Below, piece by piece: positions 1 through 64,000 of a stretch of DNA of 64,000 nucleotides; position 1 is the first letter of the stretch, and every line of letters starts with the position of its first letter. The notes beneath the pieces were generated by a model. That model made no database searches. It saw only the letters and a list, made by a program, of their open reading frames with translations, and was not told where the DNA came from. Made by a program: the position numbers and the translations under genes. Where the stretch lies: the sequence record NC_110934.1; one strand, given 5' to 3'. The stretch comes from Klebsiella phage KPP2018.

Positions 1-64
1 TCTTGTTCTGTCATGTTGCTCCCCCAGTTCAATTTATGTAATTATTATACAGAACTTTTGGAAA

Positions 65-352
65 CTAAGCAACTACATTTTTTAAGAATTTGATGCCTTT
101 CTTTCTCTTCTTATATTTCCACGTTAATGGATTCTGTCGATTATGAACACTTGAGATCTTTGTCTCATCAAAGTTCTTCAATATCATGTAATCACAAGAT
201 AGTTGTTCTAATGGAATGTGATCACCGTCAAAAGCGTGTACATAAGGTTGTTGACTAGCACGATAATGATAGACTTTGTTAATTCTACGTTTCAGCGACT
301 TATCCGCGCAGTAAATAAAGAAGTTTTCAGGATGCATCAGCAGCTCCTTCAA
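65..352 (-). CDS. hypothetical protein (95 aa); duplicated at 29529-29816
   Basis: ORF track; directly upstream (in transcription) of it lie tRNA genes, probably co-transcribed. Confidence 0.5.
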   Translation of the reverse strand: MKELLMHPENFFIYCADKSLKRRINKVYHYRASQQPYVHAFDGDHIPLEQLSCDYMILKNFDETKISSVHNRQNPLTWKYKKRKKGIKFLKNVVA

Positions 353-354
353 TT

Positions 355-429
355 TGGTGCACCCTGTTCGTATCGAACGAACCTCTCAAGCTCTTCAGGC
401 AAGCGCTAATCCATCTCAGCTAAAGGTGC
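355..429 (-). tRNA. tRNA, anticodon loop CUGAAGA (GAA, Phe-like); anticodon stem has two U-U mismatches
   Basis: Reverse complement GCACCUU..GUUCG-UUCGAUA-CGAAC-AGGGUGC-A-CCA: 7-bp acceptor, D-arm, T-arm and encoded CCA. Confidence 0.65.
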
Positions 430-435
430 AAATTT

Positions 436-512
436 TGGCAGGGGTAAAGGTATTCGAAACCTTTTCATGGGTTTTGGAGGCCCATTTGCAACCTATGCGT
501 ACCCCAATTATT
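436..512 (-). ncRNA. tRNA-like remnant (T-arm AAGGU-UUCGAAU-ACCUU, U1-U72 mismatch, 9-nt anticodon loop); possibly pseudo-tRNA
   Basis: T-arm and acceptor recognisable but D-arm and anticodon arm non-canonical. Confidence 0.3.
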
Positions 513-515
513 AAT

Positions 516-590
516 TGGCACACCCAACGAGGATCGAACTCGTGTTCCCACTGTGAAAGAGTGGTGTCCTAACCGCTAGACGATAGGTGC
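516..590 (-). tRNA. tRNA-Glu (UUC)
   Basis: Revcomp has acceptor, D-arm GUCUAGCGGUUAGGAC, anticodon stem CCACU/AGUGG with loop CUUUCAC, T-arm GAGUUCGAUCCUCG, CCA. Confidence 0.85.
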
Positions 591-597
591 ATTAAAT

Positions 598-685
598 TGG
601 TGGGGAAAGATGGAGTCGAACCACCCGAGTCGCAATGACAACTGATTTACAGTCAGCTCTGCTACCACTTACAGAATATTTCCCC
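598..685 (-). tRNA. tRNA-Tyr (GUA), type II with long variable arm
   Basis: Revcomp GGGGAAA..; anticodon loop CUGUAAA; long variable arm; T-arm GGUUCGACUCC; acceptor GGGGAAA/UUUCCCC; CCA. Confidence 0.8.
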
Positions 686-815
686 ATATTTAGAAGTATT
701 CAAAAATTCTCATTTAAACACTTTTAAATATGTTTCCAAATTAGATAAATATTATATCAAGTTTTATAGTATTGGGCAAGTCAAATTTTAAAGAACTTGC
801 CCAATGCTGTATTAG

Positions 816-1091
816 TTAGTCGAACTTAGGAGTGACAGTTAAGGAGAACGGAAGTTCAAAAACTTCTTCGCCCTCATCACTAATAGTGATTACACGACCT
901 TTAAGTTCAGACATTGAAATATCAATATCAGCTTTTGCATCTGGAGCCATGCCAGCTTCAATACATTTAGCTTTAATTTCCGGCAGAAGTTCTACATCGT
1001 AGAAATAAAGCCATTCAATCTCACCTTCCCAGCCTTCCCAGGATTTACAGATTGCACTTTCAATACCAGCAGCTATAACACGATTTTGCAT
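816..1091 (-). CDS. hypothetical protein (91 aa)
   Basis: ORF track; preceded by conserved early promoter/leader; duplicated at 30280-30555. Confidence 0.55.
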   Translation of the reverse strand: MQNRVIAAGIESAICKSWEGWEGEIEWLYFYDVELLPEIKAKCIEAGMAPDAKADIDISMSELKGRVITISDEGEEVFELPFSLTVTPKFD

Positions 1092-1160
1092 TCGTTAACT
1101 CCTTCATCAATTTATATAACTATTATATCAGAAATTTAAAGCAAAAGGCAAGTACATTTT
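1092..1160 (-). promoter_or_regulatory. Conserved T5-type early promoter (-35 TTGCCT, 17 bp, -10 TATAAT) plus conserved leader/RBS
   Basis: Minus-strand reading: ..TTGCCTtttgctttaaatttctgaTATAATagttatataaattgatgaaggag; member of >20-copy element family. Confidence 0.7.
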
Positions 1161-1181
1161 TAAAAATTCTGTTTGGAGGAG

Positions 1182-1388
1182 CTAAACTCCAGATTCTTCA
1201 GCCAAGTCTAGACTAATAAGAGATATAGCCATAATTGCTGCTCCGTGCTCTTTTTCTCCAGTCTCTTTAGCTAGAGTTATAATATCAAGAAATTGCTTAT
1301 GAAAATCTGCAACCTCTTGAGTTATACCTGCCTCAGCAATCATGCCTTTAAGCATGAAGCGTTGTGCGGTAATTTCAGGATTAGCCAT
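1182..1388 (-). CDS. hypothetical protein (68 aa)
   Basis: ORF track; start ATG overlaps stop of upstream small ORF (ATGGCTAA coupling). Confidence 0.5.
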   Translation of the reverse strand: MANPEITAQRFMLKGMIAEAGITQEVADFHKQFLDIITLAKETGEKEHGAAIMAISLISLDLAEESGV

Positions 1389-1548
1389 GTTGTTTCTCCA
1401 GTTTCATCTTTAATAGTCTACAAATAAAATCAATGTCTTCATCCGTGCCTAGATCTCTATCTTCAAGGGTTGCCTTGAAGTTTTTAGTCAATTCCATGAG
1501 AATAACTTCTCTAGAACGACGTGTTGGCGGAGGTGGATGTCTATACAT
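1381..1548 (-). CDS. hypothetical small protein (55 aa, MYRHPPPPTRRSREVILMEL...)
   Basis: Unlisted (<60 aa) ORF; stop overlaps start of 1182-1388 gene, typical translational coupling. Confidence 0.4.
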   Translation of the reverse strand: MYRHPPPPTRRSREVILMELTKNFKATLEDRDLGTDEDIDFICRLLKMKLEKQHG

Positions 1549-1563
1549 CTTATTTCCTTAATT

Positions 1564-1640
1564 TGGTAGGGGTGGTGGGATTCGAACCCACAAAACCTGA
1601 ATTTTAAGTCCAGTACCTATGCCAATTCGATTACACCCCC
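1564..1640 (-). tRNA. tRNA, anticodon loop CUUAAAA (UAA, Leu-like) but type-I length with short variable loop
   Basis: Revcomp GGGGGUG..acceptor pairs with CACCCCU; anticodon stem CUGGA/UUCAG; T-arm GUGGG-UUCGAAU-CCCAC; A-CCA. Confidence 0.6.
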
Positions 1641-1647
1641 ATGTAGT

Positions 1648-1836
1648 TTAGTCAATTACTTTTGAGGCTTCAAGGTAGTCGATATAGTGTACGTTTTCTA
1701 CCGTAATCATATAATCCGCCACTTTATCCATAGCTTGGGCTTCAGAGGTAGCTCTGGCTAACCTATATCCTTTTCTATACTCATCCGGGTATTCTCTATC
1801 TTGAATAAACACAACATAAACTATATATAGATCCAT
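1648..1836 (-). CDS. hypothetical protein (62 aa)
   Basis: ORF track. Confidence 0.45.
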   Translation of the reverse strand: MDLYIVYVVFIQDREYPDEYRKGYRLARATSEAQAMDKVADYMITVENVHYIDYLEASKVID

Positions 1837-1855
1837 TTGTGACCTCTATTTAATT

Positions 1856-1933
1856 TGGTGGCTCCCCGAGGATTCGAACCTACGTACCTTCCGGTTATGA
1901 GCCGGGTGCTCATACCATATGAGCTTGAGAACC
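1856..1933 (-). tRNA. tRNA-Met/Ile2 (CAU)
   Basis: Revcomp GGUUCUC..; anticodon stem CCGG with loop CUCAUAA; T-loop UUCGAAU (T-stem has mismatches); acceptor with two G-U pairs; CCA. Confidence 0.65.
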
Positions 1934-1939
1934 AAAATC

Positions 1940-2028
1940 TGGCGGAAGAAGTGGGAATCGAACCCACAAGGCTATATTTCAAACCGACAGATTAGCAATC
2001 TGCTGCAATACCATTATGCTATTCTTCC
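1940..2028 (-). tRNA. tRNA-Ser (GCU), type II
   Basis: Revcomp GGAAGAA..; anticodon stem GCAGA/UCUGU, loop UUGCUAA; long variable arm; T-arm GUGGG-UUCGAUU-CCCAC; G-CCA. Confidence 0.8.
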
Positions 2029-2049
2029 GAATTTATAAGATATATTATA

Positions 2050-2571
2050 TTAGAAATTTAGCTTCATAGCAAGAAAATTTTTCAAGTTTTCGGTAGACAT
2101 CTCATCCACATCTACAGGAGAAACAAATCCATTTAATTGTCTAGCAAACTTTTCACCAGCAGGATCATTGTCCCCAACAGCTACCAATTTAAAAGGTAGT
2201 AATTTCAGTTGCTTTAATAACGCTTTTCCTGGAGAAGAACCCAACATTGCCAGGGCTGGATAACCCGCATTATGTAATGCAACTGCCTTAAATACAGATT
2301 CAGCAATCAATACTACTTTTTCATCCCCATTGAGAGTTTCTAGTCCCCATACACACTGTGTAGTAGAATAAGTAAAGTATTTAGCTTCAAAGGGGCACTT
2401 ACCATGACCTTTTGGAGCAGAAGGATTATAAGTTTGATAGCCCCTCAACATTCCAGAGAAATCATACAACGGGACTGTTAGCCACCCTTCCGGACTTAAC
2501 CAGCAATGATATTTATCTGTATCAAATCCTCTAGATAAGAGGTGCTGTGTTAGCTCATCAACATTCATATT
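2050..2571 (-). CDS. Toprim-domain protein (DnaG-primase-like Toprim: E in IAES, DxD in AVGDNDPAG)
   Basis: ORF track 2050-2619; real start is Met17 (MNVDELTQ..) because the conserved TATAAT+ATAAATTTGAGAGAGG leader ends there. Confidence 0.6.
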   Translation of the reverse strand, partial: NMNVDELTQHLLSRGFDTDKYHCWLSPEGWLTVPLYDFSGMLRGYQTYNPSAPKGHGKCPFEAKYFTYSTTQCVWGLETLNGDEKVVLIAESVFKAVALHNAGYPALAMLGSSPGKALLKQLKLLPFKLVAVGDNDPAGEKFARQLNGFVSPVDVDEMSTENLKNFLAMKLNF

Positions 2572-2663
2572 TGGTTCCTCTCTCAAATTTATAGATATAT
2601 TATACAGAGAATTTAGCATTCAAGCAATCAAATTTTTTAACTTTTTAGAGGAAAATCATAGGG

Positions 2664-2686
2664 CACTTAAGGGTAGCAGATAAGTG
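2664..2686 (+). promoter_or_regulatory. Inverted repeat CACTTAAG-N7-CTTAAGTG-like (CACTTA..TAAGTG), candidate operator upstream of Gly-rich gene promoter
   Basis: cacttaagggtagcagataagtg: 6-bp arms are reverse complements. Confidence 0.3.
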
Positions 2687-2744
2687 GTGAGGACCAAAAT
2701 TTGTGACCCCACTAAAAATCCAGGGGCAATTTTTAAAGACCCCT

Positions 2745-2772
2745 TGACATTTTCGCTGGGGTAGTGTAAAGT
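2745..2772 (+). promoter_or_regulatory. sigma70-like promoter (TTGACA, 16 bp, TAAAGT) for the Gly-rich protein operon; copy 1
   Basis: cccTTGACAttttcgctggggtagtgTAAAGTatatg; not of the conserved phage early-promoter class. Confidence 0.55.
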
Positions 2773-2834
2773 ATATGTTATGGATGAGTGATCAAAGAGA
2801 CACACATTTTCTATATACTAGGAGGTGTCAAAAA

Positions 2835-3611
2835 ATGACAGAAGAAGTAGCTAAGAGTCCTGAGACCGTCGCTAGCGTTGCAGCAGAACTGCACCGTCAC
2901 GAGGAATCAGATAAGAAAAAGTGGGAGAAGGTCAGAGCCTACGAAGAGAAACATCGTGAACACGATGAAGATGATGAAGAAGATGACGATGATGAGTATT
3001 GTCATAAATATGGAAAACGTAAAATGCAAGAACCAGTAAACGTATTCACTAGTGGCTTCCCTGGCCTAATGGGTGGTTACCCAGCAAACGCAGGTGCTTT
3101 CGGTGGTGAAGGTATGGGACTATTCGGAGCTATCCTAATCGGTGCTCTATTAACAGGCGGATTCGGTGGTTTTGGTGGATTTGGTGGACGTGGTGTAGTT
3201 GGTGAAGGTACCGCAGTTGATGCAGTACTTCAGAACCAAGATACCGCTAGTATTCTAGCAGCTATTAACACTACTCGTACAGAAGCTAACCAGGGTACTG
3301 GAGCTGTTTTAAGCGCAGTTAACAATGGTTTTAGCCAGACATCCCAAAACCAGAGCCGTGATACTCAGTCTGTACTAACTACGATCTATGGTACGGGTGC
3401 TAATCTGTCTAATCAAATCTGCCAGGAAACTCGCAACGTTATTCAGGGTCAGTTCGATCTTTCTCGCCAGATTGATCAATCTTTCGCAGCTAACCAGATA
3501 GCTCGTGCACAAGATAAGTTTGATTCTGCACAGATCGCTTTCCAGCAGACTTTACAAACTAATAACCAGTTTGCCGCTGTTCAGGCTCAGATGTGTGCTA
3601 ACCAGTTATGA
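2835..3611 (+). pseudogene. Truncated copy (258 aa + 1 junction aa) of Gly-zipper/QN-rich membrane protein gene; truncated at repeat boundary 3605/3606
   Basis: RBS AGGAGG 9 nt before ATG 2835; identical to first 257 codons of the 331-aa gene at 32299-33291, then reads L-stop across the junction. Confidence 0.75.
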
Positions 3612-3711
3612 TAATGATCAAATCGATCAGCAAACGGCGGGCTTTTTGCTGGACACGCTGAAAGCGGAACACTGCACTAAAAAGCAAGCGGCAAAAATTA
3701 TTTTAATGTAA
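3607..3711 (+). pseudogene. Orphan C-terminal gene fragment (..YDNDQIDQQTAGFLLDTLKAEHCTKKQAAKIILM*) lacking N-terminus and start
   Basis: Open frame begins exactly at the repeat junction, ends at TAA 3709-3711, followed by hairpin GGGGCG-aaagtaa-CGCCCC. Confidence 0.5.
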
Positions 3712-3759
3712 TTAATAAAGGGGCGAAAGTAACGCCCCACTAACTAGGGAGTATTACAA

Positions 3760-3909
3760 ATGATTATTTTTCGAGCTATTCTGGCGGGTATCTTGGGCGC
3801 TATTTTATCTTTGTTTGCAATAGCTTTCGATGTTCACGCGGTTATTATCGGCGCGGGTATCGCTGCATTTTCTTATCTGCTGGGCTGCATGACTAGTAAA
3901 GGAGAATAA
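3760..3909 (+). CDS. small hydrophobic membrane protein (49 aa, MIIFRAILAGILGAILSLFAIAF...)
   Basis: Unlisted ORF; two predicted TM stretches; GC-richer than surrounding phage DNA. Confidence 0.5.
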   Translation: MIIFRAILAGILGAILSLFAIAFDVHAVIIGAGIAAFSYLLGCMTSKGE

Positions 3910-3911
3910 AA

Positions 3912-4124
3912 ATGATCCGCAACGTTTCTCTTGCACGTTCGAAAGGCTTTAAGCTGGTGGATGCTAACACGTTCGAGCGGGAAGATTGTAAAATCGAATA
4001 TGTAGCACGTAACAAAAATGCCTTTCGTGTTACTGAGAAAAAATTTGATAAGCGCGGCAACGTGATCGCTGAAACGGTTAAGCACTTTGCCACCTTTTAC
4101 GCTGCGTTTCGTGGGGTACTATGA
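3912..4124 (+). CDS. hypothetical protein (70 aa)
   Basis: ORF track; RBS GGAG 8 nt upstream; start 3 nt after previous stop. Confidence 0.55.
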   Translation: MIRNVSLARSKGFKLVDANTFEREDCKIEYVARNKNAFRVTEKKFDKRGNVIAETVKHFATFYAAFRGVL

Positions 4125-4261
4125 AAAGCGTTATCGTTATTGCCCTTGCAATGGTTGGCGGTTTTACCGCCACCTTATTCAAAAATGACCCCATTTCATT
4201 GGGGATCTTTATGTTATTATCTGGCTATCTAATTGGGAGGTTGTCAAATGGTTATTTATGA
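4121..4261 (+). CDS. small membrane protein (46 aa, MKSVIVIALAMVGGFTATLF...)
   Basis: Unlisted ORF; ATGA overlap with upstream stop; hydrophobic. Confidence 0.5.
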   Translation: MKSVIVIALAMVGGFTATLFKNDPISLGIFMLLSGYLIGRLSNGYL

Positions 4262-4592
4262 GGGCAATCGTTTTGTTGCTAATTGCCGTCCTGCATTATT
4301 AGCAAACTACTTAAATCAGCTTTCCCCAGCTTATAAGGGTGTTATTAATATTTATGAGGGCAAGGCGCATTATAAAATCAATGCGGTCGTTGCCCGTGAA
4401 CTAGCATTTCAATTTTTGACCTTTGCATCTTGTGATATTCAGGTCATGGGGGAAGCATTAATTGCAGAAAATGAAGATGATTTTATTAATATTTTCCGCA
4501 AGATATGCACCGAGCGGCTGATAATGAAAGGCGCGTATATTCAATCCACGGCTGATAGTATTGAAACAGCGTTTCGAAAGGTGGCGCAATGA
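4248..4592 (+). CDS. hypothetical protein (114 aa)
   Basis: ORF track 4233-4592; likely start ATG 4248 after RBS GGGAGG. Confidence 0.55.
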   Translation: MVIYEGNRFVANCRPALLANYLNQLSPAYKGVINIYEGKAHYKINAVVARELAFQFLTFASCDIQVMGEALIAENEDDFINIFRKICTERLIMKGAYIQSTADSIETAFRKVAQ

Positions 4593-4747
4593 AAAAGTTT
4601 TTAATAGCTGGCATGTTTCCGTTGTTGCCTTATGTAATTTGCTGGGCTTTATACGCTCATGGCGCTAGTGTTCCCGCTGTGGCTTCATTTGGTGTATCGG
4701 CGGGCTTTCTAGCTGGACTATTAGCAAGCGTATACTTACGCAAATAA
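4589..4747 (+). CDS. small membrane protein (52 aa, MKKFLIAGMFPLLPYVICWALYAHG...)
   Basis: Unlisted ORF; ATGA overlap with stop of previous gene. Confidence 0.5.
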   Translation: MKKFLIAGMFPLLPYVICWALYAHGASVPAVASFGVSAGFLAGLLASVYLRK

Positions 4748-4766
4748 TTAATAATGGGGCGTTATT

Positions 4767-4961
4767 ATGAGCAATAAAATTGTTGTAACCAAAATCAGTA
4801 CAATGGTTGATGTTTTTTACGTGCCCGATACGCCGGAAAACCGACAAGCGGTCGAGCGTGGAGAATATGATAAAGTGATTTATGATCACGATGGTTATTA
4901 TCAGCATTTAGTGGATTCCTACGGGGAGGAGGAGAAGATCACGCATCGACTACCAGACTAA
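4767..4961 (+). CDS. hypothetical protein (64 aa)
   Basis: ORF track; last gene before the non-coding repeat block. Confidence 0.5.
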   Translation: MSNKIVVTKISTMVDVFYVPDTPENRQAVERGEYDKVIYDHDGYYQHLVDSYGEEEKITHRLPD

Positions 4962-5000
4962 TAATCACGGGGCGCAACTATCAGGAAGTGCCCCCAATTC

Positions 5001-5025
5001 TCAAATGAGAATGATTCTCATTTGA
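5001..5025. promoter_or_regulatory. 25-bp palindrome TCAAATGAGAATGATTCTCATTTGA (Fur-box-like GATAATGATAATCATTATC relative)
   Basis: Perfect inverted repeat; half-site AATGAGAAT recurs in the downstream iterons. Confidence 0.4.
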
Positions 5026-5217
5026 CCGCGCCCGCGATGGTTAGCCTGCTAATGGTTAGGGTGTTACGTGTCGCCTTGTGTGATCGTTAGCGTGCTAACT
5101 AATTTTCAAGCCTCCTTCAATTTTGCCCTTGTTTTAGTATCCCCAACAAAATTAAACGCGTTAGAATGCGTTTGAGAGCGTTTTAACGCTATATTAGAAT
5201 TATTCACTGCGTAGGAA

Positions 5218-5237
5218 TACTGTATATTTATACAGTA
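5218..5237. promoter_or_regulatory. LexA (SOS) box TACTGTATATTTATACAGTA
   Basis: Perfect CTGT-N8-ACAG palindrome with AT-rich spacer matching E. coli LexA consensus. Confidence 0.55.
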
Positions 5238-5246
5238 GGATAAGCT

Positions 5247-5255
5247 GTGGATAAG
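5247..5255 (-). promoter_or_regulatory. DnaA box (TTATCCACA on minus strand)
   Basis: tgtggataa; second identical box at 5319-5327 and a 1-mismatch box (tgttgataa) at 5258-5266. Confidence 0.5.
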
Positions 5256-5318
5256 TCTGTTGATAACGCTTCAAAACGGCTAGAATTTTGTCAAGTCAAA
5301 TCGTGCTGTTAGTAAGTC

Positions 5319-5327
5319 TGTGGATAA
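5319..5327 (-). promoter_or_regulatory. DnaA box (TTATCCACA on minus strand), within repeated 13-mer AGTCTGTGGATAA
   Basis: Exact 9-mer consensus. Confidence 0.5.
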
Positions 5328-5350
5328 CTTAAATAACAGTGTTTCTCACT

Positions 5351-5530
5351 TCCGTTCTTAAATGAGAATCATTATCATTTGCATTTCACTATCTAACTAA
5401 TAATCATTCCGCTTTTTAAATGAGAATCATTCCGCTTTTTAAATGAGATTGATTCTCATTCCGCTTTTTAAATGCGAATTATTATCATTCTCATTCCGCT
5501 TTTTAAATGAGAATGATTCTTATTATCATT
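5351..5530. repeat. Iteron array A: 4-5 direct repeats of ~23-33 bp core CATTCCGCTTTTTAAATGAGAAT(CATT)
   Basis: cattccgctttttaaatgagaat repeated head-to-tail at 5405, 5428, 5455, 5488 with Fur-box-like AATCATTATCATT tails. Confidence 0.7.
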
Positions 5531-5538
5531 CGTATTTA

Positions 5539-5564
5539 GCGCAGGGCAATTGCCCTGCGCTTTT
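5539..5564. terminator. 22-bp perfect GC-rich palindrome GCGCAGGGCAATTGCCCTGCGC followed by TTTT (intrinsic-terminator-like or protein-binding site)
   Basis: Perfect dyad with 9-bp GC-rich arms and U-tract. Confidence 0.5.
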
Positions 5565-5787
5565 GTGCAAATCCGACATTGCTCCACGGGTGTTACGTGC
5601 GGGCGTGTATGTGCGAATCCGACAATCTTTGGTAGTGTGCAAATCCGACCCGAAAAATTTTTATAGTGTGCAAATCCGACAATGAATTTTCCCAAAAACT
5701 CCAGCAATCTCGAACTGCGTTCGAATCCTGTGGGGTATGTGCAAATTCGACACGGTTTTTCTAGGATTAAGATGTGCAAATCCGACA
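5565..5787. repeat. Iteron array B: six direct copies of GTGCAAATCCGACA (14 bp; variants GTGCGAATCCGACA, GTGCAAATTCGACA)
   Basis: Copies at 5565, 5611, 5637, 5668, 5739, 5774, irregular 26-71 bp spacing. Confidence 0.75.
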
Positions 5788-6098
5788 AGATTTTTGTGAC
5801 TTCGATTGGAGGGTGTGTGATTGTGTGGGTTTGGGGAGAAGATGAGAGAGCGAGAGAAAATAAGGGAAGAAACTGGAGGAGCAGCATGGGTGGCGTGTAA
5901 CGCCTGATTTGCTGCGTTTTTGGGGAAGAGTTGAGAAGATTTGGGTTAATTGGGCTTGGGGCGAGATAAAGTAAAATTTTATTAGCAAAATGGGGCAAAA
6001 TAGCTTGACAAGTGAAAATTCCTGTGGCTCTAAAAACTCAGGCAATCATGGGCCTTCGGCCCGAAATAATGCTGCTATTTTCAGGAGATTATATGTGC

Positions 6099-6165
6099 CT
6101 AAAAACTTAGGCATTTGTGCAAATCCGACCATAAATTTCTAGAAACACAATGTGCAAATCCGACA
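6099..6165. repeat. Palindrome TGCCTAAAAACTTAGGCA plus two further GTGCAAATCCGAC(A/C) iterons (6117, 6152)
   Basis: Same 14-mer as array B, 35 bp apart. Confidence 0.65.
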
Positions 6166-6204
6166 GTAATTTCTGGAAATGTGTTTTCAAAAAATGTCTC
6201 CTAG

Positions 6205-6295
6205 AAATAACCGCCCTCCCTATAACCGCCCTGTATTAAACCGCCTAGTATATGTTCCTAGAAACTTAGGAGAACCGCCCACTAGAAGCGTGATA
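6205..6295. repeat. Four direct repeats of AACCGCC(C) at ~13-22 bp spacing interleaved with CTAGAAA motifs
   Basis: ataaccgccctcc / ataaccgccctgt / taaaccgcctagt / gaaccgcccact. Confidence 0.5.
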
Positions 6296-6622
6296 TCTCG
6301 TGGGTATTTCGTGAGAACTCTGGAGTTTCTAGGAAAGTGTATGTGATCCTAGAGATGGGGAGCGGCAACAGGTGTATCATCTTGAACACAGATATTGCCT
6401 TTAAATATATTCGTATGTTTTAAAAGTAAATGATCCCCCATTTCATGTGAGATTCCTCGTGGGGCGCGTGAGTATTACGGAAGAACTCTAATATTGGCCC
6501 GCGCTAAGACTAGCCGCTATAGCACAGACGCAAATAGAGTTGTAATAATCATCGCCCCTAGAGTTCACAATAAGAGTTATTGTTAATCTATGAGATTATT
6601 ATAACATACATTTTTAATAACG

Positions 6623-7378
6623 TCAAGAAGATTTTGCTAACGTTTTTGGATTCTTCCTGGCTTTGAGATATATCCCTTTAGATGCTAGGTAAATATATGT
6701 TGCTAGGAATGAAGATTCTGATCCCGATTCCTCATAGGTTAACGTACCTCTAGGGTATTTATTTGTTTTAGGAGCATAGTTAAGCACAGCCGCAGTTAAT
6801 GATCCTAATCCTAGAACATCCGCAAGACGTCTAAAGGTATTCTCTTCATCATGAATAGCATAAAGAATGTTATCTTCAATATCCGTTAATGGAATCTTAC
6901 GGATATGAGATACTGCAATCCGTGCTATCATAGCTCCAATTGTTTTATTAATATCCTCGAAAGAAACACTCTCCATATATTTTAGAGGGGGAAGATGGTC
7001 ATATTTACATTTCTTAGGCGGAATAAGAAGTTGTTCAGGGTAAGCCTCTAGTGCCTGACGAACGTTTGCTTCTGGATATGTTGGCAAAGGTTCATCTATA
7101 ATAACATGTAAAAAGTTAGCTCTATGCCCTTTAGCAGTTGGATCTAAAGACTTGAGTACTTTATTCATATCCACATATGAATATGCTAGGTCTGCTTGAG
7201 GAGCATTAATATCAAACTTAATCTTCTTGCCCTCCCATTTAGCAGGGAACATCTCACAAACAAACATTACTGCATGTTTGACGTCTGGCTCTAGCTCTGA
7301 TAGACATTTGTGATCTGCTGTTACTGCTAAAGCGAGTATATTCTTAAATTTATTAGCTTCTTCAATCATATATCCCAT
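6623..7378 (-). CDS. hypothetical early protein (251 aa)
   Basis: ORF track; first of a long minus-strand early gene block. Confidence 0.6.
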   Translation of the reverse strand: MGYMIEEANKFKNILALAVTADHKCLSELEPDVKHAVMFVCEMFPAKWEGKKIKFDINAPQADLAYSYVDMNKVLKSLDPTAKGHRANFLHVIIDEPLPTYPEANVRQALEAYPEQLLIPPKKCKYDHLPPLKYMESVSFEDINKTIGAMIARIAVSHIRKIPLTDIEDNILYAIHDEENTFRRLADVLGLGSLTAAVLNYAPKTNKYPRGTLTYEESGSESSFLATYIYLASKGIYLKARKNPKTLAKSS

Positions 7379-7707
7379 GCCTGCTGACTAGTATCACTAA
7401 CTTGTGTCTTTTTCTCTCTTCGTGGTTTAAAAGTTCCTGTAGTATTACTTTTACTAGGTTCTAATTTATACCACAGCATTCCTAGCTGGTTAACCATATG
7501 AGCAACATTTCTAGGGGTCAATGGAGGTAGGGATTCACAGTTTGATATCTCTATTAATATATTAAATAATTCTGTCTCTTTAGCCTTACTGTTTACTACC
7601 ACCACGTATTCTAATGTCTCTACCTCAGAATCCTCGTCTTTATAGTAAAGGCTAAGAGTAATTAAATTTTCCCCAGCAGGAGTTATTTTTGTTTTACCAA
7701 ATATCAT
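7366..7707 (-). CDS. hypothetical protein (113 aa)
   Basis: ORF track; overlaps neighbours by a few nt. Confidence 0.55.
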   Translation of the reverse strand: MIFGKTKITPAGENLITLSLYYKDEDSEVETLEYVVVVNSKAKETELFNILIEISNCESLPPLTPRNVAHMVNQLGMLWYKLEPSKSNTTGTFKPRREKKTQVSDTSQQAWDI

Positions 7708-8321
7708 TAATTACCTCTCTTATCTTCATTAAGCGCAGCTCCCAACGCCTCCATAATAGCATCTTCTAAACTTCCATGTTTACTAGGATCATTAAAATGA
7801 ATAGCATAAACAGAACTCCTAGAAACTCCAGCATCCGCAGGTGCTACGCTTCGCATATCAGATTCAAAAGCTTCTTGAGTATGCTTTAACTGTACAGAAG
7901 GGCCGTAATCTTCACCAAACTTGTATGACTGCGTACTACTTATCACACCCCCACAAGGAACATTGTGCATATCCGACATTAATCTTTTATCGGAGTTATT
8001 CAGCATTGCGATTGGCCCTGACTGCCACGGATCTCGAATAGTTACTGGAGTACTGGGGCGGTTCACTTCAGCCTTCACAAGTTTGTACCCTGCATCGATT
8101 AATGCGTTAATTAGATTATCAGCTGGGATGCGAGCCTTGCCAAAAATCTTACGAGCATCTTCGAGCTTATCCTCAAGATCTTTACATGCTCTAAGGTCAG
8201 TGTGTGCAAATGTTAGCTTCATAGATTTAAATTGTACAGTAGCAGTTAAATCTTTAAAGCTATAATCCCATGTGTTCAGTTCATGATCCGGTACTACTTG
8301 AATAGGTTGTTGTGCAAACAT
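7707..8321 (-). CDS. hypothetical protein (204 aa)
   Basis: ORF track. Confidence 0.6.
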   Translation of the reverse strand: MFAQQPIQVVPDHELNTWDYSFKDLTATVQFKSMKLTFAHTDLRACKDLEDKLEDARKIFGKARIPADNLINALIDAGYKLVKAEVNRPSTPVTIRDPWQSGPIAMLNNSDKRLMSDMHNVPCGGVISSTQSYKFGEDYGPSVQLKHTQEAFESDMRSVAPADAGVSRSSVYAIHFNDPSKHGSLEDAIMEALGAALNEDKRGN

Positions 8322-8506
8322 TATATATTCTCCAGTTTGTCTAACAGTTTATGAGCTGCGATGTTATATTGAAAGAGTTCATTATTGAGAATTTCATTCT
8401 CACAGGTTAACTCTAGATTCTTAGTATTGAGGCGACTGCAAATCAGTATCAGTCCCAGGATTATTAGGAGTGAGCCTCCTAGTAATACAAGAAGTAATGT
8501 TTCCAT
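8321..8506 (-). CDS. small membrane protein (61 aa)
   Basis: ORF track; single hydrophobic helix. Confidence 0.5.
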   Translation of the reverse strand: METLLLVLLGGSLLIILGLILICSRLNTKNLELTCENEILNNELFQYNIAAHKLLDKLENI

Positions 8507-8739
8507 TATTTAATTCCCATGTAACGTTTGAGATATCCGATGAAGTCTTCCGCTGTATGCTCTACGCTACCTTGAGCTACGAATAGCTTGAGAGCTTCAC
8601 GTTGTAGTTTGAGAGCAGCTAACTCACCCCGTAATTTTATCAGATCTTCTGCTAGTTCTCTAGCTCTACGCATAATAACAAAAGATACAAGTACTACGAT
8701 GAATAACATAACTACTAAAATAATTGCTATGATTTCCAT
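8506..8739 (-). CDS. membrane protein (77 aa) with C-terminal coiled coil
   Basis: ORF track; N-terminal TM helix IIAIILVVMLFIVVLVSFVIM. Confidence 0.5.
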   Translation of the reverse strand: MEIIAIILVVMLFIVVLVSFVIMRRARELAEDLIKLRGELAALKLQREALKLFVAQGSVEHTAEDFIGYLKRYMGIK

Positions 8740-9017
8740 ATTAACATCCAGCTTTTATCACACATTTGGGCATGGTCTATCAGTTCATTCATTGATGTAT
8801 TGTTATCATAAATGCACTCTAGTATATACCTTCTATCAAATTCGTCAACCAAATATTCTACGTTATTTATTACTACTTTATACAGATCTGGGACTAGAGA
8901 GCATGTATTTGGTACGGGGCGACTGCTTAAGTCTATTTCGTTTTTACCCCATTCTGTTTTAAATAGTTTGTTACTAAGTGCTGCTAATGGGTTTGACCAC
9001 ACAATATAGCTACTCAC
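8727..9017 (-). CDS. hypothetical protein (96 aa)
   Basis: ORF track. Confidence 0.5.
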   Translation of the reverse strand: MSSYIVWSNPLAALSNKLFKTEWGKNEIDLSSRPVPNTCSLVPDLYKVVINNVEYLVDEFDRRYILECIYDNNTSMNELIDHAQMCDKSWMLIWKS

Positions 9018-9453
9018 TATTTATCTCCCTTCTTAACTTTGAAAACTTATTATACCAAACTATATGATTATCGTCAATTACAAATTTATGATAACATGCT
9101 GGCACGGTATAAGTTCCATAATCCGTGACACGCTGCACAACCTTGTGTGCACACAGTCGACAACCATGCCCTTCTAAATGAGATCTAGCAGTTTGCCAGT
9201 AATACCCTTCATGATCTGGGCAATAGATCTCGACTTGCTGTTGCATTGTTTTATAATTTACACGCTCATACCCAAAGAAAGCTCCATGAACTGCAACAGC
9301 TTTCTTGATAAATATAAGGTTTAGTGCTTCTTGCTGAAAGTCGGGATGTAGCTGCTTAATCTTAGTTCTATTAATAGATCCATCCGATTTGATAAACCTA
9401 TTTATTGGGAAGTTGTTAGCTTCCTCGATTAGTAATTCATTTACTTTTTCTCT
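9010..9453 (-). CDS. Cys/His-rich putative zinc-binding protein (possible HNH-like nuclease; ..YCPDHEGYYWQTARSHLEGHGCRLCAH..)
   Basis: ORF track 9010-9558; shortened to Met36 to avoid 100-nt overlap with next gene. Confidence 0.4.
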   Translation of the reverse strand, partial: REKVNELLIEEANNFPINRFIKSDGSINRTKIKQLHPDFQQEALNLIFIKKAVAVHGAFFGYERVNYKTMQQQVEIYCPDHEGYYWQTARSHLEGHGCRLCAHKVVQRVTDYGTYTVPACYHKFVIDDNHIVWYNKFSKLRREINSE

Positions 9454-9457
9454 CATA

Positions 9458-9682
9458 TTAGATATTCTCACACCTAAGGTAGAAACATTCGTAAGCATCA
9501 CCAGTAAACTCTTTACCTTGTAGTATACATTTAGCCTGGTCTTCTGGTACTCCGGCATCTAATAATTGTTGTTTACTTGGCTTTTCAGCGAATACCTTTA
9601 CAAAATATTCACCATCCTGATTATACTCATTTATATCTCTAGTAAGGACATATACTTGCATTTGAAATTCCTTGAAACACAA
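9458..9682 (-). CDS. hypothetical protein (74 aa)
   Basis: ORF track. Confidence 0.45.
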   Translation of the reverse strand: MCFKEFQMQVYVLTRDINEYNQDGEYFVKVFAEKPSKQQLLDAGVPEDQAKCILQGKEFTGDAYECFYLRCENI

Positions 9683-9715
9683 AAGGCCAGAACAATTAAG
9701 TCCTGGCCTCTAGAA

Positions 9716-10153
9716 TTAATGAAGTTGTTTACCACTTCTTAACATAGTGGCCGTTTCCATAAGATTTAACGTTGTATCACGCTTTTTGATTTGTTTGTCG
9801 AGTTCATCGGTGCGTTTGCCAATGTAAGCGTTAATAGCCATATTCATAGCTGAGGCGAGATCTTCTTTGGTTATCTCTTCATCATCTAAGGCTAATTTAG
9901 CCAAAGAATCGAACGCAATAGAAAGTCCTATAAGATCTGAGGTTTCACTAGCTAAGATGGGATCAATATTATCTATTGTTACTTCTAACATAGAGTTAAC
10001 AATATCTTCTCCGTCTACTAGACCAGATTCAATATTACTCTCCCATTCCTTCATCTGCTCCAGCAATGGATTTTTCTTTTCTGTCATGGTAGAGATTTCC
10101 TGTGTCAGTTGGTAAGAAGGACGATTGAGCTTTAGGTGGATGTTGTTTAGCAA
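9716..10153 (-). CDS. hypothetical acidic protein (145 aa; true start probably internal Met)
   Basis: ORF track; overlaps next ORF. Confidence 0.5.
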   Translation of the reverse strand: MLNNIHLKLNRPSYQLTQEISTMTEKKNPLLEQMKEWESNIESGLVDGEDIVNSMLEVTIDNIDPILASETSDLIGLSIAFDSLAKLALDDEEITKEDLASAMNMAINAYIGKRTDELDKQIKKRDTTLNLMETATMLRSGKQLH

Positions 10154-10496
10154 TCCAGTTAAGAATCAGCACACGACTAGGAACAATATCAGTGTTGTAC
10201 CAGAAATCGTGAACCCATTGACGAGCATCCTCAAACTTACCAAATTTATATGCTTTCTTAAACAATTTAAACCCAAAACAATCTGGTGTAAAGTCTACTT
10301 CACGATACTGAACTACTTTAGAACCGGTTAGGTCTTGGATTGCTGCATTAATTTCTGTATGAGAGAATTTTGTTTCGTGAAACTTATTAAAGAATCGGTA
10401 GTTGAAGCGTCCGTTCGTTTCGACAAACAACTGGATAAAGAGATCGTTAAATTGATTATCAAACCAGTAATTCTGTAGTTGTTGTAGTGCTGTCAT
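10035..10496 (-). CDS. hypothetical protein (153 aa)
   Basis: ORF track. Confidence 0.55.
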   Translation of the reverse strand: MTALQQLQNYWFDNQFNDLFIQLFVETNGRFNYRFFNKFHETKFSHTEINAAIQDLTGSKVVQYREVDFTPDCFGFKLFKKAYKFGKFEDARQWVHDFWYNTDIVPSRVLILNWIAKQHPPKAQSSFLPTDTGNLYHDRKEKSIAGADEGMGE

Positions 10497-10693
10497 TTAC
10501 GAACTCCGTTAATTGCCACGATGATGCCTTCGTACATAAAAGGAAGTAGTTCAGAAGTGTAGAAGATATTTTCCGTTATTCCTAGATGTCGAAAAAGTAT
10601 ATTAAATAATGCTGTTAGAAATACAATCTGAGGCAGTAATACAAAATACTCAGTTACAATCTTTGGTGCCTGATAAACAAGACGTTTTATCAT
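10493..10693 (-). CDS. small membrane protein (66 aa)
   Basis: ORF track; hydrophobic. Confidence 0.45.
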   Translation of the reverse strand: MIKRLVYQAPKIVTEYFVLLPQIVFLTALFNILFRHLGITENIFYTSELLPFMYEGIIVAINGVRK

Positions 10694-10792
10694 TGTTTTT
10701 AAGTCTCCTTATTACTTTGGCCTGCTCCACAATAATAAAAACTGCAAGCACTAATAGTGCTATTAGCCCCGCAGTAATTGGTACTAAATCAA

Positions 10793-11119
10793 TCATGGGA
10801 GACGCCATACGTAATTAGCTGTCTGTAGGATCTTAGGTGTGTCATTATGATACATTACTACAGACTTTGGTGAATAACTATCAGCTAGTTCTTTACGAAT
10901 CATCTTACATTCTTCACCAGTATCGATATTTTTAACTATCACTTTCATATTAAGAGGTGTTAATACAGAAAGTGGTTTCCAAGAGTCCTCAATTTCAATT
11001 CCTACCTTTTTCTCGATTAACATGAGAACTTCTAGTGTATCATCTGGAATACTAATATTATTATTCACAAACTGTAATATCTCATGTAAGGTATTTAATT
11101 CATTAAAATTAAGCTTCAT
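10793..11119 (-). CDS. hypothetical protein (108 aa)
   Basis: ORF track. Confidence 0.55.
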   Translation of the reverse strand: MKLNFNELNTLHEILQFVNNNISIPDDTLEVLMLIEKKVGIEIEDSWKPLSVLTPLNMKVIVKNIDTGEECKMIRKELADSYSPKSVVMYHNDTPKILQTANYVWRLP

Positions 11120-11354
11120 CTTTAAGAATATCCTCTACCATATCACAAGACTGTTGCAATTCATCAGCAATACGTTTAATATCGGTTTTTGTTACTTTAC
11201 CAACTAACATCACCAGTAACATAGAAAAGATAATAAGTGGAACTGGAATAACAAATAAAGCTACTTTAGCTACATTCTTTGGTGCCCATGTGTGGTATTT
11301 AGTAACCAGTACACCAACCACAATTAGATAAAACGCTAGAATAAACATCATCAT
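11109..11354 (-). CDS. membrane protein (81 aa, two TM helices)
   Basis: ORF track. Confidence 0.5.
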   Translation of the reverse strand: MMMFILAFYLIVVGVLVTKYHTWAPKNVAKVALFVIPVPLIIFSMLLVMLVGKVTKTDIKRIADELQQSCDMVEDILKDEA

Positions 11355-11632
11355 TTTTTAATCTCCGTAATTATCTGTGCGCGCATTACTTTATTAGGTA
11401 ATTTTGTATTCCCAGCTATTGCTTCAATATTGTTTAGTTTTTCTTTTAGAATATCTGAGCGTCTTTGTGCTAGTTCAATATCTTGTTCTTGTTCTATTAA
11501 GCGGCAGTGAAGTCCACTATTAGTAGTAAGCATACTCTCCATATTTTTTCGCATGCTTACAATACCAATAATCCCACCAATCGCTGCTAGTGTCATAAGA
11601 ACTAGTAGTCCAATGAGAATTTCAGTTAACAT
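11351..11632 (-). CDS. membrane protein (93 aa) with coiled coil
   Basis: ORF track; N-terminal TM. Confidence 0.5.
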   Translation of the reverse strand: MLTEILIGLLVLMTLAAIGGIIGIVSMRKNMESMLTTNSGLHCRLIEQEQDIELAQRRSDILKEKLNNIEAIAGNTKLPNKVMRAQIITEIKK

Positions 11633-11792
11633 TAAATACTCCTACATTTTTCGTTATCTGGGACTAATTTACACATTTCTACTTTCAGTTCTTTTGCTGA
11701 GTTTTCTAGTTTAGAAACTTTATTGTGAATAAGTCCCAAAAATATCGCTTGGAAAACTACCATTATTGCTACTAATGCTAGTTTATTCTCCA

Positions 11793-12062
11793 TTATTTCT
11801 TACCTTTCAGTTGCTTAACTTCACGCTCAAAAGATGCTGCACGACGTTCAGCAGTTGCCTGGTGCTCTTTCGCAAAACGAGCTTCCTGTTTTGCGAGGTT
11901 GAATGCCATAGCATTCTTATTCAGAGAATCATACATCTTTTTCATTGCCGGAATAGACATCTTCATGAGCTGACCCTCAAAACCCTGCATGTCGAGGAGA
12001 ATTGCCAGAACGTTAGCCATTTCGTTTTTAGTCATGTTTTCCATTAGAATTTCCTCTCTCAT
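11793..12062 (-). CDS. hypothetical protein (89 aa)
   Basis: ORF track; conserved promoter/leader directly upstream (12063-12120). Confidence 0.55.
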   Translation of the reverse strand: MREEILMENMTKNEMANVLAILLDMQGFEGQLMKMSIPAMKKMYDSLNKNAMAFNLAKQEARFAKEHQATAERRAASFEREVKQLKGKK

Positions 12063-12122
12063 TAATTTATGAACTTATTATACAGAATTTTAAGGCTTAA
12101 AGCAACTGAATTTTTTAATTAC

Positions 12123-12554
12123 TTACCAATCGTTAACAACGCCGGAGAACTCAGAAGCAAAAACTTTTTCAAATTTCTCTGCAATTTCAGGATGATCTTT
12201 GCAGATCAGCTCAATACAGGCTTCTGGAGTCATTCCTTCATCTTCAGGATCACCATAGTATTTATCCCAAAGATCATCAGGAATGATATGCTCCGCCAAA
12301 TCTTGGAAAGAGATTAACTGATAACGTTCTGCCTCCTCAGCGATAAGAATTTCGCACAGATCTTTATCTATATCGCTACGATAATCAGCAATTAATAGGG
12401 CATTGCAAGCATGACATTCCCAGACCATCAAACGTTCAGAGATAGGATTAGACTTATCTTGAACGTAAGACTGGAACAAGGTTCGGAAAGTTGCCTTAAC
12501 TTGTTCAAACTTATCTGCTGCTGCGAAAACTAGAGCTTTATCAACTTTGTTCAT
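12123..12554 (-). CDS. hypothetical acidic protein (143 aa)
   Basis: ORF track; conserved promoter/leader at 12565-12625. Confidence 0.55.
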   Translation of the reverse strand: MNKVDKALVFAAADKFEQVKATFRTLFQSYVQDKSNPISERLMVWECHACNALLIADYRSDIDKDLCEILIAEEAERYQLISFQDLAEHIIPDDLWDKYYGDPEDEGMTPEACIELICKDHPEIAEKFEKVFASEFSGVVNDW

Positions 12555-12721
12555 TTTGATTCCTTCTCATCAATTTATAAAGTAATTATATAGAAACTTA
12601 AGCATTTTAGCAAATAAAACTTTTAATTAAAATGCCTAATCCTATGCCAATAGCAATACAAATGATTATAAGTATTGCTATCGCTTGTATGATTCGTTTA
12701 ATAATAGCCTCAGCTATATAT

Positions 12722-13243
12722 TCAGACATTTAACATCCAGCTAGTTTTATCATGTGAGGTATACTTACCACTCATGATGTCTTCCAGACGTACTGGTGAT
12801 TTTGCATACTCGACACAAACGTTAATATAACGGGGATCCCCCATTAGCTCAAAGTGAGTATGCCCATGTAAGTTCTTCTTACCTCTCAGCTCCCCATGGT
12901 GTATTGGAGCATGGGAAAGCCAGAAGTTTTTATACTTAACTAGTGATTGTACATTATCTACAATCCCTATTAAGTCTTTGAAAGATAATCCTTCTCGTTC
13001 TAAGTCGTGGTTTCCCAAAACTAACGTAGTTCTAACATTGCCAAAGAGTTTTTCGAACTTCTCCAAACCATTTCTAGATACAAATGCGTCTCCTAAAATA
13101 TAGAATACTGTACGCTTATCTTTCACGGATGTAATAGTATCCATAATAAATTCGTCATGCTCTTCCATAGTAGAGAAGATTGGTCTGAATTTAGTAATAT
13201 TTGCATGCCCCAAGTGGAGGTCACTCCAAAAGCGAACTTTCAT
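12722..13243 (-). CDS. calcineurin-like metallophosphoesterase (173 aa)
   Basis: Motifs DLHLGH, GDAFVSRNG, GNHD, GHTH. Confidence 0.75.
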   Translation of the reverse strand: MKVRFWSDLHLGHANITKFRPIFSTMEEHDEFIMDTITSVKDKRTVFYILGDAFVSRNGLEKFEKLFGNVRTTLVLGNHDLEREGLSFKDLIGIVDNVQSLVKYKNFWLSHAPIHHGELRGKKNLHGHTHFELMGDPRYINVCVEYAKSPVRLEDIMSGKYTSHDKTSWMLNV

Positions 13244-14118
13244 TAAAGAACCCTCTGTACACCACAGCTATCTTCCCGGAGTGTAGTAAATGTGGTGATT
13301 TTACCCGTTTCATCGTTAACTTGCGCAACCGTCAACTGCCCGTTGAAAACACCGCCAGTATCAAGATAAACACGGTTTTTATAAAGAAGTGGGTAAGGAA
13401 CCCCAGTATGTCCGTGAAACACGAAATCTACACCTTTAACTTCTGGCACTTCTACCATGTATTTTTCTTTAAATCCTGCATAACGCTGGAAGTACGGGTG
13501 TTCCTCACCATTTTTGGACAAGTAGAAGCCTATTTCTTGGACTACATCTCGATCCCATAAATATGGTTCAATATGGTATCCAGGATGGTCATGTGGGTCT
13601 TCCTTAGCTGCTTCTACTTGTGCAATAAGATTATCCCATACTGGGGTTTCTACTTCATTACCACATTCTTTGTACGTAAAAGGTACGCCACCGTGAACAA
13701 CACCATACTTCTTACCACGATGTCTAACAGTTAAGAATACTGGCATTTTTTCAGCCATATCTTCGGCAATATTTTTAATGGTGTCTGCATCCAGCTCATC
13801 CATGGCCCACATACCACCGTTATACATCCAATTAGCCCAATCTCCTGCAATCATAAATTGGTCATGATTACCACGGACACTGATAAAATGTGGATTATAC
13901 AGGAATTTGGCTAAAACTTGTAGGTTTTGTGTGCCTCGGTCAATTAAGTCACCAACACATACTAAGCAATCTTTTTTGCCATTATACCTTGCTAATTTCA
14001 ACGCATCTTCTAGCAAATCATTGCATCCATGAATATCACCAACGAAAAATAAGTTGGCGTCATCAGGCACTACTAGAGTTTTATGTACATTAAATTCTTT
14101 TTTCATAATTATTCCCAA
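13243..14118 (-). CDS. Ser/Thr protein phosphatase (lambda-PPase-like, 291 aa)
   Basis: Motifs GDIHGC, GDLIDRG, GNHD; T5-like phages encode such phosphatases. Confidence 0.8.
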   Translation of the reverse strand: MGIIMKKEFNVHKTLVVPDDANLFFVGDIHGCNDLLEDALKLARYNGKKDCLVCVGDLIDRGTQNLQVLAKFLYNPHFISVRGNHDQFMIAGDWANWMYNGGMWAMDELDADTIKNIAEDMAEKMPVFLTVRHRGKKYGVVHGGVPFTYKECGNEVETPVWDNLIAQVEAAKEDPHDHPGYHIEPYLWDRDVVQEIGFYLSKNGEEHPYFQRYAGFKEKYMVEVPEVKGVDFVFHGHTGVPYPLLYKNRVYLDTGGVFNGQLTVAQVNDETGKITTFTTLREDSCGVQRVL

Positions 14119-14354
14119 ATAACAGTTAAAATAGTTGTGCCATAATCATTAGATAGTTGGAGAGTATAACCCTCTTTATAGAGGGCTTTTATAGCTTCAT
14201 AACTAATTTCATCACGATTAAACTGTACAAAAGAACCTCCAATCTCCACGGAAGAAACTATTCTCTTTTTAACGTATTTATATGGTTTCTTTCTACTCTT
14301 AAGGAGTGTAGCTCTATTTATTCTAGCTAAACGTTTTGCTTGTTCCGCTAACAT
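14109..14354 (-). CDS. hypothetical protein (81 aa)
   Basis: ORF track. Confidence 0.5.
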   Translation of the reverse strand: MLAEQAKRLARINRATLLKSRKKPYKYVKKRIVSSVEIGGSFVQFNRDEISYEAIKALYKEGYTLQLSNDYGTTILTVIWE

Positions 14355-14358
14355 TTAA

Positions 14359-14736
14359 TTATCTCCAGTGATTAGTATGCTTCTCAGCTTCCTCATCGTT
14401 AGGCTCAAAGACAACATGGCAGTCAACTGCTTCCCAAAAAGCCTCACGGATTAAAGAGTTTTTAGCTGAAATGTCTAATTCTCCCCACTCTTCTAAAGTC
14501 TCTAGGTCTGTATCAACTTCGGTATCACAGCCAACCAACCCCAAAGAAACAACAATAGTAACGCGATCTTCACGTTGTTCGGGATAAACATCAGCATATT
14601 CCCAAGCAGCTTCTTCAACATAATATTGTTGTTCCTTTTCTGGAAGTGACTTATACTTTTCTTCTGTAATACCCATCTCAACGGCGCGAGTACCACATAC
14701 TACATTATTATTAATAATTAGATATGCATAGTTCAT
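14359..14736 (-). CDS. hypothetical acidic protein (125 aa, MNYAYLIINNN...)
   Basis: ORF track 14359-14793; start moved to Met20 after RBS AGGAG; a 26-aa hydrophobic leader ORF (14734-14814) sits between promoter and gene. Confidence 0.55.
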   Translation of the reverse strand: MNYAYLIINNNVVCGTRAVEMGITEEKYKSLPEKEQQYYVEEAAWEYADVYPEQREDRVTIVVSLGLVGCDTEVDTDLETLEEWGELDISAKNSLIREAFWEAVDCHVVFEPNDEEAEKHTNHWR

Positions 14737-14915
14737 CGTAATACTCCTATTTCTTGAAGGGCAAAGAAAGCCATTAATATGACTAAAATCCATACAAAGA
14801 TATGTGACATAATCATATTAATGTCTCTCATCAATTTATATAAGTATTATACCAAAATTTTTAGCAAAAAGCAAGTAAAATAAAAGCCTGATCAGCTAAG
14901 ATCAGGCTTTGTTTA

Positions 14916-15206
14916 TTAGTCCTCTGGATTATCATCCAGGAAATTTTTAATAGCTTCGTGCATAGTTTCTTTACGAAGCTGACGTCCAATCAGAATATGA
15001 TTAGCTTCTATTCGACCATTAGGTAAGCGATCCGCCAGAACTACTACAGGAACTTGGCGCACACCAAATTTCTGCATTAATTCTGTATTATCAGTCTCTT
15101 TATGGATTTCCAAATTATAGTCATTGACTACTTTATCAAATACTGGCTCAAACATTTTGCAAGGGTTGCAAGTAGAACCTTTCAATAGATATACTAATTT
15201 ACTCAT
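14916..15206 (-). CDS. thioredoxin/glutaredoxin-like protein (CxxC: CNPC)
   Basis: 96 aa, CNPC active-site motif near N-terminus, thioredoxin-fold spacing. Confidence 0.6.
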   Translation of the reverse strand: MSKLVYLLKGSTCNPCKMFEPVFDKVVNDYNLEIHKETDNTELMQKFGVRQVPVVVLADRLPNGRIEANHILIGRQLRKETMHEAIKNFLDDNPED

Positions 15207-15630
15207 AGTTATTAATGGCCTCTAAGAAGTTTCTCATAGTTTTTACGGTTGCAGTGCTTAGATCAAGATTTACACCCAAACACTCGGTTAATGCCTCCTG
15301 ATAAGGAGCCTTCAATCTGCCTTCTGGGACTTCTACCTTTTTATACTCTTTATTTTTGACCTTTTTAATCATAGTCTCTAGTACAAGAAGCGGTAATTTA
15401 GCACCTTCAATATCAGTACCCAAAAGTTCAGTTAAAATTTTATTAAGATCAAGACGAGTTAACTTTTTGCCCTTAGACATAGATGCACCTACCTTTGTAT
15501 CAATAGATTTTTCCGCTTTCTTTTCGAGCTTTTTGTACTCAGGAGAGTCATGATCACGGAGTGCAATGTTTAGCTCGTAATGTGGTATACGAAAATGTTC
15601 CGCCATTTGAGTATAGAAACGATCAGACAT
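15199..15630 (-). CDS. hypothetical protein (143 aa)
   Basis: ORF track. Confidence 0.55.
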   Translation of the reverse strand: MSDRFYTQMAEHFRIPHYELNIALRDHDSPEYKKLEKKAEKSIDTKVGASMSKGKKLTRLDLNKILTELLGTDIEGAKLPLLVLETMIKKVKNKEYKKVEVPEGRLKAPYQEALTECLGVNLDLSTATVKTMRNFLEAINNYE

Positions 15631-15705
15631 AATATATACCTCTCTTAACTAATTTATGTATATATTATATAATAACTAGGGCTAAAAGTCAACTACTTTT
15701 TTATC

Positions 15706-16122
15706 TTAATCTACTACATGTATAAATCTTTTCCTAACTAGATACATAGTTATTGGGTAAATTGAGTACATAAGTATCGGGGAGAAAAGGGTGAAATACG
15801 CTGTAACTCCCCCAGCTAACATCAAAGGTATTAATGCTAGAGTAAGGGCCATAAGAATCATACCGAATGAAACAGCCAAAGCTATGGATATAGGATTCTC
15901 TAGTTCCATCCATAACCAACAATATTTCGTATCTCTATGGCAATTGCATTTACAAACGCCGAATGAACCCATAATTATATACTCTAGTCCGTGAATAACC
16001 TTTATTAATAAGCTATTTCGGGTAGTTAATGCAAGGATAGTAAAGACTATCATTAAAACGAATACTACTAGACTTATTTTCCAGATACCTAGCAGCATCA
16101 TAGTGAATAGTTCTGCAAACAT
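15706..16122 (-). CDS. integral membrane protein (138 aa, CKCNCH motif)
   Basis: ORF track; 3-4 hydrophobic helices. Confidence 0.5.
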   Translation of the reverse strand: MFAELFTMMLLGIWKISLVVFVLMIVFTILALTTRNSLLIKVIHGLEYIIMGSFGVCKCNCHRDTKYCWLWMELENPISIALAVSFGMILMALTLALIPLMLAGGVTAYFTLFSPILMYSIYPITMYLVRKRFIHVVD

Positions 16123-16199
16123 GGCTTTCTCCTATCTTCAAAAATTATTAAAGCCCCCTTTGCCTAAAAAGGCGGGAATACTCCCGCCTCAGTTATTAA

Positions 16200-16613
16200 T
16201 TAAACTAGTTCGACATGACCGCCATCATAGGTACCACGTTTTATTTCATCGTGATAATCTCCCGAAGCATTCCAATCAGCACCAAAGCGAAGTTTAATGC
16301 CTAGTTCTTTACCGGCTTGTTCAAAAGCCTTTTTAACTGCCCAAAATGCTTCTAAATCATTCCAATCAATTTTGCCATTAATGTATGGAGCAAAATCAAG
16401 GGCATCCCCAGTAATATGCTTGCTTTTACTAGGATCTTTTAAAAATGAAGTACCATTAGCAATATTCTGGGCACTTTGTGCTACTGTACGAATACCCTGT
16501 ACGATCGTGAAATCATATGGAGATAATTCTAAAGCTCTACGAGCTACTTTTTGTAGCTCTGGCTTAACGGTAGCTAATTGTTTTTCGCTATTTTTACCAA
16601 ATTTAAAACTCAT
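16200..16613 (-). CDS. lys: endolysin, L-alanyl-D-glutamate peptidase (T5 Lys-type, 137 aa)
   Basis: Sequence matches my recollection of T5 endolysin (MSFKFGKNSEKQLATVKPELQKVARRALEL..HITGDALDFAPY..GGHVELV); Zn-peptidase H..D..H motifs. Confidence 0.85.
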   Translation of the reverse strand: MSFKFGKNSEKQLATVKPELQKVARRALELSPYDFTIVQGIRTVAQSAQNIANGTSFLKDPSKSKHITGDALDFAPYINGKIDWNDLEAFWAVKKAFEQAGKELGIKLRFGADWNASGDYHDEIKRGTYDGGHVELV

Positions 16614-17266
16614 ATTGATCTACCTAAAGATCTCTGTTGTGGGGAACAGAGCTTTGTTAAATACTCGTTAAATTTCTCAGAATCGGCTGCATCTACAGGA
16701 TTATCTTTCCAAGCAATACCAATATATCCAGCATAGATATTGTTTAGATTGAAATACGGACAAGTGTATATGTAATTAAAAGTAACGTTCTTAAACGCAG
16801 GTATATTTAACCCCATGTATTTATTTACTTTTACACTTAAATCCGATGCGTAGTTAAAGCCTTCCAAGTGACGTCTATATAGCTCAGACGTTTTATTTAC
16901 CGCTTTATCGGCCAAGTCAGCCCTATCTAATTGCGCATTGCTTTCCCATGCAATAATGTTAGAATAATCATTAATGGCATCGGGTTTATACTTGACGACA
17001 AAAACAGCATCCGCACCCGTTTGGGAGAAAAGCACCATGCTCTTCTCTCTAGCTACATTAGGAAAGTTATCTATCCTTTGAGTTTGAACATCCTGTAGAA
17101 CCGCAGACGTGGAGAAAGTCTTTAAGAATGACATCACCTCGCTAGTATTACTAACAAATAAGAAAATAATGACAGCAACTAAGATAGTTAGCAGACGTTT
17201 AAGAAGCGATGCTGGATCTTTCGCTTCTTGGAGCAGTACCGTTAATAATTGTAAGAACTTTTCCAA
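16610..17266 (-). CDS. holin (T5 Hol-type, 218 aa)
   Basis: 4-nt overlap with lys; N-terminal TM helix; same size and position as T5 holin. Confidence 0.7.
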   Translation of the reverse strand: MEKFLQLLTVLLQEAKDPASLLKRLLTILVAVIIFLFVSNTSEVMSFLKTFSTSAVLQDVQTQRIDNFPNVAREKSMVLFSQTGADAVFVVKYKPDAINDYSNIIAWESNAQLDRADLADKAVNKTSELYRRHLEGFNYASDLSVKVNKYMGLNIPAFKNVTFNYIYTCPYFNLNNIYAGYIGIAWKDNPVDAADSEKFNEYLTKLCSPQQRSLGRSI

Positions 17267-17422
17267 TTGTAACCTCCTCTAACCAGTACCATTATACTAA
17301 TTTTGGAGGAAAATTACAATGTGTTTTTAAAGATCACTTCTGGAGCATAAAATTTTGTCGTTGTCAAGAAGAATTTTAGATAAAAGAAAAGCCAGGGTCG
17401 TTAAACCCTGGCTTAAAACTAC

Positions 17423-18022
17423 TTACTCTTCGTTGTGCTCCTCGAATTGAGGTAACTGGGCTTTATTATATTGCTCAGATCGATATTTTGCCAAGATTTC
17501 AATACGCTTATGGATTTCTTTGCTATCTAGATAGATATTTTTGTTGTCTTTTACCATCTCGTCGATTTCATCTATTGAGAAGAATGGATAGTAGACATCT
17601 AGCATCATATCTTCTACGAACTTGTTGTAAGATTCATAGGCTTTCTTGATTTCTTGACCTTTCTCACAGAATCCGCCAGAGAACGTGTGTCCCATTAACG
17701 TAGCATGTGGATGTACTACCCATCCATGACAGGATAGGAAAATTGTGCAGTAAGCAGAAGCACTAGGACCAATCAGATGTCCTATAACTGTTCCACGGCA
17801 ATTAGCAATTAAGTTAGATAACTGTGCAGCAGTATCAACATAACCACCCGGGCCATTAATCATCAGATTAATTTCGTCGTCCTCATTTGCCTGCATAAGT
17901 ACCATTGATAAATCACGGTATTCATCCGGCGGGCCTAATTCTTCATCAAAGAAAAAGGTATACTCATTAGATTGGCGAATGGAGTGAAACAGGTTAGTCT
18001 TTTCTTCTTTTTTATTAGTCAT
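17423..18022 (-). CDS. ClpP-like serine peptidase (S14 family) homolog
   Basis: INGPGGYV / IGPSASAYCTIFL / LMGHTF segments parallel ClpP INSPGG / MGQAASMG / MIHQP. Confidence 0.55.
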   Translation of the reverse strand: MTNKKEEKTNLFHSIRQSNEYTFFFDEELGPPDEYRDLSMVLMQANEDDEINLMINGPGGYVDTAAQLSNLIANCRGTVIGHLIGPSASAYCTIFLSCHGWVVHPHATLMGHTFSGGFCEKGQEIKKAYESYNKFVEDMMLDVYYPFFSIDEIDEMVKDNKNIYLDSKEIHKRIEILAKYRSEQYNKAQLPQFEEHNEE

Positions 18023-18034
18023 AGCGATCCTTGA

Positions 18035-18787
18035 TTATCCAACTAGTGGTTCTAGCTCTAAGTCACAGAAGTTATAAACTTCTAGTTTAAGGTTATTGAT
18101 ACCATCGAATTTATTAACTAATTCGTGAGTAATATATTTTGCAGGAATACCACTTTCAGATGGATGATCTGATTTAATAGTGAACTTCTGCTCAGCGGGT
18201 ACTACATTTACTATCAAAGAATCCATATCTAAATGGTTTGTTTCTCTGAGTAGCTCTCCTTCATTGGGGAATCTAACATCTGTTATTACGGCGACGTCTG
18301 GGTCGTCTTTAGCGATGGATTGCTCCAGAATTATGAGCCAAATGCGTTCATGCACCAGCTGCCTTCCTAGCTCTGTTCCTACGAGCTGTAACATTTTTCT
18401 CGGAGAAATAAATAAACTATAAAGACCATCTTCTTTACTCCCTGAGATAAGTTGTTGAGGATTAAGATATTTTTCCTCAAAAATAGGCCAAACGTACGAG
18501 AAGTCTTCAAACTTATCGATACCATACTTAAACCACACATCCCTGGCTCGCTCCAATTGAGATTGTGTGACCGTAAACCATTGGTCAATCTCTTTTCCCC
18601 TGCGCTCTCCTAGAAACTCTGGAGTTACACCGAGGATTACGGATGCAAGTTCATAAACGGGCTTAGCAAAACTGTAACGACAGGGTAAACACATTGGATA
18701 CGTGTCATTACACCAATCAATAATTAATTTTGCAACGGTATCTTTTCCCGAACCAGCTTCACCATGTAAACCGACTAATACTGACAT
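18035..18787 (-). CDS. deoxynucleoside monophosphate kinase
   Basis: P-loop GEAGSGKDT at N-terminus; T5 dNMP kinase-like. Confidence 0.7.
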   Translation of the reverse strand: MSVLVGLHGEAGSGKDTVAKLIIDWCNDTYPMCLPCRYSFAKPVYELASVILGVTPEFLGERRGKEIDQWFTVTQSQLERARDVWFKYGIDKFEDFSYVWPIFEEKYLNPQQLISGSKEDGLYSLFISPRKMLQLVGTELGRQLVHERIWLIILEQSIAKDDPDVAVITDVRFPNEGELLRETNHLDMDSLIVNVVPAEQKFTIKSDHPSESGIPAKYITHELVNKFDGINNLKLEVYNFCDLELEPLVG

Positions 18788-19140
18788 TAATCTTTCCTAT
18801 TTGTAATGGGTGGATAGTAAACTAAGCAACGTTTTTCTTGTAAATCTTGACGATAGAAGCAAACCATACCAGTCAGTCGTGAAATGTAAGAGTAAACTGC
18901 TTCCTCACATTTTGCTTTTGCATTCCAATCTTTGTATGGTATAACAACTACTACGCCATCTTCTCCATTTGTAGCTAATTTCTTTTCAAACCTAAAGTTA
19001 AAGCTACAAGGTTGAAGTCCTTTAGGCCAGTCTACATGAGCTTGCTTTAACTCATGAGATGGCTCTGGTTTTATTTCTTCTGCACAGCCTGTGATCGTGA
19101 TTGTGGCTGCGAGCAGTACTCCAAGTTTCCAGTTAAACAC
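18787..19140 (-). CDS. lipoprotein (lipobox ITGC), candidate o-spanin
   Basis: Signal peptide + Cys lipobox; overlaps upstream coiled-coil TM protein gene by 70 nt. Confidence 0.5.
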   Translation of the reverse strand: MFNWKLGVLLAATITITGCAEEIKPEPSHELKQAHVDWPKGLQPCSFNFRFEKKLATNGEDGVVVVIPYKDWNAKAKCEEAVYSYISRLTGMVCFYRQDLQEKRCLVYYPPITNRKD

Positions 19141-19520
19141 GCTAATCTTTCCTCGAACTCTTTATTCTGCTTTTTAGCAATTAATGTTACCAATCCAGGC
19201 TTTGCAGCGATAACATCTTGACGACTAAGAGCTTTATCTAGCTGCTTAATCTTTTTGTCTAGATCTGCTTGCGAAATATTATTCATTGTGAAATACTGAT
19301 TCATTCTAGTCTCACGAAGTTCGCTTTCAGCTTTCACCTTATTAAGGGAAGTCTCTAGAGAGGAAATCTTTTTAGTAGCTACCGCAAGATCTCCCGCTAA
19401 AGTCTCCACTTTATCTACTAAGTGATAAGCACCGAACCCGATGCCTATCGCTAGACCTGCTCCCAGGATATACCACTTACCGTGCCATATTCCTGAAAGA
19501 AGTTTTTGTATCAAATCCAT
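19071..19520 (-). CDS. N-terminal TM + coiled-coil periplasmic protein, candidate i-spanin
   Basis: TM helix YILGAGLAIGIGFGAY then long coiled coil; overlapping lipoprotein gene downstream. Confidence 0.5.
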   Translation of the reverse strand: MDLIQKLLSGIWHGKWYILGAGLAIGIGFGAYHLVDKVETLAGDLAVATKKISSLETSLNKVKAESELRETRMNQYFTMNNISQADLDKKIKQLDKALSRQDVIAAKPGLVTLIAKKQNKEFEERLACLTGNLEYCSQPQSRSQAVQKK

Positions 19521-20175
19521 GCGCTGCTAACCTGTCTTTATCTGATACTTTAATCATATCAGGCTCACCAGTTCCTAGTACACCAAAGATATACTGTTCG
19601 AGAACTTGGTGTAAACGGTATAAGTTACTTTCAATTTCCTGCCACGGAATACCTGACTGATGGAAACGAATGTTAGTCTGAATCACGAAGTTACGAACAT
19701 CATCGTTATCGTTCTTTTTAATACCTTTCACATATGCAATCGGTACACGCAGTTCGGATAAGATACGTTCTGCTTTAGGTTTTGCTTCAGCGAGCAAATC
19801 ACGCATTGTTTCACGAACATCTCCACGACTCTTATCCATTAAGTAAGAGCGAGCATGCAATCCCATCTCTTCCATTTTATCGAACATAGTGTCGAGATTA
19901 AACGTTTTGAAGCTAAATGCTGGATGCCAGCAGTACAGCTCGTGTAACCAGTAAACTTCACCTGCAACAAATAGTGGGTTTACAAAATATTCGAAATCAC
20001 CACGAAAAGATAGCGAGCCATCACGAAATACCTGGCGAGTATGCACAATGTTCTTTTCTGCATCATCGGTTACTTTAACCAGCAACTCTTCAGTTTTACG
20101 CTCCCAAACACGATCTGGGTCGAACAAACTGTTTTGCAAATCATACACATCGGCGAACTTAGAAATAATCCTCAT
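19477..20175 (-). CDS. hypothetical protein (232 aa)
   Basis: ORF track; promoter element 20190-20250 upstream. Confidence 0.6.
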   Translation of the reverse strand: MRIISKFADVYDLQNSLFDPDRVWERKTEELLVKVTDDAEKNIVHTRQVFRDGSLSFRGDFEYFVNPLFVAGEVYWLHELYCWHPAFSFKTFNLDTMFDKMEEMGLHARSYLMDKSRGDVRETMRDLLAEAKPKAERILSELRVPIAYVKGIKKNDNDDVRNFVIQTNIRFHQSGIPWQEIESNLYRLHQVLEQYIFGVLGTGEPDMIKVSDKDRLAAHGFDTKTSFRNMAR

Positions 20176-20329
20176 ATTTAATCCTCTTGCCTCAATCTAT
20201 AAACATATTATACAAAAGTTTGGGCATCTAAGCAACTAAAATTTTATTATAAAAATAGCCCAGTCGCAAAAGTGCAGGCTGGGCTTTGTCATTATTTGCT
20301 TTTGCTAGTAAGTTGATTTAGTATCAATC

Positions 20330-20710
20330 TTATGTAATATTAGTTTCTCTAGCTTTGCGTAGTACCCCTGCATTTCTCCACAATTTGATGTCAGCAACTG
20401 TTTCTTTATATGGAGCAATGGTAGAACCAATTGGGCCAGCAACTAATAGTCCAAAGAACCCTACAATACGCATGTAGAACAAGCATTCTTTGGCTGTCAT
20501 ATTATTTACTGCTTTTTTCTGCTTTTCATCTTTAAACTTCTGTTCTTGATCATCAATATGTAGATACTTAACAAACCATTCAGCAGAATATTCATCCAAA
20601 TGTCTAATAATAGCTATCGCATATCCAGCACCGATTAAAAACCAGGTTGTAACAAGAATTAGTAATATAGTCATATTATCTCCAGTTAGGGCTAGCAGCC
20701 ATCTCACCAC
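20330..20710 (-). CDS. membrane protein (126 aa)
   Basis: ORF track; three hydrophobic helices. Confidence 0.5.
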   Translation of the reverse strand: MVRWLLALTGDNMTILLILVTTWFLIGAGYAIAIIRHLDEYSAEWFVKYLHIDDQEQKFKDEKQKKAVNNMTAKECLFYMRIVGFFGLLVAGPIGSTIAPYKETVADIKLWRNAGVLRKARETNIT

Positions 20711-20784
20711 TTACCGCACTAAGGGGCACGACTCCCTTATCCGTAACAGTTGCAGGTGACGCAACTCGGTCCTACGCGAGTTCT

Positions 20785-21069
20785 TTAGGTATTCTGCATT
20801 TCAGCTTTAAATTTTTTCATATTACGAGTTTTTCTATAAAAGAAAAACACAGATGTTGGGCCTAGAAGAATATCCACAATAAATATCATAGATCTAGCAC
20901 ATCTGAGTAATGTTTTATCATCAAGAGGAGGCAGATCTAACGGTCGAGTTTTATGTATAACGTATAATATTACATCTTTATTCTTAGAAATATACAGATC
21001 ATCAACCAAGCTGTAAATAGCTACTATAGATCCAATGATGAACCAAAGAGCAAATGGAGAGATAATCAT
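20785..21069 (-). CDS. membrane protein (94 aa)
   Basis: ORF track. Confidence 0.45.
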   Translation of the reverse strand: MIISPFALWFIIGSIVAIYSLVDDLYISKNKDVILYVIHKTRPLDLPPLDDKTLLRCARSMIFIVDILLGPTSVFFFYRKTRNMKKFKAEMQNT

Positions 21070-21404
21070 TTCAGATCCTTTTCATTAATTAGAATATTAG
21101 TAAACAGTGGAGTAACTCCTAGACTCATAGTAGGTCCAAACATATTCATGGCTACCCACAATTGCATAGTGATCATCCCATCTTTAATCTCTGGATCTTT
21201 ATATTCTTCGATACGTTTTTTAGCAAAGGCAATTACATCTGGAGTACTACCGTTCTTTACAACATGATCATGCCAAAACTGGGTATTCTCACTACGTAGG
21301 AATGTTAAAACATCCTTAGTTGCTGGAATCTGCACTGTGCTATTGATGTTTAGTCTTTTCACGTTCTTTTCCATGTTACTCTTCTCCTTCAAAGTCGCAA
21401 TCAT
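21066..21404 (-). CDS. hypothetical protein (112 aa)
   Basis: ORF track. Confidence 0.5.
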   Translation of the reverse strand: MIATLKEKSNMEKNVKRLNINSTVQIPATKDVLTFLRSENTQFWHDHVVKNGSTPDVIAFAKKRIEEYKDPEIKDGMITMQLWVAMNMFGPTMSLGVTPLFTNILINEKDLK

Positions 21405-21669
21405 AACGACAAGTAAAAGAACTGGAGCTATTAGTACGTTGGGTGGTTATTTCACCGCGTTTGCTAATAGTAACGGCTGGAGTAGAGAAGTTTTTATTAG
21501 TATAGATTTCTACTTTACCATTACGTTCTTTAACATCACGAACTTTACCATACTCGGTAATAATGCCGTTCTGTTGGACTTTAACACTGCCATTTTTCAT
21601 AGAAACTTTGGTAGATGCCAGAGAACCGAAACTAACTGCGGAGATCATCAGTGCAATAATAAACTTATT
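21376..21669 (-). CDS. secreted protein with signal peptide (likely start Met38 MNKFIIALMISAVSFGSLAS)
   Basis: ORF track 21376-21783; typical Sec signal after internal Met. Confidence 0.45.
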   Translation of the reverse strand, partial: NKFIIALMISAVSFGSLASTKVSMKNGSVKVQQNGIITEYGKVRDVKERNGKVEIYTNKNFSTPAVTISKRGEITTQRTNSSSSFTCRYDCDFEGEE

Positions 21670-21946
21670 CATCTTCATCCTCCCCACTACAATCACGACA
21701 TACATCATAATCGTTGAAAGAACGTTCGTGAGCTTCACACCACCAAGAACAAGAATCGCAGAGAAACATTTCAGTTTTCTCAATTGCTTGGCCTAAAAGA
21801 TCATCAGCTTCCTCAGCAGTAATCTTCAATCCGCACACATCTGCCACACGTTCTTTAATTAAACGACCTGCTTCGTGGTAAGACATACAGGTTCCCGCAA
21901 CATCATGTTCAAGAACATGAACAGCACAGTCTAGACGAGTTTTCAT
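21665..21946 (-). CDS. Cys-rich small protein (93 aa; CDSCSWWCEAH..CRDC)
   Basis: ORF track; two CxxC pairs, acidic tail. Confidence 0.5.
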   Translation of the reverse strand: MKTRLDCAVHVLEHDVAGTCMSYHEAGRLIKERVADVCGLKITAEEADDLLGQAIEKTEMFLCDSCSWWCEAHERSFNDYDVCRDCSGEDEDE

Positions 21947-22022
21947 TTCAAACCTCTCTCATCAATTTATAAACATATTATAGCAAGAAAAGAGAGGTTT
22001 AGCAAATGAATTATTTCAGAAT

Positions 22023-22370
22023 TTAGTCATAGCACCACCATAATCCACGCTTACGCATGTCATGGTCGCGATTATAATCATAATTTTCTGGATCTTTCAT
22101 CACGCGGTGGAGTTCTTGACGGTTCCCTTGGCGAACCATTTTATTAGAATGCCACTTAACATTCTTACTAATAGAATTCCAGTTATAACCATCCTTTTTC
22201 TCATTACGAATGGTTGCTTCCTTCATTTCTTTTTTGATGTCGTCCCAGGATTTGGCATAAATAACACGAATCCAGTAGCCATTTTCTTTGAGGAAAGAAT
22301 ATTCTTGAGAGAATTGTTCTTTAGACTTCCACCACTGATCACCAGATTGTTTACGATAAGTACGGCTCAT
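22023..22370 (-). CDS. hypothetical basic protein (115 aa)
   Basis: ORF track. Confidence 0.55.
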   Translation of the reverse strand: MSRTYRKQSGDQWWKSKEQFSQEYSFLKENGYWIRVIYAKSWDDIKKEMKEATIRNEKKDGYNWNSISKNVKWHSNKMVRQGNRQELHRVMKDPENYDYNRDHDMRKRGLWWCYD

Positions 22371-22491
22371 ATTACCTCCATTAAGTCTTTTAAATTAACC
22401 TAATGTGGATGAATTTTATTATACATATATTATGTACCTTTATACAGAAAAACCCCAGACTACTTATTCAATAGCTGGGGTTTGTTATTAA

Positions 22492-22797
22492 TTACAGATC
22501 GGGGCGTTCATCTTCGAACGCCACGAAGCCATCAAATTCATCATTTGAAATACCACCAGTATAGGTGATGTCCGCAATCATCGCTTCCATTTTCCGGATC
22601 TCCGAGGTTTTCATGCCTGCTTTACTATTCTTATAGTATTTGCGAGGGTTCCCACACATCCAACAAGAACAGATGCAAGGAGTAGTAGTGACAATACCTA
22701 ACCGCTTAGGGCTTTCTTCATGTGGAAAGATTGTCCAATACTTCTTGCGGTTGTTCTTCACACGTTGCCGGTGATGACGTCTTAATGCTCGATCCAC
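22492..22797 (-). CDS. Cys-rich zinc-ribbon-like basic protein (101 aa; CICSCWMCGN)
   Basis: ORF track. Confidence 0.5.
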   Translation of the reverse strand: MDRALRRHHRQRVKNNRKKYWTIFPHEESPKRLGIVTTTPCICSCWMCGNPRKYYKNSKAGMKTSEIRKMEAMIADITYTGGISNDEFDGFVAFEDERPDL

Positions 22798-22878
22798 ACA
22801 TTTCTCCTAAAACTTGGGAGATAAATGGAGTTTGCTCGACTACCTTGCGTAGTTCGGAGAAACCGTATCCAAACCCCA

Positions 22879-23247
22879 TTACATCGCCTGAGTAAATGTA
22901 CGACTAATAACGTCGTTCTGTTGTTCACGAGTCAGTGCATTAAATCGAACAGCGTAGCCAGAGACACGGATGGTCAACTGATGATATTTTTCAGGATGTT
23001 TCTGCGCATCCAAAAGCTGATCACGGCTTAACACATTGACATTTAGGTGCTGACCACCTTCGATTTGAGGGGCGACTTCCACTTTGACTTCACGGAAGGC
23101 TTCGGGATCGAATTGTGGTGTGATACCTTCTAGATCTTCAACTAGAACTTTCTGTTTAAGTTCACCATTGTCGGAGTATAGCTGAATAATCTGATTTTCA
23201 TGAACAAGGTTAATTACGCCAGATTTAAGATTTTGATATGCTTTCAT
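22879..23247 (-). CDS. grcA: autonomous glycyl radical cofactor GrcA (YfiD) homolog
   Basis: C-terminal half aligns to E. coli GrcA incl. glycyl-radical motif [12 protein letters not shown] and [12 protein letters not shown]. Confidence 0.8.
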
Positions 23248-23289
23248 TAGATCTCCCCGATGTTAGAATTTGGCTCAGCTCTTTATTCT

Positions 23290-23484
23290 TTATACTTTTC
23301 CATAGTATACGGAAACTGTCTTACCAGTTTGGTTCATGACGTATGCTACTTCATCTTCTTTTAAAAAGATGGCTTGATCTACTCCAACTATAGCCAATCT
23401 CTTATTTCTAGGATTAAAGCTTACGCTTTTGCCCGTATGGATATGTTCACCATTCTTGGCTGACATTATTTTAATTGTTAACAT
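23290..23484 (-). CDS. hypothetical protein (64 aa)
   Basis: ORF track. Confidence 0.4.
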   Translation of the reverse strand: MLTIKIMSAKNGEHIHTGKSVSFNPRNKRLAIVGVDQAIFLKEDEVAYVMNQTGKTVSVYYGKV

Positions 23485-23521
23485 AGCTGCTCCTAAATTT
23501 AGCTATCTCTAGCTATTTTAA

Positions 23522-23597
23522 TGGTAGTTAGTAGTGGATTTGAACCACTGTAGTCGCTCCGTATGAGGGAGGTGCATAACCACTCTGCCAACTAACT
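23522..23597 (-). tRNA. tRNA-Met/Ile2 (CAU)
   Basis: Acceptor AGUUAGU/ACUAACU, anticodon loop CUCAUAC, T-arm GGUUCAAAUCC, A-CCA. Confidence 0.75.
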
Positions 23598-23693
23598 GTT
23601 ATGTTTTACTAGACTAAGTAAGTATTCTTTATACTCTTTAGACCAATTAGCTTTTTTAAACTTTCCTGGACGCATAGTCTTAATTCCTAAATT

Positions 23694-23770
23694 TGGTACT
23701 CCGGGAGGGATTTAAACCCCCGATCTCTCGGTTATCAGCCGAGTGCTTTAGATCGCTAAGCTACCGAAGC
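23694..23770 (-). tRNA. tRNA-Ile (GAU)
   Basis: Anticodon stem CUCGG/CCGAG loop CUGAUAA; T-arm GGGGGUUUAAAUCCCUCC; A-CCA. Confidence 0.8.
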
Positions 23771-23771
23771 A

Positions 23772-23978
23772 TTAATATTTAATTGCAGAACGTTTACCAT
23801 TTCTAGGCGCATCTGGAAGTCGTGCACGTTCTGCCATTCTTCGCTTAATCTTTGAGATATTTTCTAGTGTTTGTTCTTCAGGCTTAATACCTGAAACACT
23901 ACACCACTGATTACCATCCCATGCGGTAATGATCATAACACCATTACCCATAATCTTTTCTGTGAAAGTAATTCTCAT
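23772..23978 (-). CDS. hypothetical protein (68 aa)
   Basis: ORF track. Confidence 0.45.
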   Translation of the reverse strand: MRITFTEKIMGNGVMIITAWDGNQWCSVSGIKPEEQTLENISKIKRRMAERARLPDAPRNGKRSAIKY

Positions 23979-24271
23979 TATAGCAACTCATCTAAGCAAG
24001 AGGTATATTTAAGTTTACCATCTTTATCTACTTTGATTTCGACTTCCGCTCGTGGTACTTGACGAACTACACCATGAATCATCTTATAGCGAATGCCTTT
24101 AGCTGGTTCACGATCTTTTGGAAATACTTGCTTAACCGTTACTACCTTGAAACCCTCACGCGGTGTTAACACTACTACTTGATCACCTTCTTTGATCTTC
24201 CAAGAGCTAGGAAATTCATAGGTATAGCGTTGACCACCAGTTTGGAACACAACAGAAAGATAACGTTTCAT
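23978..24271 (-). CDS. hypothetical protein (97 aa)
   Basis: ORF track; promoter element 24280-24340. Confidence 0.5.
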   Translation of the reverse strand: MKRYLSVVFQTGGQRYTYEFPSSWKIKEGDQVVVLTPREGFKVVTVKQVFPKDREPAKGIRYKMIHGVVRQVPRAEVEIKVDKDGKLKYTSCLDELL

Positions 24272-24338
24272 TTGGTTTCCCTCTCATTAATTTATATAAA
24301 TATTATAACAATAAATAAGAGAGAAAGCAAATGAATTT

Positions 24339-24533
24339 TTAATAAAGTTTAGTCACTTCATAAACTATACTACGAGATTCTTTATTACGTTGTATTAAAT
24401 TAGCATATGCTTCTTCAGCTTCATTTTTAGTATTAAAGTCTATAACGTGAGAGGTATTAGCTCTGTTTGATTGGCTATACCAGATAACTACTAGGAGTTT
24501 AAACATACTAATCCTTAAATTGGTGCTGGGCAC
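24339..24533 (-). CDS. hypothetical protein (64 aa)
   Basis: ORF track. Confidence 0.4.
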   Translation of the reverse strand: MPSTNLRISMFKLLVVIWYSQSNRANTSHVIDFNTKNEAEEAYANLIQRNKESRSIVYEVTKLY

Positions 24534-24607
24534 AGGATTCGAACCTGCAACGGGATTACTCCTCCTGATTACAAATCAGGTGCATTCAACCATTCTGCCA
24601 ACCCAGC
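24521..24607 (-). tRNA. tRNA-Thr (UGU) with unusually long (14-nt) variable region
   Basis: Acceptor GCUGGGU/GCCCAGC, anticodon stem CCUGA/UCAGG loop UUUGUAA, T-arm GCAGG-UUCGAAU-CCUGU, A-CCA; 87 nt. Confidence 0.7.
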
Positions 24608-24772
24608 AGAACCCGTTATTTCAACGGGATTTCTTTTTCAATAACAGGGGACTTGTCAGTCATGACTGTCATTGCCATTTGTTGTAGAAATTCAAAGGTG
24701 AAGGCTACACGTTCTTCACCAATCTCTACTTCTACACGTTTCTTTTGTTTATCGATCTTGACTTTCAGATTA

Positions 24773-24994
24773 TCAGCCATCTTCGGGTTCTCGTTGCTGC
24801 GCTACTTCTAGCCAGTCTGGTAGAAGAAACTTTGTACGAAATTCTTCGTAAGTTTCTTTGGGATAAAAGCTAAAACCTCCTTTCTCGTCATTCAGGATAA
24901 CAGAGCCGTCAGTTTGTTCGTATGCTCGGTATGTTTCTCCAATAACAATAACTCGTTTATCGGTACTTTTATTACGAAATTCAAAAACGTGCAT
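24773..24994 (-). CDS. hypothetical protein (73 aa)
   Basis: ORF track. Confidence 0.45.
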   Translation of the reverse strand: MHVFEFRNKSTDKRVIVIGETYRAYEQTDGSVILNDEKGGFSFYPKETYEEFRTKFLLPDWLEVAQQREPEDG

Positions 24995-25010
24995 AACGTT
25001 TCCTTAAAGT

Positions 25011-25086
25011 TGGAGCGGCTAGAGGGAATCGAACCCTACTCAGCGAGGCTTGGAAGGCCTGCGACACAACCCGTGTGCTTAACCGC
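25011..25086 (-). tRNA. tRNA-Gly (UCC)
   Basis: Acceptor GCGGUUA/UAGCCGC, anticodon loop CUUCCAA, T-arm GGGUUCGAUUCCC, U-CCA. Confidence 0.8.
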
Positions 25087-25094
25087 TTATTGTT

Positions 25095-25170
25095 TGGCTG
25101 GAGAAGGAGGAATCGAACCTACCATTAACGGAGTCAAAGGCCGTTGTGCTAACCGTTACACTACTCTCCA
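25095..25170 (-). tRNA. tRNA-Gln (UUG)
   Basis: Acceptor UGGAGAG/UUCUCCA, anticodon loop CUUUGAC, T-arm UUCGAUU, G-CCA. Confidence 0.75.
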
Positions 25171-25176
25171 ATTATT

Positions 25177-25252
25177 TGGCTGGAGTGCCTGGGATCGAAC
25201 CAGGAACCTTCGGAGTCAGAGGCCGACGATCTGCCAATTGATCTACACTCCA
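25177..25252 (-). tRNA. tRNA-Gln (CUG)
   Basis: Acceptor UGGAGUG/CACUCCA, anticodon loop CUCUGAC, T-arm CCUGG-UUCGAUC-CCAGG, G-CCA. Confidence 0.75.
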
Positions 25253-25260
25253 ATAACCCT

Positions 25261-25461
25261 TTACTCTACAGGAACCGTGGCGATTGGTTCTGGATCTTCT
25301 AAACGTTTGCCTTCATGATCTACTCGAATAACTCCGCATCCTTCGCAAATCACAACAGCACCGTAGCCTTCTTTAACTTCAGCTTCTGTAATCAAACCAG
25401 AAAGATCACCAGTATCTCTGCCCCACATATCAATGGAGCATTGTTTGCAGAAATCAGCCAT
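25261..25461 (-). CDS. zinc-ribbon protein (66 aa; CKQC..CEGC)
   Basis: ORF track; two CxxC pairs. Confidence 0.45.
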   Translation of the reverse strand: MADFCKQCSIDMWGRDTGDLSGLITEAEVKEGYGAVVICEGCGVIRVDHEGKRLEDPEPIATVPVE

Positions 25462-25486
25462 ATTTTATTTCCTATTTAAGTTAATT

Positions 25487-25563
25487 TGGGGTGGCTAGTG
25501 GAATTCGAATCCACATAGGCCTGATTCACAATCAGGATCATTAACCAATTATGATATAGCCAC
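25487..25563 (-). tRNA. tRNA-His (GUG)
   Basis: Acceptor GUGGCUA/UAGCCAC, anticodon stem CCUGA/UCAGG loop UUGUGAA, T-arm GUGGA-UUCGAAU-UCCAC, C-CCA. Confidence 0.8.
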
Positions 25564-25931
25564 AATTGAAAACTCGCAGGGTTAGCGAAACCTTCCTCAA
25601 TTAGCATGTTCTAGAATACTAATCAAGTTATCTCCTATTGCACGCAGCTCAAGACGAGTACGAATTTTCAATTGTGGCGGCTCTCCGAAACTCTTCTACT
25701 CTAGCCTTAGCAGCTTACTCCCGAACGCATGTCGGGAAAGTCTTACTAAGAGCATCAAATAGCACCGTTACACTTTGAGCCATAGATATATCAAGAAGCA
25801 GAAGGACTTGAACCTTCACGAGATAGACCATTTATCTCAGCCGCTTTATGAGGTATGTTGCAAGGAGTGGATGTTCCTTATAAACCTTTTAGGCAGCCCC
25901 GTCTACCGATTCCGGCATACTTCAAGAATTT

Positions 25932-26105
25932 TTATAAACCAGCAGAAGCCTCATTTAAAGCATCAACAATAGCCTCACGTTGGGTCATTCCATACCCGGT
26001 GGAATCTAGGTGTGGCAAATAAGCCTTCCATCCCTTATCTGTTTCATGAAGACATGCTTTAAATTTTGTACCATCCTTCATTGTTACAGTAACTGTTTTG
26101 CTCAT
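25932..26105 (-). CDS. hypothetical small protein (57 aa, MSKTVTVTMKDGTKFKACLHETDKGW...)
   Basis: Unlisted ORF between tRNA blocks. Confidence 0.35.
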   Translation of the reverse strand: MSKTVTVTMKDGTKFKACLHETDKGWKAYLPHLDSTGYGMTQREAIVDALNEASAGL

Positions 26106-26125
26106 AAGATTTCCTTATAGTTAAT

Positions 26126-26215
26126 TGGCAGAAGATAATGGAGTCGAACCATCACCGTATCGCTACAGCGGGCTGGTTTTCAAGACCAGTTACGTACCAC
26201 TACGTCCTATCTTCT
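26126..26215 (-). tRNA. tRNA-Ser (UGA), type II
   Basis: Acceptor AGAAGAU/AUCUUCU, anticodon loop CUUGAAA, long variable arm, T-arm GAUGG-UUCGACU-CCAUU, G-CCA. Confidence 0.8.
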
Positions 26216-26221
26216 ATTGTT

Positions 26222-26312
26222 TGGCGGAAGAGGAGAGATTTGAACTCTCAAGCCGTTTTACCAGTCAGCCACTTTCCAAGCGGTTTTCGTCGCCAATTCG
26301 ATTTGCTCTTCC
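26222..26312 (-). tRNA. tRNA-Ser (GGA), type II
   Basis: Acceptor GGAAGAG/CUCUUCC, anticodon loop UUGGAAA, long variable arm, T-arm GAGAG-UUCAAAU-CUCUC, G-CCA. Confidence 0.7.
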
Positions 26313-26349
26313 AATAATAAGATGATGCCTCTATCACACCAGGCAGTTA

Positions 26350-26420
26350 CGCCTCGCTGGGATTCGAACCCATTAAAACAGCTCAACCAAGATAGTAGGT
26401 TTAATTTACTCTGACCATCA
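26350..26420 (-). ncRNA. tRNA-like remnant (T-arm GGGUUCGAAUCCCA present, no pairing acceptor stem)
   Basis: T-arm motif but 5' half lacks complementary acceptor strand; probable pseudo-tRNA. Confidence 0.3.
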
Positions 26421-26424
26421 AATT

Positions 26425-26501
26425 TGGTGCGTGACAAGGGATTCGAACCCTCAAAACCCGACTTCTAAGGACGGTATGTATGCCAATTCCATCAATCACG
26501 C
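26425..26501 (-). tRNA. tRNA, anticodon loop CUUAGAA (UAG, Leu-like) but type-I length; paralog of the UAA tRNA at 1564-1640
   Basis: Acceptor GCGUGAU/GUCACGC, T-arm GAGGG-UUCGAAU-CCCUU, A-CCA; anticodon stem with U-U mismatch. Confidence 0.6.
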
Positions 26502-26506
26502 ATGTT

Positions 26507-26585
26507 TGGTGGAGAATAACGGAATCGAACCGTTCTGATGTCCTCGGTGCAAGCGAGGTGTCCACTCCATGCAGACCCATTCCCC
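26507..26585 (-). tRNA. tRNA-Ala (UGC)
   Basis: Acceptor GGGGAAU/AUUCUCC, anticodon stem CCUCG/CGAGG loop CUUGCAC, T-arm AACGG-UUCGAUU-CCGUU, A-CCA. Confidence 0.75.
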
Positions 26586-26844
26586 AAATTCTTTAGTTTA
26601 CTAAGGCTATTAGCTCGGCGTAACTACAGCACCTTCGCTTCAAGCGGAAGGAACCGCGTCATCTCGCAAACCCGATACACTATTCAGTTGCCGCTGAATC
26701 TAGTGGACTAATCTAGAACTTCTCCCGAATCGTAGGGATCGTGCTTTTTGGCAGCCAGTCCTAGGTCGAGCTAATACCTTAGTGAACTATGATGAGGATT
26801 TCTCCTCATCAATTTATATAAATATTATAACAAGAAATTAAGCA

Positions 26845-27213
26845 TCAAGCAAGTACATTTTTAGCGATTTCTTGTAGTTCCTTTACATCACGAACGTAAA
26901 GGTAATCAGAGCTTCCAGAGTGCATACTTTGCATAACCACACCTTCATCTGGTGCATTATCCTTCAGAGTAATTCCTAACCAGAACTCGGCAAAACTAGG
27001 TGTTATCTCACCTTGACTTGCCTTGAATACATCATATTCTGTAAGTTCTTGACCAGTAGATAATCCCAAATATACAGAACTAAGATCAATCTCTTTATGA
27101 GACTCATAAAACTCCGATAGATCCTTTTCCATATCCCAGCCATGCTGTAGCGCGAACTCCATTGTCACATGACCGAAATAACCTTGAATCTTGCTTGATA
27201 ATTGCATTTGCAA
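26845..27213 (-). CDS. hypothetical protein (122 aa)
   Basis: ORF track; promoter element 26810-26870 downstream-of-stop/upstream-of-next. Confidence 0.55.
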   Translation of the reverse strand: MQMQLSSKIQGYFGHVTMEFALQHGWDMEKDLSEFYESHKEIDLSSVYLGLSTGQELTEYDVFKASQGEITPSFAEFWLGITLKDNAPDEGVVMQSMHSGSSDYLYVRDVKELQEIAKNVLA

Positions 27214-27232
27214 TTCCTTATTTTGAGTTAAT

Positions 27233-27306
27233 TGGTACTCGGTGATAGAATCGAACTATCGCAACCGCCGTGTAAAGACGGGGTTCTCCCATTAAACTAA
27301 CCGAGC
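27233..27306 (-). tRNA. tRNA-Val (UAC)
   Basis: Acceptor GCUCGGU/ACCGAGU, anticodon stem CCGUC/GGCGG loop UUUACAC, T-arm GAUAG-UUCGAUU-CUAUC, A-CCA. Confidence 0.75.
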
Positions 27307-27310
27307 AATT

Positions 27311-27389
27311 TGGTAGATCGCCTGGGACTCGAACCCAGAACCTTCCGATTAAAAGTCGGATGCTACTAAACCTATTGAGCTAGCGATCT
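27311..27389 (-). tRNA. tRNA-Lys (UUU)
   Basis: Acceptor AGAUCGC/GCGAUCU, anticodon stem UCCGA/UCGGA loop CUUUUAA, T-arm CUGGG-UUCGAGU-CCCAG, A-CCA. Confidence 0.8.
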
Positions 27390-27578
27390 ATTAGTAACCA
27401 TTGTATACTTCTTTAATAGAGTGAACCTTCAAGTAAGGGTGATTAGTATTAAACTCTGACATTACTTCATCCCAATTTTTACCATAATGGGCAAGTAAGG
27501 ATTTTGATGTATTCTTACCTGAACGTTTGTCGCTTACTACTAATCGAAATACTTTCATTTCGAAATCCCCTATTAAAA

Positions 27579-27656
27579 TGGAAGCGGGTGCAGGAATCGA
27601 ACCTACCTCTTTCTAGCTTATGAGACTAGTGATCTCTACCAGAGATCTAACCCGCA
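27579..27656 (-). tRNA. tRNA-Met/Ile2 (CAU), with U1-U72 mismatch
   Basis: Anticodon stem CUAGU/GCUAG loop CUCAUAA, T-arm GUAGG-UUCGAUU-CCUGC, U-CCA. Confidence 0.6.
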
Positions 27657-27662
27657 ATTGTT

Positions 27663-27738
27663 TGGTCAGTGCGGCAGGACTCGAACCTGCGACCCGAAGC
27701 ATCCAAGGCTCCCACGCTACCAACTGCGCTACGCACTG
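27663..27738 (-). tRNA. tRNA-Pro (UGG)
   Basis: Acceptor CAGUGCG/CGCACUG, anticodon loop CUUGGAU, T-arm GCAGG-UUCGAGU-CCUGC, A-CCA. Confidence 0.75.
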
Positions 27739-28400
27739 TTAATTCTTTTATTGTGGAGGAATATTAATAATTCGTCCGTCTACACAATAAACGGTACTAG
27801 GAATTGTACTATATATATGTAGAAATTCTTTATATTACTCTCCCCGCCACAGAAATTTTTAGCAAATTCATACTCTTTATTAATGGTTGAGTCAAATTTA
27901 AAACAACCAGTAAGTAGGAATACAGATAGTAATAAAATTTTCTTCATTTAGCTTTCCTTCTCTTCACTTTATAAAATATATTATACAGATAATTAAGCAG
28001 AATAGCAAATGAATTTTTAATAAATTTACTTATTGTGTAGGCCACCTGGAGGCTACCAACCCCACGGCTGACAAAGAAGTTTGCGAGACCTCTCTTAAAT
28101 GCCAGAATAGATCCGCCGATCTATCGGAACCTACATAATAAGTAAACTTTATAGTGTCATTCTAGACAGGACTCGAACCTGTTATCACTTGTGCGGACTT
28201 ACGAGAACCATTCTTTCACTCGAATCGAACGAGCTTCTGCCCTCGCCAAGCTGGTTTCCCCGTCAACCACGCTAGAATGTTTAATTGTTTTCAGTGCAAG
28301 AGTCCGAGTCTTGGACACGACCGCTTCGCAAGTACATAGGCAGCTTATCATGAATCAGCACTTCCGAATTGCTAGCTCCGTGTTCTGCACTGAAATTTTA

Positions 28401-28748
28401 TTAGTTTAACCGTAAAGTATTATCTACTTCACCATTAATTGTTCGGCATTCTTCTGGGATTGCCGGGGTGGCCTTGTATTCCCACCATTCAGAACCGTCA
28501 TATTCACCACGTTCTAACCAAGTTCCATCAGTAAACCATACGTTACCATAAAGCAATTGTCCACCGAAACCAGAATCATATTTAAAGTCTAGATTATTTA
28601 GAAAATCTTCAATATCTTTTTCTGTATAACCTACGGGTAATACCCAAACTTCTTTGTCCCCATAATAACCGAATTCTATCTTAATACACTTAACTTCAGA
28701 CTTAGTATTCTTTAGGGCAAGTAACAACTCTTCTTTAGCATTAATCAT
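28401..28748 (-). CDS. hypothetical protein (115 aa)
   Basis: ORF track. Confidence 0.55.
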   Translation of the reverse strand: MINAKEELLLALKNTKSEVKCIKIEFGYYGDKEVWVLPVGYTEKDIEDFLNNLDFKYDSGFGGQLLYGNVWFTDGTWLERGEYDGSEWWEYKATPAIPEECRTINGEVDNTLRLN

Positions 28749-28774
28749 AACATATTTCTCGTGCTAGTTTAATT

Positions 28775-28851
28775 TGGCGCGACCGATGGGATTCGAACCC
28801 ACATTCTCTCCCGTGACAGGGGAGTACCATTACCAAGCCAGCCCCGGTCGC
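28775..28851 (-). tRNA. tRNA-Asp (GUC)
   Basis: Acceptor GCGACCG/CGGUCGC, anticodon stem CUCCC/GGGAG loop CUGUCAC, T-arm GUGGG-UUCGAAU-CCCAU, G-CCA. Confidence 0.8.
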
Positions 28852-28860
28852 ATAATTCAT

Positions 28861-29046
28861 TTACTCAGCTTTGAGTTTTTCAATAGCTGCATTAAGTTCC
28901 TTAAGAAACTCTTTTCGTACATTAAGACGATTAAGACTTACTAGTATATCATGTTTAAGTTCTTCGATATATTTCTTCTCAACTTCAATATTGTTGATAG
29001 TGCTATCACGATGAACTTCTAGCTGCGCAATTACATTCTTGGACAT
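28861..29046 (-). CDS. hypothetical coiled-coil protein (61 aa)
   Basis: ORF track. Confidence 0.4.
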   Translation of the reverse strand: MSKNVIAQLEVHRDSTINNIEVEKKYIEELKHDILVSLNRLNVRKEFLKELNAAIEKLKAE

Positions 29047-29071
29047 GCTTGTTTCCTCAGTTATTAATAAA

Positions 29072-29147
29072 AATGGTATCTGTGGCTGAATTCGATATCA
29101 GCAATGATAGCTGGTTGGCTACCGGTTTACTTAACTCTACACAGAAT
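29072..29147 (-). ncRNA. tRNA-like gene with aberrant T-loop and U1-U72 mismatch (anticodon arm unclear)
   Basis: Acceptor UUCUGUG/CACAGAU + A-CCA and T-arm GCUGA..UCAGC present, anticodon arm non-canonical. Confidence 0.35.
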
Positions 29148-29148
29148 T

Positions 29149-29231
29149 TGGCGGGCCGTGTAGGATTCGAACCTACGTTGTCTTTCGACATGGATTAACA
29201 GTCCACCGCCAAACCGCTTGGCTAACGACCC
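29149..29231 (-). tRNA. tRNA-Asn (GUU) with extended variable region
   Basis: Acceptor GGGUCGU/ACGGCCC, anticodon stem GUGGA/UCCAU loop CUGUUAA, T-arm GUAGG-UUCGAAU-CCUAC, G-CCA; 83 nt. Confidence 0.65.
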
Positions 29232-29383
29232 TAAATTTATATTGCTGACTAGGATTTTCACCTAGACGGAGTTAGCACCGTAGCGTGTAGCGGCATACCC
29301 CTCCAAACCGTGCCTCATCTTTCAATTACGGAGACAGTGTTCCTACGCGTGCCTGAATTGATTTAACAATTCTTTCAGCAAAT

Positions 29384-29459
29384 TGGACGACCGCATGAGA
29401 TTTGAACTCACATAAGAAGGATTTGCAATCCTTCTCCTAAGCCATTCAGCCAACGGTCG
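29384..29459 (-). tRNA. tRNA-Cys (GCA)
   Basis: Acceptor CGACCGU/GCGGUCG, anticodon stem AAGGA/UCCUU loop UUGCAAA, T-arm GUGAG-UUCAAAU-CUCAU, U-CCA; driven by conserved promoter at 29480-29555. Confidence 0.75.
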
Positions 29460-29528
29460 ATTTATCTTGTTCTGTCATGTTGCTCCCCCAGTTCAATTTA
29501 TGTAATTATTATACAGAACTTTTGGAAA

Positions 29529-29816
29529 CTAAGCAACTACATTTTTTAAGAATTTGATGCCTTTCTTTCTCTTCTTATATTTCCACGTTAATGGATTCTG
29601 TCGATTATGAACACTTGAGATCTTTGTCTCATCAAAGTTCTTCAATATCATGTAATCACAAGATAGTTGTTCTAATGGAATGTGATCACCGTCAAAAGCG
29701 TGTACATAAGGTTGTTGACTAGCACGATAATGATAGACTTTGTTAATTCTACGTTTCAGCGACTTATCCGCGCAGTAAATAAAGAAGTTTTCAGGATGCA
29801 TCAGCAGCTCCTTCAA
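29529..29816 (-). CDS. hypothetical protein (95 aa), repeat copy 2 of 65-352
   Basis: Identical to copy 1. Confidence 0.5.
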   Translation of the reverse strand: MKELLMHPENFFIYCADKSLKRRINKVYHYRASQQPYVHAFDGDHIPLEQLSCDYMILKNFDETKISSVHNRQNPLTWKYKKRKKGIKFLKNVVA

Positions 29817-29818
29817 TT

Positions 29819-29893
29819 TGGTGCACCCTGTTCGTATCGAACGAACCTCTCAAGCTCTTCAGGCAAGCGCTAATCCATCTCAGCTAAAGGTGC
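29819..29893 (-). tRNA. tRNA (GAA, Phe-like), copy 2
   Basis: Identical to 355-429. Confidence 0.65.
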
Positions 29894-29979
29894 AAATTTT
29901 GGCAGGGGTAAAGGTATTCGAAACCTTTTCATGGGTTTTGGAGGCCCATTTGCAACCTATGCGTACCCCAATTATTAAT

Positions 29980-30054
29980 TGGCACACCCAACGAGGATCG
30001 AACTCGTGTTCCCACTGTGAAAGAGTGGTGTCCTAACCGCTAGACGATAGGTGC
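29980..30054 (-). tRNA. tRNA-Glu (UUC), copy 2
   Basis: Identical to 516-590. Confidence 0.85.
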
Positions 30055-30061
30055 ATTAAAT

Positions 30062-30149
30062 TGGTGGGGAAAGATGGAGTCGAACCACCCGAGTCGCAAT
30101 GACAACTGATTTACAGTCAGCTCTGCTACCACTTACAGAATATTTCCCC
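30062..30149 (-). tRNA. tRNA-Tyr (GUA), copy 2
   Basis: Identical to 598-685. Confidence 0.8.
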
Positions 30150-30279
30150 ATATTTAGAAGTATTCAAAAATTCTCATTTAAACACTTTTAAATATGTTTC
30201 CAAATTAGATAAATATTATATCAAGTTTTATAGTATTGGGCAAGTCAAATTTTAAAGAACTTGCCCAATGCTGTATTAG

Positions 30280-30555
30280 TTAGTCGAACTTAGGAGTGAC
30301 AGTTAAGGAGAACGGAAGTTCAAAAACTTCTTCGCCCTCATCACTAATAGTGATTACACGACCTTTAAGTTCAGACATTGAAATATCAATATCAGCTTTT
30401 GCATCTGGAGCCATGCCAGCTTCAATACATTTAGCTTTAATTTCCGGCAGAAGTTCTACATCGTAGAAATAAAGCCATTCAATCTCACCTTCCCAGCCTT
30501 CCCAGGATTTACAGATTGCACTTTCAATACCAGCAGCTATAACACGATTTTGCAT
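30280..30555 (-). CDS. hypothetical protein (91 aa), copy 2
   Basis: Identical to 816-1091. Confidence 0.55.
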   Translation of the reverse strand: MQNRVIAAGIESAICKSWEGWEGEIEWLYFYDVELLPEIKAKCIEAGMAPDAKADIDISMSELKGRVITISDEGEEVFELPFSLTVTPKFD

Positions 30556-30645
30556 TCGTTAACTCCTTCATCAATTTATATAACTATTATATCAGAAATT
30601 TAAAGCAAAAGGCAAGTACATTTTTAAAAATTCTGTTTGGAGGAG

Positions 30646-30852
30646 CTAAACTCCAGATTCTTCAGCCAAGTCTAGACTAATAAGAGATATAGCCATAATT
30701 GCTGCTCCGTGCTCTTTTTCTCCAGTCTCTTTAGCTAGAGTTATAATATCAAGAAATTGCTTATGAAAATCTGCAACCTCTTGAGTTATACCTGCCTCAG
30801 CAATCATGCCTTTAAGCATGAAGCGTTGTGCGGTAATTTCAGGATTAGCCAT
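30646..30852 (-). CDS. hypothetical protein (68 aa), copy 2
   Basis: Identical to 1182-1388. Confidence 0.5.
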   Translation of the reverse strand: MANPEITAQRFMLKGMIAEAGITQEVADFHKQFLDIITLAKETGEKEHGAAIMAISLISLDLAEESGV

Positions 30853-31027
30853 GTTGTTTCTCCAGTTTCATCTTTAATAGTCTACAAATAAAATCAATGT
30901 CTTCATCCGTGCCTAGATCTCTATCTTCAAGGGTTGCCTTGAAGTTTTTAGTCAATTCCATGAGAATAACTTCTCTAGAACGACGTGTTGGCGGAGGTGG
31001 ATGTCTATACATCTTATTTCCTTAATT

Positions 31028-31104
31028 TGGTAGGGGTGGTGGGATTCGAACCCACAAAACCTGAATTTTAAGTCCAGTACCTATGCCAATTCGATTACAC
31101 CCCC
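31028..31104 (-). tRNA. tRNA (UAA, Leu-like, type-I length), copy 2
   Basis: Identical to 1564-1640. Confidence 0.6.
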
Positions 31105-31111
31105 ATGTAGT

Positions 31112-31300
31112 TTAGTCAATTACTTTTGAGGCTTCAAGGTAGTCGATATAGTGTACGTTTTCTACCGTAATCATATAATCCGCCACTTTATCCATAGCTT
31201 GGGCTTCAGAGGTAGCTCTGGCTAACCTATATCCTTTTCTATACTCATCCGGGTATTCTCTATCTTGAATAAACACAACATAAACTATATATAGATCCAT
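31112..31300 (-). CDS. hypothetical protein (62 aa), copy 2
   Basis: Identical to 1648-1836. Confidence 0.45.
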   Translation of the reverse strand: MDLYIVYVVFIQDREYPDEYRKGYRLARATSEAQAMDKVADYMITVENVHYIDYLEASKVID

Positions 31301-31319
31301 TTGTGACCTCTATTTAATT

Positions 31320-31397
31320 TGGTGGCTCCCCGAGGATTCGAACCTACGTACCTTCCGGTTATGAGCCGGGTGCTCATACCATATGAGCTTGAGAACC
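31320..31397 (-). tRNA. tRNA-Met/Ile2 (CAU), copy 2
   Basis: Identical to 1856-1933. Confidence 0.65.
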
Positions 31398-31403
31398 AAA
31401 ATC

Positions 31404-31492
31404 TGGCGGAAGAAGTGGGAATCGAACCCACAAGGCTATATTTCAAACCGACAGATTAGCAATCTGCTGCAATACCATTATGCTATTCTTCC
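31404..31492 (-). tRNA. tRNA-Ser (GCU), copy 2
   Basis: Identical to 1940-2028. Confidence 0.8.
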
Positions 31493-31513
31493 GAATTTAT
31501 AAGATATATTATA

Positions 31514-32035
31514 TTAGAAATTTAGCTTCATAGCAAGAAAATTTTTCAAGTTTTCGGTAGACATCTCATCCACATCTACAGGAGAAACAAATCCATTTAA
31601 TTGTCTAGCAAACTTTTCACCAGCAGGATCATTGTCCCCAACAGCTACCAATTTAAAAGGTAGTAATTTCAGTTGCTTTAATAACGCTTTTCCTGGAGAA
31701 GAACCCAACATTGCCAGGGCTGGATAACCCGCATTATGTAATGCAACTGCCTTAAATACAGATTCAGCAATCAATACTACTTTTTCATCCCCATTGAGAG
31801 TTTCTAGTCCCCATACACACTGTGTAGTAGAATAAGTAAAGTATTTAGCTTCAAAGGGGCACTTACCATGACCTTTTGGAGCAGAAGGATTATAAGTTTG
31901 ATAGCCCCTCAACATTCCAGAGAAATCATACAACGGGACTGTTAGCCACCCTTCCGGACTTAACCAGCAATGATATTTATCTGTATCAAATCCTCTAGAT
32001 AAGAGGTGCTGTGTTAGCTCATCAACATTCATATT
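31514..32035 (-). CDS. Toprim-domain protein, copy 2
   Basis: Identical to 2050-2571. Confidence 0.6.
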   Translation of the reverse strand, partial: NMNVDELTQHLLSRGFDTDKYHCWLSPEGWLTVPLYDFSGMLRGYQTYNPSAPKGHGKCPFEAKYFTYSTTQCVWGLETLNGDEKVVLIAESVFKAVALHNAGYPALAMLGSSPGKALLKQLKLLPFKLVAVGDNDPAGEKFARQLNGFVSPVDVDEMSTENLKNFLAMKLNF

Positions 32036-32208
32036 TGGTTCCTCTCTCAAATTTATAGATATATTATACAGAGAATTTAGCATTCAAGCAATCAAATTTT
32101 TTAACTTTTTAGAGGAAAATCATAGGGCACTTAAGGGTAGCAGATAAGTGGTGAGGACCAAAATTTGTGACCCCACTAAAAATCCAGGGGCAATTTTTAA
32201 AGACCCCT

Positions 32209-32236
32209 TGACATTTTCGCTGGGGTAGTGTAAAGT
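32209..32236 (+). promoter_or_regulatory. sigma70-like promoter (TTGACA-16-TAAAGT) of Gly-rich/Q-rich/Cys-rich operon, copy 2
   Basis: Identical to 2745-2772. Confidence 0.55.
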
Positions 32237-32298
32237 ATATGTTATGGATGAGTGATCAAAGAGACACACATTTTCTATATACTAGGAGGTGTCAAAAA

Positions 32299-33291
32299 AT
32301 GACAGAAGAAGTAGCTAAGAGTCCTGAGACCGTCGCTAGCGTTGCAGCAGAACTGCACCGTCACGAGGAATCAGATAAGAAAAAGTGGGAGAAGGTCAGA
32401 GCCTACGAAGAGAAACATCGTGAACACGATGAAGATGATGAAGAAGATGACGATGATGAGTATTGTCATAAATATGGAAAACGTAAAATGCAAGAACCAG
32501 TAAACGTATTCACTAGTGGCTTCCCTGGCCTAATGGGTGGTTACCCAGCAAACGCAGGTGCTTTCGGTGGTGAAGGTATGGGACTATTCGGAGCTATCCT
32601 AATCGGTGCTCTATTAACAGGCGGATTCGGTGGTTTTGGTGGATTTGGTGGACGTGGTGTAGTTGGTGAAGGTACCGCAGTTGATGCAGTACTTCAGAAC
32701 CAAGATACCGCTAGTATTCTAGCAGCTATTAACACTACTCGTACAGAAGCTAACCAGGGTACTGGAGCTGTTTTAAGCGCAGTTAACAATGGTTTTAGCC
32801 AGACATCCCAAAACCAGAGCCGTGATACTCAGTCTGTACTAACTACGATCTATGGTACGGGTGCTAATCTGTCTAATCAAATCTGCCAGGAAACTCGCAA
32901 CGTTATTCAGGGTCAGTTCGATCTTTCTCGCCAGATTGATCAATCTTTCGCAGCTAACCAGATAGCTCGTGCACAAGATAAGTTTGATTCTGCACAGATC
33001 GCTTTCCAGCAGACTTTACAAACTAATAACCAGTTTGCCGCTGTTCAGGCTCAGATGTGTGCTAACCAGAACTCTCTGGAACGTCAGATCGCTGAATGTT
33101 GCTGTGAACTTCAGACTGCGATCGCTGGTGTAACTACTGCGCGTATCCAGGATGAGTTAGACGCATGTCGCCTACGTGAAGCAATCGCTGCGGGTAGCGG
33201 TGCTAACGGTCAGGTAATTAATCAAATCGCTTTAAGTCTTGGTGCTATCACTCAGACTCTGGCTGGTCTGCAGGCTAAACTGCCGGCTTAA
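32299..33291 (+). CDS. Gly-zipper membrane protein with acidic N-terminus and Q/N/S/T-rich coiled C-terminal domain (331 aa)
   Basis: RBS AGGAGG; acidic DEDDEEDDDDE stretch, hydrophobic GLFGAILIGALLTGGFGGFGGFGG segment, then QN-rich low-complexity domain with CCC motif; ~50% GC vs ~38% background. Confidence 0.65.
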   Translation: MTEEVAKSPETVASVAAELHRHEESDKKKWEKVRAYEEKHREHDEDDEEDDDDEYCHKYGKRKMQEPVNVFTSGFPGLMGGYPANAGAFGGEGMGLFGAILIGALLTGGFGGFGGFGGRGVVGEGTAVDAVLQNQDTASILAAINTTRTEANQGTGAVLSAVNNGFSQTSQNQSRDTQSVLTTIYGTGANLSNQICQETRNVIQGQFDLSRQIDQSFAANQIARAQDKFDSAQIAFQQTLQTNNQFAAVQAQMCANQNSLERQIAECCCELQTAIAGVTTARIQDELDACRLREAIAAGSGANGQVINQIALSLGAITQTLAGLQAKLPA

Positions 33292-33312
33292 TATTAATGG
33301 GAGGAGCCCATT

Positions 33313-33729
33313 ATGAGTAAATATGGTTTTGTAAATAACGGACTTAATCAAAGTATGGGCTCCCAGCAGCCCATTCCGGGTCTGGATAACCCCTACTTAC
33401 AACAATTGCAACAGCGTTTAGCAGAAGCGCAACAGATGCAGCAACAACTCCAGCAAAACCCTGGAAGTGTGAGTCCTATGCAAATGATGCAGCAAATGAG
33501 CGGGCAGTCGCAAATGCCCCAACAAATGCAGCAACAGATGCCGCAGCAGCAAGTTCAGCAACAAACCCAACAACCGCAGGTTTCTGCGGAAGGACAGGCA
33601 GTACTAGCCCTTTTCGAAGACTTCGCAAAGACAGAGGATGGGAAGCAGCTTGTATCACTTATGGGTAAGTTTAATAGCTTCTGCCAAAGCCAAGTTGCAA
33701 AAGCTCAAAATGGTGGTAATAACTCCTAA
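33313..33729 (+). CDS. poly-Q / Q-M-P-rich low-complexity protein (138 aa)
   Basis: RBS GGGAGG; QQLQQRLAEAQQMQQQLQQ..MQQQMPQQQVQQQTQQPQ; structured C-terminal ~45 aa. Confidence 0.6.
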   Translation: MSKYGFVNNGLNQSMGSQQPIPGLDNPYLQQLQQRLAEAQQMQQQLQQNPGSVSPMQMMQQMSGQSQMPQQMQQQMPQQQVQQQTQQPQVSAEGQAVLALFEDFAKTEDGKQLVSLMGKFNSFCQSQVAKAQNGGNNS

Positions 33730-33738
33730 GGAGGAATT

Positions 33739-33933
33739 ATGTGTTGCAGAAAATCTGTTTCGTGCTGCCCAATGCCTGTAGCACGTTGTTGCTCTTCAGC
33801 AATGTTTACACAAATACCGGCGTTCAATCCGTTTGCCTTTAAGCCTACTCTTATCCTGCCCCCTAGAGTAGATTTTCAGTCAAGGTTGGCCTCCCGTATG
33901 GGTGGTTGCTGTAATAAGAGTATATGGTTCTAA
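33739..33933 (+). CDS. Cys-rich peptide (64 aa) with four Cys-Cys doublets (MCCRKSVSCCPMPVARCCSS...GGCCNKSIWF)
   Basis: RBS AAGGAGG 5 nt upstream; followed by intrinsic terminator. Confidence 0.55.
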   Translation: MCCRKSVSCCPMPVARCCSSAMFTQIPAFNPFAFKPTLILPPRVDFQSRLASRMGGCCNKSIWF

Positions 33934-33944
33934 AGAACCAAACA

Positions 33945-33985
33945 ATAAAGCCCCTAGTCGAAAGACTTAGGGGCTTTTCTTTTAT
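33945..33985 (+). terminator. Rho-independent terminator (AGCCCCUAGUC-gaaa-GACUUAGGGGCU + UUUUCUUUU)
   Basis: Perfect 11-bp stem, tetraloop, U-tract. Confidence 0.75.
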
Positions 33986-33999
33986 CTTAAATACAGAAA

Positions 34000-34040
34000 A
34001 ACCCTGCGCTCTTCAGGGAACGCAGGGCTTACTTCAGATG
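34000..34040 (-). terminator. Rho-independent terminator for convergent SPFH gene (CCCUGCG stem, U-tract on minus strand)
   Basis: aaaaaccctgcgctcttcagggaacgcagggctt; hairpin with poly-U when read on minus strand. Confidence 0.65.
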
Positions 34041-34053
34041 TTACATGCGGGTA

Positions 34054-35001
34054 TTATTTATTACGCATATCCATGATCATTTGACCATCGTAGCCAGTAC
34101 CTACCACAGTCTGGGGTACACCACCTTGATATTTCTGAGCACGAATCATTTCGACTTCCAGTTGCTTCCAGCGAATCATCTCAGGAGTAATGGTACGTTG
34201 TAATGCGGCGTTAGCTTCAGCTTCTTTCTTAGCTGCGTATAGTTTAGCATCTGCGTCACGTTCATTGGCAATAGCTTGGTTGTTGCGGGCTTCACGATCT
34301 GCTTCTGCTTGTTTAACTTTTTGCTGTGCTTCCTGCTCAACACGAGCTAATTCAGCTTTAGCAGCATTAACCTGTTCTTCACGAACTTTGGTATTCTGTA
34401 CCTGTTCCATGATTACCGGTGGCAAAGTAATATCCTGAAGGAACACCTGCTTAACTGTGTAACCATATGGGCGTGCATACTCTTCAACTTCCTGTTGAAT
34501 TGCAGTTTGCAATTGAGCCTGAATTTTAGCATCAAACAAATCTTGTGCTTTAGGTACAGACTTACCAAACTCACGAATAGTAGACAGTAATTTTTCAGTT
34601 ACATATTTGTCTAACGCTTGATCCTGAGTACCTGCATTAATACGGTTAATTGGTGCCTTAGAACCATCAAACTGCAACATAACAGTCAGGTCAACAGTGG
34701 ATTTAAACTTATCCTGACTAGGAACCTGAAGTTTATCTAATTTTAGAGCAATATCTTTAGTACTAAAAGTATCGAAAGAAGCAAAAGGATTTACAATATG
34801 AAAGCCGGGTAATACTGGGCTAGGGTCAACTTTACCCAGGAAAGTCTGGGTTTTAACAGTACCGTCTTGAACAACAGTATAGGAGTTAAGGGCCAGAACT
34901 AAACCTACCAAACCAACTGCAGCACCAATACCCCAACGTTTGATATTACGCATCAATTTTTGCTCATAAGTCAGTTCTTTAGTGTTTTTAGTAGCAAACA
35001 T
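34054..35001 (-). CDS. SPFH/band-7 (HflC/HflK/prohibitin-like) membrane protein
   Basis: N-terminal TM helix, core GFHIVNPF..(cf. HflC GLHFKIPF), long Ala/Gln/Glu coiled-coil tail. Confidence 0.75.
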   Translation of the reverse strand: MFATKNTKELTYEQKLMRNIKRWGIGAAVGLVGLVLALNSYTVVQDGTVKTQTFLGKVDPSPVLPGFHIVNPFASFDTFSTKDIALKLDKLQVPSQDKFKSTVDLTVMLQFDGSKAPINRINAGTQDQALDKYVTEKLLSTIREFGKSVPKAQDLFDAKIQAQLQTAIQQEVEEYARPYGYTVKQVFLQDITLPPVIMEQVQNTKVREEQVNAAKAELARVEQEAQQKVKQAEADREARNNQAIANERDADAKLYAAKKEAEANAALQRTITPEMIRWKQLEVEMIRAQKYQGGVPQTVVGTGYDGQMIMDMRNK

Positions 35002-35035
35002 ATATTTCCTTTGTTTTAGTTACAGTTAATAAAAT

Positions 35036-35110
35036 TGGCCGAGGTGACAGGATTCGAACCTGCATAAAGGAATTTAGAAGACTCCTGCCTCTCCCTTAGA
35101 CTACACCCCG
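35036..35110 (-). tRNA. tRNA-Arg (UCU)
   Basis: Acceptor CGGGGUG/CACCUCG, anticodon stem GGAGU/AUUCC loop CUUCUAA, T-arm GCAGG-UUCGAAU-CCUGU, G-CCA. Confidence 0.75.
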
Positions 35111-35599
35111 TTTAAGTATTTTTAAGAACTCTCGTAAAAACTCTTAAAAATACAGACGATACCGGGAGAGTCATAAGTCTCACTCATTAAGTATTTCAAG
35201 ACAAAATACGGTAACGTCTATTATTTTCCAGTTTAAGTCAGGGTGACTTAGTGGTTATGTCCTGCGGTATATTGAGGACTCGGTTAGGCTTGGGGTCATG
35301 ACTTCCCGCCTTCTGCTGCTACTCAACAGGAGTTATCGCGAATTACCTGTGCTATTGTGCACCATTAGTGACATCTCTCACGTCAGCATTTCCCACTTTG
35401 TGGATAGCTTGAAAAACTACTCCGATATGGAGGAAGAACTTCACTATCCTAGAATACCTTCTAAAGTTCTTCTTTAGCCTGGACATAGTTAAATCGTAAT
35501 AAAACTATTCAGCAGACTGGTTGGTTAGTCTGGAACCAACTACCGCGTGGTTTAGGCAGTGCGCAACTAACCTCGGAAGCTTTTACGTTAAAAGCATCA

Positions 35600-35690
35600 G
35601 TTATCCAGTTCTTACCGACCGTAGGATTCGAACCTACATCTTCCACCAGTTACGGCTTGATAATACCAATTATACTAGGACGGCAGTGTT
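35600..35690 (-). ncRNA. tRNA-like element (T-arm GUAGG-UUCGAAU-CCUAC) without CCA and with poor anticodon arm; probable pseudo-tRNA
   Basis: Motif-level similarity only. Confidence 0.3.
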
Positions 35691-35944
35691 ACTACATAAG
35701 TGATTTCCACACCCCACTATTTATAAATTAGAGAAGAGTTTAGGGGAGAGGTTTCAGACGCCTCATTTTACACGTTCTAGCCACTAACCGGGATTGCCGC
35801 CCCCTGTGTACTAGTTTTACAACTAACCCACCGACTCTATTCAATGCGCTCCGGTTAGGATTCTGCACTCAGCGTAATCGGCTCGCTGTTCCCTAATTTA
35901 TGAATATATTATACAGAATTTAAAGGCATTTAGCAAATAAATTT

Positions 35945-36388
35945 TTAATTAAATTCGCCAGCAATCTGAGCAGCAGTACCACCATCATAACGCCCAGGAA
36001 ATTCTTCCTTAATCGCTTTCATCAGCATACCTTTTGTAATTCCAGGGTTTAGCTTAACTAATTCTGCAAAGTATTTACGAATCTCAGTATCAGATAACTG
36101 AGGAGGCAGATACTCCTGCAACCACTTATTTAGAATGTATTCATACTGAGCGGACTGCAAGCTATAACTATCAAGATCTTGACCATGAAGTTTAGCTTTC
36201 ATCTGGTTAATGCTTTTTAGTTGCGCTTTGAGATAAGACACAAATTGTTCAGAAGTGATGAAATCTTTATCAATACGCTGAAGATCCCCGATTATGGTCT
36301 GATAGCTTTTAGCGACTTCTTTATCAGAACCATTAAACTTAGAATCCTGCAAAGCTCTACGCAAAACATCTAAAATATTCTCTTCCAT
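35945..36388 (-). CDS. GatB/YqeY-domain protein
   Basis: C-terminal ..ITKGMLMKAIKEEFPGRYDGGTAAQIAGE resembles YqeY family. Confidence 0.5.
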   Translation of the reverse strand: MEENILDVLRRALQDSKFNGSDKEVAKSYQTIIGDLQRIDKDFITSEQFVSYLKAQLKSINQMKAKLHGQDLDSYSLQSAQYEYILNKWLQEYLPPQLSDTEIRKYFAELVKLNPGITKGMLMKAIKEEFPGRYDGGTAAQIAGEFN

Positions 36389-36626
36389 TATTTCATTCCT
36401 AACGCTTGGTTAAAAGATTGTTCTGTCATAACTGCTGAGACTTTGGCGAAATCAAACTTTTTAGGGTTAGTAGTAATTTCAGCCACGTTAGATGTTTTAA
36501 CAGTTTTCGTAGTACGAATACCGCGAGTGTTAACACCAATAATTACAACTGATTTCATATTTCACTTCCTCTCATTAATTTATGAAAGTATTATACAGAA
36601 ATTTAAGTAGTTAAGCAAGTAAATTT

Positions 36627-37094
36627 TTAAGTTTTAGTGACAACAGGTTTATAGAACGTATGTCCCTTAATCTTAGTTGTTTTCTTAAATTTCTTTGTCC
36701 AGTAAGGTTTATCTTTACCACTATGGAAGTATAGTGCTCCATGTGTAGGATCTTGTGGTAAATCAACGTAGTATATCACTCTAGCTAAATTCTTAGCGGT
36801 TTGCCAAGCCTCATCAGTTTTATCAACTTTTGGTCTCTTAGATACCCAAGAGAACTGGTTAGACTGATATACTACTTTACAGTAGGAATCTGGGAATTTA
36901 CCGGAGTTTACACGGTTTTTAGTAACATGTGCAATCGCCGTCATTCCCTTTATGCCCTCACCACGACTCTCGAAATAGATATTTTTAGCAATGCAATCTA
37001 TTTCTTTTGCATCGTGCGATGCCTGACTACTAAAGCTGAAGGTAAGGGCAGCTACTAAAAGCAAAGCTGCCTTCATTCTTTTTACTCCTGCCAA
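36627..37094 (-). CDS. secreted cell-wall hydrolase (SleB/CwlJ-like Hydrolase_2 domain)
   Basis: Signal peptide; IAKNIYFESRGEG..GMTAIAHVTKNRV..QFSW motifs. Confidence 0.7.
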   Translation of the reverse strand: MAGVKRMKAALLLVAALTFSFSSQASHDAKEIDCIAKNIYFESRGEGIKGMTAIAHVTKNRVNSGKFPDSYCKVVYQSNQFSWVSKRPKVDKTDEAWQTAKNLARVIYYVDLPQDPTHGALYFHSGKDKPYWTKKFKKTTKIKGHTFYKPVVTKT

Positions 37095-37399
37095 TCATAT
37101 TCAACACGATTGGGATTTTCTTTATACCCTAAGTCAAGCAAATCATTACGCATATTTTGCTTAGCTACTGGGTTCGAGGTTACTAGTACCACTTTCTTTG
37201 GTCTCTGCCCAAATTCTAAGAGTAAACGAAGAATTTGATAACCTTCCATACCATCTACAGCCAAGTCATTATCCATATAAACGAAATGGCCTGTGGTATC
37301 AGTTTTATTCAGAAACTCTACAGCGGCTTCTGGGGTTCGAATGATAATGTCCATTCCGTGAAGATTACGCACATCATCAATCAAAATATGAAAAGTCAT
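37082..37399 (-). CDS. stand-alone CheY-like receiver (REC) domain protein
   Basis: ILIDDV.. then FVYMDNDLAVDGMEGYQILRLL (phospho-acceptor Asp + DGMEG loop), VLVTSNP (conserved Thr/Ser), 105 aa. Confidence 0.55.
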   Translation of the reverse strand: MTFHILIDDVRNLHGMDIIIRTPEAAVEFLNKTDTTGHFVYMDNDLAVDGMEGYQILRLLLEFGQRPKKVVLVTSNPVAKQNMRNDLLDLGYKENPNRVEYDWQE

Positions 37400-37841
37400 A
37401 ATAGCCTCGTTTCATCAATTTAAAAATATATTATACATATAATTTAGTGGATTAGCAAATACATTTTTAAATTGTGAAACTAGTAAACCGATAAACAGCC
37501 TAGAGGCGCCACAGGCCATATCTTATGAGCCATGTACCTTTGATCTAGGGTTTGAATCATCAACGAATACTTTGCATCTTTTAGCTTTAGAAGTTTAGAA
37601 GTTTGAGTTCTTTAAACTTTTCAGCTTTCATACTTAAATGTTGATCTTTGAAGTTGTGTCGGTAATATCAACGACGCTTTGTTCTTACGTGTCAGCTTAA
37701 AAGGCTGGTGTAATAAACATAATCTCCAATAGATTATACTTTATAGTATGGTCAGCGGTCTTATTTAACCTCGTATTTCAACCGCTGCTGCGAGGTAAGA
37801 TGCTTGGGCTTTCGTCTACCGATTTACTAGCTTTTAAATTA

Positions 37842-38480
37842 TTACTCTACTTCAATGAAGGTAGAGGCGTTAGACTCGGACAGAACAAAGTCAACATTTG
37901 TTGCAAAGTCCTGATATTCCTCGTCATGCTGCTTAATCAGCTTCTCCAGTTCCAGCGGATCAATCAAGAATGGAGTATTCTTGAGTTCCAGCAGGTTGAG
38001 CTGCATTTTAACTTCATCTTCGGAAGTTTTCTTATCGCGGGTAGCCATGCTATCCTGTAAACGCTCATATTTAGCATCAAACTGTGCTTTCTGCGTATTA
38101 AATTTAACCGTAGCGGCATGGAACTGCTTACGCATGTTAGCCAGCAGTTGAGCTTTAAGCTCCATAGAACGCTTAGCTTCAATTGCTTCCGCAACAGTCA
38201 TTTTACGAGAACCAATCTCAACGATTGTTTCTGCATTGCTCTTAATCAGAGCAGATTTGATACTATCACGCTTAGACATCATATCCAGCAGAGATTGGAA
38301 ATCAGTCTTAATACGAGTAGACAGGGCATCTACTTCGATTGCAGCGCCAACTACAACCTGGTTTTTATCCTTACCTTCACCAACAGCGATCAGAAGCTGT
38401 TGTTCAGTAGCTTTACGGATTTTAGCTTCCAGAGATTTGATAGTTGCCAGAGCGCGAGTTTTAGAAATACGAGTAGTCAT
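37842..38480 (-). CDS. hypothetical coiled-coil protein (212 aa)
   Basis: ORF track. Confidence 0.6.
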   Translation of the reverse strand: MTTRISKTRALATIKSLEAKIRKATEQQLLIAVGEGKDKNQVVVGAAIEVDALSTRIKTDFQSLLDMMSKRDSIKSALIKSNAETIVEIGSRKMTVAEAIEAKRSMELKAQLLANMRKQFHAATVKFNTQKAQFDAKYERLQDSMATRDKKTSEDEVKMQLNLLELKNTPFLIDPLELEKLIKQHDEEYQDFATNVDFVLSESNASTFIEVE

Positions 38481-38533
38481 TATTTGCTTCCTTATATGAG
38501 GTTTGAGATTTGAATTTGTTTAAATTTGGTCTA

Positions 38534-38716
38534 TTACAGACCAATTGCCAGCAGAGTGCGCAGAACAGTATCGTTACTGTTATCAATTTTAGGATTAGCA
38601 CGATTTAGCAGATCAAAGATTTTCTGGACACCTGATTGACGTTCAGCCATACGACGGATACCCAGATTACGAGTAGCTTTCTTACCATTTTTACGAACAT
38701 TTTTAGATACTGGCAT
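38534..38716 (-). CDS. small basic protein (60 aa)
   Basis: ORF track. Confidence 0.45.
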   Translation of the reverse strand: MPVSKNVRKNGKKATRNLGIRRMAERQSGVQKIFDLLNRANPKIDNSNDTVLRTLLAIGL

Positions 38717-38786
38717 ATTTGTTTTCCTTTTATTGTTTTCTCAAATTTATGAATATATTATACAGAATTTTGGGGCCGGAAGCAAA

Positions 38787-39488
38787 TCAAATTTTCATTT
38801 TTTCGATCATAGCTGCAACACAATAGCTTTCAACTAAGGCATCAAATGCAGGATCATGCTTAACCGGATAGATCCCATAACGAATAGTGTCCATCTTCTC
38901 CATTTTAGCTATTGCCCAGCTAATACCTTCGGTCTCTAGAGCTTTATAACTGTATCCAGCTTGCATCCAGAGATTACGAAGAGATCGAACATTACCCAAA
39001 TTCCAGAATTTCCACGGAACTACCTCTTCATTGGTTCCAGCATGGAACGTGTTTGCAGAGTAGATAGTCATATCAAACTCTGGGCCATTGCCATAATACA
39101 AAGCGTTTTCGCCTAGAGCCAACTCCATAATATTTTGGGCCATAGAGAAGGCAGCATAGTTTGAGCCTAATTTATTAGTGCAATGATGTTTACCATTTTG
39201 GAAGGCAATCAGTTTTGGATTACGTTCCTTCATAGCTTCCATAATGTGGATAGCAGACGGGCTATTTTTAGCTTGATCCATCCAGAATGCTAGAGTAGAT
39301 GCTGTAACTTTAGCACCAGAATTAAGCTGATCTTGTACATCCAAAGTAACAAATACTAGATCAGGGTCTTTATCAATTCCATGCATAGCCACAAAAGCGA
39401 AAGAAGGCATTGCGATATGAGTAGTACCACAATCTCCTGGAGTTCCTAGAGATTCAATATCTAGCATACCAAATGGTTTTACTTTCAT
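38787..39488 (-). CDS. DnaQ-like DEDDh 3'-5' exonuclease
   Basis: Exo I LDIESLG, Exo II ..GPEFD.., Exo III VKHDPAFDAL (H-x4-D). Confidence 0.6.
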   Translation of the reverse strand: MKVKPFGMLDIESLGTPGDCGTTHIAMPSFAFVAMHGIDKDPDLVFVTLDVQDQLNSGAKVTASTLAFWMDQAKNSPSAIHIMEAMKERNPKLIAFQNGKHHCTNKLGSNYAAFSMAQNIMELALGENALYYGNGPEFDMTIYSANTFHAGTNEEVVPWKFWNLGNVRSLRNLWMQAGYSYKALETEGISWAIAKMEKMDTIRYGIYPVKHDPAFDALVESYCVAAMIEKMKI

Positions 39489-39516
39489 AACTTATCCTTT
39501 ATTGTGTAGAAAACTA

Positions 39517-39753
39517 TTAAAGAGCTGTCTCTTTAATAGACTCCCACTTCTTGGGGTCTTTAAAACCAGGAAGCATATCCTCACTGACATCCCAGTTCTC
39601 TTCCATAGAGAAGTCGGGCCATTCATTCCAGCTACCTTCCAGCTCTTCATAACAGCTGTCCATTACCTCATGACTAGAAAGTCGTGTATAATCTCTAGCG
39701 GACTTATGAGTGCTAGCACGGTTAAAATCATTCTTTACTACAAAATTACGCAT
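39517..39753 (-). CDS. hypothetical acidic protein (78 aa)
   Basis: ORF track; followed by hairpin GGGGCGAAAGCCCC. Confidence 0.45.
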   Translation of the reverse strand: MRNFVVKNDFNRASTHKSARDYTRLSSHEVMDSCYEELEGSWNEWPDFSMEENWDVSEDMLPGFKDPKKWESIKETAL

Positions 39754-39794
39754 AGTTTCTCCAAATAAGAGGGGCTTTCGCCCCCTGATTTAAA

Positions 39795-40010
39795 TCACTT
39801 GCCCAGCAGTTTAAGGATATTTTCCATAATAGTTTGGGCAGATTTTTCACTCTTGTTGGTTTCAGCCAACTTTAAAGCGAGTTCTTCCTGCTGTTTCTGA
39901 ATATCCGCAGCAATTTTTTGATCAGCCTCAATACGAGCTTGAAGCTCATCAGTGATAGTGGTAAAGGAAGCAACGATTTCAGTAACAGAACGTGGTTTCT
40001 TAGAAAACAT
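39795..40010 (-). CDS. hypothetical coiled-coil protein (71 aa)
   Basis: ORF track. Confidence 0.45.
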   Translation of the reverse strand: MFSKKPRSVTEIVASFTTITDELQARIEADQKIAADIQKQQEELALKLAETNKSEKSAQTIMENILKLLGK

Positions 40011-40074
40011 AAAAATATCCTTGATTAGTTAGAGAATTAGTAGATTGTAGGGGCTTTCGCCCCCTATTTATCTA

Positions 40075-40590
40075 TTACTTCGCTTTACGCTTGCGAGCTG
40101 GTTTAGCAGATTTACGAGCGGAATCACCCGTGAACTTAATGCCTACACCGTAACACAGAGCACGAACATTATCTTTACTATACTCTACGCCAAAGATATT
40201 TGGTTTAACAGAACCAAACTGTCCACGAGTATCACGCAATACATCTGCTGTTGGTTTACGCTTCTGGTTAACTGCCTTCTCATAGTCTTTCATAGACATA
40301 CCATTACGAGAGAACAATTCAGCCCCAGCGTTGAAGCTCAGGGAAACTGGGACAGATTTGTGGCCGTAATTTTCTACATACATAACCATTTTGTAGGATT
40401 TACGGGTCGCATTTTTAGCCTTAGGCTTCTGACGAATCGGAGCCGGATTATTCAGTGCTTGAGCAGCCTGAGCATCGGTAGGATGCTTACGCAGATGGCG
40501 TTCCAGACGAGCTTTGCGATTAGCCTCGGTCTGCGGGAAAGTTTTAACTGCCGGAGCTGCTTGAGTTTTTGCGTTTTTCTGCTTAGCCAT
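40075..40590 (-). CDS. highly basic protein with Lys/Arg-rich termini (171 aa; possible DNA-binding)
   Basis: ORF track; N- and C-terminal KAK/RKRKAK tracts. Confidence 0.5.
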   Translation of the reverse strand: MAKQKNAKTQAAPAVKTFPQTEANRKARLERHLRKHPTDAQAAQALNNPAPIRQKPKAKNATRKSYKMVMYVENYGHKSVPVSLSFNAGAELFSRNGMSMKDYEKAVNQKRKPTADVLRDTRGQFGSVKPNIFGVEYSKDNVRALCYGVGIKFTGDSARKSAKPARKRKAK

Positions 40591-40665
40591 TATTTGTTTT
40601 CCTTTTTGTTTATCAATTTATGAAGTATATTATACGAGAATTTGAAGCGTTTAGCAAATGAATTT

Positions 40666-41115
40666 TTAATTTATTAACTGTAAGCTTCTTTTAATTTCAG
40701 ACCTTACCTGCATCAAAAGAACTCCTAAAGTATTATCCCCGATGCCTCGGCAAACACCCCAATATGTATCTCCCCAGGTATTTCCTTCGATCAAAGTTGC
40801 ATTTTTTGTTGCTAACAGTTTGTCTCTCAAATCAGGAATTGCAAACTTTAACCGTAAAAGCTCTAGCATTACATCATCTTTTACCTTATCCCAGTCATGG
40901 CGCAGAGTTAATTTACGTCCTCTACGTTTGGCAACTCCTGCGTTTAGAGAGCGTAGTACATGAGCTACATCATCTTTTTGGTCTGATTTCATAGCCTGAA
41001 AAGCATGTTCTACAGTATCAGCATGCCATATTTCATTTAGATATTCGAAAGTAATTGGTGATAAATAAAAGTTTGATAAGAAACTATAAGTACCTTTAAA
41101 TTCAGTAATCTTCAT
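40666..41115 (-). CDS. NADAR (YbiA/DUF1768) domain protein
   Basis: N-terminal FKGTYSFLSNFY and ..GNTWGDTYWGVC.. match NADAR family signatures. Confidence 0.65.
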   Translation of the reverse strand: MKITEFKGTYSFLSNFYLSPITFEYLNEIWHADTVEHAFQAMKSDQKDDVAHVLRSLNAGVAKRRGRKLTLRHDWDKVKDDVMLELLRLKFAIPDLRDKLLATKNATLIEGNTWGDTYWGVCRGIGDNTLGVLLMQVRSEIKRSLQLIN

Positions 41116-41396
41116 TTTTTACGCCCCGCATCTTTAGCCTCCTCGGCTGTATAGATATACTGATAAGCCCCTTTGGAGTAGGCTGGAGCAGTACACATTT
41201 TCTTACGCTCAATCTCTTCTTGAGCTTTTCTTTCGCGTTCAGCTAATTCTTCGTCCAGATAAACTAAACGTTGTTCTGGAGGAGGTGGAAGTCGTGTCTC
41301 TGGCTCACCAATATTAGCCTTTCTTATTTGACGAGGTGATTGTGCACGTTTTCTCAATGGTTTAAATCCTAATGAATTTGAGTTATAAATCCACAT
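41112..41396 (-). CDS. hypothetical protein (94 aa)
   Basis: ORF track. Confidence 0.5.
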   Translation of the reverse strand: MWIYNSNSLGFKPLRKRAQSPRQIRKANIGEPETRLPPPPEQRLVYLDEELAERERKAQEEIERKKMCTAPAYSKGAYQYIYTAEEAKDAGRKK

Positions 41397-41472
41397 AAAG
41401 CCCTCCTCACTTTCAATACGAATATTATACTAAATTAGAGGGCTTTAAGCAAGAAAATTTTTAATTTATTTA

Positions 41473-41961
41473 TTACATCTCAGCCATTTCAGCTTCAGTA
41501 ATAACAGTATTACACAATGCATCTACAGCTTCATTACCACTAATACCAGAATGTCCTTTAACCTTAATAAAGGTAGGATTAGTATTATGAAAGTTGATAT
41601 ACTGCTGTGTTAATTTAAATGCTTCCTGCCAAAGTTCTAGATTAAGAGGAACTTCACCATCTGCTTTCTTCCAGCCTTTCCTTTGCCAAGAAAACATCCA
41701 ACTTTCCATGCCGTTTTTGCAATAAGCAGAGTCAGTATAGATAGCAATTGGTCTATTATCTTTTTTAACGGACCAACGTAGAGCTTCTACAATAGCTGTG
41801 AGTTCCATCTCATTATTTGTAGTTTTAGGATTATAACCAGATTTAGAACCTAAACGATCGTCGTTATCATCATAGACAATAAAACCCCAAGCACCTGGAC
41901 CTGGGTTAGACTTACAAGCACCATCTGTGTAAATGTGGAAAACCGATATTATACCTCCCAA
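41473..41961 (-). CDS. rnhA: ribonuclease HI
   Basis: HIYTDGACKSNPGPGAWGF..NNEMELTAIVEAL..YTDS..KGHSGISGNEAVD motifs (DEDD catalytic residues). Confidence 0.85.
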   Translation of the reverse strand: MGGIISVFHIYTDGACKSNPGPGAWGFIVYDDNDDRLGSKSGYNPKTTNNEMELTAIVEALRWSVKKDNRPIAIYTDSAYCKNGMESWMFSWQRKGWKKADGEVPLNLELWQEAFKLTQQYINFHNTNPTFIKVKGHSGISGNEAVDALCNTVITEAEMAEM

Positions 41962-42230
41962 CTAATTTTAAGACCCATGTCTACAAAGGCAGCTTCTCGG
42001 TAGTATTGAGAGATATGATACCCCTTATCCGATAAGGTTTTTAGTACCGATTTAGCTGCTCCTGGCATTTCTCTAGGATTATATAGCCACCTAGCGTAAG
42101 GATTATCTCGAATAATTACTTCTGTATTTCCAGACTTAGCAGCTTCTACAATCTTTTCTTCTATAAACTTTAGAAGTGCGGGTACTTCTGTTAATCCTGC
42201 AAGTTCTTGAGCTTCTTTGGCTGAAATCAT
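41949..42230 (-). CDS. hypothetical protein (93 aa)
   Basis: ORF track. Confidence 0.5.
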   Translation of the reverse strand: MISAKEAQELAGLTEVPALLKFIEEKIVEAAKSGNTEVIIRDNPYARWLYNPREMPGAAKSVLKTLSDKGYHISQYYREAAFVDMGLKISWEV

Positions 42231-42323
42231 TATATACCTCCAATTTATAAAATATATTATATTTAAATTTCACTAAATAAGCAAATGAAATTTGAATATA
42301 ATAGCCCCGAAGGGCTATTTAAA

Positions 42324-43177
42324 TTACACAGTGAATGGATATGCAATAGCAGGGTGGTGTTCGTAACCACGAACAGTAAAATCATCCTTACTTACCCAGG
42401 TCAATACATCCTCCAGAGTTTGGATATTTGGATTGATTTCTAGAGTAGGAGGTGCAAAAGGTTCACGATCGAATTGCTTATGCTCCATCAAAACATTATA
42501 CTGATCCTCATAGATATGAAGATTGATAATCTTCTGGCGTGCAATTCCTGGTTTAAGGCCTGTAATCTGTGCCATTAATGCTAGAAGCGTATAGCACTGA
42601 ACCATGTTAAATACTTGGCCTAACAGGAAGTCATTAGATCTCTGGAAAGAGTTCAGGTATAATGTATCTCCCAAAATAGAGAACTGATGGGTGTGCATAC
42701 ATGGACGTAAGCAACCCTTTGAGAACTCTCCCGGATTCCAGAAGGTTAGAATTTCCCCCGATCATCAATGCCCTTCTTCAGATTATGATAAATCTTGGCT
42801 AGTTGGTCAAACATAAGACCATCGGAATTAGTCCACTGACGTCCTTGAACACCATAGACTCGTCCCATATCATCCTCACCTTTACGGTATGGATTGTCTA
42901 GCCAAGCTAAGTTTTCATTTGCATTAGCATTCCATGTGTTAACACCAATAGCGCGGAATTGTGCTGCTGAGTCATACCCACGTAGATACCCAATCATTTC
43001 CATTATTGCTTGTTTTGCAAACGCCTTACGGGTAGTAATAAGGGGAAATTCACCTGCACCTACGTTAAAAGTAAAATCTGCGTCAATAATAGTGAGGCAA
43101 CGAACCCCTGTTCTAGGATTCGTTACCCACTGACCCTCTGATAGAATACGTTTTCCAACTTCGATATACTGATCCAT
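42324..43177 (-). pseudogene. thyA: thymidylate synthase ThyA interrupted by a frameshift (N-terminal part 42746-43177, C-terminal part 42324-42760 in the -1 frame)
   Basis: N-ORF ends ..DDRGKF*; other frame continues ..[31 protein letters not shown] (ThyA AWNP..PCH..QFYV core); shift at a C5/G5 run 42755-42759. Confidence 0.8.
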
Positions 43178-43710
43178 TAATAAGTAACCAATTCCTGTAC
43201 AAATCGCAGGCTGTTATCACTGTTTGCGCCGGTTGCGTAAACTAAACGAGTAGATTCATAGTTGTAATCTAGAATCGTATTATCCAGATGTACATCTGCC
43301 TCTAGTTTTTGATCACTAAAGATTGTGGATACGAAAGCACTTTCAATATGACCATGAATATACATTTCGTACAGTAATGTTGCGCCACCTAAAACCACTG
43401 TCTGTTGATCTTTTAAGAATGTAGGTAATGTATCCCCAATCTTTGAAATTGGGGTATAGATACCATGTTTAATATCATCAGGCAGAGGACGATCTGCACG
43501 AATAAAGAGGTCAGATTCTCCAATCATACGTTGCCGAACAACTTCTGGAAGTGCTAAATAAGTACCAGCACCAATGATGATGTTATCTGGATTCAACATG
43601 TCCAGTTGAGAATAGAAAGCATCTAGTTCTTCTTTGAAGGAACCCCATGGAAGTTTACCACGGAGGCCGAACTCCCCATTCGGCCCAACTGCATACATTG
43701 CTGTAATCAT
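43177..43710 (-). CDS. folA: dihydrofolate reductase
   Basis: [11 protein letters not shown] and [10 protein letters not shown] motifs; adjacent to thyA as in T-phages. Confidence 0.7.
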
Positions 43711-44852
43711 AAGAAATCTCCAAATTCATTACCCAGATCTTTCAGAGTATCAGTAGAGGTCTCAGTTACCTGACCTACACGATATGCTGCACCAATCTGG
43801 ATTTCTTGTGGAGCAGGCTGTAGAGAAGTAGTATCCAACCAGTTCATGATCCATGGAATGGGGTTCTTGGTGATTACCGGCAGATTACTTGGCCATTCTA
43901 CACCGATGTGCATAAATGCATTACGTCCCACAAAGTACAAATACTCTTCTAGAAGTTCTGCGTTCAAACCAATCAGGCTACGACCTTTGAAAATGAAATG
44001 ACCCCATTCAATTTCAGTTTTCAGAGTTTTCAGGAGCTGTGCTGGTGCTTTAGCCACTGCTTCATCCACCAGGTCTTTGTCAAACTGCTGGAACATAATC
44101 TGGATGATTGCTTTGGACATCTGAGTGTGCAGAGCTTCATCTTTAGCGATTAATTGCAGATTTTTAGCAATACCTTGCAGAATATCGTTCTCTGCTAATG
44201 CAAAGGTACATGCAAAGGATGCGTAAAACTGCATTGCTTCCAGACCATAGATCGCAAAGTAAGCGTCTAATAGTTTAGCCTGAGTTTCACGTTTAACTTC
44301 AGGGAACTCAGTTTCTGGGTATGTATTGTCGCCACGATGATCGCGTACTGCAATGAAATACTGACCTAACTGGTACAGTTCATCGAATAGTTCAACAGAA
44401 TCAGCGATGCGTGCGAATGCTTCTTGGTTTTTGGTTACAGAATCAATAAATTCTGCTGGATCAGTTAACACATTACGAATAATATTGCTATAAGCACGAC
44501 TATGCAGATCTTCAAAATAGCTCCACTGCTTGAGCATACCTTCCAATTCTGGACGACTTACAAGCGGCATAATAGCTGCTTCAGGAGCGCGACTGATAAA
44601 GGAATCAGTTTGAGTCTGCCATGCTAAGTTCAGGAGTGTAATTTCCTGAATTTCACGCGGGAGATTAGGCCATTGTTTCTTATCTGCTTCCAGACTGATT
44701 TCAGTTTCAGTCCAAAATTGAGAGCGTTGCAGAAGTGCCAGACGTTCTAGTTCTGGATGTGCTACACGTACATAATCTGCGATACCGAGAGAATCTCCCA
44801 GGAAAAGGTCAGCGTTAGTATGATCCCAATTCAGGTTTAGTAAAGTAGTCAT
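43707..44852 (-). CDS. nrdB: ribonucleotide reductase class Ia beta subunit
   Basis: 381 aa, ferritin-like di-iron/tyrosyl-radical protein; own TTGCTA-18-TATAAT promoter at 44883-44912. Confidence 0.85.
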   Translation of the reverse strand: MTTLLNLNWDHTNADLFLGDSLGIADYVRVAHPELERLALLQRSQFWTETEISLEADKKQWPNLPREIQEITLLNLAWQTQTDSFISRAPEAAIMPLVSRPELEGMLKQWSYFEDLHSRAYSNIIRNVLTDPAEFIDSVTKNQEAFARIADSVELFDELYQLGQYFIAVRDHRGDNTYPETEFPEVKRETQAKLLDAYFAIYGLEAMQFYASFACTFALAENDILQGIAKNLQLIAKDEALHTQMSKAIIQIMFQQFDKDLVDEAVAKAPAQLLKTLKTEIEWGHFIFKGRSLIGLNAELLEEYLYFVGRNAFMHIGVEWPSNLPVITKNPIPWIMNWLDTTSLQPAPQEIQIGAAYRVGQVTETSTDTLKDLGNEFGDFL

Positions 44853-44920
44853 TGATTTTCCTCTTTCTCACTATTTCAGGAATATTATAGCAAATCTGGT
44901 AGCGATTAGCAAGTAAAATT

Positions 44921-44950
44921 TCAAAGAAAAAGGAGACCCGAAGATCTCCT
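44921..44950. terminator. Bidirectional hairpin terminator between nrdA and nrdB (AAGGAGACCCGAAGAUCUCCUU + U-tract)
   Basis: Palindromic GC-containing stem flanked by A-tract/T-tract. Confidence 0.6.
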
Positions 44951-44958
44951 TGTTTTTA

Positions 44959-47394
44959 TTAAATAGTACAACCACCGGATGCACAACCGGCTGCTTCTTC
45001 TCCAGCACCTCCACCATTTGCGGTATTGAAGTTAGCATAATACCAAGTTTTCCACCCATACTTAACAGCAGTCATGAAATCACGAACTACTACTGGGCCA
45101 GGAATGATTTCATTCTCAAACTTGGTGTAGTCATAGTACATATTCGTACTGATAGACTGACTGAAGAATTTCTGCATAGTTGCTACCCACTTGATCCACT
45201 CGATACGATCTACATCATAAGCCAGTTTATAGCTCATTAACGTTTCCCAATCGGTTGCACCTGGAGCAATTGCAATTACTTTATTAACTGCACTACCCTT
45301 GATAGATACAATCTTACGAGGTGGTTCGATAGAGTTAGTAACACCTAACAGAACAGAAGAACTTTCTCCCGGCATCTGAGCAGTCAGAACAGAGTTACGC
45401 ATACCATATTTCAGAATATCTGCACGTAGAGACTCCCAATCCATTTCTAGACCTACGGATACCAGTTCATCAACAGTTTTCTTGTACGTGTCGATTACCA
45501 GAATTCCTTTAGATGGTTTAGTACGATCAAACCACTCACATGCGCCCTGTTCTTTAGCTAGGCGTACAGAGGCTTTATGCAGGAAGTAAGACAGTTTTTC
45601 AGCCTCACGGTGAATCCAGTTACGAGCTTCAATACCTTCATAAGCCAGACCTTCTGCTGCCATTGCACCTGCTGCGTTCATCAGGCCAATACCCACATTA
45701 CGACGTTTCTTAGCCGTATATTCCATAGTTGGGAACGGATAATCCTGAATTTCAATAATTGTATCAACGAATTTCAGGAGGATGTAGCAAGTTTTTTCCC
45801 ACTCGGCCAGAGATTCCATGCGTCCAAGTACAACACCACCTAAGTTACACAGAGATACTTCACCAATATCCTCCGGCTTCATTTGATCAAGTTGTTCTTT
45901 TGTCTTATACAGTTCCGTGATATGATGGAATGGGCGTGTAGGCTGAGTAATTTCAACACAAAGGTTTGTCATACGGATCGGATCAAGGAAGTTACCGTGA
46001 CGATTAGATTCCCCGATGTGATGAGCATACATACGTCCTGTTTCCATTCGGATACGTAGCCAAGTATCTAGGATTTCTTTTGCAGAGACTTTAGGGGCTG
46101 CAGGAACTGTTTTTCCTTCGTGGTCGATCTTTGTAAGAGATGCCACACGTTTCTCCGCTGCCACGTAGATTTCTTCAAATTTAGCCTCGTCATCACTATA
46201 AAACGCTTCATGAACTTCTGGAGCATAGAAGTATGACATTAGCGTAATATCTTCGTTTTTAAGATAACGTTTTAACAAAAGATTGTTAAAGCTCAGAGAA
46301 TAATCCATCTTATCGATTTTATTCTCATCTGTAGCACGTTGTTGCTTAACCTGCATCAATTGAATGATTTCAGGGTCGAAGTATGGATAAGACACTGTAG
46401 CAGAACCACCACGAGTTTGCTGAGTATTGGCCTTTACTGAGCGGTCAATGTGTCGATAATATGGCAGTTTTCCGGAATGCGGGAATGCCCCATTTCGCAC
46501 CGGATCAGCAATTGATCGGCTTTCAAGATGATACCCGATTCCCGCTCTGGCTGCGACCATTTTGAAGACGATGTGCTCGGCGGTGTCGATTGAATCCAGC
46601 GTGTCAGTGGAATCCACGAGGCAGCAACTAGCAAATCCACGGTCACTAGAGCGCAGACCAACCAGTGGCGGCGTAGGAACGTTGATTTTGTGGAGCGACA
46701 TTGCGTTGTAGAGATCGATTGCATCTAAAATTGTCCAGTTAGGTTGAGATAGCATCGCCATTGCCATACCCATGTAGGCAAACTGCGGAGTTTCATAAAT
46801 TTCACCAGTGGCTATGTTACGACGGGAATACTTATCAAAGAACTGCTTCAGCCCACCACTAGTAAAAAGACGGTCACGATCATGGTCGATAACCTGATTC
46901 AGAGCTTCAAATTGCTCATCGGTAATCCATGCACTCATGTCTTCCCATGCACCTACGCTAACCATGTGGTCATGGAAGAAGCGTAGAGAAGGTGGTTCGA
47001 AGGAATCATAAAGGCGTTTACGCATTTGCGCAAGACGTAATTCCTTTGCTGGCACATCATATGCTGGATTATCTTTAATAAGACTTTCAGCAGCTTTAAT
47101 TAATGCATCCATCAGAGTGTCGGAATCTACAACCCCTTTAGGCAGAGTTTTTTGAGCAGTCATAGTAATGGCTGACCAACTTACATCAACTGTTTTGCAA
47201 CCATACTCTGCCCAACCATTGATTTTTTCAGGAGCAAAATCTTCTACAGTACCGTCACGTTTAATTACTTTTTCAATGCGATGGCTCATTTGGCTTTCCT
47301 TTTTATAGTTATCAGGATTTAAGGAATATTCTACTTTATTATCGGTCATTAGGCAAATAAAATTTTCTGATAGAAAAGGCCCGAGTATTTTCAT
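44959..47394 (-). CDS. nrdA: ribonucleotide reductase class Ia alpha subunit
   Basis: 811 aa, N-terminal ATP-cone (KRDGTVEDFAPEKI), catalytic core, C-terminal Cys pair. Confidence 0.9.
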   Translation of the reverse strand: MKILGPFLSENFICLMTDNKVEYSLNPDNYKKESQMSHRIEKVIKRDGTVEDFAPEKINGWAEYGCKTVDVSWSAITMTAQKTLPKGVVDSDTLMDALIKAAESLIKDNPAYDVPAKELRLAQMRKRLYDSFEPPSLRFFHDHMVSVGAWEDMSAWITDEQFEALNQVIDHDRDRLFTSGGLKQFFDKYSRRNIATGEIYETPQFAYMGMAMAMLSQPNWTILDAIDLYNAMSLHKINVPTPPLVGLRSSDRGFASCCLVDSTDTLDSIDTAEHIVFKMVAARAGIGYHLESRSIADPVRNGAFPHSGKLPYYRHIDRSVKANTQQTRGGSATVSYPYFDPEIIQLMQVKQQRATDENKIDKMDYSLSFNNLLLKRYLKNEDITLMSYFYAPEVHEAFYSDDEAKFEEIYVAAEKRVASLTKIDHEGKTVPAAPKVSAKEILDTWLRIRMETGRMYAHHIGESNRHGNFLDPIRMTNLCVEITQPTRPFHHITELYKTKEQLDQMKPEDIGEVSLCNLGGVVLGRMESLAEWEKTCYILLKFVDTIIEIQDYPFPTMEYTAKKRRNVGIGLMNAAGAMAAEGLAYEGIEARNWIHREAEKLSYFLHKASVRLAKEQGACEWFDRTKPSKGILVIDTYKKTVDELVSVGLEMDWESLRADILKYGMRNSVLTAQMPGESSSVLLGVTNSIEPPRKIVSIKGSAVNKVIAIAPGATDWETLMSYKLAYDVDRIEWIKWVATMQKFFSQSISTNMYYDYTKFENEIIPGPVVVRDFMTAVKYGWKTWYYANFNTANGGGAGEEAAGCASGGCTI

Positions 47395-47431
47395 ACCCAG
47401 GCCCTGTATATTACCAGTCTAGCTTTTTAGC

Positions 47432-47722
47432 TTATTCAATTACTTTAGCTCTAGCTACTTCTTTTAATAGAATATCTATGGAGGTGCTCAGCTCGTTATA
47501 ATTGAATGGTTTATTTGGATTTGAGGTTACAATTTTCCACGCTAGGGTTGTCTTAGGACTTTCTTCCCCTTCCTTACGTGTAATCATATTAGCAGCACTC
47601 AGTGAAGTACGATGTATTTTAGTTTTACGGCTCAGATGAACGACGTTTCCCATATTACACCTTCCCCATGTCTTTAAAAATATCATAGAATGCTTTAGAC
47701 TCAACAGAACGAACGTTATCAA
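47432..47722 (-). CDS. hypothetical protein (96 aa)
   Basis: ORF track. Confidence 0.45.
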   Translation of the reverse strand: MITFVLLSLKHSMIFLKTWGRCNMGNVVHLSRKTKIHRTSLSAANMITRKEGEESPKTTLAWKIVTSNPNKPFNYNELSTSIDILLKEVARAKVIE

Positions 47723-48416
47723 TCAATTCGATCATTGAGAATGGGGCATTTTCGTATTTCTCATAGACTTCCATAAGGAGTGCTAGACCTGAGTCACCTT
47801 TAATGTCTTTCTGAGCTATATCTCCGCAGATAATTAAACGGCAGTCTTGTCCTACACGAGTTAGGAGACAAATCATTGCCTCAACGGAAATATTCTGAGC
47901 TTCATCGACAATTACATAGGAGTTGTTGAAAGTTCTGCCACGAGCATGTTCGATAGCCAAAAATTTAATTTTCTGACGTTCGACATATCCTTTATATGCA
48001 TGATCGCCGATGGCCCATTTCATACCATCAGCTATTGGCTCCAACCAAGGTTCTAGCTTTTCCGCTAGATCACCAGGAAGCATACCAAGAGACTTACCTA
48101 GAGGTTCATTAGGACGTACGAGAATCACTTGCTCAATATCTGAGTGAATGTCTACGAGTTCCTGAGCTGCAAGAACGGACGGAATAAAGGTTTTACCAGT
48201 ACCTGGCTCACCAATACCCACAGTCACTGTGTTGTTCTTGATCATATTGATGTATGATTTTTGCTCGCGGTTTTTACCTACTAGGGATTTAGCAACTGGG
48301 TTAGCGTAATCATTAGAAAAATCAGCCTGAATTACGTTATTCTCATACTTGTTGCCACGCTTTCTTGAACCATTGCGGTTCTCTCTTTTTTGACGTGCTT
48401 TTCCCATAAATAACAC
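47655..48416 (-). CDS. phoH: PhoH-like ATPase
   Basis: Walker A GEPGTGKTF, Walker B IVDEAQN. Confidence 0.85.
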   Translation of the reverse strand: MLFMGKARQKRENRNGSRKRGNKYENNVIQADFSNDYANPVAKSLVGKNREQKSYINMIKNNTVTVGIGEPGTGKTFIPSVLAAQELVDIHSDIEQVILVRPNEPLGKSLGMLPGDLAEKLEPWLEPIADGMKWAIGDHAYKGYVERQKIKFLAIEHARGRTFNNSYVIVDEAQNISVEAMICLLTRVGQDCRLIICGDIAQKDIKGDSGLALLMEVYEKYENAPFSMIELIDNVRSVESKAFYDIFKDMGKV

Positions 48417-48701
48417 TCCTATAGTGTACTTCGCTAACAGAGGATCAACAAAAAGATCTTGTTTATCAACTTACAAATATATTATACCAATATATACAGT
48501 AAAAAGCAACTACAATTTTAAATAAGCCTATGATATTGCATTTAAATAAAAAATTTGCTTGCTTTTAACGTGAGATGTGTGATACTAGATAATCATTTTA
48601 TATCGCGTGCACGAGTGCGTGATTATACAATTTTTAATAGAGATTGGCAAATAAAATTTTTTGACTCAGATCATGTTACAGAACTTTATAGTAAAATATT
48701 G

Positions 48702-48730
48702 TTGACATCCGCCCTCGAATGAGTTATAAT
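48702..48730 (+). promoter_or_regulatory. Perfect-consensus sigma70 promoter (TTGACA-17-TATAAT) upstream of nrdD
   Basis: gTTGACAtccgccctcgaatgagtTATAATag; a second weaker TTGACT..TATAGT promoter 40 bp upstream. Confidence 0.7.
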
Positions 48731-48759
48731 AGTAGTCTTAGTTAGAGAAGGAGAGTATA

Positions 48760-50634
48760 ATGAATCGCAATGAAGAACTAAAGTATAAAGAAATGCAGGC
48801 GTTAATTAGAAACTGCAAAGAGATTATCGAAGGGTCAGCAGATGAAGAGCTGCTGTTTAATAATGCTAATAAACCCTCAGAACGTTTCCCTACACAAAGG
48901 GATATGCTTGCAGGTGAATTGAGTAAGTATCTGATTCTAGAAGAAATGCCAATTCAGATTCGAAATGCTCATATGATTGGGGATATTCATTTCCATGATG
49001 CTGATTATGCTGCATTAGGCATGACTAATTGTTGTCTGGTAGCTCTGGAAGATATGTTGAAGAATGGTATGAAGGTTGGTAATGCTGAAATTAGCACTCC
49101 AAACTCTATCACTACTGCGGCGGCTATTACTGCTCAGATTATCACTCAGGTTAGCTCCCATCAGTATGGTGGTACTTCTGTAGATCGCCTTGATGAAGTA
49201 TTAGCCCCTTATGTTCGTAAATCCTATGACAAAAATCATGCGTTTGCAAAACGTTGGACTAAGGATGAAGCCAAAGCATCCGTAATGGCTACGGAGATGA
49301 CTGAAAAAGAAGTCTATGATGCCTGTCAAGGTCTGGAGTATGAAATCAATACGATGTTCAACTCTAATGGTCAGAGTCCATTTATTACCTTTGGTTTTGG
49401 TCTAGGAACTTCTTGGGAAGCACGTCTAGTACAGAAAGCAATACTGAAAGTACGCATGGATGGTTTAGGTATCAATAAACGTACAGCTATCTTCCCGAAA
49501 CTGGTATTTGTACTTCGTGATGGTGTTAATATGAAACCAGGAGATGTTAATTATGACATCAAGAAGTTAGCTATGAAATGTACTGCTGAACGTATGTATC
49601 CAGACTATATCAGCTATGATAAGGTTGTGGAAGTTACTGGGGACTACAAAGTTTCTATGGGCTGCCGTTCATTCTTAGCTGCTACAGAAGATGGTGAAAC
49701 TGCCGGTCGTAATAACTTAGGTGTTGTTTCTGTAAACTTGCCTAGAATTGCTATCGAAGCTGAAGGAAATATTGACCTATTCTTTGATTTGCTTGAGCTA
49801 CGTGTAGATACAGCATTAAAAGCGTTGGAGTGGAGAGTTGATCGCTTAAAATACATTCAAGCTAAAGCTGCGCCCATCCTCTATATGTCAGGAGCCTTTG
49901 GGTTACGCTTGGAGCCTGATGAATACGTATTCGATCATTTCTATAACCGTGCTTCTGTATCTCTAGGGTATATTGGTTGCCATGAAATGCTACAGTTCAT
50001 GTTTGGCAAAGATGTAGACACAATGTCCGAGACCTGCATCAAGTTTGTTCAGCGTGTATTGCAGTACATGCGGGATAGAGTCGATCAGAAGAAGGAAGAA
50101 ACTAAGTTAGGTTATAGCCTGTATGCTACACCATCAGAATCCCTATGTGACCGTTTTTGTCGTCTAGACCGTGAATATTTCCCGGAACATGAAGATATTC
50201 TGTCCAAAGGATACTACACTAACTCTCACCACCTTGATGTAGAACGTAAAGTTGCTCCCAATGTGAAATTTGATTATGAATCTAACTTTACTCCGATTGC
50301 TTCTGGTGGGTGCATTTCCTATGTAGAACTACCGGATATGAAACGATTCCCAGATGCACTGGAATGGGTTATTAATTATGCTGCTAGTAAGGTTCATTAC
50401 TTCGGTATTAATACCCCAGTGGATTCTTGTGGTAAATGTGGATTCTTAGGTGAAACAATAGCATCCGAAGATGGATTTAAGTGCCCTATCTGTGGTAATC
50501 ATGACCCCGAAACTCTTGAAGTAACTCGTCGAGTTTGTGGGTATCTTGGAAATCCGGGTGCTCGTCCATTTAACCCAGGCAAACAGCACGAGGTGATGGG
50601 CAGAGTGAAACATCAGGATATTCGAGCTAAATAA
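48760..50634 (+). CDS. nrdD: anaerobic (class III) ribonucleotide reductase
   Basis: 624 aa; C-terminal Zn-ribbon CGKCG..CPICG and glycyl-radical motif RVCGYLG. Confidence 0.9.
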   Translation: MNRNEELKYKEMQALIRNCKEIIEGSADEELLFNNANKPSERFPTQRDMLAGELSKYLILEEMPIQIRNAHMIGDIHFHDADYAALGMTNCCLVALEDMLKNGMKVGNAEISTPNSITTAAAITAQIITQVSSHQYGGTSVDRLDEVLAPYVRKSYDKNHAFAKRWTKDEAKASVMATEMTEKEVYDACQGLEYEINTMFNSNGQSPFITFGFGLGTSWEARLVQKAILKVRMDGLGINKRTAIFPKLVFVLRDGVNMKPGDVNYDIKKLAMKCTAERMYPDYISYDKVVEVTGDYKVSMGCRSFLAATEDGETAGRNNLGVVSVNLPRIAIEAEGNIDLFFDLLELRVDTALKALEWRVDRLKYIQAKAAPILYMSGAFGLRLEPDEYVFDHFYNRASVSLGYIGCHEMLQFMFGKDVDTMSETCIKFVQRVLQYMRDRVDQKKEETKLGYSLYATPSESLCDRFCRLDREYFPEHEDILSKGYYTNSHHLDVERKVAPNVKFDYESNFTPIASGGCISYVELPDMKRFPDALEWVINYAASKVHYFGINTPVDSCGKCGFLGETIASEDGFKCPICGNHDPETLEVTRRVCGYLGNPGARPFNPGKQHEVMGRVKHQDIRAK

Positions 50635-50640
50635 GCTAAT

Positions 50641-50680
50641 CAGCCGGGTTGCTAGTCGACCTGGCTTTTATTTTATTTGC
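50641..50680 (+). terminator. Intrinsic terminator after nrdD
   Basis: cagccgggttgctagtcgacctggcttttattttatttg: GC stem + U-tract. Confidence 0.55.
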
Positions 50681-50733
50681 TTTCAGCCAAAAATTTATAT
50701 ATAATAGATTTATAAATTTGAGAGGAGAAAGAT
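50677..50733 (+). promoter_or_regulatory. T5-type early promoter (TTGCTT-17-TATAAT) + conserved leader ATAGATTTATAAATTTGAGAGGAGAAAGAT
   Basis: Plus-strand member of the conserved promoter/leader family. Confidence 0.7.
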
Positions 50734-51114
50734 ATGGAATTAAAGCCCTATATAGTTGAATCTACATGTGGTAGTTTCCATCTGGGTGTGGATGATATTG
50801 CTGAGGCTGTCTTTGCTGCTACAGGTGATTACTCGCATATAGAGGGTGTTGCATACCCTACCATTATTGGCGATTGGGTGGGAACAAATCTAGATGTATC
50901 ACCTTATAACCCATATTGCTTGTTTGATGAAGACAGAGATGAAGTAAAATGTAATCTTGAATTTGTGTATAATAGAGTGTTAAAAGTGTACCAACGTAGC
51001 CCCAATGGGTACGAAGATATTACTTGGAGTATTAAACAGTATCTTAAAGATATATACTCTAGTTTTTCTGACGAAGACCTAGAAACAGTTGCAGTGGAGT
51101 TTAATAATGACTAA
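50734..51114 (+). CDS. hypothetical protein (126 aa)
   Basis: ORF track. Confidence 0.55.
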   Translation: MELKPYIVESTCGSFHLGVDDIAEAVFAATGDYSHIEGVAYPTIIGDWVGTNLDVSPYNPYCLFDEDRDEVKCNLEFVYNRVLKVYQRSPNGYEDITWSIKQYLKDIYSSFSDEDLETVAVEFNND

Positions 51115-51313
51115 GAATGTGAAACACCTTAAATATCGCTTAATTTACAACGGACGTATGGAAACAGAAGATCTGGCCCAATTAGCTATTAATTCTAATG
51201 AGGTTACTGTGCGTGCACTGGCAATTGAAAAGTTGCGTGCCTCTTATGAAAATCGTGTTATGGAATTAGAGGAGAAACTTTATGGCATTCTCGAAGCCGA
51301 TGCTACCAGATAA
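51089..51313 (+). CDS. hypothetical protein (74 aa)
   Basis: ORF track. Confidence 0.45.
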   Translation: MQWSLIMTKNVKHLKYRLIYNGRMETEDLAQLAINSNEVTVRALAIEKLRASYENRVMELEEKLYGILEADATR

Positions 51314-51503
51314 GGGTTTAAACGCCGCTTTGGAAAACGCATTAATGCAGCACTGGGAAACTGGCTATAGGGATGGTGTTGAATCTTGCGCTACTATGCT
51401 AGAAGTTATTGCTAATACCTTAATGGAGAAAGGTAATAAAGAATTAGCTGAGCTGTTAGATAGTATTGTGCAAAACTTTAGAGAACAGGTGAAAAATGCG
51501 TAG
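51282..51503 (+). CDS. hypothetical protein (73 aa)
   Basis: ORF track. Confidence 0.45.
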   Translation: MAFSKPMLPDKGLNAALENALMQHWETGYRDGVESCATMLEVIANTLMEKGNKELAELLDSIVQNFREQVKNA

Positions 51504-52311
51504 ATTAATTATTATTAGCGGTGCAGGTTTGAGTGTTGAAAGTGGTGTACGAGCTTTTCGTACTGATACTGCTAGTGGTAAAGCATTGTGGGATGATTAT
51601 GATCTAGAAGAAGTATGTAATATTCATGCCTTTCGTGGTAATTTTTATCATAAAACCCATATGTTTTACAACAAGCGTCGTGAAGAGCTAAAAACTGTTG
51701 AACCCAATCTTGCGCATTTGCGTATTGGTGAATGGTATAAACAATATCCAGGTCAAATAGTAAACTTGACTACCAATGTTGATGACCTTATTGAGCGTGC
51801 TGGCGTTCCACATAGTGACATTCTGCACATTCACGGATATTTAAAAGAGGTTGTTGTAGCTGATAGCTACAATAGTAGCAATAAACGGATTATTGATGTA
51901 GGATACAATTCTATTGATCCAGATGATTATAAATGGGTTAAACCTAATGTAATCTTCTTTGGAGAGCATGCTCCAGCATATGCGGAGATGTACAATGTTT
52001 TTGATGGTATTACCAGTCAAGATATGATCATTGTGGTTGGTTGCTCTAACCAAGTAATTAACTTCTACTGGGAATTATTTCCTGTTCTTAATTTGACTGC
52101 TGCCAAGCTAATGGTTGTTAACTACTATGATAGTGCCCTAGCGGTGGAACCGGGCTATCAAGGTATGACTCGTAGTGAGATGTACCAGCTGGAAGAACGC
52201 GGTATCCCTTACTGGAGTAAAGGTGCGGTAGATGCTTTCAGTGATCCTGATTTTATTGCTCGTGTAGAAGCTCATTTAGGGGGTAGACCTTATGTATCAG
52301 GAAATAAGTAA
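51496..52311 (+). CDS. Sir2-family (sirtuin-like) NAD-dependent protein
   Basis: N-terminal GAGLSVESGVRAFR (cf. sirtuin GAGIS(A/T)ESGI(P/R)(T/D)FR), ..HG.. and VVGCS (small-domain) motifs. Confidence 0.7.
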   Translation: MRRLIIISGAGLSVESGVRAFRTDTASGKALWDDYDLEEVCNIHAFRGNFYHKTHMFYNKRREELKTVEPNLAHLRIGEWYKQYPGQIVNLTTNVDDLIERAGVPHSDILHIHGYLKEVVVADSYNSSNKRIIDVGYNSIDPDDYKWVKPNVIFFGEHAPAYAEMYNVFDGITSQDMIIVVGCSNQVINFYWELFPVLNLTAAKLMVVNYYDSALAVEPGYQGMTRSEMYQLEERGIPYWSKGAVDAFSDPDFIARVEAHLGGRPYVSGNK

Positions 52312-52804
52312 TACTCCAATTATTTTTCTAGACATTGATGGGGTGCTCAATTCGAGCATCTCCCACCATCATGCACCCGATGATGAAAAGATTTTCTTTG
52401 GAAGTGACTGGGTTTTCAAACCGCTTCTCAAAGCTTTTCAGGACTTTATTCGCCCTTCTCCGATAATGATTGTTGGAGTATCATCTTGGTTCTCTGTTAG
52501 AAATGAGATGGAGAACGTTCAGATTATGACCGGATTAGGTCTTATCGATCGCTTTCTTGGTACAACGGATTTTACTGGGGGTGGATTATCTAGGGGTAAT
52601 TCTGTTCTTCGCTTCGTTGAAAAGCATAGGCTCAAACATTGGTGTGTGCTTGATGATGCGGGTGCTATGATGTATCAGTATCCAACGGTTATAGTCAACG
52701 GTAGGACTGGGATAAATCTTCAAGATTTAAAAGCTGTTAGCTATATGCTAGAATTTAGCCCAGATCTTGAAATGTGTAAGTCCTTACAACAATTTAAGGT
52801 GTAA
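52292..52804 (+). CDS. HAD-superfamily phosphatase-like protein
   Basis: Motif I IIFLDIDGVLN; 20-nt overlap with Sir2 gene. Confidence 0.55.
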   Translation: MYQEISNTPIIFLDIDGVLNSSISHHHAPDDEKIFFGSDWVFKPLLKAFQDFIRPSPIMIVGVSSWFSVRNEMENVQIMTGLGLIDRFLGTTDFTGGGLSRGNSVLRFVEKHRLKHWCVLDDAGAMMYQYPTVIVNGRTGINLQDLKAVSYMLEFSPDLEMCKSLQQFKV

Positions 52805-52806
52805 AT

Positions 52807-53235
52807 ATGTTTAATAATGTATTCTCTAAAGAAGCTAACCCAATTTTGGTTAACTTTTGGCGTACTCTCCCAGCTAGCCTGTATAATGAGGCTATTAACT
52901 CTTTGAAAATATGGTGTGAGAATAACGAAATCTCCTTTGCTTTTAAAGATGATATTGATGAGGCTCCCTGTATTGGTTTAATTGTTCAGGTAGAGGATGG
53001 TCTTGAAGAGATTGTGGGCTGGAAAGAGTTAGACGAAATGGGCTTAGTTTTTGCGTTAAACTATAAGCTGTTTATGCCTGCTAAGCATCGCCTCGTTGTT
53101 AACTATAAAACTAGTGAATCTCCTGGTTTTCAGGTTAATGAACGTTATGGTTGGTCTTACTCACCGGAAGAAGTAAATGAGGGGATTCAGAAACTTCGAC
53201 GTTTCGGGTATATGATCCCAGGTTTAACTGCCTAA
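52807..53235 (+). CDS. hypothetical protein (142 aa), paralog A
   Basis: Shares DEAPCIGLIV..W.ELDEMGLVFALNYKLF.P..GYMIPGL with the next ORF. Confidence 0.55.
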   Translation: MFNNVFSKEANPILVNFWRTLPASLYNEAINSLKIWCENNEISFAFKDDIDEAPCIGLIVQVEDGLEEIVGWKELDEMGLVFALNYKLFMPAKHRLVVNYKTSESPGFQVNERYGWSYSPEEVNEGIQKLRRFGYMIPGLTA

Positions 53236-53244
53236 GGGGGTATA

Positions 53245-53637
53245 ATGGAACAAGTATATTGGCGTCAGATTGACCCTAGTTTGGTGAAACGTGCGGAGAA
53301 GCTGCTACAACGTTGGTTGGGGGTAGGACAAGCCTCCTTCACTTTTCCTGAGCAGCAAATAGATGACCCCTGTATTGGTGTTTTTCTATCCGGCTACGCG
53401 GGGGAATGGGAATTGGATTGGAATGAATTGTCTGCTATGGGCTTGATTGTTGCCCTAAACTTCTCTTTGTTCCACCCACGTGGTTTGGCCATATGTCGTG
53501 TGCCGGATGATGGTTGTTCGCCCCATCTTTTACAGGTGGAAGATGATATTTGGGAGTACACTCCAGGTATTCTCAAAGAAGCTAAAGAACAATTAAATCG
53601 TGTTGGGATTTATGTTCCAGGCCTAAATGATGAATGA
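53245..53637 (+). CDS. hypothetical protein (130 aa), paralog B
   Basis: DDPCIGVFL..WNELSAMGLIVALNFSLFHP..GIYVPGL; tandem duplicate of 52807-53235. Confidence 0.55.
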   Translation: MEQVYWRQIDPSLVKRAEKLLQRWLGVGQASFTFPEQQIDDPCIGVFLSGYAGEWELDWNELSAMGLIVALNFSLFHPRGLAICRVPDDGCSPHLLQVEDDIWEYTPGILKEAKEQLNRVGIYVPGLNDE

Positions 53638-53734
53638 CTTTTATTAGCTGAACTCTGATTACCGAGTCATTTTGGCTCGGTTTTATCCGTACTCAAGACC
53701 AATGCTAGCACCATCCGGAAAATTTTACTTGCAG

Positions 53735-53790
53735 GATGCCCAAAATCTTGATATAATATTTATATTGAATTGAGAGACATTAGTAAAAAT
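53735..53790 (+). promoter_or_regulatory. T5-type early promoter (..TTGCAG..TATAAT) + leader TATTTATATTGAATTGAGAGAC starting a ~470-nt untranslated leader
   Basis: ttacTTGCAGgatgcccaaaatcttgaTATAATatttatattgaattgagagac. Confidence 0.55.
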
Positions 53791-54255
53791 TGATTTTGCT
53801 AATTTTTCTTGTTTACAATCCGCGATACGGAACAGTTAGGCTGCCCCATTAAGGGTTGTTTTAACTATTACTAGTGTTTATATTGCATTAGTTAATCTTC
53901 AATTAAGTGATCTGTGTACCCTGAATTCGGAAAGGTAAATCCAAACCGTGCATATTTAGCTCGTTATATAGGCAGAGTTTTATATGGGGGTGCGAACGAA
54001 AAGAGCAGCGAATGGCGGCACGTACAGTAGTCACCTACCAATAGGATAGTGAGGACAAATAGAATCGGCTTAGCGGCCAATGACCTAGGTTCTATTCTGT
54101 ATATGAGCGAAGAGAGCACAGCACTGAGATATGATAACTTATTCATATTGCTTGATGATAATTGATGTTTACGTAAATAGTAGTAATAGTTGTTCTATTC
54201 TTTCTGAATAGTCCTAAAGAAAAGATTTTCGATTAACCAACACAGGAGTATTGTT

Positions 54256-57045
54256 GTGTTTTCTATTCTTCAAGGTCACGCCGGATTTTCTCGTGATTTA
54301 GCAACAGGTATTTGGCGAGAAATCAAAGCGGAAGATTATACCTTTGCCAAGCGATTCTCGAAAGAGCATCCAGAAGGTAAACCAGCCTCTATGCCCTTCA
54401 AATTTGATGTAATAGAAGAGCATGACCCGCAAAGCCTTGCCGAAATGTTACCACTTATGAGACGTTTAACGTCTGACCCTCATATCGTTGCGGTACGAGG
54501 TCGATGTCTTGCACCTAAAAATAATGTGCGACGTAAGAAAGGTAACTTTAATGTGTCTAACCCTAGCAATATTATTGCTATGGACGTGGATGGTATCCTA
54601 GATACCGGTGGGTACGACAAGTTTAATCTTGTAGGCATGGCCCGCCACATTATTAAGATGTTGAATAGTATTAGTGAGGACATGTTTCCTCTTGATGCAG
54701 GGTTTATTGCTCATGCATCGTCTTCGGCTGGCCTAAAACCAGGTATCCGAATGCACTTAATGCTAGAATCTAACGTCAAGGTAACTCAAGGTCAGTTAAA
54801 GTTCTTATTTACGTCTATCAATGATAGTAGTAAGCAAAAATTCGGTTTTGATATTGCCGACTTAGCTTATTATTCATCTGTCCAGCTTCACTATTTTGCC
54901 GACCCTTTATTTAGCGATGGTATTGTAGATCCGTTTAAAGCGGAGAGTAAGCCACGTCTGGTGTATGTTAAAGGTTCGAAGGTAAATTTGCCCAATAATC
55001 TGGTTGACTATGAAACAACTAGAGGAGAGTTTAAAGAGGAATTCTATTCCTTACTTGACCAAATTAAAGGCAAAAAGATCGCGTCTGATAAAGTAGAAGA
55101 AACCATCAGCGAATTGGAAGAAGCTGAGGATGGGGTGTACTTGCGTATTATCCCTAAACTCTATCATAGAGCTTTGGAGGATGGTGTTGATTTTGCATGG
55201 CTAGAAAAAGAAATTCGTCCAGCCTTATCAGAATATATTGCAACTAAAGATAATAGTCGCAATATTCAAGATTACTTTAATAATGGTCGTAAACAGGCTC
55301 TGAAAGCATTTGTTAATAATTCTAAACGTGAGATTCCATTAAATCTGAAAGGTGTTCCACTCAAGAAATTAGAAGTGGATTCTCCACCAGAAGTTCCATA
55401 CCTGAAGATCAACATTGTGCCCCCAAAAGGCCATATAACATTTGTTAAGGCAAGTCTTGGTACTGGTAAAACTACGGCAGTAACTAAATGGCTGGACGCA
55501 GGTGTTCTTCCTGGCAACTTTTTAGCAGTTACAAATACTAGAGCGCTGGTATCTTCAAATGCCAAGAAATTTAGTGCAGGACAATACGATAAGTCTGTAG
55601 ATATGCTCAACTTTAAACGTGGAGCTATTGATCGTATGTCCACAACTATTCACTCTTTGCATAAGTTCAAAAGTTTTATTGGTCAAATAGACACCATTTT
55701 TATTGATGAATGTGATGCTGTAATGAATGACCTATTATTCGCTCCCGTTGTTAAACAACGTCGCGAATGTATTCAAGTTCTACGTGACATCCTCATGACA
55801 GCTAAAACTGTAATTCTATCAGATGGTGATATTAGTGCTGAGACGATTGAAGCTTACGGTTCTCTAATTGATTTTGATAAGCCAGTTGCATTTTATAATC
55901 ATCACCGTAAGATGCTGTCAAAAGCTCATGCTTATGAGTTCCCTGATGAATCTAGTATTTGGGTTGCACTTCAGACTTCTCTAGAGATGGGTGAGAAATC
56001 TATCTTAGTATCCGACTGTGGGCCGGATGAACTGAATGAGAAGGGCATGGCACTGCGTCGTAATACGGGTGCGTTAGTTAAGGAAATCCACTCAAATTCT
56101 ACATCCGACGTAGATATTAGACGTATTCTGGATTACACAACTAATGAGCTAATTGATCAACAAATTGATTGCTTATTATGTAGTCCATCCGTAACTAGCG
56201 GTGTTGACTTCAACTATTTTGATAACGTATTCGTTATTACTAGAACCTCAAACCAAGCGCCAAACATGCGTTTTCAAGCAATCAGGCGCGACCGTGGCGC
56301 TCAGAACATTTATTATTTTATTGATAAATCTACGAGTGGATTCTCCGCAGGTTCTGAGCAATATAACATTGATGAAGGTTGGCTGGAGTTAGCACAGCAA
56401 TTATACGCACGTCGCAGGGAGCTGGAATCTAGAAACTATACTAGTACTCTACGCTATTACTTGCTTGATCAGGGTGCAACTATTGATATTTTCAGTGAAA
56501 GCTGGGGAACTATCGAAGGTGCTGGGAAGGAATATACGGAAGAGCGAATCAAAGCTATTTTATATTCAACTCCTGATTATTGTGCCCCACGTCATGCTGA
56601 TGCGTATGAAGCTAAACTACTTCTTGTTCGTTATTATCATCTTGAGTCTATTAAAGATGTAACAGTTGAGCATGTTGAACAGTATATCAAGGATAAACCG
56701 AATGATCGAGCGGCATTCTTCCATAAAATGCACGAGATGTTCTGGGAAGATATTAAGAAGTGTTCAAATGTCACTATCAAACCATTCATAGAAGCTCTGA
56801 AAGGTAAGAAGAAAGATTTCTTCCTTAAAACAGGTCAGAGTGCTAACCCAAAATATGCAAGAATGTATCTTGGTATGATGGGTATTGGCAAGGATATGAA
56901 CACGGAGAATATTGTAGACTGGTACAGGACTTATTGTAAAATCGAGTGTATGCCAATCCCATATAAGTTTATGACTGATGAGGAGAAACATATGCATGAT
57001 GAAGCAATGGCGGAGCTAGGTGCTAGAAATGACAGTGAAGAATAA
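54256..57045 (+). CDS. large early ATPase (929 aa) with Walker A SLGTGKTT and DECD box; candidate replication-origin-binding/helicase-like protein; GTG (or TTG 54253) start
   Basis: RBS AGGAG upstream of non-ATG start; P-loop at aa ~405, FIDECD Walker B. Confidence 0.6.
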   Translation: MFSILQGHAGFSRDLATGIWREIKAEDYTFAKRFSKEHPEGKPASMPFKFDVIEEHDPQSLAEMLPLMRRLTSDPHIVAVRGRCLAPKNNVRRKKGNFNVSNPSNIIAMDVDGILDTGGYDKFNLVGMARHIIKMLNSISEDMFPLDAGFIAHASSSAGLKPGIRMHLMLESNVKVTQGQLKFLFTSINDSSKQKFGFDIADLAYYSSVQLHYFADPLFSDGIVDPFKAESKPRLVYVKGSKVNLPNNLVDYETTRGEFKEEFYSLLDQIKGKKIASDKVEETISELEEAEDGVYLRIIPKLYHRALEDGVDFAWLEKEIRPALSEYIATKDNSRNIQDYFNNGRKQALKAFVNNSKREIPLNLKGVPLKKLEVDSPPEVPYLKINIVPPKGHITFVKASLGTGKTTAVTKWLDAGVLPGNFLAVTNTRALVSSNAKKFSAGQYDKSVDMLNFKRGAIDRMSTTIHSLHKFKSFIGQIDTIFIDECDAVMNDLLFAPVVKQRRECIQVLRDILMTAKTVILSDGDISAETIEAYGSLIDFDKPVAFYNHHRKMLSKAHAYEFPDESSIWVALQTSLEMGEKSILVSDCGPDELNEKGMALRRNTGALVKEIHSNSTSDVDIRRILDYTTNELIDQQIDCLLCSPSVTSGVDFNYFDNVFVITRTSNQAPNMRFQAIRRDRGAQNIYYFIDKSTSGFSAGSEQYNIDEGWLELAQQLYARRRELESRNYTSTLRYYLLDQGATIDIFSESWGTIEGAGKEYTEERIKAILYSTPDYCAPRHADAYEAKLLLVRYYHLESIKDVTVEHVEQYIKDKPNDRAAFFHKMHEMFWEDIKKCSNVTIKPFIEALKGKKKDFFLKTGQSANPKYARMYLGMMGIGKDMNTENIVDWYRTYCKIECMPIPYKFMTDEEKHMHDEAMAELGARNDSEE

Positions 57046-57262
57046 AAAATGGGAAACAAGGAAGTTTCCAGTAAAAGAACGTAAAGTTCCTGTTTACGAC
57101 ACTTCGGAAAAGCTATGTAGGGTGGTACCGCATAGATTAGCTGGCATCCCTAACATATCCGAGTGGTTACTTAAACAACGGAAAACTAACGTGTCTCTTC
57201 GCATCGGCTTTGAGTTAGATAAAGTCTATGCTGAACTTGCTTCTTTGCTCAAGGAATCGTAA
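57020..57262 (+). CDS. hypothetical protein (80 aa)
   Basis: ORF track; overlaps end of upstream gene. Confidence 0.45.
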   Translation: MLEMTVKNKKWETRKFPVKERKVPVYDTSEKLCRVVPHRLAGIPNISEWLLKQRKTNVSLRIGFELDKVYAELASLLKES

Positions 57263-57332
57263 AAATTTATTTGCATATTGCAAAAAATTTCTGTATAATA
57301 GATTCATAAATTTGAGAGAGAGGAGTTTAAAT

Positions 57333-58037
57333 ATGGCTGGTTCTCGTAGAAAGAAACATATCCATGAAATCCCAGATGAAGTCTTTAAAAAGGTTATAGA
57401 GCATCTGGAGAACGGTGGTACTAAGAAAGCAGCATGTGAAATGCTCGGCGTATCCTCCAATCCAACTATGGAAAGGATGATTGAAGAGTGGCAAGATCGC
57501 CAAATTCAAGTTGCCGAAATGAAGAAAAAGAAACGTGGCACACTCATTGAAGGCATTGAGTTAGCTAACGTTATTGAGCAGTATTTATCCGGTGATTCTT
57601 TCGAAGAAATTGCCGATCGTAATTACCGCTCTGTAGCAATGGTTAAATCCGTTCTGGAACGATATGGTGCTCTACTTCGTTTGAACGATATTGTAGATCC
57701 ATTAAATCCTCCAATTATTCCTGATGATGCTGTAGCAGAAGAGTTTGCAGTTGGTGAGCTTGTTTGGGTTCCTGGATACCAGTGTATCGGTGAAATCAAA
57801 AAAGCAATGGATAATCCCGTTGGTTGTTACCGTGTATGGCTTTTATCAGAGGGCAAACAACAGAACGTTCATTATATGAATTACGAGCTGGCCTCTGTTA
57901 AACATCTGGAAAAGTTAGGGGTTGACGTAAAATCTCTAGGGTACAAGTGGACTCGTGAAGAAATTATTACGTTGATTAACGAAGCTGTTAAGGCTGCCCT
58001 GAAACTTGATAAAGAAAAAGGAAAACGCCGTGAGTAA
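57333..58037 (+). CDS. putative HTH DNA-binding early protein (234 aa)
   Basis: ORF track 57228-58037; true start ATG 57333 after conserved leader ..ATAAATTTGAGAGAGAGGAGTTTAAAT. Confidence 0.55.
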   Translation: MAGSRRKKHIHEIPDEVFKKVIEHLENGGTKKAACEMLGVSSNPTMERMIEEWQDRQIQVAEMKKKKRGTLIEGIELANVIEQYLSGDSFEEIADRNYRSVAMVKSVLERYGALLRLNDIVDPLNPPIIPDDAVAEEFAVGELVWVPGYQCIGEIKKAMDNPVGCYRVWLLSEGKQQNVHYMNYELASVKHLEKLGVDVKSLGYKWTREEIITLINEAVKAALKLDKEKGKRRE

Positions 58038-58260
58038 GCTAACAGATTTGCTTAAAGATGGAGATGTAAAATATCTCCAACGGGATAGCTGGGAAAATAA
58101 TAAATACTTTACAGTGGTTTTAGAATTTAACGTAGAGCAGGGTACAGTGACCGAACATGTGTGGGAGAACGGTATGGAATCCCCACTTATCCGTCAAGTA
58201 AACCTTACCCTAGACGAGGCTCTGGCTGACGATTGGGAGATTGTTGAACCAGATGTGTAG
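58006..58260 (+). CDS. hypothetical protein (84 aa)
   Basis: ORF track. Confidence 0.5.
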   Translation: MIKKKENAVSKLTDLLKDGDVKYLQRDSWENNKYFTVVLEFNVEQGTVTEHVWENGMESPLIRQVNLTLDEALADDWEIVEPDV

Positions 58261-58366
58261 CAATTACCGAAAAATTTCAGTTGCTTAATCCTATAATTCT
58301 TGATATAATATTCTCATAGTTTGAAAGAACTATTCTGTTTAATTCTTAATTAAGGAAATATAAAAT

Positions 58367-58777
58367 ATGACTACTCCAACTCAGTGGACTGATGAACTGT
58401 TCGAAAAAATGTCTTCCGAATACGTTGCTCGTATGGAGCAATTCCCAGAGGATGAACGTCCGGGTGTTAGCATGGAAATTGTTAGCGAAATTGCCCAGGA
58501 AAATGGTGTAACTCCGAACGGTTTTCGTATGAAGCTGACTAAAGCAGGTTTGTATATTAAGAAAGCTGCTGGCTCTGCTTCTAAATCTAGCGCATCTACT
58601 GGAGAAAAAGCTTCTGGTGGTTCTCGTACTTCCAAAGCCCAAGCTCATGCCGATCTTCGTTCAGCATTCTCTGATGCTGGCCTAGCACCCGATTTTCTGG
58701 ATGATGCAATTATCGACAAACTGACCGGTAAAGCGGCCGCTCATCTGGCAGAAGCAATCCGAGCTATCACTAAGTAA
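58367..58777 (+). CDS. hypothetical protein (136 aa) with Ser/Ala-rich linker
   Basis: ORF track; RBS AAGGAA. Confidence 0.55.
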   Translation: MTTPTQWTDELFEKMSSEYVARMEQFPEDERPGVSMEIVSEIAQENGVTPNGFRMKLTKAGLYIKKAAGSASKSSASTGEKASGGSRTSKAQAHADLRSAFSDAGLAPDFLDDAIIDKLTGKAAAHLAEAIRAITK

Positions 58778-58813
58778 TTTTTAGATAAATCCACCAACAA
58801 AAGGAATACAGTT

Positions 58814-59110
58814 ATGACCAAAGCTGAAATTATCGCACAATGTGAAAAATTTGGTGAGTTTTATCTTCATTACGAGAAACTTCGTCAGAAAGGAACTACG
58901 TACCTTCAGGGTACGATGGAATTTGATCCAGCCCAAGATAAATATCTGGCTGAGCGTATTAAACGTGAACGTATTCGTAAAGCGAAAGATGATGAGATCC
59001 TTGTCTTCTCTCGTACTAATGATAGCTTCCGTTTTATTCCTGTCGAGAAAGTCCGTCGTGTGACTAGCCTCCAATCAGAGTTAGATCGTGCTTCTCCAGT
59101 AGGCCGATAA
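58814..59110 (+). CDS. hypothetical basic protein (98 aa)
   Basis: ORF track; RBS AAGGAA. Confidence 0.55.
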   Translation: MTKAEIIAQCEKFGEFYLHYEKLRQKGTTYLQGTMEFDPAQDKYLAERIKRERIRKAKDDEILVFSRTNDSFRFIPVEKVRRVTSLQSELDRASPVGR

Positions 59111-59160
59111 GAAACCAATTAGCCCCTATATGGGGCTTTTTGTGTATTTGGGATATGTAA

Positions 59161-59469
59161 ATGAGCGAACAGGTAAATCAAAACTATGAAGGACACGTTG
59201 ATGACCAGTCCATCATACTTTGGGAGAAGGAGGGAGAACAAGTAAGATTAACAGTATCTGAATTTCGTGGGAATCTATACATGGGTATTCGTTACTGGCT
59301 TCTTGATATTAATGATGAATGGTTTCCAACGAAATCTGGCTTCTCTTTTCCTTACACCCTAGAAACAACATCACAGCTTTTCTATGCGTTTACACAGATT
59401 CTTAGCGAATCTGAGGTTTTACATGAAGTACAGAAACGAGCTGAAGAACTCAAAGCCAAGAATGCCTAG
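59161..59469 (+). CDS. hypothetical protein (102 aa)
   Basis: ORF track. Confidence 0.55.
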   Translation: MSEQVNQNYEGHVDDQSIILWEKEGEQVRLTVSEFRGNLYMGIRYWLLDINDEWFPTKSGFSFPYTLETTSQLFYAFTQILSESEVLHEVQKRAEELKAKNA

Positions 59470-59554
59470 TTCTTGGCTTTTTCTTTATAAATGTATTTGC
59501 TTTCAACTCAGTTTTGTTATATAATATTTATATAAATTGATGAGAGGATCAATT

Positions 59555-59743
59555 ATGAACATAACACTTCCAAAAATTCAAGCAAAGTTAAACCTATTAT
59601 CGAATGCTAGAAATAACTATCTAGATAACTTTGGCGGAATCAACGATAAAGCGTACAAAGATGCGTGGTTGAAAGAAGCGCAAGAGTTAGCCGATCTCAC
59701 TACTCAGTATAATAAAGAACTACAGGTAGAAATGAATGACTAA
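59555..59743 (+). CDS. hypothetical coiled-coil protein (62 aa)
   Basis: ORF track 59537-; true start ATG 59555 after conserved leader ..ATAAATTGATGAGAGGATCAATT. Confidence 0.5.
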   Translation: MNITLPKIQAKLNLLSNARNNYLDNFGGINDKAYKDAWLKEAQELADLTTQYNKELQVEMND

Positions 59744-60707
59744 TGTAAAAGACTTTATTAAACGTTGTCAAGAAGCGTATTACCAGGGAATGTCTTTAAT
59801 CTCTGACGAAGAATATGATCGTCTGATTAAAAGATTCCCGTTAGAAGAAGAGATCGGGCCTAAGGGTGATATCCCACATCTGTATCGTATGTATTCTTTA
59901 CAGAAAGTTTATTATAATCGTGGGGATAAACCTCCGTTTAACCCATTAGGTCAGGTAGAAACTGATAAGTTAGATGGTTGTGCGATTTCTCTGTTATATA
60001 TTAATGGCGAATTTGTTCAAGCACTAACTCGTGGTAATGGCATTCTAGGGAATGATGTCACAAGCAACGTAAGATTGCTGAATATCCCTAAAAAGATTTC
60101 CCAAAAAGTACCTACTCAAATCACTGGCGAAGTTCTAATTACAAAAGAAGTAGAAAATAAACGTAACTTTGCCTCTGGTGCTATTAACCTCAAAGATAGC
60201 GATGATTTCGTACAACGTATCGGGGAAGGTGGTTTAATCTTTGTTGCATACGGTATCCAGTGTTCTGCTGAATCTGTAGGTATTACAGAATCGTATTTAA
60301 AAGATATGCTTTGGCTAGAGAATGAGAACTTCTTAACAGTTGTTAATGTGCGTTCCTTCTTTAAATGGATTCCGACGGATGGTAAAGTTGTTCGTATTAA
60401 TGACAACAACAAATTCTTCCGAGAAGGCTGGACTAATAAATTCCCTCGTGGAGCATTCGCTATTAAAGAGGATGAAGAAGGCGAGATTACAACTCTTACT
60501 AAAGTTGAGTGGCAGGTAGGGGCTTCTGGTAAAGTAACTCCAGTTGGTTATTTCGAACCGGTAATTATTGATGATGCTACAATTGTTAAAGCGACTCTTA
60601 ATAACGTTGATTATATTAACTCTCTCGATCTAGAGATCGGTTGCCAGATTCGAGTAATTCGTGCTGGTGGTGTAATTCCGTGCATAGTAGAGCGAGTATA
60701 CGATTAA
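59736..60707 (+). CDS. ligA: NAD-dependent DNA ligase, N-terminal part (adenylation + OB-fold domains)
   Basis: KxDG adenylation motif in TDKLDGCAI, TRGNG motif; ends after OB domain. Confidence 0.85.
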   Translation: MTNVKDFIKRCQEAYYQGMSLISDEEYDRLIKRFPLEEEIGPKGDIPHLYRMYSLQKVYYNRGDKPPFNPLGQVETDKLDGCAISLLYINGEFVQALTRGNGILGNDVTSNVRLLNIPKKISQKVPTQITGEVLITKEVENKRNFASGAINLKDSDDFVQRIGEGGLIFVAYGIQCSAESVGITESYLKDMLWLENENFLTVVNVRSFFKWIPTDGKVVRINDNNKFFREGWTNKFPRGAFAIKEDEEGEITTLTKVEWQVGASGKVTPVGYFEPVIIDDATIVKATLNNVDYINSLDLEIGCQIRVIRAGGVIPCIVERVYD

Positions 60708-60909
60708 TACATAACCCTTTGCTACCCATCTACCATATCGGAATTATAAAGTGGTTATTGACATTTTCGCCGCTTAGGTATATACTATTATCATTCAGTT
60801 GAGGGATAGAAAGTTATGGCGAGGGTAAGCAAAGTTAGTTAAAATTGTAGTTGCTAAATGCTTAAATACTTGCTATAATATTTATATAAATTGATAAGGA
60901 AGAAATTTG

Positions 60910-61689
60910 ATGAAAATCGAAATTCCAACACAATGTCCCTCTTGTGGTTCTAAGCTAGATCTTGTCAACGGACAATTATTCTGTAGGAATAAGTCCAACT
61001 GTCCAGCGCAATCAAGTAAGTTAATTGAGAACTTCTGCACAAAAATGAAGTTAAAGGGCTTTGGCCCAAAAACTATTGAGAAGCTGGAGCTGACGAAGAT
61101 TTCAGAACTATTTTACCTAACCGAAGAAGCTTTGGTTAGAGCCGTGGGTAGCAAGGTTGCCGCTAAGTTAATTAGCGAATTAAATACTAAAGTTCGCGGA
61201 GACATTGACTTTGGTTCAGTTCTCGGTTCTTTAGGAATCCCTCTAATTGGAGAGGTTGCAGCAAAGAAATTATCCCAAAATTGCACTAGCTTCCACGATG
61301 TGAAGGCTGACGGCAAGGCTGGAGAAAATTATAAAGCCTGGCTAAATTCCCCACAAGGCAAGGATGTTATCGAACTACCGTGGAAATTCTCAAATGGTAT
61401 TAAGGGTGCTAAAACTGACATCATCATTACAGATGAATTAGTTGCCCAGCCAAACGGAATCGCGGTATGTATTACCGGATCTTTGCAAGATTTTGCAAAT
61501 AGAACGGATGCAACAAACTATTTAGAAAGTCTAGGGTATACGGTTAAGAAATCCGTTACTAGAGACGTCAAATACCTAATCTGTGAGGATGAATCAAAAC
61601 GTTCTTCCTCATCTTATAAGAAAGCCGAAACGAATGGGATAGAAATCCTGTCGATTAAAGAACTATTGGAGAAAAATAATAATGTCTAA
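60910..61689 (+). CDS. ligA: NAD-dependent DNA ligase, C-terminal part (C4 Zn-finger, HhH, BRCT)
   Basis: CPSCGS..CRNKSNCPAQ zinc finger at N-terminus, GFGPKT HhH, C-terminal BRCT-like; own promoter/leader in 60710-60909. Confidence 0.85.
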   Translation: MKIEIPTQCPSCGSKLDLVNGQLFCRNKSNCPAQSSKLIENFCTKMKLKGFGPKTIEKLELTKISELFYLTEEALVRAVGSKVAAKLISELNTKVRGDIDFGSVLGSLGIPLIGEVAAKKLSQNCTSFHDVKADGKAGENYKAWLNSPQGKDVIELPWKFSNGIKGAKTDIIITDELVAQPNGIAVCITGSLQDFANRTDATNYLESLGYTVKKSVTRDVKYLICEDESKRSSSSYKKAETNGIEILSIKELLEKNNNV

Positions 61690-62449
61690 ACTGAACTGGA
61701 ACGTAGAAGGTGTAACCGAGTCTCTGAAAGCAAAAGCCACTGCTCTGGGTGTTGCTGTAATCTCTCAAGAACAAGTAGCTGCTATCGCTGCTGAACTGGC
61801 TGCTGAAACTGGCAAAGATGTTACTGCTCGCTCTGTTGGCTCTAAACTGCGTAAAGAAGGTTTTGAAGTACAAAAAGCTAACGAAGTGCAGAAATCTCCG
61901 TGGACTCCTGAGCAGGAAGCTGAACTGGTTGATTTCCTGAACGCTCATGCTGGTCAGTATACCTATGCTGAAATCGCTGCTGCTGTAGCTGGTGGTCAGT
62001 TTGGTGCTAAGCAGGTACAGGGTAAGATTCTGAGTCTGGAAATGACCGCTTCTGTTAAGCCAACCGAAAAAGCTGCTGCTGTTCGTTCCTTTACTCCGGA
62101 TGAAGAAACTGATTTTGTTAATCAGGTTGTTGCTGGTGCTACTATTGAAGCTATCGCTGCTCACTTCGGTCGCAATATTAAGCAGATCCGTGGTAAAGCT
62201 CTGAGTCTGCTTCGTGAAGGTCGTATTGCTGCTATGCCGGTACAGGAAACTTCAAGTGCTAAAACTCGTGAAGATCTGTTAGAAGGCCTGGATCTGGTTA
62301 ACATGACTGTTGCTGAGATCGCTGAGAAAACTGGTAAGTCTGAGCGTGGTGTTAAATCTATGCTGTCTCGTCGTGGTCTGGTTGCTAAGGACTATGATGG
62401 TGCCGCTAAGCGTGCTAAACTGGATGCAAAAGCTGCGGCTGCTGAATAA
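61682..62449 (+). CDS. Ala-rich early protein with internal ~100-aa duplication (255 aa)
   Basis: Two similar segments (..EIAAAVAGGQFGAKQVQGKILSLE.. / ..IEAIAAHFGRNIKQIRGKALSLL..). Confidence 0.55.
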   Translation: MSKLNWNVEGVTESLKAKATALGVAVISQEQVAAIAAELAAETGKDVTARSVGSKLRKEGFEVQKANEVQKSPWTPEQEAELVDFLNAHAGQYTYAEIAAAVAGGQFGAKQVQGKILSLEMTASVKPTEKAAAVRSFTPDEETDFVNQVVAGATIEAIAAHFGRNIKQIRGKALSLLREGRIAAMPVQETSSAKTREDLLEGLDLVNMTVAEIAEKTGKSERGVKSMLSRRGLVAKDYDGAAKRAKLDAKAAAAE

Positions 62450-62531
62450 TCTGGTAAATTAAACCTAAGGGGAGGGGGCTATGCTCCTTCCCCTTTTTGC
62501 ATTTAGAAGGCACGAAAGCGTGCAAAGGAGA

Positions 62532-64000
62532 ATGACCTTGTTTAACGTGCAAGCTGTAGTGTTGAAGATGCTTCTAGCTTCTGAACAGAAGCAAATAGCA
62601 TTGGAAACATTCTCAAAACTGCATAAAGATCATTTTAATGACGCTTTCTCCTCAATTTACCAAGCCGTCCAGAATTATTATAAAAAATATAACACAATGC
62701 CGTCCATTGACGCACTTATGCTTGAAGCTAATAGGAACGCCCGCCTTTCTCAAGCTCTAGTCGTCTTAGCTAACACTCAAATTCCAGAAGTGAGCATGGA
62801 ACAGGCACTTGAAGTCCTAGAAGCCGAATATACACAGGATTTATTCCTGAAGCTTCTAGAAACAGACGTGCTTCAAGATTTAACAATGCTGGATCAGGGA
62901 GAAATTCTCAACCGAGTTGCCTCCCTTCACTTAAAATTAGAAGAGAAAGTAACGAATACTGGAAAAGTATTCAACGCAGATAACATGCGTATTTTCCAGA
63001 GAGAAGAAGATACCAAACTGAACTTAATAGCTCTTGGTATTTGTAATGAGTTCGACGCTCAAATTGGTTTAGCTCGCACAGAAACGTTACTGCTTGGTGG
63101 TTGGCGTGGTACTGGTAAATCCATTATCTGTTCAAACATACAGGTTCAGCAATATTTGAATGGAGATATTGCTCCATACTTCTCAATTGAGATGAAAGAA
63201 CATGAAGTATTTAGACGTAATCTAGCCATGTTAGCTGGTGTATCAGCACTAGCAATGCGTAATAATACTCTAGAAGGTGCAGCTCTATTGAGATTAGCCA
63301 GAACTAGAGCTAGAATGTTTAATGGTGGTGAAGAGCTTTTTGATAACTTCGTTAAACAATACACAATGGCTAAGATGAGTGATTTCTACGATATGGAAAG
63401 TAAGCTAATAGAGGGGTATGAGCTACATACTCCTATGATTATTGTTTATGACCCTGAGCTGTCTATTACAACAGTTGACGTAGAACTAAATAAATTAGTT
63501 GCTAGATATGGAGATAAAGTTACAGTAGCCTTACTGGACTATATTAACCAAACCCGACTTCCAGACTCTAAAACCATTGATATGTATGACTGGAAAGAAC
63601 AGATGGTTGTTAGCTCGTCTTTCAAATCTATCTGCCAGAAACATAACGTGGCTGGTGTAGCTCCTTACCAGATCGATCAAGATGGTAGAACACGTATGTC
63701 AAAGGGGATTCTTGATTCCGCTGACATGGCTGCTAATCTTAACGCTGCAAAAGCTGATAATGGTCAAGGTGCTATTATGTTTGACTTCGTTAAGACTCGT
63801 TCTTCTGATAGCGTGAAGTTTATGCCTAAAATGAACTGGGAAACTCTGCGAATGGATAACACTACCAACCTAGCAATGGAAGATATATCTCAAATGGAAG
63901 CTGAGTTCGTTATCCCTATTGAGAAGGATAAGCCAGCTCAACCTAAACGTGCTAAGAAAGACAAAGCTGAAAATTCAACAGGTGAACAGGCCAGCGATAT
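62532..64000 (+). CDS. DnaB-like replicative helicase, partial (runs off window end)
   Basis: Open frame from ATG 62532 to 64000 with no stop; Walker A-like LLLGGWRGTGKS; absent from ORF track only because it is unterminated. Confidence 0.65.
   Translation, partial: MTLFNVQAVVLKMLLASEQKQIALETFSKLHKDHFNDAFSSIYQAVQNYYKKYNTMPSIDALMLEANRNARLSQALVVLANTQIPEVSMEQALEVLEAEYTQDLFLKLLETDVLQDLTMLDQGEILNRVASLHLKLEEKVTNTGKVFNADNMRIFQREEDTKLNLIALGICNEFDAQIGLARTETLLLGGWRGTGKSIICSNIQVQQYLNGDIAPYFSIEMKEHEVFRRNLAMLAGVSALAMRNNTLEGAALLRLARTRARMFNGGEELFDNFVKQYTMAKMSDFYDMESKLIEGYELHTPMIIVYDPELSITTVDVELNKLVARYGDKVTVALLDYINQTRLPDSKTIDMYDWKEQMVVSSSFKSICQKHNVAGVAPYQIDQDGRTRMSKGILDSADMAANLNAAKADNGQGAIMFDFVKTRSSDSVKFMPKMNWETLRMDNTTNLAMEDISQMEAEFVIPIEKDKPAQPKRAKKDKAENSTGEQASD

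What the first reader, a model, noticed from the sequence alone, without database searches (positions are those of the whole stretch)
1..33069. Perfect 3.6-kb direct repeat duplicating a tRNA/small-ORF block and the 5' end of a membrane-protein gene
Positions 1-3605 are base-identical to 29465-33069, a separation of 29,464 bp.
- The unit carries six tRNA genes, five small ORFs, a Toprim-domain ORF, a sigma70-like promoter and 770 bp of the Gly-rich gene.
- Copy 2 sits in a coherent context: tRNA-Cys upstream, and the gene continues to 331 aa.
- Copy 1 ends abruptly at 3605 and is fused to unrelated DNA.
- The left edge of copy 1 coincides with the window start, so the repeat may be longer than 3.6 kb.

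A 100%-identical multi-kb repeat inside a lytic phage genome is unstable and unusual. Possible explanations: a very recent duplication or illegitimate recombination; a packaging-related terminal-redundancy structure; a chimeric/defective particle; or an assembly or record wrap-around artefact. If real, it doubles the dosage of six tRNAs and places a second strong promoter reading into the downstream block.
Basis: seen in the sequence. Interest (0 to 1): 0.75.

Follow-up and report, generated by a model that had tools for sequence, protein, structure and literature searches.

The report
Untrimmed assembly overlap in phage record
The perfect 3.6-kb repeat is the visible tail of a 29.5-kb head-to-tail duplication in the GenBank record of the T5-like Klebsiella phage KPP2018, and it is most likely an assembly or record-building error rather than biology.

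Summary
Window 1-3605 equals 29465-33069 with no mismatches, and copy 1 is joined bluntly at 3605/3606 to DNA from the phage's long terminal repeat.

The repeat is larger than reported. Exact protein look-ups place the window in Klebsiella phage KPP2018 (GenBank OQ031075.1, 137,988 bp). Seven genes sampled across window 3.7-18.8 kb and at 816-1091 each carry two KPP2018 accessions, or two locus tags 67-68 apart. The junction-truncated 258-aa protein is itself an annotated CDS (KPP2018_118). The junction is therefore inside the deposited record, between two tandem copies of a 29,464-bp unit.

Removing one copy gives 108,524 bp, which is normal for a T5-like genome with its terminal repeat collapsed. 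KPP2018 is the longest Tequintavirus record on file.

- The junction has no microhomology and cuts two ORFs.
- It is absent from about 418 related phage records and from three large contig collections.
- It lies at no terminal-repeat boundary and at no annotated T5 nick.
- Another group removed the duplication before comparing genomes.
- A second oversize T5-like record, MG969412.1, is an over-long contig later replaced by a 110-kb record.

Best reading: two sequence ends that overlapped by 29.5 kb were abutted instead of merged. Interest is low.

The parts
1..3605 (.). Last 3,605 bp of copy 1 of the 29,464-bp duplicated unit; the rest of copy 1 lies upstream of the window.
   Evidence: Identical to 29465-33069. 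Genes here carry two KPP2018 tags, e.g. the 91-aa ORF at 816-1091 is _113 and _181.
3606..33069 (.). Complete copy 2 of the 29,464-bp unit. It corresponds to about T5 7,749-38,807 and to CDS KPP2018_119 to _186.
   Evidence: Colinear with Th1, T5 and other relatives. Sampled proteins at 3760-3909, 3912-4124, 4248-4592, 6623-7378, 7707-8321 and 18035-18787 each have two KPP2018 accessions or tags 67-68 apart.
29465..33069 (.). The part of copy 2 that matches window 1-3605.
   Evidence: Relatives align continuously across both of its edges.
3605..3606 (.). Novel junction ...GCTAACCAG|TTATGATAATG...: unit end joined to unit start, blunt, with no shared bases.
   Evidence: One search compares it with Th1 and with copy 2. 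The 32-mer spanning it is absent from IMG/VR, GTDB genomes and JGI metagenomes. No phage record spans it.
2835..3611 (+). Junction-truncated Gly-rich protein gene, 258 aa, ending ...CANQL*. Annotated as KPP2018_118 (WBF69907.1).
   Evidence: Exact look-up finds it only in KPP2018, on a 137,988-bp contig.
32299..33291 (+). Intact Gly-rich protein gene, 330 aa, homologue of T5.077. Annotated as KPP2018_186 (WBF69975.1). No Pfam domain.
   Evidence: Homology to T5.077.
3606..3711 (+). 3' remnant (34 codons plus stop) of the T5.012 / Th1_008 homologue, cut after codon 42. The intact 76-aa gene is KPP2018_050, just before copy 1.
355..2028 (-). Six tRNA genes: Phe 355-429, Glu 516-590, Tyr 598-684, Leu 1564-1640, an Rfam-only tRNA at 1859-1933, and Ser 1940-2028. 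They repeat at +29,464.
   Evidence: Equivalent T5 tRNA cluster.
2050..2619 (-). Toprim-domain ORF, 189 aa, homologue of T5.076 (annotated 'DNA primase').
   Evidence: Pfam Toprim_2 at E = 4.2e-5. T5 annotation.
2744..2772 (+). Sigma-70-like promoter (TTGACA-17-TAAAGT) upstream of the Gly-rich gene. Counterpart of T5 promoter P12.
3606..6030 (.). Part of the unit derived from the right-hand 2.4 kb of the long terminal repeat. It includes the injection-stop-signal homologue, with eight GTGCAAATCCGAC repeats at 5565-6164.
   Evidence: The terminal-repeat ends of T5 (10,219) and MM-1 (10,407) map to about window 6,030. Repeats.

Best explanation
The window comes from GenBank record OQ031075.1 (Klebsiella phage KPP2018, a T5-like Tequintavirus, 137,988 bp). 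That record contains a head-to-tail duplication of a 29,464-bp segment. The window begins 3,605 bp before the end of the first copy, so only a 3.6-kb repeat is visible.

The duplication is most likely an artefact of how the record was built. T5-like genomes assemble as a pseudo-circle because their terminal repeats collapse. An assembler can run past its own starting point and give a contig about 1.27 genome lengths long. Alternatively it can give two contigs that overlap by 29.5 kb.

If the ends of such sequences are abutted without trimming the overlap, the result matches what is seen. This can happen when the genome is re-oriented to a new start, or when contigs are concatenated. The expected result is two perfectly identical tandem copies, plus a blunt junction at arbitrary mid-gene positions, which are the old contig ends. 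The true genome would be about 108.5 kb with one terminal repeat collapsed.

Shown here: the tandem structure, its size, the position of the junction in the record, and its uniqueness. Inferred: that reads would not support the junction.
For: 1. Source and extent.
- Proteins unique to KPP2018 match the window exactly. The 204-aa product of 7707-8321 is a one-member cluster with accessions WBF69849/WBF69916 and tags _060/_127.
- dNMP kinase has WBF69874 and WBF69941.
- The 49-, 70- and 114-aa genes right of the junction are _051/_119, _052/_120 and _053/_121.
- The 91-aa gene at 816-1091 is _113/_181.
- Each copy spans 68 CDS tags.

2. The truncated 258-aa junction protein is annotated as KPP2018_118 and the intact 330-aa form as _186. 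The intact T5.012 homologue is _050, immediately before copy 1. Copy 1 therefore enters from its natural context, and only the 3605/3606 junction is novel.

3. Genome size. 137,988 - 29,464 = 108,524 bp. The Tequintavirus median is 110,832 bp and KPP2018 is the longest on record. Related records listed are 102-125 kb, apart from one 84-kb record.

4. The copies show zero differences in 3,605 bp, and all seven sampled gene pairs are identical at protein level.

5. The junction is blunt, without microhomology. It cuts both ORFs, one of them mid-codon. It does not use any of the 65-nt promoter repeats that would favour real recombination.

6. The junction is absent elsewhere. No phage record spans it. 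The 2050-3605 block is single-copy in every one of the 60 sampled records, apart from a few weak secondary hits, out of 418 related records with 438 places in all. There are no hits in IMG/VR, GTDB genomes or JGI metagenomes.

7. [quoted passage not shown]

8. Precedent. MG969412.1 ('UNVERIFIED' GE_vB_N5, 148,669 bp) has its first 41.3 kb repeated as its last 42.1 kb. The phage was re-deposited at 110,015 bp.
Against: - No reads, coverage data or assembly metadata were available, so the junction was never tested directly.
- The record was deposited as a complete genome with the junction annotated.
- I could not retrieve the record itself. Identity of the two copies between window -25,858 and 0 rests on the seven sampled genes and matching CDS counts, not on DNA.
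- CDS numbering differs by one between the copies in two places. One case was traced to an ORF annotated only in copy 1 although it is present in both. The other was not traced.
- The published remark says '~20 kb', not 29.5 kb.
Confidence: 0.86

Rival explanations
1. A genuine, very recent 29.5-kb tandem duplication carried by viable KPP2018 virions. It would have arisen by illegitimate (non-homologous) recombination between sister genomes or within a concatemer, and would double 22 tRNA genes and about 67 early genes.
For: The junction is present and annotated in a deposited 'complete genome'. Perfect identity fits a recent event. Tandem duplications are known in other phages (general knowledge).
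Against: With both terminal repeats the virion DNA would be about 148 kb, against 121.75 kb for T5 and 117-125 kb for relatives deposited with both repeats. T5 has a T=13 capsid (PMC5646251) and packages a defined-length genome. The unit also duplicates the injection-stop region and the terminal-repeat/unique boundary. The junction has no microhomology. No relative shows anything similar. Another group discarded the duplication.
Confidence: 0.05
2. The junction exists in a minority of molecules, such as defective or rearranged genomes, a 29.5-kb circle formed from T5-equivalent 7.7-38.8 kb, or chimeric library fragments or reads. The assembler threaded the main path through it. The junction would then be physically real in the sample but not part of the phage genome.
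For: A blunt junction without homology is typical of ligation or read chimeras. The geometry, unit end joined to unit start, is what a small circle or one chimeric long read would give.
Against: No data on reads. Assemblers normally prune low-coverage links. The simpler end-abutting model explains the same facts, and MG969412.1 shows that over-long contigs occur for these phages.
Confidence: 0.07
3. The repeat is the phage's packaging-related terminal redundancy, or an artefact of the 64-kb window wrapping round the ends of the source record.
For: T5-like phages do carry roughly 10-kb perfect terminal repeats. The right side of the junction lies inside that repeat.
Against: The duplicated block is the tRNA region, not the pre-early genes. 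The junction maps to T5 7,749, which is 2.4 kb from the terminal-repeat boundary and not at a genome end. The junction lies between CDS _118 and _119 of the record, with 50 CDS before copy 1, so it is not a record end.
Confidence: 0.01

Closest known systems
Over-long contigs of circular or pseudo-circular phage assemblies (untrimmed terminal overlap), e.g. MG969412.1 'UNVERIFIED Salmonella phage GE_vB_N5'
   Same: Both are T5-like records tens of kb longer than the family norm. Removing one copy of a multi-tens-of-kb direct repeat restores about 106-110 kb. The repeat ends fall at arbitrary positions.
   Different: In MG969412.1 the two copies sit at the two ends of the record and are only 93.5% identical. 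In KPP2018 they are adjacent and, where visible, 100% identical. This implies an extra step, either rotation or concatenation of polished sequence.
Long terminal repeats of T5-like phages (Tequintavirus; T5 1-10,219)
   Same: A perfect multi-kb direct repeat in a T5-like genome. The junction's right side lies within terminal-repeat sequence.
   Different: The terminal repeats carry the pre-early (first-step-transfer) genes and sit at the two physical ends, about 111 kb apart. This repeat carries the tRNA/early region, has a period of 29,464 bp, and its edges match neither terminal-repeat boundary.
Genuine tandem duplications in phage genomes
   Same: Head-to-tail copies with a single novel junction.
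   Different: From general knowledge, real ones are bounded by capsid capacity and often form at short homologies. Here the size exceeds the capacity inferred for the family, and the junction shows no homology.

Membership tests
Tequintavirus (T5-like phage) genome | Colinear, high-identity match to T5-like genomes, including the terminal-repeat genes, tRNA cluster and early replication genes. | tested here: met
   92-98% identity and 90-98% coverage to Th1, PNJ1902, L6jm and others. NCBI taxonomy places KPP2018 in Tequintavirus.
T5-type long terminal repeat | The repeat comprises the pre-early region at the genome ends (T5 1-10,219, with dmp/A1/A2-type genes). | tested here: not met
   The repeated block maps to about T5 34.6-38.8 kb, covering tRNAs, T5.076 and T5.077.
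T5-type long terminal repeat | The repeat edges coincide with the terminal-repeat boundaries. | tested here: not met
   The junction is at T5 7,749, inside the T5.012 homologue. The terminal-repeat right boundary maps to about window 6,030.
Assembly or record artefact (abutted overlapping ends) | The copies are identical, and removing one restores a genome length normal for the family. | tested here: met
   0 mismatches in 3,605 bp. Seven gene pairs are identical at protein level. 137,988 - 29,464 = 108,524, against a median of 110,832.
Assembly or record artefact (abutted overlapping ends) | One novel blunt junction at arbitrary positions, found in no independent sequence. | tested here: met
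   No microhomology, and both ORFs are cut. Absent from phage records, IMG/VR, GTDB genomes and JGI metagenomes.
Assembly or record artefact (abutted overlapping ends) | No reads span the junction, and read depth over the unit equals single-copy depth. | not testable with these tools
   No read data were available, and the record itself was not retrievable.
Genuine tandem duplication in virion DNA | The enlarged genome still fits the capsid. | tested here: inconclusive
   Arithmetic only: about 108.5 + 10 + 29.5 = 148 kb, against 121.75 kb for T5 and at most 125 kb for relatives seen here. No physical measurement.
Breakage at T5 single-strand interruptions (nick sites) | The breakpoints coincide with mapped nicks (consensus Pu|GCGC). 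| tested here: not met
   T5 major nicks are annotated at 9,748/9 and 39,746/7. The breakpoints map to 7,749 and 38,807. A GCGC lies 1 nt from one breakpoint only, in a locally GCGC-rich stretch.

The most novel reading that the evidence does not exclude
KPP2018 virions really carry a 29.5-kb tandem duplication of the early/tRNA region. This would double 22 tRNA genes and duplicate the injection-stop region. It would mean that a T5-like capsid and packaging system can tolerate about 22% extra DNA, or that the phage compensates in some other way, for example with shortened terminal repeats.
Probability: 0.05. Interest if true: 0.6.

Novelty: not a real feature. Interest (0 to 1): 0.08.

Why it matters
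As biology it probably does not matter. As data hygiene it does.

- OQ031075.1 is the exemplar of the species Tequintavirus KPP2018 and is quoted as the longest Tequintavirus.
- Its inflated length, its 68 duplicated CDS and 22 duplicated tRNA genes, and one chimeric truncated protein (WBF69907.1, which has its own UniRef entry) all propagate into databases, pangenome counts, tRNA statistics and intergenomic-similarity calculations.
- Anyone scanning genomes for unusual repeats will hit this record again.

If the duplication were real, it would challenge the assumed packaging limit of T5-like capsids.

Tried and rejected
1. Window or record wrap-around. Rejected because the junction protein is an annotated internal CDS (_118) with neighbours on both sides.

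2. Terminal-repeat or packaging structure. Rejected on coordinates.

3. T5 nick sites as breakpoints. This looked tempting because the 7.9% and 32.6% nicks are about 30 kb apart and a GCGC abuts one breakpoint. The annotated nicks are 2.0 and 0.94 kb away, the other breakpoint has no GCGC, and GCGC is locally frequent.

4. Recombination at the repeated 65-nt early-promoter elements. Neither breakpoint lies in one.

5. Finding the junction elsewhere. An exact 32-mer scan of IMG/VR, GTDB genomes and JGI metagenomes found nothing. Loci sharing either flank are relatives at 85-99% identity, not the source.

6. Fetching the source DNA.
- The look-up of encoding contigs returned nothing for four window proteins.
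- It returned only relatives for the ligase.
- OQ031075 is not in the annotated collections.
The region upstream of the window was therefore reconstructed only from protein accessions and locus tags.

7. The one-tag shifts between copies (offsets of 68 versus 67). One was traced to a 52-aa ORF annotated only in copy 1 although it is present in both. The second shift, somewhere in window 18.8-30.3 kb, was not traced.
Full report
**The observation**

Window 1-3605 is identical to 29465-33069, with 0 mismatches. Identity ends exactly at 3605/33069, after which the offset-29,464 match rate is about 25% (family D3). A 3.6-kb exact match cannot arise by chance. Copy 1 starts at window base 1, so the window gives only a lower bound on the repeat length.

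**What the DNA is**

The window is a T5-like phage (Demerecviridae, Tequintavirus).
- From 3606 onward it is colinear with relatives at 92-98% identity: Th1 from its position 7075, PNJ1902, L6jm and others.
- The repeated block is part of the tRNA/early region. It holds six tRNAs by Rfam, one of which (1859-1933) ARAGORN misses.
- It also holds small ORFs, a Toprim-domain ORF homologous to T5.076, a promoter matching T5 P12, and the first 771 bp of a Gly-rich 330-aa gene homologous to T5.077.
- Copy 2 is in its natural context. Related contigs align straight across both of its edges.

**The junction**

At 3605/3606 the Gly-rich gene is cut after 257 of its own codons and joined to codon 42 of the T5.012 / Th1_008 homologue. 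That small ORF lies inside the long terminal repeat, at T5 coordinate 7,749.
- The left side corresponds to T5 38,807.
- No base is shared at the join...AACCAG|TTATGA... in the window, against ...GGCGCT|TTATGA... in every relative, and ...AACCAG|AACTCT... in copy 2.
- The terminal repeat's right boundary maps to about window 6,030. The junction is therefore 2.4 kb inside the terminal repeat and not at its edge.

**Identifying the source and the true extent**

Exact-sequence look-ups show that several window proteins belong only to Klebsiella phage KPP2018, on a 137,988-bp contig. Two papers cite that record as OQ031075.1, and the genes occur in it twice:

| Gene (window) | KPP2018 accessions or tags |
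|---|---|
| 7707-8321, 204 aa (one-member cluster) | WBF69849 / WBF69916, tags _060 / _127 |
| 6623-7378 | _058 / _125 |
| dNMP kinase, 18035-18787 | WBF69874 / WBF69941 |
| 3760-3909, 49 aa | _051 / _119 |
| 3912-4124, 70 aa | _052 / _120 |
| 4248-4592, 114 aa | _053 / _121 |
| 816-1091, 91 aa | _113 / _181 |

- The junction-truncated 258-aa protein (...CANQL*) is annotated as KPP2018_118 and exists in no other record. The intact 330-aa form is _186.
- The intact 76-aa T5.012 homologue is _050.

The deposited record therefore reads: 50 CDS, then copy 1 (_051 to _118), then the junction, then copy 2 (_119 to _186), then the rest. The finding is the tail end of a 29,464-bp tandem duplication. 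Copy 1 is entered from its natural upstream context. The junction is internal to the record, which rules out a window wrap-around.

The locus-tag offset changes from 68 to 67 in one place. The cause is a 52-aa ORF (4589-4747) annotated only in copy 1, although the identical ORF is present in copy 2. A second one-tag shift was not traced.

**Real or artefact**

Several lines point to an artefact.
- Length. 137,988 - 29,464 = 108,524 bp, normal for a T5-like genome with one terminal repeat collapsed. A 2025 survey gives a Tequintavirus median of 110,832 bp and names KPP2018 as the longest.
- Capacity. With both terminal repeats a real genome would be about 148 kb, against 121.75 kb for T5 and at most 125 kb for relatives seen here. 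T5 has a T=13 capsid (PMC5646251). That this exceeds its capacity is my inference, not a measurement.
- Junction anatomy. It is blunt and without homology, it breaks two ORFs, and it avoids the many 65-nt promoter repeats that real recombination would favour.
- Uniqueness. No phage record spans the junction. The block is single-copy in all 60 sampled records of the 418 related ones, 438 places in all, apart from a few weak secondary hits. The junction 32-mer is absent from IMG/VR, GTDB genomes and JGI metagenomes.
- Independent handling. The authors of the BF23 paper 'removed a ~20-kb duplication from the KPP2018 genome' before alignment (PMC10644984).
- Precedent. MG969412.1 ('UNVERIFIED' GE_vB_N5, 148,669 bp) has its first 41.3 kb repeated as its last 42.1 kb at 93.5% identity. 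The same phage was later deposited at 110,015 bp.

T5-like genomes assemble as pseudo-circles, so assemblers can overshoot.

**Most likely mechanism**

Two sequence ends overlapping by 29,464 bp were abutted rather than merged. They could be the two ends of one over-long contig that was re-oriented, or two overlapping contigs that were concatenated. Either route gives exactly two identical tandem copies and one blunt junction at the former contig ends.

This step is inferred. No reads or assembly metadata could be consulted, and the record itself could not be fetched. I put the artefact at 0.86. A minority or chimeric molecule captured by the assembler gets 0.07. A real duplication in viable virions gets 0.05. 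A terminal-repeat or wrap-around explanation gets about 0.01.

**Leads that failed**

T5's site-specific nicks at 7.9% and 32.6% of the genome are about 30 kb apart, and a GCGC abuts one breakpoint. However, the annotated nicks (T5 9,748/9 and 39,746/7) are 2.0 and 0.94 kb from the breakpoints. The other breakpoint has no GCGC, and GCGC is locally frequent.

**Verdict**

The feature is most likely not biological, and its existence in the record has already been noted in print. Interest is low, except as a database-quality flag for OQ031075.1 and its chimeric protein WBF69907.1.

Noticed in passing
L030-L032 (MG969412.1, 1-148669): 'UNVERIFIED: Salmonella phage GE_vB_N5' is 148,669 bp. Its first 41,320 bp repeat as its last 42,129 bp at 93.5% identity, and its genes are fragmented. 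It is an over-long, error-rich contig. The phage was later deposited as MW006479.1 at 110,015 bp.
   Followed up: yes
window 5565-6164 (+): Eight copies of GTGCAAATCCGAC lie within 600 bp, out of 9 matches in the whole window; none of 100 shuffles reached 9. They sit in a stretch with no convincing genes. This is the homologue of the T5 injection-stop-signal region at the right end of the terminal repeat (D5, 21, 59).
   Followed up: partly
window 1859-1933 (-) and 31323-31397 (-): Rfam scores a tRNA here at 40.3 bits, but ARAGORN does not report it. By position it is the counterpart of T5 tRNA-Ile2(CAU).
   Followed up: partly
window 23-48524 (- strand) and 53706-60882 (+ strand): There are 18 and 15 overlapping copies of a roughly 65-nt element (AATTTAT...TATTATAC...AGCAA...TTTTT), plus a + strand family of 4. 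In T5 the equivalent positions are annotated as the 75-nt early promoters. The strand switch near 48-53 kb marks divergent early transcription units.
   Followed up: no
window 3606, and Th1 7070-7074: In every relative the bases just left of the terminal-repeat-side breakpoint read GCGCT, so the core of the T5 nick consensus (Pu|GCGC) ends 1 nt from the break. It is probably coincidence, because GCGC is frequent in 3.6-5 kb and the annotated T5 nicks lie elsewhere.
   Followed up: yes
window 4589-4747 (+): This 52-aa ORF is annotated in KPP2018 only once (WBF69843.1, _054, copy 1), although the identical ORF is present in copy 2. Identical DNA was annotated inconsistently within one record.
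   Followed up: yes
window 24521-24607 (-): ARAGORN calls an 87-nt tRNA-Thr(tgt) here, whereas T5's tRNA-Thr is 75 nt. It may be an extended call, or may contain an insertion.
   Followed up: no

What the first reader, a model, noticed from the sequence alone, without database searches (positions are those of the whole stretch)
355..35690. Large tRNA repertoire with several structurally aberrant members and pseudo-tRNA remnants
About 25 tRNA genes, 6 of them duplicated in the repeat, cover at least Phe, Glu, Tyr, Met/Ile x3, Ser x3, Ile, Thr, Gly, Gln x2, His, Ala, Val, Lys, Pro, Asp, Asn, Cys and Arg.

Oddities seen directly in the sequence:
- Two paralogous type-I-length tRNAs carry Leu anticodons (UAA at 1564-1640, UAG at 26425-26501), whereas Leu tRNAs are normally type II.
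- Thr (24521-24607) and Asn (29149-29231) tRNAs have 13-14-nt variable regions.
- Several have U1-U72 or other acceptor or T-stem mismatches (27579-27656, 436-512, 29072-29147).
- tRNA-like fragments lack half of the cloverleaf (26350-26420, 35600-35690, ~25780-25880, ~28150-28260).
- Structured non-coding stretches with no tRNA signature (25565-25930, 26590-26840, 28020-28400, 29232-29380) could be ncRNAs or decayed tRNAs.

Phage tRNA arrays are increasingly seen as counter-measures to host anticodon nucleases. Aberrant isoacceptors may be nuclease-resistant variants.
Basis: partly seen in the sequence, partly recalled or inferred. Interest (0 to 1): 0.55.

Follow-up and report, generated by a model that had tools for sequence, protein, structure and literature searches.

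The report
T5-like phage tRNA cluster, odd members
This is the well-known tRNA and small-RNA gene cluster of a T5-like phage; most "remnants" match stable RNAs already annotated in T5, but its arm-less leucine tRNAs and its extra-armed threonine and asparagine tRNAs belong to widespread phage tRNA classes that I did not find described.

Summary
The window comes from a T5-like phage (Markadamsvirinae). It carries 26 distinct minus-strand tRNA genes covering all 20 amino acids. Seven are repeated in an exact 3,605-bp duplication, giving 33 copies.

Most "pseudo-tRNA remnants" and "structured stretches" are homologues of stable RNAs already annotated in phage T5: RNAI, III, IV, 1, 2, 2H, 3 and X. 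The mismatch-rich 436-512 element is T5's tRNA-Trp.

Three oddities are absent from T5 itself:
- **Type-I tRNA-Leu(UAA/UAG).** They keep the full E. coli LeuRS identity set and covary in many phages. About 40% of sampled phage tRNA-Leu genes are of this short type.
[quoted passage not shown] In Asn, the hairpin's stem covaries across many phages.
- **A conserved structured ~150-nt RNA** at 29232-29383, which is unannotated.

All are most likely functional, not decayed. The nuclease-evasion idea is published for T5 Lys/Thr/Asn (PARIS AriB), but it works there through anticodon-stem substitutions that this phage lacks. Whether the variable-arm changes protect against nucleases is untested.

The parts
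1..3605 (.). Exact copy of 29465-33069 (first copy of the duplication). It carries 7 tRNA genes and ends inside an ORF.
   Evidence: 0 mismatches over 3605 bp, then about 25% identity. No record among 50,697 phage records spans the 3605|3606 junction. Sequence from 3606 onward matches the region about 7-8 kb from the left end of relatives.
355..429 (-). tRNA-Phe(GAA). Second copy at 29819-29893.
   Evidence: ARAGORN. Rfam 42.4 bits. 97% identical to T5 tRNA-Phe.
436..506 (-). tRNA-Trp(CCA) homologue with U1-U72, a small D arm and a C31-A39 mismatch. Second copy at 29900-29970.
   Evidence: Matches the annotated T5 tRNAW(CCA) with one substitution. Missed by ARAGORN and Rfam. Cloverleaf-like minimum-free-energy fold.
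516..684 (-). tRNA-Glu(UUC) 516-590 and tRNA-Tyr(GUA) 598-684. Second copies at 29980-30054 and 30062-30148.
   Evidence: Glu is only 61% identical to T5's Glu; Tyr is 92% identical.
1564..1640 (-). Type-I (5-nt variable loop) tRNA-Leu(UAA). Second copy at 31028-31104. No counterpart in T5.
   Evidence: ARAGORN. Rfam 57.4 bits. Has A73, A14, A15, G18G19, A20a and U48. Compensatory pair change in EscoHU1.
1856..2028 (-). tRNA-Ile2/Met(CAU) 1856-1933 and tRNA-Ser(GCU) 1940-2028. Second copies at 31320-31397 and 31404-31492.
   Evidence: Rfam 40.3 and 62.1 bits. ARAGORN. 97-99% identical to T5 tRNAI2(CAU) and S3.
23522..23770 (-). tRNA-Met(CAU) 23522-23597 and tRNA-Ile(GAU) 23694-23770.
   Evidence: 99% identical to T5.
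24521..24607 (-). tRNA-Thr(UGU), 87 nt, with a 3-bp D stem, an 11-nt D loop and a 15-nt variable region forming GGA-GUAA-UCC.
   Evidence: ARAGORN. Rfam 58.9 bits. 62% identical to T5 Thr, so it is a different gene at the same position. Found in about 100 T5-like records and, at 77% identity, in Aeromonas phage PX29. The variable stem changes GGA/UCC -> CC/GG -> GGGG/CCCC across Thr/Trp relatives. Positions 36-41 read UAAUCA.
25011..25252 (-). tRNA-Gly(UCC) 25011-25086, tRNA-Gln(UUG) 25095-25170 and tRNA-Gln(CUG) 25177-25252.
   Evidence: Gly is 100% identical to T5 Gly1. Both Gln genes are only 62% identical to T5's.
25487..25563 (-). tRNA-His(GUG).
   Evidence: 99% identical to T5.
25565..25926 (-). 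Homologues of T5 stable RNAs: RNAIII (25565-25670), RNAI (25675-25781) and the tRNA-like RNA1 (25782-25926).
   Evidence: BLAST against T5 misc_RNA features gives 99%, 92% and 87% identity over full length. Weak Rfam tRNA hit of 25.2 bits over 25793-25924.
26126..26312 (-). tRNA-Ser(UGA) 26126-26215 and tRNA-Ser(GGA) 26222-26312.
   Evidence: 89% and 72% identical to T5 S1 and S2.
26313..26424 (-). Spacer with a T-arm-like motif (AAUGGGUUCGAAUCCCAG) but no cloverleaf. Probable decayed 3' half of a tRNA. T5 has the homing-endonuclease gene hegC at this position.
   Evidence: Sequence. Fold z-score -0.38. 99% conserved in close relatives only. T5 map.
26425..26501 (-). Type-I tRNA-Leu(UAG). T5 has an unrelated 85-nt class II Leu(UAG) at the same position.
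   Evidence: Rfam 47.5 bits. 100% identical in BF23 and more than 120 other records. 76-89% identical in Felixounavirus, Vequintavirinae and other Demerecviridae. Covariation.
26507..26585 (-). tRNA-Ala(UGC), 79 nt, with G8, a 3-bp D stem, an 11-nt D loop, a 7-nt variable loop and G3-U70.
   Evidence: ARAGORN. No Rfam hit even at E<=10. Compensatory changes in Bas33 and R7 copies.
26605..26776 (-). Homologue of T5 stable RNA2H.
   Evidence: 99% identity over 172 nt.
27233..27738 (-). tRNA-Val(UAC) 27233-27306, tRNA-Lys(UUU) 27311-27389, fMet-like tRNA(CAU) 27579-27656 (U1-U72, A11-U24) and tRNA-Pro(UGG) 27663-27738.
   Evidence: fMet is 99% identical to T5 tRNAfM. Lys is 71% and Pro 64% identical to T5's. 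Lys positions 36-41 read UAAUCG.
28034..28279 (-). Homologues of T5 RNAIV (28034-28136) and the tRNA-like RNA2 (28155-28279). RNA2 has an 8-bp acceptor-like stem plus a T arm.
   Evidence: 97% and 96% identity. Fold.
28775..28851 (-). tRNA-Asp(GUC).
   Evidence: 99% identical to T5.
29074..29146 (-). Homologue of T5 RNA3 (tRNA-like): acceptor stem with U1-U72, T arm, ACCA end, and a 6-bp stem with a 6-nt loop in place of an anticodon arm.
   Evidence: 98.6% identity. Fold z-score -3.2.
29149..29231 (-). tRNA-Asn(GUU), 83 nt, with a 13-nt variable region forming GUC-GAAA-GAC, and G73.
   Evidence: Rfam 59.0 bits. 64% identical to T5 Asn. The hairpin covaries in T5-like, Proteus and T4-like Klebsiella/Erwinia phages. 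In IMG/VR it is strongly enriched for hairpins and GNRA loops.
29232..29383 (-). Conserved, structured, unannotated RNA of about 145 nt: closing stem, three inner helices and a T-arm-like terminal hairpin CUAGG-UGAAAAU-CCUAG.
   Evidence: No ORF lies inside it. No Rfam hit. 218 phage records hold it, almost all without annotation. 10 of 39 consensus pairs carry compensatory changes. It sits at different positions in the tRNA arrays of Klebsiella phages.
29384..29459 (-). tRNA-Cys(GCA).
   Evidence: 97% identical to T5.
29465..33069 (.). Second copy of the duplication, the one that is colinear with relatives.
   Evidence: Relatives cover 29000-37000 at 99-100% coverage.
35036..35110 (-). tRNA-Arg(UCU).
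   Evidence: 100% identical to T5.
35111..35740 (-). Homologue of T5 RNAX (stable RNA). It includes a tRNA-like element at 35612-35685 with a degenerate anticodon arm and no CCA.
   Evidence: 92-98% identity to RNAX. Rfam tRNA 35.5 bits. Annotated 'tRNA-OTHER' in phage Stokescottia. Fold.

Best explanation
The region is the tRNA and small-RNA module of the early region of a T5-like phage.

**Organisation.** It holds 26 distinct tRNA genes, all with an encoded CCA end. They are transcribed from the minus strand from T5-type early promoters. They are interspersed with small ORFs and with homologues of T5's eight annotated stable RNAs.

**The "remnants".** These are mostly those conserved stable RNAs.

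**The structurally odd tRNAs.** They are working genes, not decay products.
- The two type-I tRNAs with UAA and UAG anticodons are tRNA-Leu that have lost the long variable arm. They kept every element E. coli LeuRS uses: A73, A14, A15-U48, G18G19 and A20a. They are most likely leucylated by the host enzyme and read UUA/UUG and CUA/CUG, which the phage uses heavily.
[quoted passage not shown] They keep G1-C72/C2-G71 (which I recall as ThrRS identity elements) and G73 plus the GUU anticodon (recalled AsnRS elements), so they most likely still serve as Thr and Asn tRNAs.

**Role of the array.** It lets the phage translate when host tRNAs are limiting, or when host defences have cleaved them.

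**Shown versus inferred.**
- Shown here: the genes, their homology, their covariation and their identity elements.
- Shown in the literature for T5: function of many of these tRNAs as suppressors, and rescue from PARIS.
- Inferred: charging of the type-I Leu by E. coli LeuRS, and the role of the variable-region hairpins.
For: **Homology to T5.**
- The window is 95-98% identical and syntenic to many T5-like phages.
- The T5 reference annotates 25 tRNAs and 8 stable RNAs in the same order. All 8 stable RNAs map to the window at 87-99% identity.
- 15 tRNAs are at least 89% identical to T5's. T5 notes record amber-suppressor activity for many of these after anticodon replacement.

**Type-I Leu.**
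- Rfam scores are 57.4 and 47.5 bits.
- In a 9-sequence alignment from four phage groups, 96.7% of cells pair. 17 of 20 pairs have compensatory changes, and 0 of 500 shuffles reach this.
- Among 115 unique IMG/VR sequences, A73 occurs in 114/114, U48 in 114/115, and A20a and A21 are invariant. None of these positions was imposed by the search pattern. Stem pairing: acceptor 694/707, anticodon stem 563/575, T stem 567/575.
- E. coli LeuRS identity does not require the variable arm (PMC9976931).
- UUA is 24% and CUA 18% of Leu codons in the window's long ORFs. From memory, the E. coli values are roughly 13% and 4%.

**Variable-region hairpins.**
- Asn stems vary as GUC/GAC, GUUC/GAAC, AUCC/GGAU and GUCA/UGAC.
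- Among 111 distinct IMG/VR variable regions, 48 have hairpins of at least 4 bp (shuffles 19.5 +/- 3.7). 45 are GNRA-capped (shuffles 0.6 +/- 0.8).
- G73 occurs in 46/52 of an unbiased sample.
- Phage Bas33 carries the identical Thr gene. It escapes PARIS once only T5 tRNA-Lys is supplied (PMC12409363). This implies its own Thr(UGU) works.
Against: - No expression, processing or charging data exist for this phage.
- E. coli LeuRS did not charge the Streptomyces type-I tRNA-Leu(CAA) in vitro (PMC6614811), so leucylation of the phage type-I Leu by the host enzyme is not guaranteed.
- Several genes are weak or invisible to standard detectors. Trp and Ala are not found by Rfam. Gly and Ser(GGA) do not reach the Rfam tRNA gathering score and appear only with relaxed ARAGORN, apart from sub-threshold tRNA-Sec model hits.
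- T5 notes say that several tRNAs, Trp, Thr and Asn among them, did not become suppressors.
- A G73 tRNA with an extra arm could in principle be a SerRS substrate.
Confidence: 0.8

Rival explanations
1. The class switches are adaptations that let phage tRNAs escape host enzymes that target tRNA. The switches are loss of the variable arm in Leu and gain of a short hairpin in Thr and Asn. The enzymes would include nucleases such as PARIS AriB, which cuts at C40|A41, just below the variable region. Under this reading the hairpin or its absence changes the shape the enzyme reads, so no anticodon-stem substitution is needed.
For: - Thr(UGU) and Asn(GUU) are two of the three main AriB targets (PMC12409363).
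- T5's class-I Thr, Asn and Lys carry substitutions at position 39 (UAAGCA, UAAGUU, UAAACC). This window's Thr and Asn keep the host-like UAAUCA and UAAUCC and carry the hairpin instead.
- The authors state that AriB also reads parts of the tRNA body outside the anticodon arm.
- Bas33, which has the identical hairpin Thr and a hairpin Asn, needs only T5 tRNA-Lys to escape PARIS.
- 10 of the tRNAs, including Lys, Thr and Asn, are replaced by non-orthologous genes relative to T5 at the same map positions. That pattern fits diversifying pressure.
Against: - No experiment has tested it.
- In IMG/VR samples, U39 is about as frequent in hairpin Asn (30/52) as in class-I Asn (58/117). So there is no clear trade-off between hairpin and stem substitution.
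- Hairpins also occur in Ile(UAU), Cys, Trp and Met, which are not known AriB targets.
- I found no bacterial nuclease specific for class II tRNAs. The bacterial Schlafen studied cuts the anticodon arm at 30/31.
- Bas33 is naturally PARIS-sensitive.
Confidence: 0.2
2. The odd architectures are selectively neutral variation. The relevant synthetases do not read the variable region: LeuRS, and (from my recollection of the identity literature) ThrRS and AsnRS. Fast-evolving, frequently exchanged phage tRNA genes therefore drift between class I and class II shapes without functional consequence.
For: - LeuRS does not need the arm.
- Both forms of Leu and of Asn are common in phages. 103 short against 141 long Leu genes were found in loci not selected for Leu.
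- Contigs often carry both forms: 24 of 120 loci.
- Long variable regions appear at low frequency in many isotypes.
Against: - GNRA caps are enriched about 75-fold over shuffles, and stems are kept by compensatory changes. This shows selection for a stable protruding hairpin, not drift.
- Ser and Tyr almost never lose their arm in the same loci (296/299 and 146/150).
Confidence: 0.3
3. The aberrant genes are pseudogenes or decaying duplicates with no role in translation. This covers the type-I Leu, the hairpin Thr and Asn, Trp and Ala.
For: - Some score poorly or not at all with standard detectors.
- One true remnant exists at 26313-26424.
- The T5 annotation marks tRNA-Gln2 as a pseudogene.
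Against: - Compensatory changes occur in every helix.
- Identity elements are invariant in more than 100 divergent sequences.
- CCA ends are encoded.
- The genes are conserved in hundreds of phages from several families.
Confidence: 0.04
4. The type-I tRNAs with Leu anticodons are charged with another amino acid, or the G73 hairpin Asn is charged with Ser. Either would cause deliberate recoding or mistranslation.
For: - E. coli LeuRS failed on a Streptomyces type-I tRNA-Leu.
- SerRS recognises a long arm plus G73.
Against: - The full LeuRS identity set is conserved.
- From my recollection of the identity literature, other E. coli synthetases that accept A73 tRNAs read the anticodon or G3-U70. 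Both type-I Leu genes have G3-C70.
- Variable stems of 3-4 bp are shorter than I recall tRNA-Ser arms to be.
- The genes sit in lytic phages that use the standard code, and their ORFs are rich in UUA and CUA.
Confidence: 0.05

Closest known systems
Bacteriophage T5 tRNA and stable-RNA gene region (NC_005859 annotation: 25 tRNAs; RNAI, III, IV, 1, 2, 2H, 3, X)
   Same: Same gene order, strand and promoters. 15 tRNAs are 89-100% identical, and all eight stable RNAs are 87-99% identical. The U1-U72 Trp and fMet-like tRNAs are present in both.
   Different: - 10 tRNAs are non-orthologous replacements at 61-72% identity: Thr, Gln x2, Ser(GGA), Leu(UAG), Ala, Lys, Pro, Asn and Glu.
- T5 has a class II Leu(UAG) and class-I Thr and Asn.
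- T5 has no Leu(UAA).
- T5 carries homing-endonuclease genes and ORF T5.069 where the window has spacers.
- The window has an extra 3.6-kb duplication.
Type-I tRNA-Leu of Streptomyces coelicolor (tRNA-Leu(CAA), PMC6614811) and the short-variable-loop tRNA-Leu(UAG) of mycobacterial tRNA clusters (PMC6582537)
   Same: A Leu anticodon on a tRNA with a 4-5-nt variable loop, coexisting with class II tRNA-Leu in one cell. My genome scan finds such genes mainly in Actinobacteria and cyanobacteria.
   Different: - Here the genes sit in lytic phages of Enterobacteria, whose LeuRS was reported not to charge the Streptomyces type-I tRNA.
- The phage genes keep an E. coli-type D loop (GAAUUGGYAKA).
- No close relative was found in 5,426 complete E. 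coli genomes at E <= 1e-3.
[quoted passage not shown]
   Same: The same three isoacceptors are encoded, in a close relative of T5. Bas33, used in that work, carries the identical Thr gene.
   Different: The resistance substitutions at positions 39/41 are absent from the window's Thr and Asn. Only A41G is present in Lys. The bodies of these tRNAs are different genes with variable-region hairpins.
Nematode nev-tRNAs (class II tRNAs with non-Leu/Ser anticodons, PMC3333845)
   Same: A variable arm on a tRNA whose anticodon belongs to a class-I family.
   Different: By my recollection nev-tRNAs are charged with Leu, so they decode ambiguously. The phage Thr and Asn keep the identity elements of their own anticodon family, and their stems are only 3-4 bp with GNRA caps.
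Animal mitochondrial tRNA-Leu
   Same: tRNA-Leu without a long variable arm, recognised through A73 and A14.
   Different: The phage genes have canonical D and T loops and full-size arms, and must use a bacterial cytosolic LeuRS.

Membership tests
T5-type (Markadamsvirinae) tRNA/stable-RNA cluster | Synteny and high nucleotide identity with the T5 tRNA region | tested here: met
   105 records cover at least 80% of 23000-30000.
T5-type (Markadamsvirinae) tRNA/stable-RNA cluster | Homologues of stable RNAs I, III, IV, 1, 2, 2H, 3 and X | tested here: met
   All eight found at 87-99% identity.
T5-type (Markadamsvirinae) tRNA/stable-RNA cluster | T5 early promoters (TTGCTA-17-TATAAT type) upstream of tRNA groups | tested here: met
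   Repeat family of 18 copies. The five best promoter-like sites are all on the minus strand. 26777-26844 matches the T5 P13b region.
Canonical tRNA (Rfam RF00005) | Covariance-model score above the gathering score of 29 bits | tested here: met
   Leu(UAA) 57.4, Leu(UAG) 47.5, Thr 58.9, Asn 59.0. Not met for Ala 26507-26585, Trp 436-506, Gly 25011-25086 and Ser(GGA) 26222-26312.
E. coli-type tRNA-Leu (LeuRS substrate) | Discriminator A73 | tested here: met
   Both window genes. 114/114 IMG/VR relatives.
E. coli-type tRNA-Leu (LeuRS substrate) | A14, A15-U48 Levitt pair, G18G19 and A20a | tested here: met
   Invariant in alignment A1. U48 in 114/115 relatives, and A20a invariant without being imposed by the search pattern. 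Identity set taken from PMC9976931.
E. coli-type tRNA-Leu (LeuRS substrate) | Class II architecture (long variable arm) | tested here: not met
   The variable loop is 5 nt, GUUUU.
E. coli-type tRNA-Leu (LeuRS substrate) | Leucylation by host LeuRS | not testable with these tools
   Needs aminoacylation assays. The literature is mixed: minimal tRNA-Leu is active, but the Streptomyces type-I tRNA is not charged by EcLeuRS.
Type-I tRNA-Leu (Streptomyces / mycobacterial arrays / mitochondria) | Leu anticodon with a 4-5-nt variable loop in an otherwise complete cloverleaf | tested here: met
Class II tRNA | Variable region over 10 nt forming a stem-loop | tested here: met
   Thr: 15 nt, GGA-GUAA-UCC. 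Asn: 13 nt, GUC-GAAA-GAC. Covariation and GNRA enrichment.
Class II tRNA | Ser, Leu or Tyr (or Sec) identity | tested here: not met
   The anticodons are UGU and GUU. Thr has G1-C72, C2-G71 and A73. Asn has G73.
AriB-resistant phage tRNA variants (T5 Lys/Thr/Asn) | Substitution at positions 39/41 flanking the C40|A41 cleavage site | tested here: not met
   Window Thr reads UAAUCA and Asn UAAUCC, both host-like. Lys reads UAAUCG, changed at position 41 only. T5 has UAAGCA, UAAGUU and UAAACC.
AriB-resistant phage tRNA variants (T5 Lys/Thr/Asn) | Resistance to AriB cleavage and rescue of infection | not testable with these tools
   Only indirect evidence: Bas33, with the identical Thr, is rescued by T5 tRNA-Lys alone.
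Bacterial initiator tRNA | Unpaired 1-72, A11-U24, and three G-C pairs at the bottom of the anticodon stem (features recalled from the initiator-tRNA literature, not looked up) | tested here: inconclusive
   For 27579-27656: U1-U72 mismatch and A11-U24 are present, but the anticodon stem is C-G, U-A, A-U, G-C, U-G, so the three G-C pairs are absent. It is 99% identical to the gene T5 annotates as initiator tRNA.

The most novel reading that the evidence does not exclude
Phages systematically remodel the variable region of their tRNAs. They delete the long arm of tRNA-Leu in about 40% of sampled phage Leu genes. They add a short GNRA-capped hairpin to Asn, Thr, Cys, Trp and Ile(UAU) tRNAs. The novel reading is that this is a shape-based way to escape host tRNA-targeting immunity while staying chargeable by host synthetases.

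On this reading the window's Thr(UGU) and Asn(GUU) would resist PARIS AriB through the hairpin. They keep the host-like AriB motif, whereas T5's resist through the position-39 substitutions.
Probability: 0.2. Interest if true: 0.8.

Novelty: new variant of a known kind. Interest (0 to 1): 0.5.

Why it matters
Most of the finding is a re-discovery of the T5 tRNA and stable-RNA region, which is useful mainly as a correct annotation. The remaining part matters for two reasons.

**It contradicts a textbook generalisation.** A 2023 review states that tRNA-Leu carries a long variable arm everywhere except animal mitochondria (PMC9976931). In my sample, arm-less tRNA-Leu genes are about 40% of phage Leu genes. 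They occur in phages of E. coli and Salmonella, whose LeuRS was reported not to charge a Streptomyces type-I tRNA-Leu.

**It offers natural test substrates for how defence nucleases recognise tRNA.** Hairpin-bearing Asn and Thr tRNAs are exactly two of the isoacceptors that the PARIS nuclease attacks. In this phage lineage they lack the known escape substitutions. How nucleases such as AriB recognise the tRNA body is an open question in that field.

The unannotated structured RNA at 29232-29383, and the T5 stable RNAs of unknown function, remain unexplained products of a model phage family.

Tried and rejected
- **Rfam at E<=10 over 23000-36500.** No family other than tRNA and tRNA-Sec gave a credible hit. 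The T5-type stable RNAs and the 29232-29383 RNA have no Rfam family.
- **Trade-off between hairpin and stem substitution in Asn.** The hairpin set has UCC at 39-41 in 27% against 10% for class I. U39 overall is 58% against 50%. This is inconclusive, and the hosts are unknown.
- **Thr/Trp scaffold scan in IMG/VR.** Only T5-like, Aeromonas PX29-like and Erwinia phages matched. That is too few sequences for statistics.
- **A class II-specific bacterial tRNase that would explain arm loss in Leu.** The bacterial Schlafen paper reports cleavage at 30/31 of the anticodon arm and no class II preference. Idea not supported.
- **Supplementary alignments of the AriB paper.** None are held.
- **Type-I Leu(UAG) against 5,426 complete E. 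coli genomes.** No match, so there is no prophage or host source.
- **Pseudogene reading of the odd tRNAs.** Rejected on covariation.
- **Coding reading of 29232-29383.** Rejected: no ORF lies inside it.
- **Fold of 26313-26424.** Not better than shuffles (z = -0.38). I treat it as a decayed fragment, not an ncRNA.
- **Literature.** Searches on type-I tRNA-Leu or variable arms in phages returned no paper describing them. Term searches inside five phage- or tRNA-structure papers found no mention either.

Full report
**What the window is.** The segment 23000-30000 matches 660 phage records. 105 of them cover at least 80% of it at 95-98% identity, and the listed best matches are Escherichia and Salmonella T5-like phages. 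The same holds for 29000-37000. Gene-by-gene synteny with phage Stokescottia and with the T5 reference confirms that this is the early-region tRNA cluster of a member of Demerecviridae/Markadamsvirinae. The source genome itself is not in the phage collection: no record covers more than about half of 1-7000.

**Checking the observation.**
- ARAGORN finds 27 tRNA genes, all on the minus strand. Rfam's tRNA model finds 29 above its gathering score.
- Relaxed ARAGORN adds Gly(UCC) 25011-25086 and Ser(GGA) 26222-26312, and also calls the CAU gene 1856-1933/31320-31397, which Rfam had already found. All three have near-identical or syntenic counterparts annotated in T5.
- That makes 26 distinct genes for all 20 amino acids.
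- Positions 1-3605 are an exact copy of 29465-33069, so seven genes are present twice: Phe, Trp, Glu, Tyr, Leu(UAA), Ile2(CAU) and Ser(GCU).
- All genes encode their CCA end.

**The "remnants" and "structured stretches".** The T5 reference record annotates eight stable RNAs in this region: RNAIII, RNAI, RNA1 (tRNA-like), RNA2H, RNAIV, RNA2 (tRNA-like), RNA3 (putative tRNA-like) and RNAX. All eight map to the window at 87-99% identity:

| Window coordinates | T5 stable RNA |
|---|---|
| 25565-25670 | RNAIII |
| 25675-25781 | RNAI |
| 25782-25926 | RNA1 |
| 26605-26776 | RNA2H |
| 28034-28136 | RNAIV |
| 28155-28279 | RNA2 |
| 29074-29146 | RNA3 |
| 35111-35740 | RNAX |

- These are conserved genes of unknown function, already on record, not decay.
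- The fourth fragment (26350-26420) lies in a 112-nt spacer. The spacer has a T-arm-like motif but no cloverleaf, and its fold is no better than shuffles. T5 has a homing-endonuclease gene at that position. This one is plausibly a real remnant.
- The fourth stretch (29232-29383) is new to the annotation and is described below.

**Type-I tRNA-Leu.**
- *Structure.* Both genes (UAA at 1564-1640/31028-31104, UAG at 26425-26501) are complete cloverleaves. They have a 3-bp D stem, the D loop GAAUUGGCAUA, a 5-nt variable loop GUUUU and A73. They score 57.4 and 47.5 bits with Rfam's tRNA model.
- *Relation to T5.* At the position of the UAG gene, T5 has an unrelated 85-nt class II tRNA-Leu. T5 has no UAA gene.
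- *Distribution in sequenced phages.* The UAG gene is 100% identical in BF23 and more than 120 other T5-like records. It has 76-89% relatives in Felixounavirus, Vequintavirinae and larger Demerecviridae. Phage ULIM3, a Felixounavirus, has three type-I Leu genes: UAG, CAA and UAA.
- *Covariation.* In a nine-sequence alignment, 96.7% of cells pair and 17 of 20 pairs show compensatory changes. No shuffle or slid control comes close.
A73 (114/114), U48 (114/115), A20a and A21 were conserved although the pattern did not specify them.
- *Identity.* These positions are the E. coli LeuRS identity set, which does not include the variable arm. Arm-less E. coli tRNA-Leu variants remain active (PMC9976931).
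- *Frequency.* In 333 viral loci selected only for holding an Asn gene, 103 of 244 unique Leu genes are type-I length.
- *Cellular genomes.* The same pattern is frequent in GTDB genomes, mainly Actinobacteria and cyanobacteria, mostly as lone genes.
- *Precedents.* A Streptomyces type-I tRNA-Leu has been characterised (PMC6614811). A short-loop Leu(UAG) has been noted in a mycobacterial tRNA cluster (PMC6582537).
- *Conclusion.* The kind is known, but I found no paper noting it for phages.
- *Codon use.* The phage uses UUA (24%) and CUA (18%) heavily, which fits these two anticodons.
- *Open point.* E. coli LeuRS failed to charge the Streptomyces type-I tRNA. Charging of the phage genes is likely but unproven.

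**Thr and Asn with extra hairpins.**
- *Thr structure.* Thr(UGU) is 87 nt. It has a class II-like D arm and the variable region A-GGA-GUAA-UCC-CGUU.
- *Asn structure.* Asn(GUU) is 83 nt. Its variable region is GUC-GAAA-GAC-AAC.
- *Scores and origin.* Both score about 59 bits. Both are different genes from T5's class-I Thr and Asn, at 62-64% identity.
- *Asn distribution.* The Asn type occurs in hundreds of records, including Proteus phages and T4-like Klebsiella, Erwinia and Pectobacterium phages. Its stems change in a compensatory way: GUC/GAC, GUUC/GAAC, AUCC/GGAU, GUCA/UGAC.
- *Asn in IMG/VR.* The type is abundant there. Of 111 distinct variable regions, 48 form hairpins of at least 4 bp (shuffles 19.5 +/- 3.7). 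45 are GNRA-capped (shuffles 0.6 +/- 0.8). G73 is kept in 46/52 of an unbiased sample.
- *Asn frequency.* In loci selected for Leu genes, 6 of 79 Asn genes are of this type.
- *Thr distribution.* The Thr scaffold is rarer. It occurs in T5-likes and Aeromonas PX29-like phages. With a different acceptor stem, anticodon stem and G73, it occurs as tRNA-Trp in Erwinia phages.
- *Conclusion.* The hairpins are selected structures on tRNAs that keep G1-C72/C2-G71 (Thr) and G73 with GUU (Asn), which I recall as the identity marks of their own anticodon families.

**Link to host defence.**
- PARIS AriB cleaves E. coli tRNA-Lys(UUU), Thr(UGU) and Asn(GUU) between C40 and A41, within U36-A-A-U-C. T5's three variants together neutralise PARIS and carry substitutions around the cleavage site (PMC12409363).
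- I confirm T5's motifs: UAAACC (Lys), UAAGCA (Thr) and UAAGUU (Asn). The window has UAAUCG, UAAUCA and UAAUCC, so Thr and Asn are host-like.
- Bas33 (HildyBeyeler) carries the identical hairpin Thr and a hairpin Asn, but no Lys(UUU). It is reported to escape PARIS once T5 tRNA-Lys alone is supplied.
- That is consistent with the hairpin Thr being functional and not disabled by AriB. It is indirect evidence.
- My association test was inconclusive. Hairpins also occur in isotypes not known to be AriB targets.
- I therefore keep "hairpin as nuclease shield" as the most novel reading, not the best one.

**How the module most likely works.**
- Transcription runs on the minus strand from repeated TTGCTA-17-TATAAT promoters. 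These coincide with promoters annotated in T5.
- Tightly spaced tRNAs, often 5-8 nt apart, and stable RNAs would be cut out of polycistronic precursors. That step is inferred.
- The tRNAs are charged by host synthetases. They serve phage translation, compensating for codon usage and for host tRNAs lost to defence nucleases. The defence part is shown for T5 in the literature.

**The 29232-29383 RNA.**
- It contains no ORF and has no Rfam match.
- It is present in 218 phage records, almost always unannotated.
- It includes Klebsiella Sugarlandvirus and a roughly 147-kb Klebsiella phage. There it sits between different tRNA genes.
- The consensus fold has 39 pairs, 10 of them with compensatory changes. 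It has a closing stem and a T-arm-like hairpin.
- It looks like a further member of the T5-type stable-RNA set.

**The duplication.**
- The first copy ends at 3605 inside the 350-aa ORF seen intact at 32239-33291. It joins sequence that in relatives lies about 7-8 kb from the left end.
- No other record has this junction.
- The identity is perfect, and the repeat starts at window base 1. An assembly or record-editing artefact is at least as likely as a real rearrangement. The "duplicated tRNAs" should not be counted as extra dosage without confirmation.

**Verdict.** The cluster and most oddities are already known from T5. The arm-less Leu and the hairpin Thr and Asn are real, conserved and widespread in phages. 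They appear undescribed as classes and are experimentally tractable.

Noticed in passing
window 1-3605 and 29465-33069: Exact 3,605-bp direct repeat starting at window base 1. The first copy truncates the 350-aa ORF (32239-33291) to 278 aa and abuts sequence from near the left end of T5-like genomes. The junction is found in no other phage record. It is a possible assembly artefact or a strain-specific rearrangement.
   Followed up: partly
window 29232-29383 (minus strand): Unannotated conserved structured RNA of about 145 nt between tRNA-Cys and tRNA-Asn. It occurs in 218 phage records. It sits between Asn and Cys, in the opposite order, in Klebsiella Sugarlandvirus, and between two Ser genes in phage P8734. 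10 of 39 pairs carry compensatory changes. No Rfam family matches.
   Followed up: partly
window 26507-26585: tRNA-Ala(UGC) is invisible to Rfam even at E<=10. It has G8 instead of U8, a 3-bp D stem with an 11-nt loop and a 7-nt variable loop. It keeps G3-U70 and A73, and shows compensatory changes in Bas33 and R7.
   Followed up: partly
window 23522-35110 against T5 (L002): tRNA identity to T5 is bimodal. 15 genes are 89-100% identical. 10 genes at the same map positions are only 61-72% identical: Thr, Gln x2, Ser(GGA), Leu(UAG), Ala, Lys, Pro, Asn and Glu. This is cassette-like replacement of individual tRNA genes within a conserved scaffold.
   Followed up: partly
IMG/VR loci, e.g. L033, L038, L065, L096, L104, L273: 31 of 81 phage tRNA-Ile(UAU) genes carry a 21-27-nt variable arm with a conserved motif (GCGCCAGAUUAGCG) on very different tRNA bodies. 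Short GNRA-capped variable hairpins also occur in phage Cys, Trp, Lys and Met tRNAs.
   Followed up: no
window 25782-25926 (RNA1 homologue): Its 5' part (GCCGGAAUCGGUAGACGG) resembles a class II tRNA-Leu D arm, and its 3' part is a T arm plus acceptor strand. RNA1 may be a tRNA-Leu derivative with an insertion of about 60 nt. Rfam tRNA scores 25.2 bits over 132 nt.
   Followed up: no
window 35945-36388 (-), 31514-32083 (-), 34054-35001 (-): ORFs flanking the tRNA genes. One is a 147-aa protein with a sub-threshold YqeY/GatB-tail-like match (25.4 bits against a cutoff of 27), annotated 'tRNA amidotransferase' in T5. One is a 189-aa Toprim protein next to tRNA-Ser(GCU). One is an SPFH/Band-7 protein next to tRNA-Arg.
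   Followed up: partly
window, 18 copies, e.g. 24281-24345, 26803-26867, 27964-28030, 29487-29551, 35887-35951: A 65-nt repeat family on the minus strand containing TTGCT(A/T)-17-TATAAT. It corresponds to T5 early promoters.
   Followed up: partly
L009 142-228 (Erwinia phage IT22); L262, L269: An 87-nt tRNA-Trp(CCA) shares the D arm, variable hairpin and T arm of the T5-like hairpin Thr(UGU). It has a different acceptor stem, anticodon stem and G73. One scaffold appears to have been re-used for two identities.
   Followed up: no
L003 2723-2808 (Salmonella phage R7): An annotated 86-nt 'tRNA-Lys' that ARAGORN does not call. It appears to carry an insertion 5' of the anticodon arm.
   Followed up: no

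What the first reader, a model, noticed from the sequence alone, without database searches (positions are those of the whole stretch)
3590..3745. Chimeric junction: truncated gene fused to an orphan C-terminal gene fragment
At the right edge of repeat copy 1 the Gly-rich ORF reads ..QAQMCANQ then L-stop.
- In a different frame an open segment begins exactly at 3607 and encodes ..YDNDQIDQQTAGFLLDTLKAEHCTKKQAAKIILM*.
- That segment has no start codon, RBS or N-terminus.
- It is followed by a GGGGCG..CGCCCC hairpin.

Two broken genes abutting with no shared homology is the signature of non-homologous joining. It marks the exact breakpoint of a rearrangement.
Basis: seen in the sequence. Interest (0 to 1): 0.6.

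Follow-up and report, generated by a model that had tools for sequence, protein, structure and literature searches.

The report
Duplication joint in a T5-like phage record
The two abutting broken genes are real in the sequence, but they mark the single joint of an exact 29.5-kb back-to-back duplication in the GenBank record of Klebsiella phage KPP2018, which is most likely an assembly artefact rather than biology.

Summary
At window 3605|3606, a 100% identical 3,605-nt repeat (1-3605 = 29465-33069) stops. Homology to the terminal-repeat region of T5-like phages starts at the very next base.

- **Left gene:** the T5.077 ortholog (phrog_8119, 330 aa), cut after codon 257. An intact copy lies at 32299-33291.
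- **Right fragment:** residues 43-76 of the 76-aa pre-early T5.012 family (phrog_5145).
- **Source:** the truncated product is exactly WBF69907.1, KPP2018_118, of Klebsiella phage KPP2018 (OQ031075.1, 137,988 bp).
- **Extent of the duplication:** eight genes from the first 10 kb of 3606-33069 carry two KPP2018 accessions each, 67-68 CDS apart. KPP2018_118/_186 mark the right ends. So the whole 29,464-bp unit is present twice, head to tail, and this junction is its only novel joint.
- **Size:** 137,988 - 29,464 = 108,524 bp, a normal repeat-collapsed T5-like genome.
- **Precedent and uniqueness:** a published comparison already removed this duplication. No other sequence in six collections has the joint.

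Best reading (about 0.7): an untrimmed assembly overlap joined end to start. A real duplication or a defective-genome joint is not excluded. Interest is low.

The parts
1..3605 (+). Last 3,605 nt of the first copy (B1) of the duplicated unit. It carries tRNA-Phe, Glu, Tyr, Leu and Ser, the T5.071-076 orthologs and the 5' 78% of the T5.077 ortholog.
   Evidence: 100% identical to 29465-33069. The tRNAs are duplicated at 29819-31492.
2744..2772 (+). Sigma-70-like promoter (TTGACA-17-TAAAGT), in the position of T5 early promoter P12, which drives T5.077.
   Evidence: T5 annotates P12 just upstream of T5.077.
2835..3611 (+). Truncated T5.077 ortholog: 257 native codons plus Leu plus TGA, lacking the C-terminal 73 aa. 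It is annotated as KPP2018_118 (WBF69907.1).
   Evidence: The full-length family is phrog_8119, profile 1-332.
3605..3606 (.). The novel joint: the end of the duplicated unit (equivalent to 33069) joined to the start of the unit. There is zero microhomology and no filler bases.
   Evidence: The joint is absent from every other sequence searched.
3606..3711 (+). 3' fragment of the pre-early T5.012 ortholog: the last base of codon 42, codons 43-76 and the stop. It has no start codon or RBS of its own.
   Evidence: 34/34 aa identical to residues 43-76 of P0183. Full-length 76-aa genes exist in T5, chee24, SaI_NFG_5581 and Th1. The family is phrog_5145, a 76-position profile.
3505..3711 (+). Mechanical 68-aa chimeric ORF: a GTG in an alternative frame of T5.077 fused to the T5.012 tail. 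It is very probably not expressed.
   Evidence: The exact sequence is not in the protein collection.
3720..3738 (.). Native T5.012/T5.013 intergenic hairpin (6 G-C pairs, 7-nt loop).
   Evidence: It is conserved with compensatory changes in relatives. There is no T-run on the + strand.
3760..3909 (+). T5.013 ortholog (49 aa, phrog_5607), the first intact gene of the second copy. It is annotated as KPP2018_119, with an identical twin KPP2018_051.
3606..33069 (+). Complete second copy (B2) of the 29,464-bp duplicated unit. It holds the last ~2.3 kb of the terminal repeat including the injection-stop region, early genes and the tRNA cluster, and ends inside T5.077.
   Evidence: Unit length equals the repeat period. 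The unit is collinear with relatives. Eight proteins from its first 10 kb have two KPP2018 accessions each.
32299..33291 (+). Intact T5.077 ortholog (330 aa), annotated as KPP2018_186, in its native context and followed by the T5.078 ortholog.

Best explanation
The junction at 3605|3606 is the one novel joint of an exact head-to-tail duplication of a 29,464-bp unit (window 3606-33069) in the GenBank record of Klebsiella phage KPP2018 (OQ031075.1, 137,988 bp).

The unit starts inside the pre-early gene T5.012, in the terminal repeat, and ends inside the early gene T5.077. At the joint, a 3'-truncated T5.077 therefore abuts a 5'-truncated T5.012. That much is shown.

The rest is inferred. The duplication is most likely not present in virion DNA. 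The likely route is:

1. A contig of the terminal-repeat-collapsed, circular-looking genome over-ran its own start by 29.5 kb.
2. Its end was then joined to its start when the sequence was circularised or rotated.
3. The contig's first base may have been a read end at a break near a T5-type nick motif.

The two gene fragments, the 68-aa chimeric ORF and the hairpin then have no function as a unit.
For: **Structure**
- 1-3605 is 100% identical to 29465-33069, and identity ends exactly at 3605.
- The distance from the joint to the end of copy 2 equals the repeat period of 29,464.

**Source**
- The truncated 258-aa product is exactly WBF69907.1, KPP2018_118, on a 137,988-bp contig. The full-length protein is KPP2018_186.

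**Whole unit duplicated**
- Eight proteins from window 3760-13243 each carry two KPP2018 accessions offset by 67-68 CDS: 051/119, 052/120, 053/121, 058/125, 059/126, 060/127, 067/134 and 075/142.
- KPP2018_118 and _186, 68 CDS apart, are the T5.077 genes at the right ends of the two copies.

**Artefact indicators**
- All duplicated proteins tested, and the 3,605 nt visible in both copies, are identical.
- 137,988 - 29,464 = 108,524 bp, the size of ordinary repeat-collapsed relatives, which run 106-113 kb.
- Only two copies of the T5.013 ortholog are listed for the record, and both are accounted for by the duplication. The record therefore holds one terminal repeat, and a real genome would be about 148 kb.
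- The largest other T5-like record seen is 124,537 bp. KPP2018 is the longest Tequintavirus, against a median of 110,832 bp (PMC12639943).
- None of 272-444 matching phage records crosses the joint. The joint has no match in the E. coli genomes or plasmids collections, or in viral, genome or metagenome contigs.
- The terminal-repeat-side breakpoint lies 1 nt from a GCGC|T motif, the geometry of the annotated T5 major nicks. GCGC[CT] occurs about once per 2.6 kb here. T5-type virion DNA breaks at nicks (PMC10644984), which fits a read or contig end.
Against: - No reads, assembly method or record header could be examined. The record is held out of the tools, so the artefact step is inference.
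- The record evidently does not start at the joint, since about 50 CDS precede the first copy. The artefact model therefore needs an extra rotation step.
- The published note says '~20 kb', not 29.5 kb.
- A blunt joint 1 nt from a nick-type motif would also fit a real break-and-join event in vivo.
- Exact identity of the copies also fits a very recent real duplication.
Confidence: 0.7

Rival explanations
1. The junction exists physically but belongs to a minority of defective or replicative molecules. One example is a roughly 79-kb deletion joining T5.077 to T5.012 of the right terminal repeat, giving a mini-genome of about 40 kb with both natural ends. With the terminal repeat collapsed in the assembly graph, this one extra edge forms a cycle, which the assembler unrolled into a tandem duplication.
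For: - One joint is enough to explain everything seen.
- Copies produced by traversing the same graph edges twice are identical by construction, which fits.
- The terminal-repeat-side break lies 1 nt from a nick-type GCGC|T motif, a plausible site for a replication-associated double-strand end.
Against: - No defective-interfering genomes of this kind are known to me for T5-like phages.
- An assembler would follow the edge only if it had substantial read support.
- There is no read data.
- There is no microhomology at the joint.
Confidence: 0.13
2. KPP2018 virions really carry a 29.5-kb tandem duplication made by illegitimate (blunt, non-homologous) end joining, perhaps started at a strand nick in T5.012.
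For: - The joint is clean and blunt, and the rest of the window is a normal collinear T5-like genome.
- The record was deposited and annotated with both copies.
- The break is next to a nick-type motif.
Against: - The implied packaged genome is about 148 kb, against at most 124.5 kb for every other T5-like record seen. T5 heads package a fixed unit cut at specific ends (my background knowledge).
- The duplication would put a second injection-stop region and a second repeat boundary inside the genome.
- There is no divergence between the copies.
- The joint is unique among all the collections searched.
- Specialists discarded the duplication.
Confidence: 0.1
3. The repeat is only about 3.6 kb. 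It would then be either a short dispersed copy inserted into T5.012 or a separate small contig concatenated in front of a larger one.
For: Window base 1 coincides with the repeat start. It also coincides with a natural ~370-nt indel site flanked by the 7-nt repeat TCTTGTT in relatives L007, L009 and L011. That looked like an assembly-graph node.
Against: - Genes at the far left of the unit (window 3760-13243) also have exact twins 67-68 CDS upstream in the same record, so the first copy extends about 26 kb beyond the window's left edge.
- The coincidence is best explained by the window being an arbitrary slice of the record, for instance bases 64,001-128,000.
Confidence: 0.03
4. The junction creates a functional new gene: the truncated T5.077, or the 68-aa chimeric ORF that carries the T5.012 tail.
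For: The truncated T5.077 keeps its promoter-like site and its AGGAGG ribosome-binding site, so it would be expressed if the DNA exists.
Against: - The 68-aa ORF starts at a GTG with no Shine-Dalgarno sequence, in an alternative frame. It is not annotated or found anywhere else.
- No other phage has a T5.077 or T5.012 of these lengths. The families are uniformly about 327-330 aa and 74-76 aa.
- There is no sign of selection, because the copies are identical.
Confidence: 0.01

Closest known systems
The duplication in the Klebsiella phage KPP2018 record (OQ031075.1), noted in the BF23 genome paper (PMC10644984)
   Same: It is the same object. The junction-specific truncated protein is exactly KPP2018_118, on the 137,988-bp record. 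The paper removed a large duplication from this genome before comparing genomes.
   Different: The paper gives the size as '~20 kb' and no coordinates. Here the unit is measured at 29,464 bp. Its joint is placed to the base, and the two interrupted genes are identified as the T5.077 and T5.012 orthologs.
Untrimmed end overlap of a contig assembled from a circular or circular-looking genome, a common long-read assembly artefact (my background knowledge)
   Same: - The two copies are exact.
- Record length minus one unit gives a normal genome size.
- The joint equals contig end joined to contig start, with no homology and no filler.
- One side of the joint lies at a likely DNA or read end.
   Different: - The joint is internal to the record, so a later rotation must be assumed.
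- The assembly method is unknown.
- No reads could be inspected.
Tandem duplications with novel joints formed by illegitimate recombination in phage genomes such as lambda and T4 (my background knowledge)
   Same: The arrangement is head to tail, with a single novel joint and little or no homology at it. Both interrupted genes keep an intact copy at the outer borders.
   Different: Known viable cases respect the packaging limit, and often compensate for a deletion. Here the genome would grow by about 25% in a phage with fixed ends, and no compensating deletion is visible in the window.
T5 single-strand interruptions (nick sites), consensus 5'-R/GCGCRGG-3' on the nicked strand (PMC3517423; T5 record annotation)
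   Same: All five relatives checked have CAGGCGC|TTTATGAT at the terminal-repeat-side breakpoint. The break lies 1 nt from the position where the annotated T5 major nicks fall relative to GCGC.
   Different: Only the R/GCGC core matches (GCGCCTG against GCGCRGG). No nick is annotated there in T5. The other side of the joint has no such motif within 70 nt.

Membership tests
Novel joint of a head-to-tail (tandem) duplication | The sequence left of the joint is the end of a unit whose start is the sequence right of the joint, and the repeat period equals the unit length. | tested here: met
   1-3605 = 29465-33069 at 100% identity. The unit 3606-33069 is 29,464 nt, equal to the offset between the copies.
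Novel joint of a head-to-tail (tandem) duplication | The whole unit, not just its end, is present twice and adjacent. | tested here: met
   The evidence is indirect. Eight proteins from the first 10 kb of the unit have two KPP2018 accessions each, 67-68 CDS apart, and KPP2018_118/_186 mark the right ends. The DNA of the first copy left of the window could not be read.
Novel joint of a head-to-tail (tandem) duplication | Each interrupted gene keeps an intact copy at the outer border of the duplication. | tested here: inconclusive
   The intact T5.077 ortholog is at 32299-33291. The intact T5.012 expected before KPP2018_051 lies outside the window and was not found in the cluster listings.
Assembly or circularisation artefact (untrimmed contig overlap) | The copies are exactly identical, and the record minus one unit gives a normal genome length. 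| tested here: met
   There are 0 mismatches in 3,605 nt, and the twin proteins are identical. 137,988 - 29,464 = 108,524 bp, against 106-113 kb for relatives.
Assembly or circularisation artefact (untrimmed contig overlap) | The joint is not supported by raw reads, and read depth over the unit is not doubled. | not testable with these tools
   The record and any reads are unavailable. Look-ups of other window proteins returned no Logan contig of the same strain.
T5.012 pre-early protein family (phrog_5145) | A full-length protein of about 76 aa with its own start codon. | tested here: not met
   Only residues 43-76 are encoded, at 3606-3711. These are 34/34 identical to P0183. Family members are 74-76 aa, and the profile has 76 positions.
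T5.077 early protein family (phrog_8119) | A full-length protein of about 330 aa matching the whole profile. | tested here: not met
   The copy at 2835-3611 stops after residue 257, plus one Leu. The copy at 32299-33291 matches profile positions 1-332 with E = 2e-204.
Intrinsic (rho-independent) terminator, for the 3720-3738 hairpin | A G+C-rich stem-loop followed by a T-run on the transcribed (+) strand. | tested here: not met
   The stem is present, with 6 G-C pairs, and folds at -13.3 kcal/mol with z = -2.1. The scan scores it only on the - strand. On the + strand it is followed by ACTAACTAGG.
T5 nick site (5'-R/GCGCRGG-3') | Match to the consensus at the breakpoint. | tested here: inconclusive
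   The core R/GCGC is present 1 nt from the terminal-repeat-side breakpoint in T5, chee24, SaI_NFG_5581, Th1 and L017. The 3' part is CTG, not RGG (PMC3517423). Whether the site is actually nicked cannot be tested here.

The most novel reading that the evidence does not exclude
The joint is physically real. It would have formed when a double-strand end arising at a minor T5-type nick in T5.012 was blunt-joined to a break in T5.077. The product would be either a roughly 148-kb tandem-duplication genome or a roughly 40-kb defective mini-genome that keeps both natural ends. Either would be a first sequence-level example of nick-initiated illegitimate recombination, or of defective genomes, in a T5-like phage.
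Probability: 0.15. Interest if true: 0.5.

Novelty: not a real feature. Interest (0 to 1): 0.12.

Why it matters
The value is mainly in curation.

- OQ031075.1 is counted as the longest Tequintavirus, and its 68 extra CDS and duplicated tRNA genes inflate gene and tRNA counts. The report gives the exact unit (29,464 bp) and the joint, so the duplicate can be trimmed.
- The truncated protein WBF69907.1 (UniRef100_A0AAF0APL8) should not be treated as a natural variant of the T5.077 family.

If the joint proved real in virion or intracellular DNA, it would bear on how nicks in T5-type genomes seed rearrangements. Nothing here requires that.

Tried and rejected
1. **Search for the joint elsewhere.** I used megablast of 600-nt and 2.6-kb junction queries against the phages, E. 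coli genomes and plasmids collections. I also ran exact 22-41-nt joint patterns against viral, genome and metagenome contigs. Nothing crosses the joint.

2. **Recover the source contig or an independent assembly of the same phage.** I tried exact-protein look-ups with 258-, 278-, 330-, 114-, 811- and 204-aa products.
   - The Logan contigs returned are 88-99% identical relatives, not the same strain.

3. **Hypothesis that the repeat is only 3.6 kb** (a dispersed insertion, or a small contig concatenated in front).
   - It was suggested by window base 1 coinciding with a natural indel site flanked by TCTTGTT.
   - It was rejected because genes at the start of the unit also have twins 67-68 CDS upstream.

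4. **Hypothesis that a reference genome starts at that base,** which would explain a rotation. No record starts there.

5. **Microhomology at the joint.** There is none. An alternative 'CAG' alignment needs an extra 5-nt deletion and is not parsimonious.

6. **The hairpin as a rearrangement-associated or terminator element.** It is native and conserved, and lacks a + strand T-run.

7. **Confirm an intact T5.012 (KPP2018_050) through protein clusters.** It was not listed.

8. **Older literature.** Davison 2015 and Shaw et al. 1979, on T5/BF23 pre-early genes and deletion mutants, are not held in the library.

Full report
**1. What is in the sequence**

The window is DNA of a T5-like phage (Demerecviridae, Tequintavirus). 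It matches several hundred such genomes at 88-98% identity and carries the typical tRNA cluster.

Window 1-3605 is 100% identical to 29465-33069, and the first mismatch is base 3606. Five tRNA genes are therefore present twice.

Left of 3605|3606 lies a Gly-rich ORF with an AGGAGG ribosome-binding site and an ATG at 2835. It reads ...QAQMCANQ, then Leu, then TGA at 3609-3611. In the second copy the same ORF continues for 73 more codons to 33291, giving 330 aa.

From 3606 the sequence is homologous to the terminal-repeat region of T5-like phages. Examples are chee24 at position 7880 of a 9,968-bp left terminal repeat, and Th1 at position 7075.

**2. Identity of the two broken genes**

- **Gly-rich protein.** This is the ortholog of T5.077 (phrog_8119). 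The full-length copy matches the whole 332-position profile with E = 2e-204. In T5 this gene is transcribed from early promoter P12 and followed by T5.078 and T5.079. The window copy at 2835-3611 keeps 257 of 330 codons.
- **34-residue segment.** YDNDQIDQQTAGFLLDTLKAEHCTKKQAAKIILM is residues 43-76 of the 76-aa pre-early protein T5.012 (phrog_5145, a 76-position profile).
  - T5 (7624-7854), chee24, SaI_NFG_5581 and Th1 all encode the complete 76 aa, with the N-terminal 42 codons directly upstream.
  - Every family representative found is 74-76 aa apart from two shorter low-coverage hits.
  - One representative, P0183, is 34/34 identical to the fragment.
  - T5.012 has no known function and was not toxic when expressed in E. 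coli (PMC8201957).
- **Downstream genes.** The ORFs at 3760, 3912 and 4248 are the T5.013, T5.014 and T5.015 orthologs, in native order.
- **Hairpin.** The hairpin at 3720-3738 is the native T5.012/T5.013 intergenic hairpin. It is conserved with compensatory changes and has no T-run on the + strand.

**3. Anatomy of the joint**

| Sequence | Reads |
|---|---|
| Left parent (copy 2) | ...GTGCTAACCAG\|AACTCTCTGG |
| Right parent (T5, chee24, SaI_NFG_5581, Th1, L017) | ...CCATTCAGGCGCT\|TTATGATAATG |
| Window | ...GTGCTAACCAG\|TTATGATAATG |

There is no shared base at the joint and no filler.

The T5.012 frame stays open upstream into an alternative frame of T5.077, giving a mechanical 68-aa ORF from a GTG at 3505. 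It has no Shine-Dalgarno sequence and is not an annotated protein anywhere.

**4. Where the window comes from, and how far the repeat extends**

An exact-sequence look-up identified the junction-truncated 258-aa product as WBF69907.1, 'hypothetical protein KPP2018_118 [Klebsiella phage KPP2018]', on a 137,988-bp contig. The full-length protein is KPP2018_186.

Eight proteins encoded at window 3760-13243 each carry two KPP2018 accessions, 67-68 CDS apart: 051/119, 052/120, 053/121, 058/125, 059/126, 060/127, 067/134 and 075/142. CDS 051-118 and 119-186 are therefore two copies of one block. The first copy starts where the right side of the joint starts, at the T5.013 ortholog. It ends where the left side of the joint ends, at the truncated T5.077.

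Because the unit 3606-33069 is exactly as long as the repeat period of 29,464 nt, the structure is A-B-B-C: a head-to-tail duplication with one novel joint. That joint is the finding.

The change of offset from 68 to 67 comes from annotation, not sequence. The 52-aa ORF at 4589-4747 is annotated only in the first copy, as KPP2018_054, although the second copy encodes it identically.

Copy 2 sits in its native context. Relatives align straight across 29465 and across 33069/33070. The remainder of the window is collinear with ordinary T5-like genomes.

**5. Real or artefact**

The following points argue for an artefact:

1. The copies are identical in everything that can be compared.
2. 137,988 - 29,464 = 108,524 bp, a typical length for T5-like records with one terminal repeat (106-113 kb).
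3. Only two T5.013 orthologs are listed for the record, and both belong to the duplication. The record therefore holds a single terminal repeat, and a packaged genome with the duplication would be about 148 kb.
4. KPP2018 is the longest Tequintavirus record, against a median of 110,832 bp (PMC12639943). The largest other T5-like record in my searches is 124,537 bp, and that one includes both repeats.
5. The duplication would place a second injection-stop region and a second repeat boundary inside the genome.
6. No other sequence in six collections contains the joint.
7. The authors of the BF23 genome paper 'removed' a large duplication from KPP2018 before comparison (PMC10644984).

A simple route is a contig of the circular-looking, repeat-collapsed genome that over-ran its own start by 29.5 kb. 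Its end was then joined to its start on circularisation or rotation. That produces exactly A-B-B-C, with a blunt, homology-free joint.

One detail fits this route. The terminal-repeat-side breakpoint lies 1 nt from GCGC|T, which is where the two annotated T5 major nicks in the fetched regions fall relative to GCGC. GCGC[CT] occurs only about once per 2.6 kb in this window. T5-type virion DNA is known to break at nicks (PMC10644984), so a read, and hence a contig, could start there. The motif matches only the R/GCGC core of the major-nick consensus R/GCGCRGG (PMC3517423), so this remains a lead and not evidence.

I could not examine reads, the record header or the assembly method. The record is held out of the tools. 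The artefact step is therefore inferred, and I put it at about 0.7.

**6. Rivals**

- **Real joint in a minority of molecules.** A defective or replicative molecule, for example T5.077 joined to T5.012 of the right terminal repeat in a mini-genome of about 40 kb, could be unrolled by the assembler into a duplication. I put this at about 0.13.
- **True 29.5-kb tandem duplication in virions.** I put this at about 0.1. The main objections are genome size and the duplicated internal repeat boundary.
- **Repeat of only 3.6 kb, or concatenated contigs.** I considered this seriously because window base 1 coincides with a natural ~370-nt indel site flanked by TCTTGTT in some relatives. The locus-tag evidence excludes it, and I treat the coincidence as chance.
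- **New functional gene created by the joint.** This has no support.

**7. Comparison with what is known, and verdict**

The object is the duplication already noticed in the KPP2018 record. What is new here is only its exact size, the base-level joint and the identity of the two interrupted genes.

It has the form of a classical tandem-duplication novel joint. As biology it is unproven and improbable. As a database feature it is real and worth correcting, because it adds 68 surplus CDS, surplus tRNA genes and a spurious truncated protein entry.

Interest is low.

Noticed in passing
window 29465-29471 (equivalent to window 1-7); L007, L009, L011: Some relatives carry a ~370-nt insertion with two small ORFs of 63 and 74 aa. 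It lies between tRNA-Cys and the T5.071 ortholog and is flanked by the 7-nt direct repeat TCTTGTT. The window lacks it. Window base 1 falls exactly on the first base of that repeat, which I take to be coincidence.
   Followed up: partly
window 3912-4124 and 4248-4592: PHROGs and RefSeq attach 'endonuclease nicking abasic sites generated by host Ung' to the 70-aa T5.014 family (phrog_4227). Pfam PF26847 (Phage_T5_AP_Endonuclease), UniRef and the PNAS paper on T5.015 point to the neighbouring 114-aa protein instead. The label looks shifted by one gene.
   Followed up: partly
window 4589-4747: This 52-aa ORF is annotated in the first copy of the duplication (KPP2018_054) but has no annotated twin in the second copy, although the sequence is the same. 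So the record's annotation is inconsistent between identical copies.
   Followed up: yes
window 25-48523, 22 sites (for example 2580-2641, 12058-12119, 35889-35950): A family of 62-68-nt direct repeats (...AATTTAT..TATTATAC...AGCAA..AAATTTTT...) recurs upstream of minus-strand gene blocks. These look like the T5 early promoters read on the opposite strand.
   Followed up: no
window about 5,400-6,400: This is a long non-coding stretch with many short internal repeats; the overlapping ORF translations repeat motifs such as CRICT and CKSD. It corresponds to the T5 injection-stop-signal region at the inner end of the terminal repeat. Because it lies inside the duplicated unit, the record contains it twice.
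   Followed up: no
protein clusters (P0007, P0193): Another T5-like sequence in NCBI sits on a 148,669-bp contig. Its T5.012 homolog (P0193, 74 aa) looks frameshifted in the C-terminal half. This may be a second oversized or error-containing T5-like record worth checking.
   Followed up: no
window 26803-26863 and 60840-60900: There is a 61-nt inverted repeat, 87% complementary, with its arms 34 kb apart. One arm overlaps a promoter-like repeat of the family above.
   Followed up: no
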